This document shows positions 1-64,000 of a DNA stretch of 64,000 nucleotides, piece by piece. Origin of the DNA: Octopus vulgaris. Taxonomy: Eukaryota. The notes under the pieces were generated by a model, which was given only the letters and a program-made list of their open reading frames with translations, did no database searches and had not been told where the DNA came from. Location: contig OX597819.1 of NCBI GenBank assembly GCA_951406725.2, positions 114,762,001 to 114,826,000 on the forward strand, given 5' to 3'. A program made the position numbers and the translations under genes. Numbering within the stretch: position 1 is the first letter of the stretch; the number at the start of each line of letters is the position of its first letter.

Positions 1-41
1 CCACAGATGTCGTATCATTATCATTTACATCCATGTTCCAT

Positions 42-275
42 TCTTATTTCTTTATTGCCCACAAGGGGCTAAACACAGAGGGGACAAACAAGGACAGACA
101 TAGGTATTAAGTCGATTACATCGACCCCAGTGCGTAAATGGTACTTATTTAATCGACCCCGAAAGGATGAAAGGCAAAATCGACCTCGGCAGAATTTGAA
201 CTCAGAACATAGCGGCAGATGAGATACTGCTAAGAATTTCGCCCGGCATGCTAACGTTTCTGCCAGCTCGCCACC
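42..275 (-). mobile_element. tRNA-derived SINE, family A (head GGCGAGCTGGCAGAAACGTTAGC)
   Basis: Reverse complement has a tRNA-like head with B-box-like GAGTTCAAATTC, then GCCTTTCATCCTTTCGGGGTCGAT. Same family at 16314 and 26689. Confidence 0.8.
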
Positions 276-1047
276 TGTCCATGTTCCATTCTGGTTTGGG
301 TTGGACTGTTTGATAATATCCAATGGGTTCAAGGACCACATTATGCTTCAGTATCTGCTTTGGCATGGTTTCTTTGGTTGGATGCCCTTCCTAATGTCAA
401 TAATTTTTCAGCCTGTAATGGGTGCCTTTTTTTTATGTTATTGGTGCAGCAGCAGAAATTTATATTAAATGCTACTGAGAATATAGATCAATTGAAGGCA
501 TTAAATTTTTTTCTTATGTATTACTAAATTCTCAGGCAAATTTTTGTTTTCTGTTCTTTCCTCTGAAGGCAAATGAAAAGAAAACCAAGCTAATACTTAG
601 AAAATGTTAAGAATTTTGGCTTCAAAGGAATGCAATAAAGGATGCTGAGCTTGCTTTTTTTACATCTTTATCTTTTTAATAAGACACATCAGTTTGGTTG
701 CCTGAGAAACCTGACTAACATGGTTAAAAACCTCTTGGACAATAAAGAAGTCAATCTGACTGCTACAAATGTTCAAAGTATAAGCCTTGAAGTCTAAATA
801 CTAAAACATTCCCAATCTTTTATGCTGCCTAAATTGGGGAAAACTTTGTACTTAAAATGAAAGCAGTAAAAACCATGATAAACTCTAGGAATGCAAAAGG
901 GTAATTTTTTTCTTTCTTGTGATACCAGTGCCGGTGGCACGTAAAAGAACCATCCAAACATGGCCATTGCCAGCGCTGCCCCGACTGGCCTCTGTGCCGG
1001 TGGCACATAAAAAGTACCAACCGATTGTGGCCATTGCCAACCTTGCC

Positions 1048-2881
1048 TTGGGTTTGTGCCTGGGAAAAGCACCACTGATGCTATATTTCTGGTAAGACAG
1101 CTGCAGGAGAAAAACATAGCCAAAGATAAACCTCTGTACTTGGCTTTCATTGACATGGAGAAAGCCTTTGACAGGGTCCCCCGATCCCTTATCTGGTGGC
1201 CAATGCAGAAACTAGGGATAGATGAGTGGTTAGTGAGAGTTGTACAAGTCATGTACAGGGATGCTGCCAGTAAGGTGAGGTTTGTCAACAAGTATAGTGA
1301 AGAATTCCTGGTAGGGGTAGGGATCCACCAAAGATCAGTCTTTAGTCCCCTCTTATTCATCATAGTCCTCCAGGCAATAACAGGAATTCAAGACAGGATG
1401 CACCTGGGAGATTCTCTAAGTTGATGACCTTGCTCTAATAGTTGAGTTACTATCAGAACTAGAGGAGAAGTTTCAGATGTGGAAGCAAGGTCTAGAATTG
1501 AAGGGCCTTAGAGTCAATCTAGCAAAAAACAAAGTTTTAATAAGTAGGAAGGCAAACAAATCACAAATTCCTTCAGGTTGATGGCCCTGCTCTATCTGTA
1601 GAAAAGGCATGGGCAGAAACTCGATAAGTTGTACCTGGTGTAAGCTATGGACACATAAGAGGTGCAGCAATATCAAAGGAAGGCTAACTGGGAAGATAGT
1701 TTTTGTGTGTGACAAATACTCAGGGGCAATAAGCACTGAAAATATGCAGAAAACAGCTTTTACCAGGGGTAAAAACTAGAAGTAGTTGATAGCGTCCGTT
1801 ACCTAGGTGACCAAGTCAATAGTGGGGTTGGATGCTCTGAGAGTGTAGCAGCTAGAATAAAAATAGCCTGGGCAAAATTTAGAGAGCTCCTACCTCTGCT
1901 GATGACAAAGGGCCTCTGGCTCAGAGTGAAAGGTAGACTGTATAATGCATGTGTGTAAACAGCCATGTTATATGGCAGTGAAACATGGACTGTAACTGCT
2001 GAGGACATGTATAAGCTTGCAAGTAATGAAGTTAGTATGCTCTGCTGGATGTGTAATGTCAGTGTGCATACTCGACAGAGTGTAAGTACCTTGAGAGAAA
2101 AGTTGGACCTAAGAAGCATCAGATGTGGTTGTGCAAGAGAGACGACTGCACTGGCATGGTCATGTGTTGTGTAAGGATGAGGACAGCTGTGTGAAAAAGT
2201 GTTACACCCTAGAGGTAGAGGGAACCTGTGGAAGAGTAGACAAAGGAAGACCTGGGATGAGGTGGTGAAACACGACCTTTGAATGTTGGGCCTCACAGAG
2301 GCAATGGCGAGTGACTGAGACCTTTGGCGATAAGCTGTGTTTGAGAAGACCCAGCAAACCAAGTGAGACCGTGACTGTGGCCTATGCCAGTGCAGCTTAA
2401 CCAGCTCATTTAAGAGTACCCTTCAATCATTGGGCAATAAATAAACTGTGCTTGCGAAAACCTGTTGAGTCAAGTGAAGCAACTATTGTGCCCGATGCCA
2501 GTACTGCCTGACTGGCATGTAAAAAAGTGTGGTTGATGCCAATGCTGCCTTACTGGTCCCATGCTAGTGGCACATAAAAAGCACCTTTCAAGTGTGGTTA
2601 CTGCCAGTTCCACCTGACTGGTTCTCATGCCGGTGGCATGTAAAAAGCACCATTTAAGCATGGTTGTTGCTAGTGCCATCTGGCTGGCTCTCATGCTAGT
2701 GGCATGTAAAAAGCATCCACTACATTCTTGGAGTGGTTGGCATTAGGAAAGGCATCTGGCTGTAGAAACCTTGCCAGATCAGATTGGAGCTTGGTACAGC
2801 CTTGTGGCTTGCCAGTCCTCAGTCAAACCATCCAACCCATGCCTGCATGGAAAGCAGACATTAAATGATTTTGATGATGAT
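1048..2881 (+). mobile_element. 5'-truncated, decayed RTE-clade non-LTR retrotransposon (RT fragment plus 3' UTR)
   Basis: ORF 1056-1424 has RT motifs (KSTTDAIFLVRQLQEK, LAFIDMEKAFDRVP, GIHQRSVFSPLLFIIV). Downstream frames give MLYGSETWTV. Several stops and frameshifts. The 3' UTR has ~57-bp tandem units (GCCGGTGGCAYGTAAAAAGCACC) and ends in (GAT)n. Confidence 0.9.
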
Positions 2882-2967
2882 TTCAATTAATCTTTTTACA
2901 ATCCAACCATCCTTTCATACGGAATTTCATCTATCTATAAACCAAAGTTATGAAGAGACTTATACAA

Positions 2968-3381
2968 GCATAGGAGTGGCTGTGTGGTAAGTAGCTTGTT
3001 TACCAACCACATGGTTCTGGGTTCAGTCCCACTGCGTGGCACCTTGGGCAAGTGTCTTCTACTATAGCCTCGGGCCAACCAAAGCCTTGTGAGTGGATTT
3101 GGTAGATAGAAACTGAAAGAAGCCCGTCGTATATATGTATATGTATATATATGTGTGTATATGTTTGTGTGTCTGTGTTTGCCCCCCCCCCCCCAACATC
3201 GCTTGACAACCGATGCTGGTATCTTTACATCCCCATAACTAAGTGGTTCGGCAAAAGAGATTGATAGAATAAGTACTAGGCTTACAAAGAATAAGTCCTG
3301 GGGTCGATTTGTTTGACTAAAGGTGGTGCTCTAGCATGGCTGCAGTCTAATGATTGAAACAAGTAAAAGAGTAAAAGAGTA
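2968..3381 (+). mobile_element. tRNA-derived CORE-like SINE, family B
   Basis: GGAGTGGCTGTGTGGTAAG...GGTTCAGTCCC head, CACCTTGGGCAAGTGTCTT CORE-like segment, internal (TA/TG)n and a (GTAAAAGA)n tail. Several copies in the window. Confidence 0.8.
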
Positions 3382-3399
3382 AGTGGACATGTATAAATC

Positions 3400-4690
3400 A
3401 AATCCTATTGCCAGATATAGGGTCTTCCAGTAGCCACCCTCTTCACCCAGATGGTAAAAGCAAATCACACTGAAATCAGAGAGAGAGAGAGAGAGAGAGA
3501 ATGAACATGTGTCTTTGACTATGTCAGAATGGTGGAATAGAAGTGGTCAAGAGGATGATATCCAGCTCATATGCATTATTCTGCAGACTTTGACAATAGC
3601 ATTCTTATGGAATGTTAACAAGTCTTACACATGGCCCAGTTAATGAGCTGTGAGGACCTGACCATTAGCATGGTCAAACACAAGAAGATAAAGGCTCTAC
3701 TAATTGTTTCTGCTTAATGGTGAGGGATTTGTCTTAAATGGGATCAAGACATTGCCTTTAGATGTAGACCTCTACAATCTTTAAGAGGAAAGGAGCTAGA
3801 GTATCTCCCTGAAAGATTCCTGCTATTAGACCCCCTGTGCTTAGCACAAAATTTAATACATTTTAATATACAATAGTGAAACTTTGACATTGTCATCAGG
3901 GACAACATAATTCAACAGGAGGTAAATTATGGCCTTTCTGTTGACGCTATTATTAAATGCTTTGTTTGGATGCCTTTTGCTTGGACATTCTGGACTCTTC
4001 TATGATTCTCCAAGGGGCAGGAATCTGAGGAAGTGATCTGGTTTTGTGGAAATCGTTCTGCTAGGTGGTATCAATACAGGAGGAAATTCTTTTTAGGAAT
4101 ATAGAGTGGTAGATTTTGGGGGATAGAAATGAGAATATAATTCCTCTGTAGGTATGAGAAAGATGAATATCACCTTTGAAGGTTTCAAAAAGGTTGTTGG
4201 TTTGTTTTCATTTTAGATCTAGACTCACAGAAGTTCAACAAATATTTGTGGAAGAGTGGACTCTTTTAGAAGAGGGCCATGATTTTATGTGTGTCTGGTG
4301 TCATATTGTTTCTTAGTATTCTGTATTAAATGTTCTTCTATGGTAAATTGACTTGTCTGAATCTGCAGGCTATCTGCTGCTTTGTATTGAAGAAAGGATC
4401 GCTGTCAAGTTTGGTAATGTATAGGTCAGTTTTACCAAGTGGCAATATGAAGTGCTGAAATCAGGCATCCAGATGCTTGTCATAAGTTTTCTAAACAATG
4501 CAGATTACTGGAGATGTTTTATATTGGTAAGTTTCCTTTTAAAATGCTCCGTCAGTAAAATGCTTCTTTCATCATGGAGGTTGTTAACTTATTCAGTTCT
4601 GAACTCATTTTGTGCTTCTAGTGCCTCCTTGTACACTTCATTAAGTACAATATCAGTTGAATTGAAGTTCTTAACATTCCTGATTATATA
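3400..4690 (-). mobile_element. Highly decayed RTE/RTE-X-like LINE reverse transcriptase remnant
   Basis: Minus-strand translation gives AGIFQGDTLAPFLL (~3782-3823) and RSLPQIPAPWRIIEES (~4000-4040), which match RT motifs. Boundaries approximate. Confidence 0.6.
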
Positions 4691-4728
4691 TATTGATGTT
4701 TGTGTCCCTGGCCTTCTTGGGACACAAA

Positions 4729-5102
4729 ACTCTGCTTGCAAAGACCTGTTGAGGCAAGTGAAATGGAAATTGTAGTTGTGATACCAGTGCCGGTGGCACG
4801 TAAAAGAACCATCCGAACGTGGCCGTTGCCAGCGCTGCGCTGACTGGCCTCCGTGCCGGTGGCACGTAAAAAGCACCAACCGATCGTGGCTGTTGCCAGC
4901 CTTGCCTGATACCATGCCGGTGGCACGTAAAATGCACCCACTATACTCACGGAGTGGTTGGCATTAGGAAGGGCATCCAGCTGTAGAAAATCTGCTAGAT
5001 CAAGATTGGAGCCTGGTGCAGCCATCTGGTTTGCCAGCCCTCAGTCAAAATCGTCCAACCCATGCTAGCATGGAAAGCGGATGTTAAACGATGATGATGA
5101 TG
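4729..5102 (+). mobile_element. RTE 3'-UTR-derived short insertion
   Basis: Same GCCGGTGGCACGTAAAA tandem units, GAGTGGTTGGCATTAGGAAGGGCATCCAG block and (GAT)n tail as the LINE 3' end at 2450-2881. Confidence 0.8.
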
Positions 5103-5626
5103 AATCAAAGTGATTCATTTTATTGGCCACAAGTCCAAGATACTGAGGACAATAAAAATACAAAAAAACCTCCCAAAACTACAAAACCAGTTTGTTTTTT
5201 ACATCAAGTAAAAGGGCAGAGTCAGCAATATCAATAAAAGGTCCCTTTATTCCACAGGTCTTCATGGTTTGTCTTGCCGACCTAAATGTGGATTGCTTTG
5301 TTCGTCACACTAAGCTAAACCTGAACATTATAAGTAGGCATGGGTAAATATCCCCTCAGTTCTGGAGCTGGTAGGATTATACCCTTTGACCCTGAGTAAG
5401 AGGTAGGTACCTCATCTAGGATGCCACAATCAGTGACTCCTTTGCTCCCACCCATATACTGGATGCTGTGGCAAATAGGAAGGTCACTGCTTCCTTGGCC
5501 AAACAGAACAAAATCCTAAAGTATTTGGACTTGTCAGTGAACCATTTCTTCCAGCTCAAGGCATTTGAAACATCTACTTCTAGTGCAATGGATGTCCACT
5601 TAGTGGTCATCCCCCTTATATGTATG

Positions 5627-5668
<42 letters not shown>

Positions 5669-5671
5669 ATA

Positions 5672-5855
5672 TGGCATGTAAAAAGCACCCGCTACACTCA
5701 TGGAGTGGTTGGCGTTAGGAAGGGCATCCAGCTGTAGAAACATTGCCAGATCAGACTGGAGCCTGGTGCATCCCCCCTGGCTTCCCAGACCCCGGTCGAA
5801 CCGTCCAACCCGTGCTAGCACGGAAAACGGACGTTAACCGATGATGATGATGATG
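5672..5855 (+). mobile_element. RTE 3'-tail insertion following (TA)n
   Basis: GGAGTGGTTGGCGTTAGGAAGGGCATCCAGCTG...(GAT)n. Confidence 0.75.
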
Positions 5856-6089
5856 TATGTGTGTGTCTTTGTCCCACTCCACTGCTTGACAACCGGTGTT
5901 GGTATGTTTATGTCCTCCGTGACTTAGTAGTTCGGCAAAAGAAACCAATAAAATAAGTACCAGACTTTTAAAAAAATAAGCCTTGGGATCGATTTGTTTG
6001 ACGAAAACCCTTCAAGGCGGTGCCCTAGCATGGCTACAGTCAAGGGTGACTGAAACAAGTTAAAAATAAAATATCATAAAATATACATA

Positions 6090-6477
6090 GGCGTAGGAGT
6101 GGCTGTGTGGTTAGTAGCTTGCTTACCAACCACATGCTTCCGGGTTCAGTCCTACCGCGCGGCACCTTGGGCAAGTGTCTTCCACTATAGCCTCGGGCCG
6201 ACCAAAGCCTTGTGAATGGATTTGATAGACGGAAACTGTCGTATATATGTATATATGTGTATATGTTTGTGTGTCTGTGTTTGTCTCCCCCCCCCCAACA
6301 TCGGTGCTGGTGTGTTTATGTCCCCGTAACTTAGCGGTTCGGCAAAAGAGACCGATAGAATAAATACTAGGCTTACAAAGAATAAGTCCTGGGGTCGATT
6401 TGCTCGACTAAAGGCGGTGCCCCAGCATGGCCGCAGTCAAACTGACTGAAACAAGTAAAAGAACAAAGAACAAGAAC
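6090..6477 (+). mobile_element. SINE family B copy
   Basis: Near-identical to 2968-3381. Confidence 0.8.
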
Positions 6478-6839
6478 ATGTAAACAGAAATAATCTTTCG
6501 CAATGGGGAAAAATTTTGGATCCTTTTTTTTTATCAATTAGCAGTATAGTAAGGAAAGCCAAACTTAAGTAGCATTACTTTGTGTTACAATAGTCAGCTC
6601 TTAAAAATATACAAGCACTTGGATGAGTAATGTATGGGAGGTAACTCTATGTTAAGAAAATACGCAAATTTGAATAAGTTCGTCTGCCTTATAGACATAA
6701 ATATAGTGCCCTTGCTCGGAGAAAACAAAGAAAGAATTATTAACGCCGTAGACAAATTCTGGATTTTATTAATTCTATGATATGTTGACAAAATTCTAGT
6801 TTATGCTTCTCAGCAGAGAATATCTATTTAGTGTTTTTG

Positions 6840-7300
6840 AAACGCTGTACGAAGGCAGGGAATATCAAGTGAATATTGCGGAAGTGATAGTGGTGAATTT
6901 ATGGAACGCTACATCAAGGCAGGGAACCTAACCATGCGTTCTGTTCCTTAGATGCTATAAAAAGGCAGGGTATTTGTACGTAGTTTAGTAACCAAACGCT
7001 ATGCGGGGCATGTAATTATTTATGAAAACCACGTCGCTGAATTAACGTAGCAAGTGCTTGTTGTTAAGCTGGTCACAGGAGGAAGCCAATGTTACGGAAC
7101 TCACAACTTCGTCGAAGAGTTAGAAACTCGAATTGACGAGCTCGTACACAAAAAAAAAAACCAACGAAACAAACTAGTCTTCTCTCTATTGCTTCGTTTT
7201 TTAGTCACAAAATTCTTAGTCACTCGTAAATAGAACTGTATTACATATGTAATTCCGTTATCGAAACGTAAAACGAATTGGTAGTGAAGGATGTTCGAAT
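6840..7300 (+). promoter_or_regulatory. Candidate promoter of the EMI-TM gene
   Basis: Locally CpG-enriched unique sequence 0.7-1.1 kb upstream of the ATG. Contains ETS-like GCGGAAGTG (~6878), CCAAT (~7086) and 3-4 copies of AACGCT-N5-AAGGCAGGG. Confidence 0.45.
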
Positions 7301-7949
7301 CTTAATTTCATTATTGAATTGGAGCCATGAAATATTGATAAGAAGGAAAAAGAAATTTGAAGAAGCCAAGTCTAAATTAAATAGACAACTCTGCTAATTA
7401 TATAATTCTTGGCTATTTTGTTGTCTTATTTTTATTCCATTTTGTGTTTGGACTCAACCCCTAGTTTACATATTTGCTATGACTTGCAGAGTATTTTGTG
7501 TTTATATACACATTTTGAGATTTTTGTAAAAGAAAAGATAGGAAATTTCCTGTAATATTTTATCGAACTGGAATTGTCTTCTACTAGCGAAGAGGAGTTT
7601 TGCAGTCAAGACTTCACGACAAAAGACACCCCCACATTTAGTGCACCAGTGGTTGTATTGTAGAAGAACGGATATACCTTGTGAGACCCGCGCGATAAGG
7701 AAGGAATATAGCTAAGGAGAACTCGATTACCTGTAAAGAACTTATTCGCTAACCCTAATTCCAAAGCCTGTTTTTGAGTCCAGTCTCTCATTCCTCAAAA
7801 TACTAGTAACTTTTTTTATTTTAAATTAACGACGTTCTATATTCTTGTGGAAACTGGTTTCGTCTTAGTCAACACCGTATTTCCTAATGTGATGTTCACG
7901 TTGCCTGGACCTTATACCAAAAGATAGCCTTTTTCTCTTCAGATAAACC

Positions 7950-8098
7950 ATGAAGAAGAACTGTTGGGCCCAAATTCTACTAGACTCGCTGTCGTCTATA
8001 GCTCCGTTGTCTGGTAGCTGTGCACGATCCACTAAAGTTATTGTTATTGTGCTCTTATGTTTGTCCCAACTTCCAGCATTGTCGGCCACCAAATCACA
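7950..8098 (+). CDS. EMI-domain type I membrane protein, coding exon 1 (signal peptide)
   Basis: ACCATGA start; MKKNCWAQILLDSLSSIAPLSGSCARSTKVIVIVLLCLSQLPALSATKS; ends in a phase-2 CA|GTAAGT donor matching the phase-2 acceptor at 32890. Confidence 0.75.
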
Positions 8099-8845
8099 GT
8101 AAGTTGGAACTAAATTTTATTATTCATATTGGCAAATTATTGGGTTTTTTTCTTTAATTCTGCGAAACTATGCATCTCGTGTCTGAGAGAATTCAGTTTC
8201 GTAGTTTCATTTCATACTATGATATTTACATTGTAATAGCAAGTCGTCTGCTACACGATAGTTAAATATTCTTGTTTTGTAATTGTTACATTGCTCTCTA
8301 CTCGTTTATTTCTATGTGTATACATTTTTCTTTCTGTATATATCGCATTATCTATCCATCCATATTTGTATCGCACACACACAAAAAAGAAATTGGCTGC
8401 ATTAGTTAAGTACCAAGGGCTCAAAGTGAATGGTTACCAGAGAAAGAAAAGATTTGGGTTTAAGTGGTGAAAATAACGTTAATATGTTACATTTGACGGA
8501 GATGACCTAAGACTGTTCAACAGGCGACATGTGTCGCCGAAGACTTGACCTCCTGCAGAAATTTAGTGGACACGCCTCTCTCCTGTTACGTGCATGCATC
8601 CCCTCCATCTATTGCCCATGCTGTACCCTCACACCTCCCTACTCTCTCTTCGCTTAACCGCAGTAAGTGTCCTCCTATTACCCACTTCAATAACACTCTG
8701 TTGGTCTCTCCCCAACAACCCTCTCTCAGCAAAAAACTTGTAATATCAGTAGCTGTTTTGGATTCTGACAACTCGTAGATAGACTGACCCATCCCGTCAC
8801 TGGGTTCATCGACTCAACCCGTTCCATTTACTACTTCGTTTAACC

Positions 8846-9000
8846 CAGTGGTTTTCAACCGGGGTCCAATATGGCTACTTAGGGTAGATTTTTGGAGGGC
8901 CACATAACAAAATAGTAAATTGGAAGTTCACAATTTTATTTTAAGGGCTCCTGAAAGTTTTTTTTTTTTTTTTCCACTTTAGAATAAAGACACCTTATCT
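8846..9000. mobile_element. hAT-type MITE fragment
   Basis: Starts with a CAGTGGTTTTCAACC terminus typical of hAT/Charlie TIRs; second TIR not found. Confidence 0.35.
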
Positions 9001-9730
9001 AAAAACATGTTAATTATGAGAATTTGTAGAATATTGCTTCAATAACTTCTCTCTAACCCACACCAGCATGGATATAGTAAGCATGAAAAGTGTGCGTTTG
9101 TATGCTAATAATAGCGTTATACACTTACAGCTGTAGTCTCTGTGTGTGTGTGTGTGTGTGTTTTCTTACATTAAAGTTCAATTCAACTGAATAGCTGAGT
9201 CCTCTGACATGAAGCTAGTGACCACACTTAGTCCTGCTCATACATAAGCAACGAGAAATGCATGTGGCAATGCAATATTATTAGTGTAACAATGACCTCA
9301 TATTTTCCTGAAACCACTCTGAGTGGTTGGCATTAGGAAGGGCATCCAGCCATAGAAAACCATGCCAAATCAGACTGGAGTCTGGTGCAGCCTTCCATCT
9401 TACCAAACCTGGTCAGACCTCCCAAACCATGCCAGCATGGACAATGGACATTAAATGATGATTTTATTCGAGAACAGTGTTTAACATCATTTGCACTGCT
9501 TGTTCCTGTATCAGTTTTAAAATCAGAATCAGTGTTTCTTAGTAATCTGGAATATAATTCAATGTTTGACTGACTCATTCTTATTCATGTCTGTTTATTT
9601 GATCTGCATGAGCAAGTATACCTTTTAAGAGCCAAAACTGTATTATTGCATACTTGAAGCACATTTTGGTTAATTTCTCTTATTGCTCGTACCAAATAGC
9701 TATAATTTCATAAGACTTTGTGATTATATA

Positions 9731-10120
9731 GGCGTAGGAGTGGCTGTGTGGTAAGTAGCTTGTCTATGAACCACATGGTTCCGAGTTCAGTGCCACTGCG
9801 TGGCACCTTGGGCAAGTGTCTTCTATAGCCTTGGGCCGACCAAAGCCTTGTGAGTGGATTTGGTAGACAGAAACTGAAAGAAGCCTGTCGTATATATGTG
9901 TGTATATGTTTGTGTGTCTATGTTTGCCCCCCAACATCGCTTGACAACTGATGCAGGTGTGTTTACATCCACATAATTTAGCAGTTCGGCAAAAGAGACC
10001 GATAGAATAAGTACTAGGCTTACAAAGAATAAAGATTGGGGTCGATTTGCTTGACCAAAAGGCAGTGCTCCAACATGGCCAGTCACATGACTGAAACAAA
10101 TAAGAGTAAAAGAGAAAGAG
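9731..10120 (+). mobile_element. SINE family B copy
   Basis: Near-identical to 2968-3381 and 6090-6477. Confidence 0.8.
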
Positions 10121-12473
10121 TATATCTGTCTACCATTCAAAGCAGATGGATCAAGTTTTCCTGAGTGAAGGATTGTTTAATTTTTATAGTGCAAATAAAT
10201 GTGCATTATCATCATCATTTAACACCTGTTTTCCAAGGTGGGTTGGATGGTTCAAGAGGAGCTGGTGAGCCAGAGAATTAAGCCAAGCCCCAGTATCTGC
10301 TTTGGTGGTTTCTATGACTGGATGCCAATCACTTTACAAAATGCACTGGATGATTTTTATGTGGTACTGGCACTAGTGAGGTCATCAAGTAACTCACAAA
10401 ATTAGATCCTCCAAATGAGCGGGGTATTGTATTGATGGATGTGGATTTATGCTAGGTGTTATGTTAAATTACGACAGAGGGGCAAAAACAGGTTGTTAAG
10501 CGATGCAGAGGATCGGGCAGAGTGAATGCATAACTAGAATATAAATAGAAATAGAAACGGCTATAAACCAAGTTCAAATGTTGCTTTTCTGATACCATCA
10601 AACTATCAAGCTATGTAACATTAAATTTGGTTAAAAAAAATGTTCAGGTAGTTTGTAATTCTACAAACGATTTTGAAGAAATTGTAAATGATCCTACTAG
10701 TAATTATGAAATTTTCCTAAAGAAATGCTATGTTTAGTAAAAAAAAAAAAAATTCAGATGCCACTTTGATACAGGTAGTATGAATGCGAACACTTACTCC
10801 TCTTTCTGTCCCTTTCTGGTGGTAATACCTCAGAACTTCTGGATTGATCTGAATATATCAAATTTGCAGATGTGATCTCGAGTTAAAATAATTTGACTTC
10901 TTTATGATTAAGCTTTGAAACCCCATTTAAAAAACTTTTGACTATTCTCTGTGTTTCTCTTTGGATGATGTAAGGGTTTTTGAACAGGTTTACATCCAAT
11001 TTTATTAAACCAATACACATATTTCATTAGGATATTTACAGGATTTGTCCAGCACTGTTTCTGAAGCACTGTTTCAGCAAAATGGTTCTTAATAGTTCTG
11101 TTTCAGCTGTTTAATTTCAGTTTTATTCTATCAATTTTCAGTGACTTTAATAGCTGTTCAGCAACTTGACAATTGTGTGAATTATTAAAAAAATAATTTT
11201 TGAACATACTCAGATAAAATATTATCATGGGTGGTTTCCAATTTTATAAGTTCACATTTGTAACATTAGTTTCTACAACAGCATTATCATCAAGTTCAAC
11301 AGCAGCATCATCATGTTCAACCTAACATTAATAAATTCTTAAGGATATGATGAGGAATTGGATGTATTGTGCATGAGAAAAGACTCAGTTTAGGAATGTG
11401 GTGCATATGGCTAAGTCTAGTTGTATGAAGTGTCCACTTACTGTAGATGGAACCTGTGTAAATGGGAAATCTGGGAAGACAGGAAGACTGATCTCAGGAT
11501 GTTGAACCTCATAGATATAAGACTGAAGATGGTGATATGCAGTGCTCAAGACAATCCACCCAGCATAAGGAAACTGAGGTTCAAAAGCATAATGTGTATG
11601 CACACAACTGGATCCCTTAATGTCCCTGTCAAGTTTATACCTGCTTTTTCTTATCCCAACCCAGACTGCTAGGTCCCACTCTTGAGCCAATTCCTTTTGA
11701 CATCCAGCCTTATTTTTAGCATTGACCATCTGCACCCTTACTTATGTTCCTCTCCAATTCTCCCTAACACTCTTGCAGTCCTAACCCCACTCCTATCCCT
11801 ACTCATCCCTCCATTACTCTCCTATTTGCTGTATTATTCTGTGGCTGTAATTAATAAAAGCAGATCTTGCATCTTATTTCATATCACCATTTCTGTACTG
11901 AGTGAGGCCAATTGAAATATTTGACCAAAGAGAAAATGCTTTGCTCTTTATGTACACCATACAATTATCAAGGTTTCCCTTTCTATATTTCTTCTATCTT
12001 CTTTTACTTGTTTCAGTCATTGGACTATGGTGATGCTAGGGCACCACCTTGACTGGCTTAGTCAAACAAATCTACTCAAGTACCCAATTTTTCAAGTTTT
12101 ATTCTATCAGTCTCTTTTGCCAAACCACTAAGTTATGGACATGTAAAGAAACCAACACCAGTTCTTAAACAGCGACATACAATAGGTGTTTACACAGTTT
12201 CCCTCTACCAAATTCACTCGCAAGCCACTTGTCAGCTAGGGGTTATATAATAGAAGATACTTGCCCAAGGTGCTGTATTGCAAGACTGAACTCGAAACCA
12301 CATGGTTGCAAAGAGAGCTTAACTACACAACCATTTCTAGCAACTTGCTTCAGCTATGCTTACTTATCATGATATGTTGTCCATCTTCTGGTAGTATTTC
12401 TAATGTACCTTTTTCTACTTGCATCAGTTTAGGTAATCTCCCCCTGGAATGTACATCTCATGAATCAATACTC

Positions 12474-12861
12474 TCTCTTTTACTTGTTTCAGTCATTTGA
12501 CTGCGGCCATGCTGGAGCACCGCCTTTAGTCGAGCAACTCGACCCCGGGACTTATTCTTTTTGTAAGCCCAGTACTTATTCTATCGGTCTCTTATTTTTT
12601 TTTTGCCGAACCGCTAAGTGACGGGGACGTAAACACACCAGCATCGGTTGTCAAGCAATGCTAGGGGAACAAACACAGACACACAAACACACACACAAAG
12701 CACCCACTACACTCGCGGAGTGGTTGGCGTTAGGAAGGGCATCCAGCCGTAGAAACTCTGCCAGATTCAGACTGGAGCCTGGAGCAGCCCCTGGCTTCCC
12801 AGACCCCGGTCGAACCGTCCAACCCGTGCTAGCGCGGAAAACGGACGTTAAACGATGATGA

Positions 12862-12909
<48 letters not shown>

Positions 12910-13069
12910 CAGGCTTCTTTCAGTTTCCGTCTACCAAATCCACTCACAAGGCATTGGTCGGCCCGGGGCTATAGAAGAAGACACTTGCCCAAGATGCCAC
13001 GCAGTGGGACTGAACCCAGAACCATGTGGTTGGTTAGCTAGCTACTTACCACACAACCACTCCTGCGCC
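12474..13069 (-). mobile_element. SINE family B copy with a nested, opposite-strand RTE-tail insertion (~12699-12864)
   Basis: Reverse-complement SINE B whose internal microsatellite is interrupted by a + strand RTE tail ending in (GAT)n. Confidence 0.75.
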
Positions 13070-13400
13070 TTGAACATTTTTGACATTCATCCCCCCATTA
13101 CAAATAAACCAGCAACAATAATGCTCACAACAAATGCTTCAATTTTCTCCAAAATTTCAATGAATGATCGAAGAAATTGTTTTAACTTCTGATTGCATTT
13201 TGGTTTATTAAAACCAATCCAGTTTTGAGATATCAGTTACCTGACTGTCGGTGATAAATTGCATCTTAACATTAAGATTGACTTTTGCTTTGGTCATTTT
13301 AGCATTTCTTTCGACCAATTTCATGAATCCTTGAAATCTCGTTTTCAAATCCTTCAGCTGCTTTTATGGATTTACAAACTGCTTGAAAATAAATTTTTAT

Positions 13401-13664
13401 ATTGCCTCGCCTGGCCCCATGCCGGTGGCACATAAAAGCACCATCCATTCGTGGCCGTTTGCCAACTCCGTCTGGCACCTGTGCGGGTGGCACATAAAAA
13501 GCACCCACTACACTCACAGAGTGGTTGGCGTTAGGAAGGGCATCCAGCCGTAGAAACACTGCCAGATCAGACTGGGCCTGATGCAACCTTCTGGCTTCAC
13601 AGACCCCAGTTGAACCGTCCAACCCATGCTAGCATGGAAGGCGGACGCTAAATGATGATGATGA
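13401..13664 (+). mobile_element. RTE 3'-tail insertion
   Basis: GCCGGTGGCACATAAAAGCACC units, GAGTGGTTGGCGTTAGGAAGGG block and (GAT)n tail. Confidence 0.75.
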
Positions 13665-13867
13665 TTAAATTTAATTCACTTAACCACTGACTGGATATTT
13701 TGATGGGTTATGCTTATATCCACTAAAACAATGCTTAAAACCAAGTCTATTCTTTTATCAACGTGTCACAATATCAAGACCACCCTAATATTTGTGTACG
13801 TGTTTTCACTTTGGTTATTTGAAGTTTAGAAATCATTTCATGCTATTGTATAAATTCATTGCCTGTA

Positions 13868-14153
13868 CAGTGGAACCTGTTAACAAATTTAATTTTTTCC
13901 TGAAGGCTTTTCACCTGAAATGTCAGTAAATTAAAACTAATTTCCCCATAGGAAATTCAAGAGAGGGCATGGTGAATTCAAGCAGGGATGTGCACTAAGA
14001 AAAACCTAGGCAGCAACTATCTCCCTCTGATACTCCCAGCTTGCATGTTTGTTACTTGAGACACTGTTCATCACCTGAAATACTTGTTTAAAAAATTGTT
14101 CACAAACTGATTTGTTCATATTGAGAGGTGTTTGTTAAACTGAAGTTCCACTG
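13868..14153. mobile_element. pogo/Tigger-type MITE
   Basis: TA|CAGTGGAACCT ... AAGTTCCACTG|TA: imperfect TIRs with a TA duplication. Confidence 0.6.
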
Positions 14154-16313
14154 TATTAAGTTTTGATTGAAGATTTTTTTTAAATGATTTACATGATATT
14201 CAACTGATAGTATTCCATCTATGAATCTCGTTTGAATTATGTAATCTTCTATACTCTTTAAATTTCAACGTTTTTAAATTCACAAAAAGTAGATTACTAT
14301 TATTGTAATCTGAGAATAATTTAAGATTGATTCCAGCAAATCTCGCTGTGATAATCTGATTCTTACAGTAATAATTTCTTTTTGTGGGAAAATTGACATT
14401 TGTAGTCTTTATACTCCTAAAATTCATTTCTTCAGTATCCAGATGTTTTATCACTGAAGAAATTATTTTGGGTAACTACCATTCCTTGCTTTTGATAAAC
14501 AGAACCATTATTTCTCGTTTTCTGTCCTGGCAATATATCACAACCAAGTCACTGTCCTTCTGTATAATCTGCAAACTTATGAATTTGTAAAGATTAATTT
14601 CTTGTTGGGAGGATCAGATCAGAGAACCAATTGTTGCCCCAAACCCAGACCAGGTTTCTCTTGACCCTTCTGTTGTCTGACTAACCAGGCACTGTGTGTT
14701 GAGTGTGAAATCAAATTTTAAATTTACTTTTTTGTTCCAGAGGTTATCCTCTAAGCAAGACCCCAGACAACTTTAAGCACCCCCCCTTTTTTTTTAAATT
14801 TTTGTTAAGCAATATAAAATATTTTACTTGATGGTTGGACAACAGGGAAATTGTGTTTATAATGACTGAAACGAGTAAAAGTTATATACGAACCACTTTC
14901 ATATTCGCTTCTCTTATTTCCTTTCTCCTTTCTTTCTCACAAATCTAGCCTTGTACTTAATCACTGACTTTGTTAATCCCTTCAGTCTTTTGTCAGTTTG
15001 TCGAATATTGCATCATGCAGATTTTGTATTTGGTGGATGATTAACGGTCATTGAACTGTTCTTAGGGAGTGTCTTTGCATATTCACTCTCACGTGCTGAT
15101 GTATGAGTTTAGTGATTCAGTTTCTCCCCTCAAGGCATTTACTGGACGAAATTTAATCTAATTTACTGCCCCCACTCCCGTTCCACCTCACACCACATTT
15201 GTAACCCTTTGCTAATATTAACAAAAAAAAAAAAGTCTTTATCATCTGTTGAGTAGGAACCTCGCCGACGTTCGTTTAGCTTTTTATTTTCTGAAGTATA
15301 TTTGGGCAAATGAATTAAGTCCATCGACTACACCCCTCCTCATAAATCTGTCGCTTTGTAACATAGGAAAAACTTTCAAAATTATATTCATTAAAGGTCA
15401 CTAGCGTGTGTGTTGTTCAACCCACGGTCAGCTCTGATAAAACAAAGAAATTCCATCCGTTACCGTCCAGGGAACCCAGGACCACCTTATCCATTGTCCT
15501 TTTCCAAGATAGGTGGTGTGTAAATGGGAGATTTGGTACTTATTTCTAGCAGGTCGAAAATCCACGTAGAAGCTCACTCGTCTCGTATTTGTCACATTAT
15601 GATCTATAATAAGTGTTAATAAGTATTCATTAACCCATTAACCTCACATATTCCGTGTTTACGTCACAAACTTAATCTCTCTCCTTTCGTCACTTTGCCC
15701 GTTGAAATGTCTGAAAAATAAAGCTACATTTACAATAAAGAACTACACGAGACCACCTCCGAGTTACAAAGCAGATGTAACGTTATATATTAAAAGTTAT
15801 CTAAATACCGGAGGGTACATATATAAAAATGTACGAGGTGAATCGGGTGTGTGAGGGAATGACATTTAACTGTTTATTTTTTTTAACCTTGTTACAGAAT
15901 CCCGTGATAAGGTGCACGTGTTCAGTTTTGTATTAAAGGAAGTGCGTGGGCGGAAAAAAGTTTTTAAAAAAATTTTAAAATTGATAAATCAGTTGTGGAT
16001 GAAAATTTAAAACTGTACTCTTTATTATTTGAGCATAATCAATCATTTCTTCAATAACCAGTAAATTTCTTAGGACATTCAATCTAGTAAAAATGTTCCT
16101 TACAAAACACGACCGTTTCTCTTTTATTGTCAGCTGATTAAAACTAGAACAGTTGAAAGTTGACCCATCCCCAGTCTGTGCTTTAACTTCCTTATTCGCT
16201 CGCTCACTCACCCACGTGCGCGGAACCGCAAACATACACTTCAGGATCAAATTCTAGCGAAGGAGATAGGATATCTCTATCTGTAATGTTTTTAGCTCCT
16301 ATATAATATTAAA

Positions 16314-16512
16314 GGCGGCGAGCTGGCAGAAACGTTAGCGCGCCGGGCAAAATGCTTAGTGGTATTTCGTCTGTCGTTACGTTCTGAGTTCAAATTCCGC
16401 CGAGGTCGACTTTGCCTTTTATCCTTTCGGGGTCGATGTACTCGACTTAATCCCTTCGTCTGTCCTTGTTTGTCTCCTCTATGTTTAGCCCCTTGTGGGC
16501 AGTAAGGAAATA
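16314..16512 (+). mobile_element. SINE family A copy
   Basis: GGCGGCGAGCTGGCAGAAACGTTAGC...GAGTTCAAATTCC...GCCCCTTGTGGGCAG. Confidence 0.8.
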
Positions 16513-17568
16513 CATATAATATTAACTTTCTAAATAGGCTCTGGAACAGGGGGTGGGGCAGAAGCAATGAAAATGCTTTGAGCATCCTCTTGAAAAACTG
16601 GGTGTTGCACTCATTATTAAGTAAATTTCATTCTTGTGCTTGTGTATAATAATTTTTTTCAATGTATTATGGTGAACTGCATTGAGTATAATAGCAACGG
16701 CATCGTCAAACCCGGAATTAAATTACTCTGGTCTGATGTTAGGTGTATGTATACGAATATTGGGAGAATGGGGATGTTGACGAGGAGGCGAGGGACGTTA
16801 GTTAGCAAACAATATCCCTTGGCCAGCCACCACAAAATTGTTTAATAACAGCAATATAAGCAAATTGTTTTAAACTAGGGTAACAATTAAAAGGCAAATT
16901 GTCAAGTTTTTTTTATTAAAAGAAGACTCTTTTGCCATTTGCTTCCTGATAAATCCAGTATTAGGAAGAAAAGACTGGTGCACCTAAGCAAGTGCTTAGA
17001 TTGCTAAAGGTTTTGTTTTTAAACACTTTCATAAATATGCAAGGCTTTTTGCTGGCATAATTTCGTTACATCTATATTCCACAACACATAAAAACAACAC
17101 ACAGGCACACATTCAAGAACAAGCACGCACGCACACACAACCCATTAGCTTAGAGAGAGAGAGAGAAAGCAATAACGAGTGAATGAGAATAACGAAGAGT
17201 TAAAAAAGCGTAAAAATAATCAAAAATGAAATAAAATTAAACCCTAAAGAAATTTGTAGGGAAAAATTTTTTCCGAGCGAGTGGAGAGAGGACTTTCGAG
17301 GAGAAAAAACATTCATTATTTTTTTTTACTTGATTGTAATGGAAAAAAAAGTTTGGAAAAAATTTTGATTCATTTATTTTGAGTAATAGAAAAAGGTTTT
17401 TAAAAAAGATCCCATGTATCATGGTGAGAGAAACAAATTCATAAATACGGTGTTGGATATGGTTTCACTAAGGGTAATTTAGCTGTTGTTTTTAGCATAT
17501 CTCCACCGTTGGAGTTGTATTGAATGTTTTACAGCATAAAAAAAAAAAAAAAATGCACCGTTAAGGAG

Positions 17569-18549
17569 TTATTGGTGACCGACATCAGGAACAGGTATAC
17601 AGTCTTCCGGGTCATCAGAAACTTTGTATAATCTTGCAGCCTCCAAAAGAAAATTATGAAGTGAGTGGGTTGGCGGTGAGACGGCTCTCAGGAAAAGCAT
17701 CCGAGCGGCGTACTGCTTCAGATTGGCAAGCCTCATTCCGGGTCGAATAATGCACTTCTTGAGGCTTTTCCATAACTGCTCAATATTGTGCGTGTCATTT
17801 GATGTGTTAAGGGGATCACTGTGGTTAATCTGATAGTGCGTATAGCCCAGGTTGTCTAGGTTACTGTAGGTACGCCGACAGTCGCTATAGATTATTGATC
17901 CCTGTCTGATGTAGCGGGTTATGAGTTGAATGAGAGTCTTAACATCCCGTTTGTCGCCCTCGTCACATTCAGTTGACAGTGGAACCACAAATGCTTTTTT
18001 CGTCAACCGTTCCAGTCCGCCAAAAAGCCAAACCGTTTTCACAATCTTGCCGCGTTGGTATTTCCGACGGACCAGAACCGTTTCGTCAACCTCAACTTCA
18101 AGTCCCGGTCCTCCTATCACATTTTGTTGGTTTTCTGCCCAATACTGGCAGACCTCTGCACACAGAAATAACCAATCTCTGGAGGTTTTACGGGAGAGTT
18201 CAAGGTTTTCCATTGCCGATTTGATTGACCAGGATGGTTGGAGGAAGTGGTTCACAAAGGCCAAAAACTGCGAAGGCGGAAGACGGACCCGTTCCAGAAA
18301 AGTGTACTTAAATGTAGATATGGAGTATCTACATTGTCTTTTAGCCTGCCGACGTCGTCGCACCATTTTACCGCAGCGCCACAAGTTTGTCCCATTGCGC
18401 AAAGTACATGGGGTATTGCAGGTCGGACAATTCCGAGTAAGTGGCAGGACGCCGTGTTCGGTTAAAAACGCAAGAGATGCTTCGTCATTCTTGTAGAAAC
18501 TCCAAATACTGCCATTTAGATCGACTTCACAAGAGTCGCAACGAGCCAT
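17569..18549 (-). CDS. Merlin/ISXO2-like (DDE_Tnp_IS1595) transposase, 326 aa, uninterrupted
   Basis: Zn-ribbon (CPTC...WRC...C), IGGPGLEVEVDET, RRKYQRG, WLFGGLER, IIYSD, NHS and NIEQLW motifs; catalytic D, D and E present. Confidence 0.9.
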   Translation of the reverse strand: MARCDSCEVDLNGSIWSFYKNDEASLAFLTEHGVLPLTRNCPTCNTPCTLRNGTNLWRCGKMVRRRRQAKRQCRYSISTFKYTFLERVRLPPSQFLAFVNHFLQPSWSIKSAMENLELSRKTSRDWLFLCAEVCQYWAENQQNVIGGPGLEVEVDETVLVRRKYQRGKIVKTVWLFGGLERLTKKAFVVPLSTECDEGDKRDVKTLIQLITRYIRQGSIIYSDCRRTYSNLDNLGYTHYQINHSDPLNTSNDTHNIEQLWKSLKKCIIRPGMRLANLKQYAARMLFLRAVSPPTHSLHNFLLEAARLYKVSDDPEDCIPVPDVGHQ

Positions 18550-18630
18550 GCTTTAGGAGTAAGTCTTCGAAAATGAACACATGTGGCCCCGGTGCTCCGC
18601 GCTAGCTAGTCGTGACTAGTCGATCCTTAC

Positions 18631-18785
18631 TTTGTGTTTTTGTTTTATTTACTTTGTTTTAAAAAAATGATTTACTCTGTTTTATTTACTTTGTTTAAAA
18701 AAAATTTACTGTTTTATTTACTTTGTTTAAAAAATTATTTACTTTATGTAAAAAAAAAAAATTTATTTTGTGTTTTATCTACTTG
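18631..18785. repeat. ~30-bp AT-rich minisatellite (TGTTTTATTTACTTTGTTTAAAAAAA) enclosed by a ~28-bp inverted repeat
   Basis: 4-5 units visible; flanks GCTAGCTAGTCGTGACTAGTCGATCCT (18601) and AGGATCGACTACTTACGACTAGCGAGC (~18799-18825). Confidence 0.75.
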
Positions 18786-19427
18786 GCTAGGTAGTTGTAG
18801 GATCGACTACTTACGACTAGCGAGCTATCTCTAACTCAAGGGTGTAAATGTTTTTTTTTTTTTGTTGGAAGTTATGAGGCAACTAAGTCGTGTGTTACTC
18901 ATCTGCAGTTTTGCCACATCTTGTTTCTTAAACTTTTTTCCATTACTCAAATATGTTTATTTGGAGAAAATATTAAACAGACACGGAAGGTATCAAAAGG
19001 TCGTGAGATGTACTAAAAACTACAGCTAAATCGCCCTTAACTTTCTTCCATAGTAAAACCATATTCAACACCGTATTTAAGAATTTGTTTCTCTGACCTT
19101 AATTCATGGGATCTTTTTTAAAACGTTTAGCTACTGCTCAAATCAAAAATGATTAATCTTAAAATGTTTTTCAAAACTTTTCCGATGCACTGTTTTTTTC
19201 AAAACTTTTCCCCATGCACTGTTCTTTTCCTGACGCTTGTGCATTACCCTATGTACTATACATACACTTTAGATGAGTTGTTGTGCACCTGAGCACTGTA
19301 CACAATGTTTTATTATTATTATATATATTCCTACATAAGTGTGTATGTATATGTACATATATATAATGTGAGAATAAGATTAAGCTGGGCAAAGTTATTA
19401 CCCCTGCTGGCAACAAAGGGCCTATCT

Positions 19428-20664
19428 CTTAGCAATTTGGCAAAAGAGACTGACAGAATAAGTACCAGGCTCCAAAACAATAAGTACTGGGGTTGATTTG
19501 TTTGACTAAAATTCAGTGGTACCCCAACATAGCTGCAGTCTTATGCCTGAAACCAGTGAAAGATAAAATGTATACCCACAGGCATCACTCTTTGGTTAAG
19601 TTTGATTCCTAACTTCATAGTTTCAGTCCAATTGTGTGCTATCATGGGCAAGCATTTTCTATAGCTCTCATGCTGGAGAGCTGTCCAGGTTCCAGTTGTC
19701 TGTTTTGATATGGTTTCTGTGGCCAGATGCATTTCCTAATGCCAACACACTTTACAAAGTGTTAGTCTGCATGTATGTGTATTTACATTCACATATAGTT
19801 ACTATGTATATCTGTTTAGAGCAGTATTTCCCATTCTGGTGTATTGATTGAATTAGTATCACAGTGTTTCATCACCTGTCGCAATCCTTCATCATTTGGC
19901 ACAAACAGCAAAGAACCTCCTAGTCTTTGTGAATTGACGTTTTCTTATGACTCATTGTCTTCCAATTGGCAATAATTTTACAGTATTGACTTGGTGCATT
20001 TTATGATGCCATTTCTACATGAGATTTTCGTTGGAAAACCTAGTACCAGTTGAGGGCTGCAGTATCAGTCCTGCATCAATTTTTATTACTCTCTTACATA
20101 CATTGTATTTGGAGGGTTATGTCACCTCTAAAACTCTTTTGCATATTGTTGGGCTTAAAAAAAAAATCTGTAGGTTTAGGTTCAAATCTCATACCAAGCT
20201 ACTAACAAAAACCTTATGGGGCCTAAGTTTACAGCAGTACATTGGATATAACATTGTGTGTGTGTGCATGCTTGTCTTTGTCTCTGTTTGTCTCCCACCT
20301 TTGCTTGACAACTGTTGTTTGTGTCCCTGTAACTTAGCAATTTGGCAAAAGAGACTGACAGAATAAGTACCAGGCTCCAAAACAATAAGTACTGGGATTG
20401 ATTTGTTTAACTAAAATTCAGTGGTACCCCAGCATAGCTGCAGTCTTATGCCTGAAACCAGTGAAAGATAAAATATATACCCACAGGCATCACTCTTTGG
20501 TTAAGTTTGATTCCTAACTTCATAGTTTCAGTCCAATTGTGTGCTACCTTGGGCAAGCATTTTCTATAGCTCTCATGCTAGAGAGCTGTCCAGGCTCCAG
20601 TTGTCTGTTTTGATATGGTTTCTGTGGCCAGATGCACTTCCTAATGCCAACACACTTTATAAAG
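19428..20664. repeat. Local direct duplication of ~330 bp (19428-19760 and 20333-20664)
   Basis: Two near-identical copies of a chimeric SINE-fragment block about 905 bp apart. Confidence 0.85.
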
Positions 20665-21540
20665 TGTGTTGTGTGCTTTTTTATGTGCTACTGGTACAGG
20701 TACATTTTTACATGGTACTGGCACCTCTTAGCTGGGAGAGGAAGTGGATACATGGTTATAAAGGACATGCCTGAATGTATAGCTGGCAGTGAGTTCTCAA
20801 GTACAGCAAATGTACAGTCCCTTGTCATCTCCTTAGTCAGGCCCAGCATCTTTTGATCCTTTCTCATCACTTCATCTCATATATTCTTGGGTCTACTCCT
20901 TCCACATGTTCCCTCCCCAATTAGAGATTGGCACCTCTTTATTCAGTTGCTCTCATCCATATGCATCACATGACCACACCAGTGCAGTCTTCTCTTGTAC
21001 ACATCTGATGCCTCTTATACCCTGTTTTTCTTTTAAATCATTTACATTGTCATCCATGTACACTGACATTACTCATCCAGTGGAGCCTGCTGGCTTAATT
21101 TCTTTCAAGCCTTCACATGTCCTCATCATGTATATATATGTGTGTGCATATGTATGCCTTTGTGTTTTTCCCTTACCACAGTCTGACAACCGGTGTTGGT
21201 TTGTTTGTCTCTGTAACTTAGAACTTTGATAAAAGACTAATATAATAAGTACAAGACTTAAATACAAGTACTGAGGTTGATTTGTTCAATCAAGCTCTTC
21301 AAGGTGGTGTCCCAGCATGGGCACAGTCCAATGACAGAAACGATAAATATATATCATCATCATCCTTTGTCTGTTTTTCATACTGGTGAATTTGACAGGA
21401 GGTAGCAAGCCAGAGGGCTGCACCAGGCTCCAGTCATCTCCTTTTGTATGGTTTCTATGGATGGATTGATGTGCTTCCTAACATCATCCTCTTTACAGAG
21501 TGTACTGGGTGCTCTCTTGCATGGTGCTGAGATATATATA

Positions 21541-21990
21541 TATCACCATCGTTCAACGTCTGTTTTCCATGCTAGCATGGGTTGGACGGTTCAACTGGGG
21601 TCTGGGAAGCTAGAAGGCTGCGCCAGACCCAGTCTGATCTGGCAGTGTTTCTACAGCTGGATGCCCTTCCTAACGCCAACCACTCCGAGAGTGTAGTGGG
21701 TGCTTTTTATGTGCCACCTGCACAGGTGCCAGACGAGGCTGGCAAACGGCCACGATCGGATGGTGCTTTTTACGTGCCACTGGCATGGGGGCCAGACGAG
21801 GCTGGCAACGGCCACAATCGGATGGTGCTTTTTACGTGCCACCGGCACGGAGGCCAGCCAGGGTGGTGCTGGCAACGGCCACATTCGGATGGTTCTCTTA
21901 CATGCCACCAGCACTGGTATCACAGCTACAATTTCCATTGATGTTGAACGATTTTGATTTTCACTTGCCTCAACAGGTCTTCACAAGTAG
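21541..21990 (-). mobile_element. RTE 3'-UTR insertion, minus strand
   Basis: Reverse complement of the 4729-5102 type sequence with 4 tandem units. Confidence 0.8.
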
Positions 21991-22540
21991 GGTTTGTGTC
22001 ACAAGAAGGAAAGTTATATATATATATATATATAAATAATATATACAAGAAGGAAAGGTATATATATATAAATAATAGCATATTACAGTCCTGGGGTTAC
22101 CTGTTCATAGGAACATGGGCTGCTTAGAATAAAGATACTCAGTGTGAACATTTATGTTTTAACAAGGAGTCTAACAAAAATGTACTTTGTTGGATTCATT
22201 GTTTTCAATAAAATATCATAAAATACATTCTGATATAGACAGGCAGAATATTGTTAGCACCAGCAGACCCAGCGTAATGTCCAGAATGCTGCACTGTCCT
22301 ATATTCAATTTGTGCAGACAAGATGTCTTAAACGATAGCCATGCAAACTGCTACAATATTGATCTGAGATTATCAATTAAGAATTTTAAGGTATGATCAC
22401 ACACACAAGCATCTATATATGACGTTTTAATCTCATTACATCATTTTGATATGTTTAAGTGTGATTTTTCTTTGTTTGGCACAAGACCAACCTTTGTAAA
22501 GGACAGGGCTGAATTCATTCAACCCTGTGTATTGCTGGTA

Positions 22541-22593
<53 letters not shown>

Positions 22594-23199
22594 AAGGGGT
22601 AGTTGATTGAATTAACGGTACCAGCTTGTGTTAGTAGCAGCAGTAGCAGCACTTTTGAAATGTTATTTATTCATAGTTCATTGATTATATATTGGTTATA
22701 GCACTATAGAAAGTCAGTTTCTATATTGTGCGCTATTTAGTTTTAACCCTTAATATTCTTTATTCTTCTGAGACATAAATGTTTCTGCTGATCATGTCAC
22801 AGTCTATATTCCAACTTACTTCTGAAGGGTGGTGGCCATGCATGCATAAAACACTTTCTCCACTTCTCAAATTCTAGGTTCAACTTATAGCAGTTATTAA
22901 ATTTTCATGTCCTTCCTAAGGACCCAATCTTGCTACCAGTGTACATGATTCCTTAGTTCTCGCACATAAGCTAAATATTTTGTCACTCTGAATTATGTTA
23001 GTGACTAGCTACAGTTACTTCATATGTCCCTGGCAGTCCATACTCAGAATAACCTTGACATCTTTCTTACTTCTGATAATAATCTCTACATCAACTCTAT
23101 TGTCTCATTCTTATCAAGATAATATCTCTTGCACTGTTCAGTTGTACTTAACTGATACTTCAATACTTTTTGTCAGCTTTGCAAGTTCAATGCCAATTA

Positions 23200-24130
23200 T
23201 AGCAGCAAATGTTTCTCCTATGATCCATTTTGGGTAGCTTAGCAAGTGGCTGAACCCATTCTCTTACTTATATCCTTTCTCACTCCTCACATAACTCAAT
23301 CTTTAAAGGTACTGCAGGAGTATACTGCTCTTCACATCCAACACCTCAAAGATAATGGAAATGTTTATAAAGAATCACTCCTTTGTTTACTTAAGTCTTT
23401 CCTTTAGTAATAATTGGCATGATTTATGCAGAACAGATCTACTGGACACTTGCTTTGTCATTTATCTTTGTGCCATTATCCTTGAGAATTTTAAAAATAA
23501 CGCTCACTTGACATCAAAGTTTAAGCTGTCTGGTATAAAAACCTCTTTGCTCAGTTTTCCAATTATGGTCTCCATTCTTTGCTCATTTCTTGGATTGGTA
23601 ACTTTCTTTAAATTTACATTACAACATATACCAATGGGGTCTTCTCACCTCGGGTGTACCTCAAGGTTAGGCTGTCTCACATTCTCTAACTTCTGTACAT
23701 TAATGACCAACTTACTATTCCTTCTAGCTCACACATGCAGGTAGAGCACTCTTCACATTTGCACATAAACATAAAAAAAAAGCTTTGTTCAAGGCCTACA
23801 CAACTTCATAAACAGACCTTGAGAAGTGGTTTCAATATTTACATAACTCCTTCACCATCACAAATTGACAATTACTAAACACCTTAAGGGAAACAGACAT
23901 ATTTTCTTCTCTCTACATCTTAACATCACAAACCTAACTCCACAGATTTGCTTCAAAAGCTTGACTGCCTGATCTTTCATTGTCAAAACTGCATCATAAA
24001 GATTGATTAATCTTTGGGGGTTAGGAGCATCAGCCCAGATCAGTTAACAACTCTGTAAATCTGAAGTTATCTATATACTGGAGTTCATATCTAAAATGGT
24101 GCTGCTGCAACACAAAAGCATTTAAGCATC
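23200..24130 (+). mobile_element. Highly decayed CR1/L2/Jockey-like LINE RT remnant
   Basis: Translated fragments WYKNLFAQFSNYGLHSLLISWIGNFL (~23531) and SGVPQG...LYIND (~23650-23708). Boundaries approximate. Confidence 0.6.
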
Positions 24131-25740
24131 AAAAGGTCATTTGAATAATTGGTAGATTCACTTAACCAGCACACTGCAACCTCTTACTCATAGCCTTACA
24201 GTTTCTTTGCCCTACCTCTCCTATCACTACTATAACATCTCTCTCTCTCTTTCTCTCCCTCTCTCTCTCAAATATGTTTCCTTTCTTGTTATCTCCTTCA
24301 CTCTCTTTCCAGGTCTTTGTCTAAACTTAATCCAATCCTTCCTTCTCACTACTGAATCCCTCAATATGCTCACTATCCATGTTTTTCTGGAAAACACTAT
24401 TTAAATTAATATCAGAATACAACCTGTAAAGATTGTGCACTGATTTTTATATCATCATTTAGTGTTCTTTTTTCCATGTTGGCATGGCTTGGACGATTTG
24501 ACTAGAACAGATGAGCCAGAGGGTTCTGCCAGATTTTATGTCTGGTTTAACATAGTTTCTACAGTTGGATATCCTGCCTAACACCAACCACTTAAGTGTA
24601 CTGGGTGTTTTACATAGCACCAGTTAAGTTCCCACAAGATATGACCACTCAACTGAGCTGGGTATAGATTGGAGGAATAAGAAACTATGATACTGTTTTT
24701 CATCATATAAATGCATAATAAAAATAAATAATTCTGTCAAAGTAACATAGCTATTTGATGAACGTCAATCAATAAATTAAATACTATGGCTGATATCATT
24801 GCCAGTACTTTTGAAGGCAGTGTTCCAACATGGCTGCAGTCCAATGGCTGAAACAAGCGAAAGAATAAACAAGCCCATAAAATTCTTCAAATCCTAACAT
24901 CCATGTATTTAGTAGTTGCTTTTTACTGATTCTTTTCATTGGTGTTTAATATTGGTTTGTATAGTAATTGGATTGGTTGGTTATTTCACATCCAAATGAT
25001 TGGGTTAAATTCTGGTGTGCCACACCTGGAACAAGTGTCTTCTACTGTGCACACGTGTCCCTGCTTCGTCTTTTTTTTTTTTTTTGTACTAGTCTAAAAG
25101 CTAGTATTTAGTTTGTCACTTCATATACTGTTGCTTAATTGTTTGGTTAAGAGATTGATAAAATAAAACATAAGACAGAAATCCACATCAACTGAAAGTC
25201 TTGATGGCAGTGCTCCAGTATGGCTGCAGTCCAGTGGCTGAATTCAGTAAAATATTAAAAGTAGTTGTAAGGGGTTGAGTTGATGTGGTACTGGCTTCTT
25301 GGCTGAAAGATTTTGTCATCAGTGCTGTTGCATCCATGATCCAGTCATGCAGTTCTCTCTGGTTCAATTCACAATATTATTGACCTATATATAATTATAG
25401 TTCACTTCTCAAATGAAGGCTTCTTGTATAATTGAGGTTGTTTTCTGTTTTAAATGCAAACCTGGACCCAGAAAAGGCTATTAGAAACCTCCTTAGTATT
25501 TAATCTCTGACTAGGGTCTGCTACTGTCTTGGTTACACTTGCAGTTAGATTAAAGTTTTGGTTTTCATTTAGTCCCTTACATCAGTGCTACTCAAAGTGG
25601 TGGTCCACAGACCAGTGTCGGTCCGCAGCAAATTTCTAGAAAAGAAACCTAAAATGCTCATGTAATATTGTATTATTTGTTTACAAATTAAATGAGATAA
25701 AAAAAAATTATCAACTTTTTATTTATATTCATTATATATT

Positions 25741-26106
25741 AATAAATCTCTGAGCGAGATATAGACAGTAACTGCTCTATAACATAAGGGGGATCAGCCA
25801 TCTGAATGTGGCTCAGTGACTGTGGTTACTGTGAAAATCCCTATATATCCAGCCTGTAGAGGAAGTCCCTCAACGAAGAACGGTACTTGCCATGCATTGA
25901 CAAGAGGCAATAACCTCGAAACCGGTCCGTATGTAGTATCCGTATCTTCGGGGAGGCTGATCTCCCTTTGCAGGCTGGCAAGGACACCGAGATGGTGTCA
26001 GCCCTTCTGGTGACGTTGATGATCGCCTGGGGCTAAATGCATCAGTAACACACCCACCACCCCGCCCTGTCCCTAGCCACATTCAGATGGCTGATCCCCC
26101 TTATGT
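25741..26106 (+). mobile_element. Small Penelope-like non-autonomous insert with internal inverted repeat and hammerhead
   Basis: 11-bp direct flanks CATTATATATT (25730-25740, 26107-26117); perfect 32-bp inverted repeat 25782-25813 / 26075-26106; central hammerhead fold. Confidence 0.6.
25891..25933 (+). ncRNA. Minimal type I hammerhead ribozyme, U3-A8 variant
   Basis: CATGCA-TTGACAA-GAGG(CAATAA)CCTC-GAAA-CCGG-TC-CGTATG; GUC triplet; one stem I mismatch adjacent to the core. Confidence 0.6.
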
Positions 26107-26688
26107 CATTATATATTGTTTCTGGTATAAATTAATATTACAAAGAAATATTACTGATCCCTGGCACAGTGGGGAGGGGAGGAAACTGCCGGTACACCAC
26201 ATAGGATAGTTTGAGAAGCACTGTTTTACATTACCTTTGTTGTATAGTTTTTTTTATTTCTTCCATAAAAGGCTCCACTGGAAAACTGCTTCTTCATAGT
26301 GCTTATAAAAAAGTCTTGGAAAAGTTTCATTTCAGCATTGTGTGGAGTGAAAACATTGTTGGTCATGATTTATTACAAAACCTTGATCTAACTGTAAAAG
26401 ATTCTTTCATAGAAAAGTATGATAGGACTTTTACTGAGTAAAATCTTATTTTAAAAAAGATGTACTTCAAAGTAGGTTTATGTAGCAAGATCTCAACCTT
26501 CCACATCAACAAATTAAGATGATTGTAAACACTTCATGAAATTGTGCCGTAGTGAAAAAAAAAACAAAAAAACAAACATAGAAGTATTCTAACTCTGACC
26601 ATTCAACATGTATTTTAGGGGCTACAGTGGTCAATTTATTGGTTGTGTATCTCTAGGAGACCTATGATTTAAAATGTTTCATCAGTAA

Positions 26689-26880
26689 CGAGCTGGCAGA
26701 AACGTTAGCACGCCAGGCGTTCTGAGTTCAAATTCTGCCGAGGTCGACTTTGCCTTTCATCCTTTCGGGGTCGATAAATTAAGTACCAGTTACACACTGG
26801 GGTCGATGTAATCGACTTAATCCGTCTGTCTGTCCTTGTTTGTCTTCTGTGTTTAGCCCCTTGTGGATAGTAAAGAAATA
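26689..26880 (+). mobile_element. SINE family A copy with internal deletion
   Basis: CGAGCTGGCAGAAACGTTAGCACGCCAGGCGTTCTGAGTTCAAATTC... Confidence 0.8.
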
Positions 26881-27684
26881 AGTATGTGTCCCCTGCTTTT
26901 GTATCTTATGAAGGCAATGTGATTTGAGGGAGATAGAGCTACTTTCTCTAGCAATTAAATGAATTTTTTGATTATTAGCAATAGTAAGATCTTTAAAAAA
27001 AACTGAAATAAAAATTCTGTAACAAAATTGTCACTTACTTAGGTTTTATGGAATTTCAAATTAGATTTTAAGTACAATATTTTAGCATGGATAGTGTATG
27101 TTGGGTCACTAACAGGAGATTTAGAGTTGGCTTAAGGAGGTTGCTATTTCTATCGAAATACATGAATTAGCTACACAACCATGAAATATACTTAGCTGTT
27201 TGATGTTTTACAGTCAAATGTTTGTGATAGCTTAGAAGTTTATTTTAATAATAATGTCAGTAGGTCTGGTAGACAACCATAACTTCCCAGAATGATATAA
27301 TAAACACATAGGTTAATGTCATTCTTGTATTTTATAAGTTTGTTTTTTTTGTTAACACTTGTTGGCATAATTTGAAAGGTTAATTATTTGTTTCATGATT
27401 TCTACTTCCTTCTCTCTTGTTTCCTGCTGTAACTCTTATGTGTATCAACTTAGTTAATGTATTTACATTTGTGGTTATAGTACTATAATTCAGGCAGTAA
27501 CCTGTATAAATTAGATTCTGTGAATAGTAGTGCAGCTATGGCAAAATGATTTACTGGATAAGGCACGAATCACTTAATTTGTTTTTAATCCCCTGAAAGG
27601 AAACTTTATCAAGCAGCGCTTTTATCGGACTTTATCAATCTTCACTTCAGCCAACTGATGTGAATAGACACCAGATCTGAGATC

Positions 27685-27967
27685 TTTTACAAAGAGAAGG
27701 CAGTGTGTACATTAAGTAAAGTTACATTTTCTAGTCATACTGACTCATAAGGGCCTGTTTCCCAGTTTCATGGCTTATATGTTCCCCATCTGGACAGGAT
27801 GCCAATCCATTGCAGGATTATTCATTTTTGTTAGCTGAGTGGACTGGAGCAACATGAGAATGAAGTGTTTTGCTCAAGAACACAATGTATTGTCCGGTCC
27901 AGGAACCAAAACTACAATCTTATGATCACGAGTCCAACACCCTAACCACTAAGCCATATTCCTTCAC
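27685..27967 (-). mobile_element. tRNA-derived SINE, family C
   Basis: Reverse complement has a GGCTTAGTGGTTAGGGTGTTGGACTC head and a GTGTTCTTGAGCAAAACACTT segment; related copy at ~34905-35175. Confidence 0.6.
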
Positions 27968-29029
27968 AATTAAGTGGTAGATGGATGACTGTTTTGCTAA
28001 AGTATCCTTGAAATCTAAGATCAGGACAGGGTCCTTTCTAGTATTAGAGGGGAAATGTAAGTGCTTGTAGAAAATAAATTTTTACTTTCAGGTTGACAGA
28101 TAAGCGACCATTTTGGATTTAAGGTTTAAACAACTTTTTCCTTGAGGCATTTTGCAGACTTTGTCAGTGGCTAGTTTTTCATTTGAATACAAATTAAACT
28201 TAGTTCTTTGAGGCTCCTCATCTTCTGATTGCAGTAACTTTGTTTAATCCAAGGTCAGCCTCAAGTCCTGTGATGAAAAGGACCAAATTGCTCAATCCAT
28301 TGTGTCCTTGTCTTTTTTTTATTTTTTTATTGCTGACTGTGTTACAGGTTTCCAATAAGAATCCTTCGTCTTCATTTGTAATTGTTCAATGATACTTTTA
28401 CAATATCTTTTTGTTGTAGTGATTTTGTATATGAATATTTGGTCTTGTGTTAAAATAAGTTGATTAAATCAATGATAAGGGAACCTTGTCAAGTCTTACA
28501 ATTGAATGAATGCATTGTTGACTGAATTGGATTTTTTCCGAATATTACTGCTATTTTAACTATTCATGTTCTCTAATTGTATTATATACATGTGTAGAGA
28601 AGATAGAAATGACCATCAGATGGTGTAGATTTGATAGTATATGCACCTATTTTTAGTAGGTCAAGCAACTGTAAATTTCTCTAGGTAAGTTGGCTCACTA
28701 TAGTGTTTTAGGTTTTTTTTTTTTTTTAATCTGTTAATGAGATCTATCTATAATCCCTTTTTATTTAAATTAGGACCAACCCTATAATTTTCTAGGTTAT
28801 TAATCTCATCAAAATGTATATTTAGTTTTTAGTTTTTCTCCAATCAAGTGTCTTATTTCTTATTGTTTGATGTCCATTTTCCATTCTGGTATGAATTGGA
28901 CAGTTTGATAGGGGCTGACTAGGCAGAAGGCTGCATTGGGCTTCACTGTCTGTTTTGGCATGGTTTTTATGGCTGGATGCCCTTCTTTCACCAACCACCT
29001 TACAAAGTGAATGTGTACATACACACATA

Positions 29030-30112
29030 AAAATGGAGTATCCTCCAAAAGGTATGCACACATTGAATGACTATAAGTTAGTGTTTATTGAAATGAATTT
29101 CATTTTTGAAATCTAATGGAATCTAGACAATTCAATTTTTTTTAATGGAAGTTTGTTTTCGAACTGGTGATTGTTCTGGTCCAGGCACTGTTGATAAAGC
29201 AATAGAATCGTGGAGATCAAGAAAAATTTTGTTCGGTATCTCTGTGCACTTTTGTTCAGTGGCTGCTCTTGATTTGACTGTTGCTGGAACTGTACTGTAA
29301 ACGTTATCCTTTAGGTATTCCCATAGAAAATCTATTGGCATGAGGTCTGGTGAACATGTCCGGTATCCCATCTTGCTGGAAATAAATCTCTACATCTTCA
29401 ATGTCTTCTTGAATGTTCAACATGACATTGTACCATAATAATTCACTGTACCATAACAAAAAAAAAAAGTCCAATCCTTTTGATAAGCCAGTAGCTCCTA
29501 GTAAATTAACACATTCCTCTGTAATATGCAGATGCTTAAGTTCCCAGTGAGTGCAATTGTGATGATTGATTGAGCCATTTAATTTAAATTTAACCTCATT
29601 ACTCTAGTCTTTGTTGGAAAGTATGCATCCTCTACACATCCTCCAAAGTACCACTTGGAAAAACTCCACACTTCTGTCTGGATAATCTTTGTTGAGATTA
29701 TGGACTACACTTAGAATGTAAGTTTTCAATGACAGCACTTCAGAATGCTTGATTTTGAAATTTGTCTCATGACTTGTTACACAGATTTTCTTCAATTCTA
29801 AAAATAGATTTCTGGTATCCTTTCATGAGGTCATTTTCTGGAACACTACTTGGGGACATTTTAAACAGTTCTGTCAGCTTCAGACTTATTTCTAATTCAA
29901 GTGATGGCAAGTCACATAGATGGATTTGTTTGATACTCCCACCTAAACTGTTTTTGCACTTCAACTGTATTTCAAACTTCCAGTAGCACCTTAGGACTAA
30001 ATTTCCTCTGTTAAAGCTTAGTCTGGCCCCCTTCAATATTTCTAAAGGGTTAAGTTCACAATGGAAATTACCTGCTTTTAAAGTGTGTACACATTTTTGT
30101 GGGGGACAATGT
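29030..30112 (-). mobile_element. Decayed Tc1/mariner-superfamily transposon
   Basis: Minus-strand fragments SPDLMPIDFLWEYLKDNVY and LSVVHNLNKDYPDRSVEF; imperfect TIRs at ~29034-29062 and ~30082-30110. Confidence 0.75.
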
Positions 30113-32889
30113 GTGTGCATGTGCACATACACACAAATGCATCATTGACTGAATTCTAGCTAGGATCCTTCGTGTAACTTTCCTAAGTTTAGTCTCTTGA
30201 GTTAAGAAATAGTTTCTGAGTTGGTTTGAATTCAGTTTAAAACCACGTGCCTATCCAGTAATAAGACAGATGACTGTAGATTGAAAAAACATTGTAAACA
30301 TAAATGTTATAAAATACACAATGTAAAAGTCTGTAGAATGATTCCTCATACCTATTCATGACTAAGTGAAGGTGTGTGGTTTAGTGATTGGGGTATTTGG
30401 CTCATGATCATATGGTTGGAAGTTCAATTCTTGACAAGGCACTGTCCAGTTCATTTAGCTTGCAAAAGTGAGTTGTACTTGTATTTCAGAAGATCAGCCA
30501 TGTCACACTGTGTCCCCGAGAACTACATTAAGGGTACATATCTGTGGAGTGCTCAGCCACATGGACATTAATTTCACAAGCAGGCTGTTCTATTGATCAG
30601 ATCAACTGAAATCCTTGTTGTAACCAATGGAGTGCCATACCTAACCTTATATATATATATATATATATATACTTTTTTACAACTATTTTTGTTTTTATAG
30701 GCCACAGGCTTCCATCCATTTGTACAAAAACAAACATTAACACTATGTACTTGATATTCGGTCTCTATTTTAAGTAGGGTAATGCAATCCAAGTGTGTGT
30801 GTGTGTGTCTCTCCATGCATTTGCAGATGAACTGGCAGTCAGTAAACCATTGGATACAATTCTTTGTGATATTTGTCCTGTAGTCTTGGTGCATTTATGG
30901 AATTATTAATGTTGGACAGGATCTTTGTGTTCGGAATTCACACATTCTGGATGTGTTCAGTTTGGAAGTCCTTTTACCAGTAGCTAAGTATTTCTTTGTC
31001 ATGTCATTCTCTGTAGTATAGGGGAGAGAGCGTGCAAGCAAGGATTCAGGGAAAACTGAAGCACAAACCTAAAATAGTATCTCTTCACTATATACATATA
31101 TAATACACACACAAATACATGCATTTGTGCGTGTGTGTACATACACACACGCACCTCCTTTGAAGATATGAAAAGGATAAAAGCTTGGTTTAATTATTTA
31201 TTGGCAAGATCATCTTTTAAATGTCATTAAATGTTAGGGGGACACAGAATGGTCATTTTAGTGTAATGTTCTCATGGTTAGCATGGTAACAGTTGACTGA
31301 GATGGGGGTTTATTACAGCTTTACTGCTGTCCTCTTATAAATTAGCTGTCAGGGTGATGGGGATTATATATCAAGGTGGAGGAGGTTGTCTTCTCTGGTT
31401 TTCATCATCACCAGTCTCTGGTTACTCTGTCATCATCCATTTCATTCTACTGCACCCTCTTCTACACCACCTTAAATATTTCAAATTTTTTAGCAAAGGG
31501 AAGTTTGAATGTTTCTAAATTTTGAGAACCTGTTTGAATGTTATACCTAAAGAAGCCCTCTAATCCTGAGCTCCCCATCCTATGTCTGCTTTAATCCTTT
31601 TCCTATCTTTTCTTACATTCTCTACCCATTTCTTTAGAGCTCTCTTGGTTCCTCTTTGTCTGTCTCAGTCTGTATTTAGCAGTTAAACCAAGCCTCTTGT
31701 ATTGATTTCGTTTTGTGAATAACTGGCCAATTTGTTACTGCATTTTTGCCAAGTAGTCGATATTTTGCAAGAGGCAAACCCACCTGTTTTATCATTCCTA
31801 CTGTCTCATATGACAAATTTCCTTGTTAAACTTTCCAAAATTGTAATTTGCAAAATTGTGACCAAGAATTTGTTTAGTCTACTGGTATTTATTTATTTGA
31901 ACAAATTTACACTATGGGTACTGGACCCTCATATTCAGGCATATAATTATAAAAAAAAAATTGCTTTGTACCAATATCAAAGTAACCACGATATGGCTCT
32001 TGAGTGCTTTTGTAGAGTCCACACTGTTGTAAGCATTAAGTATAGTTCTCTAATCTGCAGATATTTTGGTGTATTCCTTTATATTTTAGCAGCCTATGAA
32101 TTGTTGATCCAGCAAGCCAAAGTATTGTCACTTAGTATAAAGTGATGTTAAGGGAGATGGATTGGACTGTTCTAGCAAACTATGTAAAAAGGCAGTGGGC
32201 AGAATGTAATTTGAAGGAAATTCTTGGTTGTATACATGTACAGGTTTGTCATTCACAGGTGAATATAACCTGGAGGTTTGTACCACTTTGGCAAATTGTT
32301 TTCACTTCCTATGTAGACATATTCCCTCTCAACCTTGATTAAGCAGAATATCAAGGATGTGACAAAGAGGGCTGAAGAAGCAATTGACTGCATTAATTTT
32401 CATCTGACGAGTGTCAGTGCCATGTAAAAAGTACACAAGTACATGCTGTGAAGTAAATGGCTTTAGGAAGGGAATCCAGTTATAGAAACCATTCCAAATG
32501 GACATTGGAGCTTTACACAGTCCTTTGGCTCATCAGTTCCTGTCAAACCATCCAAAGCCATGGATGTTAAACTGATGATCTCAATGATAGACTGGAGCAA
32601 TGTGAGATAATGTGCTTTGGTTATGGATGCAGCATACTGCCCAATTTAGGAATTGAACTTAGGACTTAATCAGTCCAACACCCTAACCACTTAGACATAT
32701 TCCTTCACATGTCCCTGGGTACTTGCAGAATATTGGTCTAACTGGTAATCAGCTGATCTGGAAATATTTCCTGGAAAATCTTGAACAGTTGGTGGGGATG
32801 ATGGATTTACTTTCCAAGACTTTAGAATAACTTACTGATTCCTCTCCTCAATCTTTTTAAAACGTTATTTTCTTTTAATCTCTTTGCAG

Positions 32890-33015
32890 TGGAAGATGGT
32901 GCCAAAAGAGTGTCAAGGAAGAGAAAACAAGAGAAGTTGTTGAAAGAAAGAAATGCGTTCAAAAATATGTCACTCGTTGTGGATTTTTTTCTTTGGACTC
33001 GTGTACTTTTTACAA
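32890..33015 (+). CDS. EMI-domain membrane protein, coding exon 2 (EMI N-half)
   Basis: Polypyrimidine tract with TTTGCAG acceptor and GTATG donor; 126 nt, phase 2-2; GRWCQKSVKEEKTREVVERKKCVQKYVTRCGFFSLDSCTFY. Confidence 0.85.
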
Positions 33016-33137
33016 GTATGTTATACAATGAGCTTTTTATTTGAACTTTTCCTTGTATTCATCAAGTTTTGTTTGTATCTTTAATTTCTCTCCAGATTTC
33101 TGAAAATTATACACATTAAAAAAAAAAATCTTTTTAA

Positions 33138-33358
33138 CCCTTTCGTTACTATATTTATTTTAAGATGCTCTGTGTTTCTTTCAATTATTTTAAATATAAT
33201 AAAGAATCTAGTAAAATAACTTAGTTATCATTTAGCTAGTGTTAGGAACATAAATTGCAACTAAGGTTTGGTGGAAGATTTTAATAAAAAACTTATGAAA
33301 ACAAGACATTAATACTACAGAGCCAGAGCCAGTTTTGGCCGGGTTGGTAACGAAAGGG
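33138..33358. mobile_element. piggyBac-type MITE (221 bp)
   Basis: TTAA|CCCTTTCGTTAC ... GTAACGAAAGGG|TTAA. Confidence 0.85.
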
Positions 33359-34370
33359 TTAACCAAAAATCTAATGTTTAATGCTGTTTAGAATAAGATA
33401 TTAGTTTGTAATTTAAGTCTTACTGCATGCACAATATTGAGTCTAGATCTCTCATAGCATCTTCCAATCAATCTCTATTGTAAGAATAGATAGCTTTAAG
33501 AATTTTTGCATGTTGTTCTCTATCACCAGTTATCCCTTCCTTTACCCTGAATTACATTGCCTTAATGCTTTCAAAGCTGCTGTCACTCTCTCGTGGACCA
33601 TCAACATCTACACCCCAAATCAAAATCTGGTTTTGCTATATCTGCCCTTATGCTTTTCTGGCCTCTTTCTGTCACTATACATTTTTCCACCCACACTTTC
33701 CCACCCCACACATCTCCTTATTTCACATCTATCTTAGTTTTATTACACTGCTGCTTGTTACCCTTTTTGTAATGCCATTTATCACCTCCTCCTCTCTAAG
33801 CCATTTTTTTCTTTTACCTTCTCTCCAAAACTGACATTTACTATTTAACATGCTTCCACCCTTGCTTCCCAGTCACTATGCTCATCTCATCATCTGTCAC
33901 TTGCATCTTGCACTCTTATGAACTTAACCAACCACCTCTCTTGATCTCTATTTTTTTTTTTGTTTTAGATTCTTTTTGTATTTTGAGAGTATGCCCAAAC
34001 ATTTCATCCCTGCCATCCTTATGTCTTTTTCGAGTTACTGCCACTCTTATATAACGAGATAGCCATGTCTCCCCTCTTGAGCATGGCACCTGTTTTTGCC
34101 TCTCTATCAAACTTTTAGCTTCTCAACACCTGGCATAAAGCCACTACTCTCTACTACAATGATACTGTAAAAAAAAAAAAGCACCTAGTATACACTGTAA
34201 AGTGGTCAGTGTTAAGGGCATTCAACTACAGAAACCAAAATAAGGTATATAGAACATAGAAACACTTGACAGGCCATGTGTGCATTTCATGTCAATGTTA
34301 AAAAATATGATCATTAAAAGCTTATATCCTGTCCACAAGTCCATCATCCTTTTTATATATTTTCCACTAG

Positions 34371-34474
34371 GACAACAACTTGTTTGAAACGATATGACCA
34401 AAATATAACTATATACCACACAGTGTTAGACTGTTGTCCAGGCTGGGCTAAAACTGATGGTGAAACTTGTGTTG
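34371..34474 (+). CDS. EMI-domain membrane protein, coding exon 3 (EMI C-half)
   Basis: TTTTCCACTAG acceptor, GTAAGT donor; 104 nt, phase 2-1; TTTCLKRYDQNITIYHTVLDCCPGWAKTDGETCV with the CCPGW hallmark. Confidence 0.88.
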
Positions 34475-35642
34475 GTAAGTTTGCTTTTTCTCTTAATATT
34501 GTACTTTTTGTGAACAATGAATATTTCCAATAAGCCAACCACTGGTTCACTGTTTTAAAGAAGCATCACCCACTTCAGCAGAAAAAAAAAAAATTAAATC
34601 TCAAATGTTAAGATACATATTGGCTTGTCGGTTTACTCACTGCTATTTACATTGTTTGTTGCTATATCTTAGCAAAGGATTTATACAGATCTGTGTCTGA
34701 TAGTTTTCTGCACTGTTTCCATTTACCAAATTATATTCGCAGGCATTGACCACCTAAGGTTATGCTTGAAGATGTTTGCAGACAGTGCTAAGCGACATCT
34801 AACCTGGAAAGACACAACTGGAAAATGACAAATTAACTATTCAACAAGGCTATACTGAGAAAAATTATATATATATATGTATGTATGTATATCTATATGT
34901 ATATCACCGTGACTGATCAGGCTATTAGATGTTGCTACACATCGCTGGTCACAATGCGCTTCGCATTGTTTTAGCCTTCAAATTATGCTGGTTAAGCGAG
35001 CAGGCAAACAGAAGAAAGAGTACAGCAGGGATCACCACCATCCCCTGCCGGAGCCTTGTGGAGCTTTTCAGGTGTTTTCACTCAATAAACACACACAACA
35101 CCCGGTCCGGGAATCGAAACCGCGATCCTATGACCGTGAGTCCGCTGCCCTAACCACTGGGCCATTGCACCTCCACACACACTCACACACATATATATAT
35201 ATATATATATAATAATTTAATAAATAAAATATATGCATACATACATATATGTACGTACCTACATCTACATGTATATATACATGCATATATATATATGAGT
35301 ACAGGACACCACAAATAAACGTAGAACTCAACGAGAAACGAAAACATAAAAACAAACTAGGAAACGGACTTTTTTTTAACAACGAAAAAACAGAGTACAA
35401 GACAAACAATACAAGGAATATTCCCCTTCATCAGCTGTCCCTGGTTCGACTCAATACATGTTTTGAAGGTAGTGTGTATGACTTTTAAGTTACTCAAATG
35501 CAGATATATATCTATATATAATAGTAAATTTGAGTAACTCTAAAATAAATTAAGACCTATTTTCAAATTTCTCAGTACTTTCAAAATACAATCTAAATAG
35601 TATGTATTTATTTTCAAATCCATGACTTTTTTTGTTTTGCAG

Positions 35643-35772
35643 AACTAGCTCGGCGCTCTAAGTCATTACCATCAATTCATGAACTCTCTATTGGGACCTT
35701 AGCTGCCATTTGCAGTGCAAGTTTCTTCATCATGATCATCTTGTTCTTCATTGTAAAAGCTGTCTGGAAAAA
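35643..35772 (+). CDS. EMI-domain membrane protein, coding exon 4 (transmembrane helix)
   Basis: TTTTGCAG acceptor, GTAAGT donor; 130 nt, phase 1-2; LARRSKSLPSIHELSIGTLAAICSASFFIMIILFFIVKAVWK. Confidence 0.88.
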
Positions 35773-36138
35773 GTAAGTTTTATTTATTTGTGCTTTCTGG
35801 ATGAAGAAAGGATTTTTTTTCTTTCATATCTTTTAACATTTCAGTAGTTTTAGTAATTATGCCACTGATCTCAGCTTGGAGTTAAGTCTGCATTCACAAT
35901 AAAAATTTTGAGTTGAAACTGGTTGAAATATGCATTTATAGGATTCTGGAACAATTGAAAGTTAGGCTTGTTGATATTTAGAATAAAAGTCAAAACAATG
36001 GATATATAACCTGGCAGAAAAGCATTATCCAGTTTTCCTCAAATTGCACTCTTCTGTTCTTCAAAATGGAAGGACATAGCTAGATTTATAAAAAAGGTGA
36101 TTGAACACAAGTGGGGCATATTTTGGTCATGAGTTTAA

Positions 36139-36359
36139 CCCTTTCATTACCGTATTTATTTTGAGATGTTCTTTGTTTCTTTCAATTACTTTAAATATAA
36201 CAAAGAATTTAGCAAAATAAGTTAGTTATCATTAAGCTAGTGTTAGGAACAGAAATTGTGACTAAGGTTTAGTGGAAGATTTTAATTCAAAACTTATGAA
36301 AACGAGACATTTGTACTACAGAGCCAGAGCTGGTTTCAGCCGAGTTGGTAATGAAAGGG
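36139..36359. mobile_element. piggyBac-type MITE (221 bp), second copy
   Basis: TTAA|CCCTTTCATTAC ... GTAATGAAAGGG|TTAA; highly similar to 33138-33358, same orientation. Confidence 0.85.
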
Positions 36360-36558
36360 TTAATCTGGGCTGACTTGGAAATAATGGAACCTTATATGTA
36401 TTACTTTAAGTTTGTAAAATTGTAATTACCAATATATATTTTCTCAGAAATTTTTTGAATGAATTTATTGAAAGCTTTGAAATATTTAAAAAAAAAATTT
36501 AAGTATCTTAGTTATCTTAATTTCTTTAAAATATTTTAAATATGTATACATTTATAGA

Positions 36559-36839
36559 GATGTACTTGCATAGCGAGTGACTTGATCTGAGATTGTGTGC
36601 TGGAACGAAAACAATTGCAGCGTGAAAGGTGTTTATAAGCCATTTAAGAAACACACAAAAACCGTTAGATTCACTTCAGCATTTAGATTTAATTCTCAGA
36701 TGCAGCACGAAGTTTTGTCAGTGAACAGGTCGTGGTCTCAAAGCGACGAAAATATTTTGACAAATTAAATTTAAATGTTGAAGTGTATCTAACGGTTTTT
36801 GTGTTTCTTAAATGGCTTATAAACACCTTCCACGCTGCA
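36559..36839 (+). mobile_element. Small Penelope-like non-autonomous insert with ~80-bp inverted repeat and hammerhead
   Basis: 13-bp direct flanks ATACATTTATAGA (36546-36558, 36840-36852); inverted repeat ~36614-36694 / 36763-36841; hammerhead fold between the arms. Confidence 0.65.
36714..36764 (+). ncRNA. Minimal type I hammerhead ribozyme, G3-C8 variant
   Basis: TTTGTCA-GTGAACA-G-GTCG(TGGTCTCAAAG)CGAC-GAAA-ATAT-TT-TGACAAA; 7-bp stem I, palindromic ATAT stem III, UUU triplet. Confidence 0.6.
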
Positions 36840-37894
36840 ATACATTTATAGAATTCTCTGCTAAATACTATCTTAGTTAAAATAGATGTTCCTTCTGTAC
36901 AGAAGAGTGATCTTATTTCAAGAAAGCAAGCAAACTTTGAACTACAGTTTAATGACCAGAATGAGTTTGAGGGAATCTGCAATACAACACATTTTGGAAT
37001 CTTGTCTCTGCTTCATCATATCTGGGAAGCTTATCACTGAAGTCTGATCTGTGTTTTTTGAGTCTTTGATCTGCCTTGGATATCTGGTTGTAAAAGTTGG
37101 TACTGGTTGCGGTGGTTTGTCAGTAAATGCTTTTAGCTTTGTTTACTGTCGAGTGTAATGCCTATTTTACATTGTTTTGAATTATGTATTGTCTCATGGC
37201 TTCAAGATTTCAATGATTCATTTTTGAATAACATTGTAGGGCAACTGTGAGAGGCAAGAGCTGGCAATTTGAGCACAAGACAGAATATTTGGGCTTGATA
37301 TGACCAGTTTGAATACTAGGATTAAATTTAATTCTTCCCACACTTGAACATTTTATACTCCTCTTTTACAAATCTCAATCTCATTTTATCTCCCATTAAC
37401 TCTGCCTCCCTTCAGTGTTATCAGTGGGTAACAGGAAAAGAATTTATATAAAGCAGATAAATGAAGTATAATTAAGATAATTATTAGTAATAAATTAAAA
37501 AGGTTGGTTTAGTTTAAGAGTTTGAATTATGCATGATTAACATTGTGTTTACATGAAAATGAGAATTGCTTACCAATGGCTTTTTATCTGTGAATGCTTC
37601 TTGCAAAATTACAGTTGGATGGTTGTCATTTGAAAGCTACATCATTATCACTGTGCAGGCATATGTGTATAAGTGTGATGAAGACATTGATTTTGAATCA
37701 ATATCTGGTTCTTGCAATATGGTGTGCAGTGTCAGACATCTGTGAATGTCAGATATAACGAGCTTCTGTTTATAGAGTCACTGGTTGGAATTGGCTCATC
37801 TTAATCCCAAGTGAATGCTGATACAAGTAATGATGGACAGTTTCTTTTTACTAAATTCCTCTTACAAAGCATTGGTCAGCCTAAGACTATGACA

Positions 37895-39198
37895 CAAGGT
37901 GCATTCCAGAAATTTTCAGACCTTTTTTAAAGAAACATTAATTAATTTCAAAGTACAAAACTTTAATCTCCTTCAAAGTAGGTTCCTCTGACTGTAATGC
38001 ACTTATTCTAGTGCTCCAGCCTCTTTGTGAAGTTCTCATGGAAGCCCTCCAAGGACTCTTATTACAGCCTCCTTCATTTTCTCAGTCTTCAAAATAACTG
38101 CCCATGTGGCTCTCCTTCAGCTTGAGGAACAATCCAGTCACAGAGAGCAAGGTCTTGACTGTAGGGAGGGTTAGGAACAGTTTTGATATCCCTCTCCTCT
38201 CTGTCAAGAAGTTGGTCACCTGGATGTAACTGTGGGTAGTGCATTGACCTTGTGCAGAAGCCACTGACCTGAATGGAGGAGCTCTGGCCTTTTGCAGGGG
38301 AATCTCTTTTGGAACTCTCTCAAAACCTCCAAAGAACTCTTAATTGGTCATCTGCTAGACAGAACCCAGTGCATATAGATGATGCCCTTCATGTTAAAAA
38401 AAGGAGATCAACATGAACTTCCTGGTGGACTTGCTTTGCCAAGTATTCTTGGGTCTGGTGAAGCCAGGCTGCTTCAATAGTGCACTCTGTCTCTTGGTCT
38501 CTGGATCATGAAAGTAGATCCAGCTTTTGTCACAGGTCACCAGAAACTCTAATCTTTGATAGGAGGGAATGAACTCAACCATCACCCTGCTGTCCCCAAC
38601 TCATCTTTCCTTCTGATTGTCACTGAGTACTCTGGGAACAAACTTTGCATAAATTTTGTGCATTCTCAGATCTTCATGGATAATTCTGTGTACAGTTGCC
38701 ACCTCAACTCCAAACTGCAGGCATAGTCTTTGCAGACATTTGGTGGTCTTTGTCCAGAAAATTGCAAATTTTTTCAACCAGCTCGGATGTTTTGACCTCC
38801 CTGTCACATCTCATTGTTTCTCACCTCTACTATCCTGCAACCTTTTGTGCTAGCAAAAAAAAAAAAAAGAAAACCGCTTGGCTCCTGCAAGTGAATCCCT
38901 AAGCAGTCTGGAGCATTTCATAAATTTCTGTAGCATTTTGCCTAATTTAATACAAAATTTTTATTGCATATTGAGTGAGCTTCCAAGTTGTCTTCGTCCC
39001 CTGACTGCATTCTGCAAACTAGTGAACAGTATTTAGTAGGATGTGTTGTTCAAAGTGCTGTGAGCCGTCTTCTTCAATGTAGAATAATAAAAGTTGGCAG
39101 GTCAGCTTATTAGATGTATAGTAATGCTAAATTACAATTATCTAGGACAGTTAGAACTACCTACTCTAAAAGTCTCAAAACTTCTGGAATGCACCTCG
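37895..39198 (-). mobile_element. Decayed mariner transposon nested in a SINE B remnant
   Basis: Fragments TVHRIIHEDLRMHKIYAKFVPRVL and LVTCDKSWIYFHDPETKRQS; TIRs AGGTGCATTCCAGAA / TTCTGGAATGCACCT; ~1.3 kb. Confidence 0.85.
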
Positions 39199-40257
39199 CA
39201 GAAGACATTTGTTTAAGGTGTTGTGGGATTTGAACCTGGAACCAATGGGTTGTAAAGAGGACTTCTTAATCCTGCAGCCATATCTGTATCCTTTAACAGG
39301 TAATTTCCCCCATCTCAAAGTATGTTTAATTCACTACTTTTAGGAATGGCATTATTGCAAAGGTTGTGATTTGGTAGAAAGAGAAGAGTATAAGACAAAT
39401 TATCTTAAAAGTATTTTGTTTTATTTCTACTAGGATTGATTATGACTGTTGCCCCTGCAAACTTGACAAAATAAGTACTAGGTATGTACTGGGATTGATG
39501 CAATCCATTACACCAGTTCCCAAGGTTGAGCCTCTGTGGTCACTTAACCTGCTAGAAATAGCAACCTAATCACCCATAAATCACATCCTCAGCTTTAAAA
39601 AAAGTCACATTGGTTAATATACTTCTAGACAGACTACAATAATGATTGTATAGTCATGATTAGAATGACTTGATCCTATGTCTGCTAAGCAATAAATGTT
39701 ATATTGGGGTCAATGCAAAGTCATGCTATTGTTGGAGGGTGTAATTAGGCTAGCTAGGGGCTTGAGTTTTGTTGATTGAATCAGCTGTTCTGTATTACTG
39801 GTACTCATGCCAACTAATGTGGGGATTTCTCCTTACAATTGTATACATGAATACCAAAGTTGAGACCAGTGGCATACTTATTTCTTCAGGGAGCAAATAT
39901 GGGGTTTTCACTTGTTTCTGCCAGCTCATAGGGCTATACTTAGTTGCTCACTTGCTCATTGAGTCTTGAAGGGCCAAAGTTTGTGTCCCTTGCAGGCCCT
40001 CTAGGACTGGTTAGATCAATACTTTTGAAGTTCTGTGTGAGTAGGGACATTTCAGAAAGCAGATATTCTGGGGAAGAAGGAATAGGGATAGTGGGGTTGG
40101 ATGCAACAAACGAGTGTGATGAAGTATGTTTCTAAATAATCGTTTTATCTTCTAATAGGTTAAAAGGAACATTTTTCTTTTGGCTTTTGATATGTGAAGC
40201 AAAATATCTTCAGCCTGGTATTGAAACCAGAAAGAACTCAACTCACAAAGATACATG

Positions 40258-40455
40258 CTTTTATTTCTTTGTCATTTGACTGCAGTCATACCATAGTACT
40301 GCCTTTAGTTGGACAAATTGACCCCAAATTATTCTTTGTAAGCCTAGTACTTATTCTATTGGTCTCTTTTGCCGAACTGCTGAATTTACGGGGACATAAG
40401 TACACGAACATCAGGTGTCAAGCGATGGTGGTGGAACTAATATAAACATATATAT

Positions 40456-40496
<41 letters not shown>

Positions 40497-40634
40497 GGAC
40501 TTCTTTCGGTTTCAGTCTACCAAATCCACTCACAGGGCTTTGGTCAGCCCTAGGCTATAGTAGATGACACTTGCCCAAGGTGCCACACAGTGGGACTGAA
40601 CCTGGAGCTATGTGGTTGGGAAGCAAGCTTCTTA
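40258..40634 (-). mobile_element. SINE family B copy
   Basis: Reverse complement of the 2968-3381 type with internal (CA)n. Confidence 0.75.
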
Positions 40635-42073
40635 CTACACAGCCACTCCTGTGCCATCATACTAATTTTGTTATCAACTATTTTTAACTGTTTTTCTAAA
40701 CAGACATACTCAGACAACTGGGAATCACATTACCCCTTTTTTTTTATACTGGTATTGGTTAGACACCTGTGAAGTATTGCATATTGTCATACTTCTCAGT
40801 CTGCTGTGAGGTCCAGCAGTTTTTTTTTTTTTTTTTAATGTTGTCTACCATGGGTACACATTACATTGCACCCCTGCCCAGTTTAACTCTGAATAGCCAG
40901 CCCCTTTTAAATGATTAACTAATTTCTCAGATTGCTTTGGTTCTACCTTTTGTCTGCAAATTAACCTTACACATCCAATGAATCTCACTCAATTCCTCTC
41001 TCCAACCTCTGCACTTAGTGCTTATGTCTTGCTATTATGCATTATTTATATATTTTAGTTTGTCTTTTGGCATCACATGCACACTCTTGATGCAAACTTT
41101 ATAGTTTGCTTGTAACAGTTCTTTGAGTTTTTTCAGTTATTCTTGCTCCATAAAAAGATATTTAAAAATATGCTAATTTTTTTGGGGTTTGCAACCTGAG
41201 TATTGAATAAATCTAGCTTCTTTCATGAATTCTTTTAATCAGGAGAGGAAGTACATTTGGTTGGTGAGATTTCTTTGGTGCAACATGAATTGCTGGAAGT
41301 TGATATCAGTGGGAATAGTGTGGGGAAGGAGGGATACTGCATGGCCAAAGTTAGGCAAAGGACGGATTAAGTGAAGGGTTCAGTGAACTTTACCAAATCT
41401 GTAAGAATGAATGGAAAAATGTGAGCTTCATGGACCATGTAGACTTAGACTAAGGTAGTACAGCTCAGAGGGATGGAAGCCATTGATGAAGACTTAGATA
41501 TCATTACACAGCATGTTTTTCAACCAGAGATTGTTACTCATTGATGAATCTGTTTTTAGAAACTGATAGGTTGGTTTTCTATCACATGTTCTGTAAGACC
41601 CGTATTTAGTTGAAAGTCGAAGCACTGTTCCATACATATGAGCACTGAAATTTGAGTATTGTTTGAGTTTCATAGAGGCTCACCAATTGATGAGGATTGA
41701 ATTATTTTCTGGTCATGAAGAGGAAATCTGTTTTAAGGGAAGTGGGGATGCAGTTTTGGCAAAGATACGAGTTCATCAAGAAAGTTCAGATCAAGAAATT
41801 TTGTTTTATAATATTGATATTTGATTTTTGATTGTTTTTTTTTTTTTCTTGAGATATATATATATATTGATTGTGTAGATTCTCCTGCAGTGGTTTTTAC
41901 GAGTGTTGGTGTGTGTGTATGCTGTGTAGAATGTTATAGTATTTTAGTAGATGGGAAACATTCAAGTCCCAAAGTTTGTTTTATTTGTTTTAACTTGTTT
42001 TTTTTTTTTGTCTATGAATTGGAATATCAAGATGCAAATCAGTTTTTCTCTCATTCATTGTCTTTTGTTGCAG

Positions 42074-42584
42074 AAAACGCAAGGAAAAGGCAGCTGCTGC
42101 AGCATCTGCATCTATATGTCTAGAGCCATTGCAGTTGGTGTCTTCCAATTCACCACAGGACCATCAAGACCCTGCAAATATGAATTCAGTCCACTTTCAA
42201 CCATTGGTGATTGCACTGCCTTCGCCTCCTCTACCCTCACCAGAAGTGCCATCCTTCTCACCAGCTGCCAAGACAGCTAACCCCCACAATTTGCCCTCTT
42301 CACCAGAGATATGTGAACTTTCTGTGGAAGATTCTGAGAGGGTTCCATTAAAACAGACCCAGCTGGAAATGCAGCCCTTGACAGAAATTGAAACCCTGGA
42401 AGCTGAAATGCAACCAACAGAGCCCCAAGTGGAAGAACAAGGACTGGCAGAAGAGCTTGTCGATAATAAAGAACCACAGGCATCTGAATCTTTACATTCT
42501 GCTGAGTCAGATACTCCATGGCAGTTACAGGATGTTAGGAAAGAATCTGAAAAGTGTGAACAAACTAAAGAGAGTGAAAAGTGA
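42074..42584 (+). CDS. EMI-domain membrane protein, last coding exon (cytoplasmic tail)
   Basis: TTTTGTTGCAG acceptor, phase 2; KRKEKAAAAASASICLEP runs in frame into ORF 42129-42584 (Pro/Ser/Glu-rich); TGA at 42582-42584. Confidence 0.85.
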
Positions 42585-43023
42585 TTGCGACTTTGGTGAA
42601 TGCGTGTGAATATATATTGTGTGCGTATAACGTCTGGGATATGTATGTAATATATTCCATAAATGTGTATGTGTGTATATACCTATATATTTTGGGTATG
42701 GATGTGTGCATGAAAAGTGAAAATATACAAATTTAGAGAGGTGTGTAAAGCATATATGCACAATGTACATTTTTGTGTCAGACAGTGCATTTGTACACAT
42801 ATACATGCATAAACTCTGAGACATCTCACCTATAACTTGCTCCACCACTACACCACGTTTTTCTTTTTTTTTTTTTAAATATTCATGCATCCACTTTTTT
42901 TTACAACATAGATAACCAAGCAAACTAAACTATTTCTTCTGGGGGGAACCACAGTGGCATCTTGAAAAGTGTTATGGTTTCTTACTGCATGCGTCTTCAC
43001 CAAGAATAGCAGAATGAGGGAGG

Positions 43024-43067
<44 letters not shown>

Positions 43068-44849
43068 CTTCTCTTCTCCTTTCAGTGTTGCCAGGGGGTA
43101 GGGGTATCAATGCTCTGAGTGAAAGTTGTTTGAGAATGTTAGGATGTTGATGGCTAATTGTAAAGTGTGTGTGATTTTGATGTTGGGTCCATTGTATAAT
43201 TTGATATGAAAGGAGTGATTGAATAGGGTGCAAGAAACTAAGGTTGAACATGTGAGCATGCTTGGAGAGTTGAGATTGATATACTGTGAGAGAAAGTCTG
43301 GCCTTGGAATTAGCTTCTCTACCTCAGAATACTCAATAACAAAAACAGAATATTTCCCAAATTGGCCTTTACAATTATATATATATATACAATATATATA
43401 AAATCACACATTTTGCAGCATCAATTTTTAAACCCTGCTTAAAAATGAAAAGCAACAGAATAGTTCCACAAAAGAAAGTTAAGTTGACTTCTTCTCCAGC
43501 TTGGAGATTTTCTTTTTAACTCTGCCAAGCAAATAACTGTATTTTTTAACATTAATTTTCTTTCTGTATTCACAATATTAATATTTGAAGGAAAAAATTC
43601 CAAATCTCTTGCCAAAGAAGAAACTTATTTGGCTGCCACAGTATTTAAAGTGTTATTTATGCTAACACGATTTTCTCTCCTGTTCCATTGTTTTATTACA
43701 TAACCTATTGTTATATATTTTTTAAATACTAATTTTAATCCAATAACATGTTCCTTGGGTGCTCAATCTGCTGATCAAGTATATTCTACCAAACCAATGA
43801 TGTAGATACTTTGCATCACATTGCTGTGGGCGAAGAAGTATCAACACGCTTAAATGGTTTGGCATGTGTTTTCTAATATTAGGGAAGAACCTGGTTGTGA
43901 CCTCTTTCAGTTAGAACCAGTTTGTTCACAAATAACTTATAGTTTAAGCAACATTTTAGTTGCAATGTCTTCAAGTGTAAGTAATATATTTTAAAGCATC
44001 ATAAATAAGATGCTTCAAAATTTAAGATGATGACTGTATAAACTTTAATCCTATATAGTGAGTTCTCCTGTCAACTTTGTATGAGGGTTTAACAGCCAGT
44101 GTAATGGCTATTAGACTATCCACATATGATTTGCAAAGGCTTGTATAGGATCAACCACACTTTTTGGAAATGCTCGTTGGAGAATGTTGGTGCAAATGTT
44201 TGCCATAATGATCAACATAGTTCTCAGGCTTTTCTATTAGTTGACCTTGCCGGCTTCCAACCAATCCCAGTAAGTTAAATGCATATCTAGAATGCCAAAC
44301 CAGAAACTTCTAAGTCCTCTCACATACATACATACCAATTGGATGGCCATTGACTTTCCTGAGCTCCTTCATCCTTCGACTGGATTTGTTTTTCATTCCA
44401 TAGGGTGTCTAAAAACAACCCTACTTTCCAAGCAGGCCTAGTGGTATTGATAGGTTAGTTCCTGATGGCCTACCTTGCGACTGGTTGTACTGGGTAGCAG
44501 GTTATCTGTAGCACTCAAGAGCGACCTCATACACGTTTTTTAATGATTTCACTAAATGGATTGCAGTCATGCTGGAGCACCATGTATAAAACATTGATCA
44601 GTTTAAATATAAGCAATGACTGTCAAATGTCCTAGTTCTCTAAAAGAAAGTCTAGTTGTAGTTTGTCATGTGATCCATCATATGGTCAGTCAGGCTTACA
44701 TCATGTGTGTACTTATGCTCACATACAGCAAAAGTAATTATTCTGAAACCAATGTTGATCATTTTTTTTTCTTTTTTTTTTTTTTTTAATTAGAAAGATA
44801 CTTCAGTTAACATAGCACCCAGGGTACTCTAGACCATGACTATTTTTGA

Positions 44850-44888
<39 letters not shown>

Positions 44889-47597
44889 AAAAACAGTGAA
44901 CTAATGAAGCTAACTCTTATTACGTATGTTGAATTATGTTTAAAATTGTTTGAATCTTTGAGTATTGCTTCACATTAGTTTGAGAATTATTATTGTTGAA
45001 TATTTTGGACCCAAACACAACTATTTAATTTTTGTATGCGTATAATCCCGACTGAAAGTAACCGAGTCTCTAAGTCACTGTAGTTCAAAGATCTCTAAGT
45101 ATGTAATAAATGTAGTGACGAAAGAATTTTATCTCGGTACTTTTAGCATCTTTTTCTTTTTTTTTTTTTTTTTTTTGCAATGGCAACAATAGGTGCCATA
45201 AGAGATGATCTAAGAGGGTTAAACTAGTCATCCAAGAATAGATGAATGTGGTAAAATATTACTAAGGAAATTGTAGTGTTGACTGATATTCAGTTATGTC
45301 CCTTTACATCCTGAGCTTTAAAAACCACTCTGGAGGGTGAAGTAAAACCGTGTCTCTTCCCAGGAAGAGCAGTTAAATCAAGTAAATCTTGGTCTATGAA
45401 GTTTTTTGCTTTGAGCTAAAGCTAGAAATTTTATTAGCTCTGTCATGTCACTGAATACTGGATGTTATCTTACTACATTAACATCTGTAAATTCCCCTCT
45501 AAGCACTTGCCTTGATGCTTCAAAAGAAATAATTGGCCTTTATTATTTGTGTGTTAGAATGTGAAGACTTAGCAAGTGAGAGGGATCAAACTTCTTGAAT
45601 AAACAAAATATATTCTCAGTTGTTTAGAAAATAATATTTTGGTGAAAACATATTTTAATATCATTTCTCTATGGGTTTATTTTCTGAGAATTCCATAATC
45701 AGAGACCATAATAGATCTTTTCCTCCAGGATCATAATTACGCATTCTCCAACCTCTCAATACTGCTATAAGTGATGGTTACTCCCAATTTTGGCTCTTTG
45801 GATTTATCTCTGATCTTTAGAAAAATTTTCCCTGCCGTTAAAAGAATTTATATTTTTTACTTTTGATTACTTTTTTTCTTGAGGTTTGGACCAGTTTCAT
45901 TCCTGCCGTTTTTTTCCCATCACTGCCATGTGACGAAACAATAGTGATTAACATATTCATTTTCAAATCTGCCGGAATGTGTTAAGAATATGTAAGTCAT
46001 CGTTTCTCACTATTCACTATGCATATTATGATTTAGTACTGGTTGGCAGATGTCAACATGCTTCAGCAAACGATTTGTTTGCTAAAGTTATAAACAAGAG
46101 CCTTGAACTCTTGTTATTCATTTGTCTGAGTGCCTTTGGCTGACAAGACACAATGATGTTGAAATATAAAATGTTCCAGAGTCCCTTGCACTGATGAATT
46201 ATGGAAACCCACTCATTGCTTTAAGCTGTTTTCTTGTCATGAAACACAAGTGATTAGTATATTCACTTTTCTAATCTGCCAGGATGTATTAAGTATAAAT
46301 ATGCAAATCATATTTACCTTTTTGATTAGTAGACGGAATTGCTTCCCTTAGATACTTTTCCTGAGCTATTGATGGAGACCATACGCAATTGTTTGATCTC
46401 CAAGAAATAGTAGCCACATCACCTTCAAACAACGATGGTAGAATCAAGGCTGGAATCCCTTTTGATTATAGCTCTTCTTGTTCAGGGTTTTACCAAGGGG
46501 TTTGTCAACTAGTGATACCAAATCATGTTTTGAATTGATTCACAAATAACTATCAAGGTATATGCTTTCATCAGTTTGCATTTCTTTACATTAATAAATT
46601 CAGGCTAAGAATTTCTCCACCTCTTTATTTCCAGATGTTTTTCAGCATTGAAAATGACTGTTTAATTATAGAATTGATATTAAAAACAAAAAGAAAAAAA
46701 AAAAGAGAATGCACAATTTATCTGGGCTGTCTTCACTCTTTCTTCAATTTCTTCTATGTAAGGGGTTCCTGAACTCAACACTTCCTTTTCATGCACACAT
46801 TTAATTCTACTGGACAAACTCACCTCACCTCACCAGTTATGTTTCACAACATTTTCAAAGAACAACTCTGCCCCATGTAACTCTGTATTAAGTTCTTGGT
46901 TAAATCCTTCTTCACCAGAAATGCATCTCAGAACTTTTGTTTCGCAGCCCACAATTCTTTTATGAAACAAACCAAACAGTTAGCTGTATTATCTCTACAT
47001 ACTTTTCACTGTTTAAATAATTCTTGAGAGCACTGTTTCTCCACCTCTCCCTTTGAGTTGGAACTTTCTTACTGTTATGTCCATTTCAACAAGTATCTGG
47101 ATTTTTTAATCATCATTTAAGATCTTTAATACTTAGGGGATATTTTTATCAATCTTTTACCAAACTTTAGCCTGAACAGAATGTATTCAGGCATAGGACT
47201 TATATATAATATATATATATATATATACTTTTTTATCTGAGGGGAGGCAATGCGAGCAACAAGCACAGGAACATCACAAAATCCACAGAAAGACCAAACA
47301 TACAAATCTTCATAAACTCATTTATATTTATAAAGCCCTACGTTTAAAAATTTAAAAATTTAGTAATATATAAATATATCATATAAAAATATAAATTTTG
47401 CATATAACACCTTGAATTTACGCTTAAAACATTTAGTATAAATTTGTTACAATAAGAGAAATAAATATAATAATAAATAAAAATAAAGCATACAAAGGCA
47501 TATCAAAAGACGAATTAAAATTCTAGCGAAATGTACATAGAAGATAATAATTATACATGTTTACAAAAATATAAGTTTACAAAGATACACAGAAGTC

Positions 47598-47679
47598 CAT
47601 CTACGGGCCGTTTTGGAGACGCGCCAATTAATATTAGACATATCATATACTTAAAATTGGCACTCCCCTCATCAGGATG
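47598..47679 (-). ncRNA. Type I hammerhead with long stem II; G12 mutated to A (probably inactive)
   Basis: Reverse complement: CATC-CTGATGA-GGGGAGTGCCAATT...AATTGGCGCGTCTCC-AAAA-CGGCCCG-TA-GATG. Confidence 0.65.
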
Positions 47680-47881
47680 TCCTATACATACATCACATAG
47701 TAAACGTGAACAAATACACAATCACATACCGGCCATATTCAGAACCGAGACATTACGTACTCCCCAATTATATATATTAATTATATATATATAGCAAGGA
47801 AAAATTGTAAAAATGCAGAATGCTAAATTGAAAGAAAATTTTAATGAAATGAGAAATTGATAAAATATATAAATATATATT

Positions 47882-47923
47882 TATTCAAACCGGTTTTCGT
47901 CATAGTTTGACTTATCAAGAATA
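47882..47923 (-). ncRNA. Minimal type I hammerhead ribozyme, U3-A8 variant
   Basis: Reverse complement: TATTC-TTGATAA-GTCA(AACTA)TGAC-GAAA-ACCGGT-TT-GAATA. Confidence 0.6.
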
Positions 47924-48242
47924 GTTGGGTCAAAAAGTTTTTTAAAAATGAGAAAGGGGAAAAAAAGTTGCATTGTTTTTTGCAAAAGAATAATAATAAA
48001 TATGTATAAAAATTAGAAAATAAGTACTCCGATACATTGTGAGTTTGTTGTGTATCTTGAGTTTAATGATTATTCACGAAAAAATTACCTTGAGGTATTA
48101 GGATCCAATGGGATTAAGGCCATGTGTTGTTTGGTTTAATTTAGGATGTTGGCAAAACAGGAAGTAGTAGTAATTGTGGTTCTTCAGTTCCTGTGTCGTG
48201 AATAAGGGGAGACAACTCTTTTGAGTTCTTCAATAAAGGCTG

Positions 48243-48275
<33 letters not shown>

Positions 48276-49377
48276 ATTATATATATATATAATTAATACA
48301 GATAGGGAAATAGAACAGCAGGAACAGGATAAAATATCCATATTTTACATTTTGTGGAAAAATTTGGAATGTTGGATTTTGAAGTTGATAAGTTATAAGT
48401 AACATGTAAATATTGGGTTAAAACCCCTTTTGAATACAATGGTAGAGTAATTGTCATGTTTATAGGTGTGGGTTCATGTCCTACAGACAGCCTTCAACTT
48501 TTTTCTATCCAAAGGGGTTTTTAACCTAATATTTACATGCAATTATTTATAGCTTATCTGCTTGAAGATCCAGTGTGCTAAAAAAAAAAAAATCATGTTT
48601 CCTTGAAGTTTATAAATTCTTATGACGCCAACAACATTATATATATATATAATCAGAATTGCTATACTGTGTCCTACCAAACTTTGTCAATTTGGGCTTA
48701 TTTTAAAACATTCCCCCCACCCACAGAATCTCTTTATGCATACATGTATATACTTGTGCATATACACACACACATGTAACTTGTCATTTTGATCTAGTTC
48801 AGTTTCTTATAGACTGAAATGTTTTAATGGGAGACCAATTGTAATTCGGTATTTTTTTTTTCCTCTTCAAGTCTAAATTTCAAATGGTGAAACAAAAATT
48901 GAGGTTTCATATGAAATTATTGCCTGAGCAGAGGAAGTAGCTCTGAAAGAATTGTGCAAAAACAAATCTGAGGGTTAAATATAATACACATTCATATGAG
49001 ACACAGAGAAAAGCGGGTGGGTTTAAAATTTGATTTGATTAGTAGGAAAAAAAAGCAAACTGTTTTGTTGAAGTGGATGTAAAGACTTACAACTTGCATC
49101 TTTTGACCCTGTTTGGCTTCAGTATCTGAATACATCTATTATTTTATATTTAAAATGGGGAAAAAGAAAAAAAGAATTTCGGTAAACATACAAAGTAAAA
49201 TTTGTATCATTATATTAAATATATAAACTTTAATTTAAAATGCTATATTCTCTGCGGTGTCTTTTGTAAGAACTTTTAAAAGTTACACTGCAGATAATTC
49301 ATACTTGGTAATCTGTAGTTCTAGCTACTGAAATTATATCTTTGACATTTAAAAATGCCAAAATGTTTTCTTTAAAA

Positions 49378-49396
49378 AAAATAAATAAAAATAAAT
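49378..49396 (+). terminator. Candidate polyadenylation signal cluster (three AATAAA)
   Basis: AATAAATAAAAATAAA followed by U/GU-rich sequence; would imply a ~6.8-kb 3' UTR for the EMI-TM gene. Weak in AT-rich DNA. Confidence 0.3.
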
Positions 49397-52300
49397 CTGT
49401 TTTCTATAAGTTCATGTAAATTTTGGTTTTTATGCTTGTTTACTATCTAAATGTCATTTTAAATGGCTTCTTTAATTGTACTAGAAACAAAGGTAGTGTT
49501 AGCTGGAGCTCATTGGGGTCCTTTTGAACCAAAGGGAGAGCGACTGCAATTTAGGTGCTTAGAGTTTTAAGCTTGCAGAAGTTAGTAAAATGCAGAGATG
49601 GCTGAAGTTTTGCATGTAATCTACATTTCACTTAAGCCTTTCACATCTTGGGTTATGCTATTACATTTGCCTTTTGTGCTTGACTGTTATTGTGTCACCT
49701 CTGTTGCATATTTGGATTTCAAGTTTTGTCATGCTTAGCAATATTATGTTAAAGTAGTTCTTTAGTGACAAACATATTGCAGATGGTTGATCTTGAACCC
49801 TGTAGTGTATGTTAGTTTGGCACAAAAATTTTGTCTAGCTTCTGAATCTGAGATTTGTCTAGGTATTAGATAAGTTGATGAGTAAGAAAGACTTCATTGA
49901 TTTACCAGCAGTTCACCTGGAGAAGTTTTTTGCAAGTTCTTAATGCTTGTGATTAATAGTACAAGGTTCTGCTTGTAACTGGCCACAAGTGATGGCAATG
50001 TGTTCCATATTTTTTTATTCCTTGTTCCACATCTTTGTTCTTTCTAATCTTTGAGATACCTGTATTGTTGACTGGTTCCAATACAGCTATCAATTTATCT
50101 AATCCATAGGTTTTTGCTTAGGTGCATGACCAACTTAACACCTGACTGAATTTATTTAGTTCACATTTTATATTGACTTTTTTTTTTTTTTTTACTGTAA
50201 AAAGCCTTAAGTCACTAAGCAGTGTGTGCTTTGTGATGGCTTCTCAATTTCAGTTAAGAACAACTCCAGCTGGCTCTGGATACAAATAGTGACAGGTTAT
50301 GTGTTAATCCATACAAAACAGAGAAGATAATTTTAAAAAATACATGGTGGACTCCACACTGCAAAACAGAATTGTCCATCACCTGTCAGAGAGGATCTGC
50401 ATCTTCTACTTCTCTAGATGTTAGTAGAGCCAGAATTTACACAGCTCTCACCTTGTACTTTTCAGTAATCTGTTTAATATTTGAGGTGGAGGGAGACTCC
50501 ATTCTGTAGTGGTTAGTGCATGGATTGGTAGCTTCCTGCACAATTCCATTATTGTCATTGTGTATTAAATGGAAATCTTAAAAATCACAGTGGTTGCTTT
50601 TCATCTTTCCACACTGGTAATAGGTGTTTCCCATCATTGTTTAACCTCCTATTCCAGAATTTCAATACTTGGCATGGAGTACTTTTTTCTTTTTTTTTAA
50701 TAAATCAATTTTGACTCAGAATAATGCCTATCATCTCATGGGTGAGTGTTTGTGATCCTAGAATAAGCCAGGAAAAAAAAAAGCTTGAGGCACTAAAGTC
50801 TTTGTCATACAATTGTTGATGAATAGATGACTTATTGAAGAGGCATACGTGGTGGTCATATAAAGATTTGGCACCTATCCTCTGAAAGGTTTAGGGAACC
50901 AAGCAGTAGGGTGAGAGTCTACCTATTTATCAAAGAGTATTGTTTATTCTCTTTAGGCTTAACTTAGACTTCAATTGATAACTTTGTCATTTAAAAACAC
51001 TAAATTAGACTACATGCGTTTCATGACAATATATCTGTTGATATTCCTGAAATAAGAAGTTCAATACCATATCAATCTATGCTGCCAATCTTCAGGTCTG
51101 GATTATATGAAACTATTTTACTATTTATATCTTATATAAAGACATGACAATCAAATTTAAACAACTAGAAATCGTCAAAATAATTTTTCTTTACTACATA
51201 AAGAACAAGGTAATATATATATATATAGATAGATATATAATTACTGCCTATTGTTTGTGTCTTCTCTTTTAGCTCTCCATATGACTCATTTGTTGCACTG
51301 AGTAAATTTTCTTTGGGAAGTGGTGTTTCACTGTTAGACACTTTATGGCAAACAAAGAGAACAGCAATCTAGATGACTGAGAATAAATATTCTCCATAGG
51401 AATAGCATGATATCCTTTTTCCTTGTTTTGAATGATCTTGGAATCCAACCAGTCACTGGTCTACAGTGGTTCCATCTTGGTAATATGTAGATGGAGTTTT
51501 CTGAGTTCAAATGCCACCAAAGTTGACTTTGCCTTTCATCCTTATGGTGTCGATAAAGTAAGTACCATTTGAGTACGGCGGTTGCTGTAATCAACTAACT
51601 CCTTCCCTCGAAATTGCTGGCCTTGTGTCAAAATCTGCAACCAATATGTAGATGGCATGTTGCATCATTACTCATGTGGATCCCCAGTAAAATTGCACTA
51701 CTCCTCGGCCCAGTGTATTCTGATTGCACTCTGTTGGCTTATAACAGTGCTTGAAGTTGCTCAGCATTGAACTGCATGTTATGTTCATCAGCTGGCAAAG
51801 GAAAAAAGTCACTGACAAAGCACTTTCAAGTGAAGACTATCATGTTTTATAGGGGTTCCTAGGATTGTGTTCACTGTGTCCTTCTCTTTTTATGTATAAA
51901 TCAATATTCATCATTCAAAATTCAACAAAGAAATATGAATAAAAGGGGATTGTAAATCATTGGCAGACTCAGTTTAAGGTTTTCCACTCATTTCCATCCA
52001 GCTTCAGCTGCTAGATATATTTCACTGAGTGACATCCCACAGTCTATGAATGGTATGGTGGTATGTTCTTGTTTTCTCATGCTTTCCACCTTGTAGGGTC
52101 TTAAGCAGTAGGTACTGTTGATAGTATTTATTGTGTGGGTGTTGCAGTTGGTGACCTGTTCACCTCAACTAGTGTTCCTTTATCCTTGTGCTGATTTGCT
52201 TTTTGTCAGTCATTTGGTACAATGTATTCTTGGAAATGTGGTCATTATAGGATATCTGATATATTGTCCTCAGGTTTCGTCTGTGGAAAGTGTTCACCAT

Positions 52301-55300
52301 GACCCTTTACTGATTTGTATTTGTTACTCATGTCTTACTTCTTTATGTAAAAATTAAAATTACCTGTTTTTCAATTTTCTAATGTGTTATTCTTAGAATT
52401 AAGTCAAATTATGTGAAACCTTTGCAACCTTGATGTGTAGAAATTACATTTGTATTTAAGAGCTGTTAATTCCTCCATTATGCTTTAAAAGTCCAACCTA
52501 CATCTTTTTTGCATATTGAGCATGGGCATTTCTTAAGTGGCAGTTCTGCCTATTTCTTTTCCTGACAAGAGTTTTACTAAGTTTACTTTAATCCTTCTTG
52601 ATTCTTGGTTTTGACTTCCGTGTTTTGAATTTCTTTTCCAATTCTTAGACTGATTCAGGTGGGAACGAGGTCAAAATTAAGATCTCAAAGGTAGTGAGCC
52701 AGCCAAATTTCGGTTAAGGGAATACATAGATACCTCATCCATCCAATCAAAATTCTCTTGAAACCATTTTATCTACGATTCTTAACTGGTATTATTAATG
52801 ATGGAAAGTTGCAATTTCATATACAATCACATTTCTTCCATCTGTTTCTTAGCAAGGGATTTGAGTGAGGCTGTGGAGAAATTACATTTGTATTTAAGAG
52901 CTGTTAATTCCTCCCTTATGCTTCAATATTCAAAGTGGGTTTGAGAAATGGAATGAGTTTCTACCAATTAAACCATTATCACTATTTGATATTATCCCTA
53001 AATGCTCATTTCAAAATCTTTAGTGCATTAACTGTTAGTTTATGGTGAAACAAATACAGAACATTGATACTGTACCTTAAGCTCTCTGTTCCAATTTTTC
53101 ATCGTAAAACATTTATGATGGTTAGTGTTCTATTGCAGATAGTGGGAGTGTGTTTTTTGTTCATTTGCAGTCCTGAGATCTTACTTCATGGGCAAAGCCC
53201 AAGAATAGATTGCCATCCTGGTATTTTAAAAATTTGTTTATTTAGATATCTTAAAAGAATTGGAGAAAGTGGATTGCTTGAAGGCACTTTTTTTCTAAGC
53301 TAAATACTTAGGAACCGTCTGGATTATATAAAACAATTTTACTATTTACATCCTATATCAAGACATGACAATTAAAATTATACAACTAGAAATCGTGGAA
53401 AAAGTTTTTCCTTACTAAATAAGGAACAAAAGTTATATATATATATTTATATATATTACTGCCTATTGTTTGTGCCTTCTCTTTTAGCTCTCCCCATGAC
53501 TCATTTGTTGCACTGAGTAAATTTTCTTTGGGAAGTGGTGTTCCATTGTTAGACACTTTATGGCAAACAAAGAGAACAGCAATCTAGATGACTGAGAATA
53601 AATATTCTCCATAGGAATAGCATGATATCCTTTTTCCTTATTTTGAATGATCTCGGAATCCAACCAGTCACTGGTCTACAGTGGTTCCATCATGGTAATA
53701 TGTAGGAGTGTTCTGAGTTCAAATGCGACCAATGTTGACTTTGCCTTTCATCCTTATGGTGTCGATAAAGTAAGTACCAGTTGAGTACGGAGGTTGTTGA
53801 AATCAACTAACTCCTTCCCTCGAAATTGCTAGCCTTGTGTCAAAATCTGCAACCAATATGTAGATGGCATGTTGCTTCATTACTCTTGTGGATCCCCAGG
53901 TCATGCATCCACTATATCTCTAAGATTGCACTACTCCTCGGCCCAGTGTATTCTGATTGCACTCTGTTGGCTTATAATAGTGCTTGAAATTGCTCAACGT
54001 TGAACTGCATGTTATGTTCTTCAGCTGGGAAAGAAAAGAAGTCACTGACAAAGCACTTTCAAGCGAAGACTATTATGTTTTATAGGGGTTCCTAGGATTG
54101 TGTTCAGTGTGTCCTTCTCTTTTTATGTATAAATCAATATTTATTATTCAACAGAGATATGAGTAAAAGGAGATTGTTAATCATTGGCAGACTCAGTTTA
54201 AGGTTTTCCACTCATTTCCATCCATCGTCAGCTGCTAGATATATTTCACTGAGTGACATCCCACAGTCTGTATGAATGGTATGGTGGTATGTTGTTCTTG
54301 TTTCCGCATGCTTTCCACCTTGTAGGGTCTTAAGCAGTAGGTACTATTGACAGCATTTATTGTGTGGGTGTTGCAGTTGCTGACCTGTTCATCTCAACTG
54401 GTGTTCCTTTATCCTTGTGCTCATTTGCTTTTTGTCAGTCATTTGGTACAACGTATTCTTGGAAATGTGGTCATTATAGGACATCTGATATATTATCCTC
54501 AGGTTTCTTGTATTTGTATTTGTTACCCATGTCTTAATTCTGTATGTAAAAATTAAAATTACCAGTTTTTCAATTTTCTAATGCGTTATTCTTAGAATTA
54601 AGTTAAATTATGTGAAACCTTTGCAACCTTGATGTGTAGAAATTACATTTGTATTTAAAAGCTGTTAATTCCTCCATTATGCTTCAATAGTCAAAGTGGT
54701 TTTGAGAAATGGAATGAGTTTCTAGCAATTTCTCAAGGAAGAAGACAAAAATCAAAACTTGGCTTGTGAGATTATGTCTGTGCTTGTGTCAAAGCCAATG
54801 TTATTTACAGCCATTCTCGAAACTATACTCTGCTAGATTGTTCTACAATAGATGTTCATTGTTTACATCCATTTTTCTATGCTTATATCAGGTGGACAAA
54901 GCACTTTCAAGCGAAGAATATCATGTTTTATAGGGGTTCCTTGGACTTGTGTTCAGTGTGTCCTTCCCTTTTTATGTATAAATCAATATTTATTATTCAA
55001 AATTCAACAAAGAAATATGTATAAAAGGGGATCGTTAATCATTGGCAGACTCAGTTTAAGGTTTTCCACTCATTTCCATCCATCTTCAGCTGCTAGATAT
55101 ATTTCACTGAGTGACATCCCACAGTCTGTATGAATGGTATGGTGGTATGTCGTTCTTGTTTCCTCATGCTCTCCACCTTGTAGGGTCTTAAGCAGTAGGT
55201 ACTGTTGACAGCATTCATTGTGTGGGTGTTGCAGTTGCTGACCTGTTCATCTCAACTGGCGTTCCTTTCTCTTTGTGCTCATTTGATTTTTGGCAGTCAT

Positions 55301-56250
55301 TTGGTACAATGTATTCTTGGAAATGTGGTCATTATAGGATATCTGATATACTATCCTCAGGTTTCTTGTGTGAAAAGTGTTCACCATGGCCCTTTACTGA
55401 TTTGTATTTGTTACCCATGTTTTACTTCTTTATGTAAAAATTACAATTACCAGTTTTTAAATTTTCTAATGCATTATTCCTAGAATTAAGTTAAATTATG
55501 TGAAACCTTTGCAACCTTGATGTGTAGAAATTACATTTTTATTTGAGAGCTGTTAATTCCTCCATTATGCTTCAATATTGAAAGTGGTTTTGAGAAAAGG
55601 AATGAGTTTCTAGCAATTAATCAAACGATTATCACTATTTGATATTATCCCTAAAAGCTCACCTCAAGATCTTGAGTGCATTAACTGTTAGTTTATGGTG
55701 AAACAAATACAGAACATTGACACTACACCTTAAGCTCTCTGTTCCAATTTTTCATCGTAAAACAGTTATGATGGTTAGTGTTCTATTGCAGACAGTGCGA
55801 GTGTGTTTTTTGTTCAATTGCAGTCCTGAGATCTTACTTCATGGGCAAAACCCCACAATAGATTGCCATCCTGGTATTTTAAAAATTTGTTAATTTAGAT
55901 ATCTTAAAAGAATTTGAGCAAGTGGATTGCTTGAAGGCACTTTTTTTCTAAGCTAAATACTTAGGAACCGTCTGGATTATATAAAACTATTTTACTATTT
56001 ACATCCTATATCAAGACATGAAAATCAAAATTATACAACTAGAAATCGTGGAAAAAGGTTTTCCTTACTAAATAAGGAACAAAAGTTATATTTATATATT
56101 TATATATATTACTCTTTATTGTTTGTGCCTTCTCTTGTAGCTCTCCCCATAACTCATTTGTTGCACTGAGTCAATTTTCTTTGGGAAGTGGTGTTTCACT
56201 GTTGGAATCTTTATGGCAAACAAAGAGAACAGCAATCTAGATGACTGAGA

Positions 56251-57519
56251 AATAGAGAATACCAAACGAGTTCCCTATGGATACCGTATTTATCACAAGT
56301 GGCTTGTAAATGTATCTAACGAGCGAAAGCGAGTTACATACATTTACAAGCCACGAGTTGTAATAAATACAGTTTCCATAGGGAATGAGTTTGGTATTTT
56401 ATTTCTTACACACAAATAAACGACCATATTTTATTAACCCAATAACTAAATTCTTCACATCGTGTTGAAGCGCGCATGAATAAAGCTTGATTTCACGTCA
56501 GTGACGTCACAATGTGTAACTGTAAAAGATGTCATGCCGCAGGAAGATAGTCCGACTTTATAGCGCTAAGTTTTCAGGTGAAATGACTGATGACTGTTTA
56601 ACATTTTGTTAACATTCACGTTCAAAAAATACATAACACAGATTGAATCTTCAATAACTTTAATAATACTCAAACCTGTTTTCGAGTAGCAATGTCAGTC
56701 AGAGTAGAGCACAACAGTCCATGCAGTCCAGTAAAACTTAACAGTCCTCATTATCTGTGAGACGAGGTCGCTTTGCATCTGAACCAAAGAAGTTCACATT
56801 GATTGTTCCCCCATATATAGGAGCCGAGAAAATGGAGTGCACAGAACCAAAGCAAGTGACACAGTTGAAATTCAAGTTCATTATTGCTCTCATCAAAGAA
56901 ATCGTCACGTAGAAGTTCGTTGATCACCTCATCAGGGATGTTAGATCTAGGGTTCGATGACAATCCACTTGTCGATGACCCTGTTTCAGGTACCTTTGTT
57001 AACCTGTATCCAGCAACATGTCGAACTTGGCCAGTATTGATCTTCACTTTGAACATTCTATATGTTCCAAGAGGTTGAACAACGGATAACACTCTTCCCC
57101 CATCTTTACCATCAATCTTAACAAAATCATTCACCTTGATATCGACAACAGTAGCCATCTTGTTGATAGATCTACCTACACTGCAAGAGTATCGACGACC
57201 AGACGAAATATGTTGTGATTTTTTTGGCAACAAAAAATTGAATTACCACCAGAAATGTTTATATTTTATGTGTATATGACTTTAAGTGATATCTGGTATA
57301 AAAAAGATAGTATGTTTGTTTAATTATATGGCTACATTCTACCTGCTCGTGAAAGTAATGAATGATGTTTAGTTGTAACTTATGAATGACAAAAGTAGTG
57401 CCGTCACCGTGACCTCGGGTCATCACCCTGGATTGACCAATCAGAAGCAGTGCTCGCAGTATCTGACATATGTTAGATACCAAAAATATCTCAGTGTTCT
57501 CACTCACATGCGTGTAATA
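56251..57519 (-). mobile_element. Internally deleted Crypton-like (tyrosine recombinase/DUF3504-type) element
   Basis: Splits GACTGAGA|ATAAATATTC, which is contiguous in the other array units, with no clear TSD. ~140-nt subterminal hairpin at 56258-56398 around GAGCGAAAGCGAG. The N-terminal ORF is joined out of frame to a C-terminal IFSAPIYGGTINVNF...KRPR tail. Family assignment is from recollection of such elements. Confidence 0.55.
56738..57158 (-). pseudogene. Remnant of the element's ORF (SH3/KOW-like N-terminus plus frameshifted C-terminus)
   Basis: AAGATGGC start at 57158: MATVVDIKVNDFVKIDGKDGGRVLSVVQPLGTYRMFKVKINTGQVRHVAGYRLTKV...DDFFDES. A second frame ends SDAKRPRLTDNEDC*. Confidence 0.5.
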
Positions 57520-60062
57520 ATAAATATTCTCCATAGAAATAGCATGATATCATTTTTCCTTGTTTTGAATGATCTTGGAATCCAACCAGCCACTGGTAAT
57601 ATGTAGATCGAATATTCTGAGTTCAAATGTGATCAAGGTTGACTTTGCCTTTTATCCTTATGGTGTCGATAAAGTAAGTACAAGTTGAGTACTGGGGTTG
57701 ATGTAATCAACTTACCCCTTCCCTCGAAATTGCTGGCCTTGTGCCAAAAACTGTAACCAATATGTAGATGGCATGTTGCATCATTATTCATGTAGATCAC
57801 TTTGTCAGGCACCAGCTATATCTCTAGAATTGCACTACTCCTCGGCCCAGTGTATTCTGATTGCACTCTGTTGGCTTATAACAGTGCTTCAAGTTGCTCA
57901 ACGTTGATCTGCATGTTATGTTCATCAGCTGGCAAAGAAAAGAAGTCACTGACAAAGCATTTTCAAGCGAAGACTATCATGTTTTATAGGGGTTCCTAGG
58001 ATTTGTGCTCAGTGTGTCCTTCTCTTTTTATGTATAAATCAATATTTATTATTCAAAATTCAACAAAGAAATATGAATAAAAGGGGATTGTTAATCATTG
58101 GCAGACTTAATTTAAGGTTTTCCACTAATTTCCATCCATCTTCAGCTGCTAGATATATTTCACTGAGTGACATCCCACAGTCTGTATGAATGGTATGGTG
58201 GTATGTTGTTCTTGTTTACTCATGCTCTCCATTTTGTAGGGTCTTAAGCAATAGGTATTGTTGATAGTATTTATTGGGTGGGTGTTTCATTTGGTGACCT
58301 GTTCATCTCAACTGGTGTTCCTTTATCCTTTTGTTCATTTGCTTTTTATCATTCATTTGGTACAATGTATCCTTGGAAATGTGGTGATTATAGGATATCT
58401 GATATATTATCCTCAGGTTTCTTGTGTGAAAAGTGTTCACCATGGCCCTTTACTGATCTGTATTTGTTACCCATGTCTTCTTTATGTAAAAATTACAATT
58501 ACCAGTTTTTCAATTTTCTAATGTGTTATTCTTACAATTAAGTTAAATTATGTGAAACCTTTGCAACCTTGATGTGTAGAGATTACATTTGTATTTAAAA
58601 GCTGTTAATTCCTCCATTATGCTTCAATATTCAAAGTGGTTTTGAGAAATGGAATGAGTTTTTAGCAATTTCTCAAGGAAGAAAAAAAAATCAAAACTAG
58701 GCTTGTGAGATTTTATCTGTGCTTGTGTCAAAGCCAATGTTACTTACAGCTGTTCTTGAAACTATACTCTGCTAGATTATTCTACAATAGATGTTGTTCA
58801 TTGTTTACATCCATTTTTCTATGCTTATATCAGGTGGACTAATCTTTTCCAGCTCAGCATCATGCCATTTGTTGCAGTTCCATCCACATTTATTTTATGT
58901 TGCACATTGAGAATAGTTTTCTCTCCTTCTTCCCAAATCTTTCTTTTCTGCTTATTCCCATTCCATTAATAGCTTTATACTTGTTTACTCACTGTCTTTC
59001 AACATATCCATTGGATGTTTATACTACTTTAGGCTCCTCCTTTGCACACCATGGTTGATACCTCTTATACACAGTGGCTCTCTCGTATAACCTGTTTTCG
59101 TTGGGTACACAGTATAATATTCCAACCTACATCTTTTTTGCATATTGAGCGTGGGTATTTCTTAAGTGGCAGTTCTACCTATTTCTTTCCCTGACAAGAG
59201 TTTTACTAAGTTTACTTTAATCCTTCTTGATTCTTGGTTTTGACTTCTGTATTTTGAATTTATTTTCCAATTCTTAGACTGATTCAGCTGGGAAATAAGT
59301 CAAAATTAAGATCTCAAAGTTAAGGAGCCAGCCAACTTTCGGTTAAGGGAATACATAGATACCTCATCAATCCAATCAGAATTCTCTTGAAACCATTTTG
59401 TCTACGATTCTTAACTGGTATTATTAATGATGGAAAGTTGCAATTTCATAAACACTCACATTTCATCCATATGTTTCTTAGCAAGGGATTTGAGTGAGGC
59501 TGTGGAGAAATTACATTTGTATTTAAAAGCTGTTAATTCCTCCATTATGCTTCAATATTCAAAGTGGTTTGGAGAAATGAAATGAGTTTCTAGCAATTAA
59601 TCAAACCATTATAACTATTTAATATTATCCCTAAAAGCTCATTTCAAAATCTATAGTGCATTAACTGTTAGTTAATGGTGTAACAAATACAGAACATTGA
59701 CACTACACCTTAAGCTCTCTGTTCCAATTTTTCATTGTAAAACATTTATGATGGTTAGTGTTCTATTGCAGATAGTGGGAGTGTGTTTTTTGTTTAGTTG
59801 CAGAACTGAGATTTTACTCTTGGGCAAAACCCCACAATAGATTGCCATCCTGGTATTTTAAAAATTTGTTAATTTAGATATCTTAAGAGTTGGAGAAAGT
59901 GGATTGCTTGAAGGCACTTTTTTTCTAAGCTAAATACTTAGGAACCGTCTGGATTATATAAAACAATTTTACTATTTACGTCCTATATCAAGACACGACA
60001 ATCAAAATTATACAACTAGAAATCGTGGAAAAATTTTTTTGTTATTAAATAAGGAACAAAAG

Positions 60063-60100
<38 letters not shown>

Positions 60101-60111
60101 TTTATAGAAGG

Positions 60112-60162
60112 AGCTTCTACAGGAGTAGAACTGTTTCATTCAGATGAAATCTTCAGGAAGCT
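60112..60162 (-). ncRNA. Type I hammerhead ribozyme (C3-G8)
   Basis: Reverse complement: AGCTTC-CTGAAGA-TTTC(ATCT)GAAT-GAAA-CAG(TTCTACTC)CTG-TA-GAAGCT; GUA triplet; U.U at 10.1-11.1. Confidence 0.75.
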
Positions 60163-60479
60163 GGCTGTCAAAATAAGTTCTGCTATTTATGCATTTAGGC
60201 AGATTTAATGGAGTGGTGGTGGCAGGGGGACGTTTTTTGGGTAGGTTGGTATTTAGGAGATAAACAGGGCACAAGCTATTGTTCTTAGGGGAGTGGTCAA
60301 AAGGCCATAGTGTTTTTTGAAATGAGAAGAATCAGTGAGAAAATAAATAAATGAATAGAAACCCCAAGAATAGTATTTCAACAGATATATGGGATGGGAT
60401 TTTAGGTAAATTAGAAGACAATTGCTTTTTGGTGGTCAAGAAGAGGTAGGCAGTTTGTTATTGTTAGGTGGAGGCAATA

Positions 60480-60641
60480 AATAGATAAATATACATGAAA
60501 AAACATAAAAAAATATAAAATAAATATACATACACATGCGAATATACATATGCATACATACGCACATATATATACATACATACATACACATACATACACA
60601 TATATATATATATCCATAGATATACATACATACACCTACAT

Positions 60642-60672
<31 letters not shown>

Positions 60673-61030
60673 CAAATACACATAAGTATACATACATAAA
60701 TATACCCATGCACATATAAACATATACATAATTATGCATATATAAACACATACATAAATATTCATATGTACACACAAACACACATAAATATATACACGCA
60801 TATATAAACACATATGTACATATAAAAACATGTGTATATAAATATATACACGCATATATAAACACATATGTACATATAAAAACATGTGTATATAAATATA
60901 TATATACGCATATATAAGTATATATACGCATTTAAATACATATATGCATAAATAAATACACACGCATACACACATACATTTATATACAAATACACATGTA
61001 TATATAAATACACATACGCATACATAAATA
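60480..61030. repeat. Compound (TA/CA)n microsatellite
   Basis: Directly visible; source of spurious ORFs. Confidence 0.9.
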
Positions 61031-61480
61031 TATCAAACTAAAATCATTGAACAAACAAATGCAAGGTCATCCGCATATCATTTCATAATTCGAACATTTA
61101 ATTATAGAATAAACATATAACCCGCAAGATGGAACAAAATTCATATGTATAGCACGTAATATTAATAATAATATGGTGCGAGAAAAATTCTTATCATTAA
61201 AAATTTAGAATTAATATTTTAGCGATTCAAAGAAAATACATTTATAAAAGGACGTAGAAAGTAAAATATAATATAAGTAATATATAAAAATATATAGGTA
61301 TATAAAAATATAGGCATATAAAAATATATAAAACATATATAAATATATATACATATAGGAGCATATAAAAAAATATATAATATATATATCATGTAAATAA
61401 AGTAAAATAAGGTTCATCGTTTAGAAATCTTATTCAGGTAAAATAAGCCTTATATTTAAGAAGGAAATCATGTTTACTTA

Positions 61481-61557
61481 TCCCTATGGCCATTTCAGCG
61501 GTGTATTATGTTTAAAGCACTAGGGTGCATTCAGATAATACCTCCTTCGTCAGGAGA
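61481..61557 (-). ncRNA. Type I hammerhead ribozyme with long stem II, intact core
   Basis: Reverse complement: TCTC-CTGACGA-AGGAGGTATTATCTGAATGCAC(CCTA)GTGCTTTAAACATAATACACCGCT-GAAA-TGGCCA-TA-GGGA; AUA triplet; ~550 nt 3' of the GIY-YIG ORF on the same strand. Confidence 0.75.
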
Positions 61558-61744
61558 AAAAAAATATATATATAAACACAAAGATAGACATCACGCACCA
61601 AGCCCATATGGTGTTGTTTGCTTTCCCACTGTGGTATTCATGCTCGGATAGCCCAAAAGATAAAGCAGTAAAGGAATTTTTCTTTTAAAGCAGTAGAGAA
61701 AGAGAAGGCGGTAAACAAAAAAAAAAAAAAAAAACAATTTTTAA

Positions 61745-62104
61745 ATCAAATTAATTCCAATTAAATTAAATTGATTTAAAAACCTCCGTGGTTTCAAATC
61801 CTGCAAAACTTAAATACTTTTATTTTTCAATTTATTTAATTTCTATATACTCAAAAAGAATGGGTTTACTTAACTAAATTAAACTGAATTAAATTGGGTT
61901 AAAATTGAATTAAATTGAGCCTTCGAGGTTTCAAATCCTGCAACAGCTAAACCAATTATTTTTTATTTTTTACAACTTATCTTTTCCTAAGACTCAGAAG
62001 GAATGGGTGCATTAAATTAAATTAAATCAATTTCAATTAACTAAACTGAACTAAAATGAGTTGCATTGAGCCTCCATGGTTTCCATCCTGCAAAAACTAA
62101 ATCC
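61745..62104. repeat. Three ~140-150 bp diverged tandem units in the Penelope-like 3' region
   Basis: CCTYCRWGGTTTC(A)AATCCTGCAA at ~61783, 61920 and 62071, separated by (AATTA)-rich spacers. Confidence 0.7.
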
Positions 62105-62105
62105 A

Positions 62106-62825
62106 TTACTTACTACAATTTATTTTATTCCTGTAGATTTTCAGGAATGTAGAAGAAAATTTATGTATGCAAAAGGGGATCACGTCCGTAAATTTATTCA
62201 GAATGTGCGGTCCATAACACCTAAGGATGGTAAGTGATTCCCTTATGCATAGCCTACACTTGCTGATATTTTTCTTGAAGTTTGGGGTTTTAGAAATGAT
62301 GGACCATTCTAGGAAATAATTCTTATTGTTCTTTCTCAGGTTGTGTATATGCGATGCAAGTGTAGTTGAGTTATAGTATTTTTCGTTAGCAAAAGAGTTC
62401 ATGTGTGATCTATATCGCGCCTTAAAATCCATCGTACTACCTATATAAAATTTGTTTAGCTTATCTACATCCCTAACTACACATTTATATATTACGTTGG
62501 TAACCAGACAGGAACCATCCAAAGGACATAATTTGGGTTTCCTACAGTTACATGTCTTTTCGGGGCCTTTCCTAATCTTTTTCCTATTGTTATCTTTACT
62601 TATTTTATCTCCAGTTCCAGACGGGTTTCCCTCAAAACTACCCTTATAACATGGGTTCGATGAGTCCGGTAAAGGTAGACCGTTTATAGCTTTGGTAATC
62701 GGCTTTACAGGATTATCAAACACATTTCCTTGGTCATCCTCAAAGGAACTTTCTTTTGCCGTTCCACCTAGTAAGCTTGCTTCTATATATATGCCGTCAT
62801 ATATATTGGTTGCAGTTTTTGGCAC
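62106..62825 (-). mobile_element. 5'-truncated Penelope-like retroelement: GIY-YIG endonuclease domain (Naiad-like), RT absent
   Basis: CNCRKPKLCPLDGSCL Zn motif, NVIY...FYIG, FKARYRSH, TTLASHI, LEWSII, CRLCIRE, LNK and CIH motifs. Open frame without ATG before the domain; a SINE fragment lies upstream. Confidence 0.85.
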
Positions 62826-63019
62826 AAAGCTAGCAATTTTGAGGGAAGGAGTAAGTTGATTACTTCAACCCCAGAACTCATTTGGTACTTACTTTATTGA
62901 CACCATAAGGATAAAAGTCAAAGTCAACCTTGGTCGCATTTGAACTCGGAACTCTCCATCTTCATATTACCAAGATAGAACCACTGTAGGCCAGTGTCTG
63001 GCTGGATTGTGTTCGAGAA

Positions 63020-63147
63020 TGTGTATTTATGTGTGTGTATGTATGTATGTATGTATATGTGTATATATTTATATGCATGTATGTATTTATGTATATATAT
63101 ATATATATGTATGTATATGTGTATATATTTATATGCATGTATGTATT

Positions 63148-63194
<47 letters not shown>

Positions 63195-63221
63195 ATGTAT
63201 GTGTATATGCATGTATATATT
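63020..63221. repeat. (TA/TG)n microsatellite with an internal ~58-bp duplication
   Basis: Directly visible; the array sequence resumes at ~63222. Confidence 0.85.
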
Positions 63222-64000
63222 TCCAGCTCAGCATCATGCCCTTTGTTGCAGTTCCATCCTCATTTATTTTATGTTGCACATTGAGAATAGTTTTCTCTAC
63301 TTCCCAAATATTTCTTTTCTGCTTATTCCTATTCCATTAATAGCATTATACTTGTTTACCCACTGTCTTTCATCATATCCATTGGATGTTTATACCACTT
63401 TAGGCTCCTCCTTTGCACACCATGGTTGATACCTCTTATACACAGTGGCTCTCTCATATAACCAGTTTTCATTGGGTACACCGTATAAAATTCCAACCTA
63501 CATCATTTTTTGCATATTGAGCATGGGCATTTCTTAAATGGCAGTCTTATTTTTATTTTTCCTGACAAGAGTTTTACTAAGTTTACCTTATTCCCTTTTG
63601 AATCTTGGTTTTTGACATCGATGTTTTGAATTTCTTTTCTAATTCTTAGACTGATTTAGCTGGGAACTAGGTCAAAATTAAGAGATCTCAAAGGTAGTGA
63701 ACCAGCCAACTTTCGGTTAAGGGAATACATAGATACCTCATCATTCCAATCAGAATTCTCTTGAAACCATTTTGTCTATGATTCTTAACTGGTATTATTA
63801 ATGATGGAATGTTGCAATTTCATAAACACTCACATTTCTTCCATGTTTCTTAGCAAGGGATTTGAGTGAGGCTGTGGAGAAATTACATTTGTATTTAAGA
63901 GCTGTTAATTCCTCCCTTATGCTTCAATATTCAAAGTGGTTTTGAGAAGTGGAATGAGTTTCTAGCAATTAATCAAACCATTATCACTATTTGATATTAT

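Follow-up and report, generated by a model that had tools for sequence, protein, structure and literature searches.

Hammerhead ribozymes of Penelope-like elements have been published to cleave as dimers, and their rates in vitro are low. Lunse et al. 2017 are said to have dealt with 150,000 variants of such hammerheads. Minimal hammerheads of metazoan Penelope-like elements were described by Cervera and De la Pena (2014, PMC4209133); according to the available parts of that paper, they share with the motifs reported here a type I fold in terminal repeats behind the reverse transcriptase (RT) and GIY-YIG endonuclease, a palindromic helix III, an extra base after A9, and the common occurrence of U17. 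The same source lists U3-A8 families in Schistosoma with about 1,300 hits, and among its representatives are one with U3·G8 and one with G as the extra base, but its Fig. S3, as available, has no G3-C8 row, no cephalopod, and no tracing of intermediate states. Covariation of C3-G8 to U3-A8 was also reported, with several natural examples, by Perreault et al. (2011, PMC3088659), the available text of which names only U3-A8. Both the U3-A8 core and an additional base behind A9 are therefore already in print, and an earlier sequence-only reading of this locus gave the U-A core too much weight.

Two further systems are close. In the Anolis Poseidon PAc hammerhead (PMC11167929, available parts), the engineered C3G/G8C exchange partly restores cleavage, and this ribozyme cleaves only with the protein of the element; the insertion catalysed in vitro by the lizard Penelope is independent of cleavage. 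Metazoan non-LTR retrozymes (Cervera and De la Pena 2020, PMC7229834, available parts) consist of a non-coding tandem unit with a type I hammerhead, 350-390 bp long in mussels, and Penelope has been proposed as their mobiliser. Penelope elements and retrozymes may or may not need hammerhead cutting, given the low rates in vitro and the one element that inserts without cleavage.

The window, 64,000 nucleotides of the Octopus vulgaris genome, carries six hammerhead motifs (families A-F) in the following features:

25740..26116, plus strand: family A insert; a 360-nt non-coding tandem unit, 5'-truncated, at 25814-26109; the upstream part, 25740-25813, is an inverted copy of the 3' end of the unit with the tail
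25891..25933, plus strand: family A hammerhead, type I fold; core U3-A8 at 25897-25903; helix II of 4 bp, helix III a 6-nt palindrome, GUC site
36537..36841, plus strand: family B insert; the 3' end of a Penelope-like element of the RT/GIY-YIG type at 36693-36841, preceded by an inverted 3' end and tail
36714..36764, plus strand: family B hammerhead; core G3-C8 at 36721-36727, extra G at 36728; helix II, a 6-nt A/U palindrome, UUU site, helix I of 7 bp
47200..47764 (left edge approximate), minus strand: family D insert; the 3' end of a Penelope-like element, other copies of which have GIY-YIG upstream
47598..47679, minus strand: family D hammerhead; canonical C3-G8 core, first core base 47675; long helix II
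47769..48244, minus strand: family C insert; the 3' end of a Penelope-like element of the RT/GIY-YIG type
47882..47923, minus strand: family C hammerhead; core U3-A8 at 47918-47912; 8-nt palindromic helix III, UUU site
60112..60162, minus strand: family E hammerhead; canonical core, first base 60156; weak helix II closed by U·U, helix III of 4 bp
61481..61557, minus strand: family F hammerhead; canonical core, first base 61553; long helix II, 8-nt palindrome
62106..62864, minus strand: family F GIY-YIG endonuclease end; the hammerhead of the element lies downstream of it, also on this strand (Pfam PF01541, E 0.0006, below the curated cut-off)

The six folds and their core bases had been recognised in the sequence-only reading, and all are present, each in a multi-copy family; the positions given there marked the edge of helix I and not the core, and the extra G between A9 and helix II of the fold at 36714 went unmentioned. 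All six families have helices I and II, an NUH site, and a short helix III of palindromic or almost palindromic sequence; GAAA is found in five motifs, with AAAA in family D. G10.1-C11.1 closes helix II in families A, B, C, and D, a different pair does so in family F, and the U·U mismatch of family E is atypical. Three of the window copies are decayed relative to their families. That of family A has a copy-specific lesion, a mismatch at the helix I base adjoining the core (core at 25897), that of family F carries two copy-specific changes in helices I and II, and that of family D, alone among the window copies, has lost G12 (G to A at 47614) and is predicted to be dead; the loss of G12 is seen in 4 of 28 aligned family D copies. 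In the variant families A, B, and C, positions 3 and 17 (the latter at 25927, 36757, and 47887, respectively) are not Watson-Crick complementary; a 3-17 pair was described to trap an inactive hammerhead fold (PMC3884650). The inserts of families D and C are neighbours on one strand, abutting with a short AT repeat between them (47200-48244).

A descriptor leaving positions 3 and 8 free matched five places in 204 kb of native sequence (the window and 14 evenly chosen 10-kb stretches), every one with a Watson-Crick 3-8 pair; block-shuffled copies of this sample, 2.04 Mb in all, gave four matches, of which one was Watson-Crick. Hammerhead matches thus exceed chance. Three of the six window copies are recovered by this descriptor, as are the families of all six, whereas an Rfam scan of the window yielded no hammerhead at E up to 5, only microRNA matches driven by microsatellites. 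Applied to 276 loci together with the window, which overlap and are enriched for the families sought, the descriptor returned 315 matches in 22 clusters, 8 of which are single matches, at about two false matches per Mb expected from the shuffled control. The majority 3-8 state was C-G in 16 clusters, U-A in five, and G-C in one, and no cluster had a mismatched majority. Further U3-A8 hammerhead-like motifs, unrelated to families A and C and with one or two matches each, were seen at L170:3655, L005:1007, L212:2767, and L161:618.

The variant cores were counted in the whole genome (2.8 Gb, 227 contigs). Each of the six motifs has at least 40 close matches there, the best 40 candidates having been scored, and 25-30 loci were fetched per family. 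Since similarity matches lean towards the query, exact patterns open at positions 3, 7, and 8 were used for the counts. In family B, G3 was found in 6,452 copies and another base in 197; C8 was present in 95 of the first-listed 100 copies with G3, and C3-G8 in none of the first-listed 100 without it. The change rates of 3% at position 3, 5% at position 8, 2% at position 7, and 2% at the extra base are alike in size, as expected from decay after insertion. Family C had U3-A8 in 83 of 84 exact-pattern copies, and the variant core is family-wide in family A as well. These counts rule out copy-specific decay as the origin of the variant cores, in agreement with the earlier reading. A canonical sister of family B was sought and rejected: eight matches in the genome combine C3-G8 with the helix II of B, none of the eight has its loop, and the two that were fetched lack a match to the B protein and show doubtful similarity in the tail. 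The old canonical-core motifs at L251:1500-1530 and L252:1500-1530, which have the helix II, the extra G, and the U17 of B, are possible relatives of the ancestor of this family.

The surroundings of the motifs are of the Penelope type in all six cases, as had been proposed. An inverted 5'-truncated copy with a 3' tail, the insertion feature defined in PMC8557442, occurs at loci of families A, B, C, E, and F. Hammerheads of families B, C, D, and F lie downstream of GIY-YIG coding sequence, and those of B, C, and D also of RT; among the fetched loci, copies of C and D run upstream into both, while in family F only the GIY-YIG end is seen, its frame lying upstream in the window itself. The RT assignment was read from motifs and from a weak blastp similarity between B and C, Pfam giving weak support for family C (E 0.002) and none for B and D. 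From these frames, the motifs of B, C, D, and F are assigned to the 3' ends of protein-coding Penelope-like elements and not to small retrozymes; being linked to Penelope coding sequence, they lack the non-coding unit of the latter. The earlier suggestion of several small non-autonomous, retrozyme-like families therefore fits only the 360-nt element of family A. For family E, no coding sequence tied to the motif was found in 25 loci and four extensions; the RT beside one copy was considered as a coding partner and rejected, as it leads to a different hammerhead.

Family B is judged from its frames to be a young RT/GIY-YIG Penelope-like family. In all six long-frame loci fetched, the motif has G3-C8 and follows, at a distance of 1,000 nt, an open frame of roughly 1,000 codons that includes GIY-YIG, a microsatellite-rich 3' region lying between the two; the frames are 97-99.8% alike, and that of locus L199 is open over 1,025 codons and is 5'-truncated by an inverted copy. 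The exchange engineered in the Anolis ribozyme is thus the natural state here. No natural G3-C8 was found in the literature searched, nor in the available part of the PMC4209133 supplement, which does not establish its absence from print, and the literature searched contained no report of a cephalopod hammerhead.

Family A, by contrast with the coding families, is retrozyme-like as far as its unit can tell: the unit is non-coding, repeated in tandem at a period of 353-360 nt, within the 170-400 nt of retrozymes, carries a type I hammerhead, and is strongly self-paired (z -3.6). Unlike the retrozymes of PMC7229834, as described in its available parts, family A forms dispersed short arrays and has Penelope-type inverted truncated ends and variant cores; its GC content of 49% (49.4% in one unit) also differs from the value below 45% stated there, which is a tendency more than a strict criterion. 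The head-to-tail joint of the unit occurs in contigs from two of three presumed-RNA runs and also from a DNA-like run, and contigs cannot tell circles from tandem DNA. Parts of the unit (L021:1369-1460 and 1670-1710) have a contig depth far above that of the hammerhead part and many loose ends, which indicates that they are shared with other abundant repeats. In a single case (L009:1-1750), a family A copy is fused to the middle of the RT frame of B, behind an inverted B segment, and B sequence does not resume after the A copy; this junction may be a template switch, a hint that the B protein moves A.

A motif resembling that of family A, with U3·G8, had first been seen in the descriptor scan, and it comes from a sister family that is about 70% alike over the whole unit and mostly U3·G8. 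With a pattern fixed on the shared helix II, the genome contains 587 copies with C-G, 637 with U-A, 105 with U·G, and 37 with C·A, so that positions 3 and 8 are paired in 1,224 of 1,366 exact-pattern copies of the superfamily; copy counts are not independent events, and the subfamilies differ in age. A narrower pattern, covering 385 copies, had two transversions at position 3 and one at position 8. The U·G and C·A cores form groups with common loops, some of them in tandem arrays, and such shared loops identify the mismatched cores as amplified subfamilies. Pairing is hence favoured for spread and not required. The earlier claim that the 3-8 pair covaries is borne out by the majorities of all 22 clusters; as a strict rule it fails on these subfamilies. 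Same-strand neighbours one unit apart, counted by hand among the matches listed, were found for 34 of 100 C-G, 6 of 100 U-A, 4 of 100 U·G, and 3 of 37 C·A copies, a comparison confounded by age.

Trees were built with positions 3, 7, and 8 masked, from 52 and 48 rows chosen out of about 1,400 copies to cover the states, the partial loci L263 and L133 being left out. A single-clade origin was rejected both for the C-G rows (p-AU 0.0002) and for the U-A rows (p-AU 1e-44), and the superfamily tree requires at least six changes of the 3-8 state, to which no direction is given, the rooting being an assumption and the branch to the A group long. Sister to the C·A clade (98/85) stands a C-G clade (97/86), and the two are joined at 100/98 among U-A rows. 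The four-state superfamily, its mismatched cores as amplified subfamilies, and the repeated switching on the tree are new; the literature searched held no tracing of 3-8 intermediates.

Such switching might arise with little selection on the pair, from recombination between subfamilies and from mutation bias, position 8 being part of a CpG wherever position 7 is C. The four common states are all transitions apart, CpG decay is visible in the copies, and the A group sits on a long branch of the tree, with two columns linking the C·A and C-G rows of this group to the outgroup. Position 3, however, is outside the CpG, independent change at the two positions would not leave 90% of the copies paired, and neither G3-C8 nor the paired majorities of unrelated families would be explained, which makes this account quite improbable.

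We consider it probable instead that the hammerheads, which lie in terminal repeats of five or more unrelated Penelope-type families, are likely capable of weak self-cleavage as dimers and likely under selection for any Watson-Crick 3-8 pair rather than for C-G itself. The dimer fold is supported in the superfamily by helix III, which is perfectly palindromic in 102 of the 109 copies matched and takes five different sequences, and by helix I, the sequence of which varies while its pairing is kept. Two units would pair via the palindromic helix III to form the active sites, which would cut the precursor RNA to unit length; cleavage would be weak and perhaps aided by the protein of the element, as published for other Penelope hammerheads. 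The Penelope RT/GIY-YIG protein would then copy the RNA into new sites. A master copy without the 3-8 pair would still spread for a while, to a lesser extent, and lineages regaining U-A or C-G would spread about ten times more. A double transversion would have ended in the G3-C8 now fixed in family B. Any Watson-Crick pair thus appears to be tolerated, and we infer selection for catalysis on these motifs. Against this reading stand the amplified U·G and C·A cores, the atypical helix II of family E, and the weak features of family B, namely G3-C8 itself, the UUU site, and an A/U-only palindrome with a duplex energy of -0.2 kcal/mol.

The same weak helix III suits the notion that the variant motifs, chiefly that of family B, are fossil ribozymes, or nearly dead ones, that travel with successful master elements, the pair being kept by past selection or by a structural role (protein binding, RT template) and not by present cleavage. 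Mismatched subfamilies do spread, Naiads spread without canonical hammerheads, and the lizard element inserts in vitro with no need for cleavage and no RNA ends at the site (PMC11167929, available parts). However, all 22 clusters are paired by majority, and paired states outnumber mismatched ones about nine to one and arise repeatedly; moreover, older and younger lineages of B share the core although loop II differs, an observation of little weight alone at 88% identity. We regard the passenger status of these motifs as unlikely, albeit less so than mutation bias.

Near-identical natural subfamilies here differ in the 3-8 pair and in copy number, so that cleavage rate can be compared with spread directly. 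Natural cases in which compensatory change of a catalytic tertiary pair can be followed, the two intermediate states being still present, are rare, and the superfamily is one of them. Thousands of motifs in the Octopus vulgaris genome escape searches that demand the canonical core. Tentatively, and with more doubt than confidence, we suggest that one genome records a stepwise, repeated swap of a catalytic pair via amplified U·G and C·A states, copy number serving as a measure of fitness, and that it is also home to a young Penelope family, protein-coding and of more than 6,000 copies, with a working inverted G3-C8 hammerhead, neither of which would be in print.

The window holds other repeats as well. 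At 51096-60086 and 63220-64000, a unit of 2.2-3.9 kb is repeated head to tail in four to five degenerate copies that are 86-94% alike, and a 163-residue frame in this repeat (56751-57242, minus strand) has no Pfam match. An ISXO2-like transposase domain (PF12762) was found in a 327-residue frame at 17569-18552 on the minus strand, and a non-LTR reverse transcriptase fragment (PF00078) at 1011-1424 on the plus strand.
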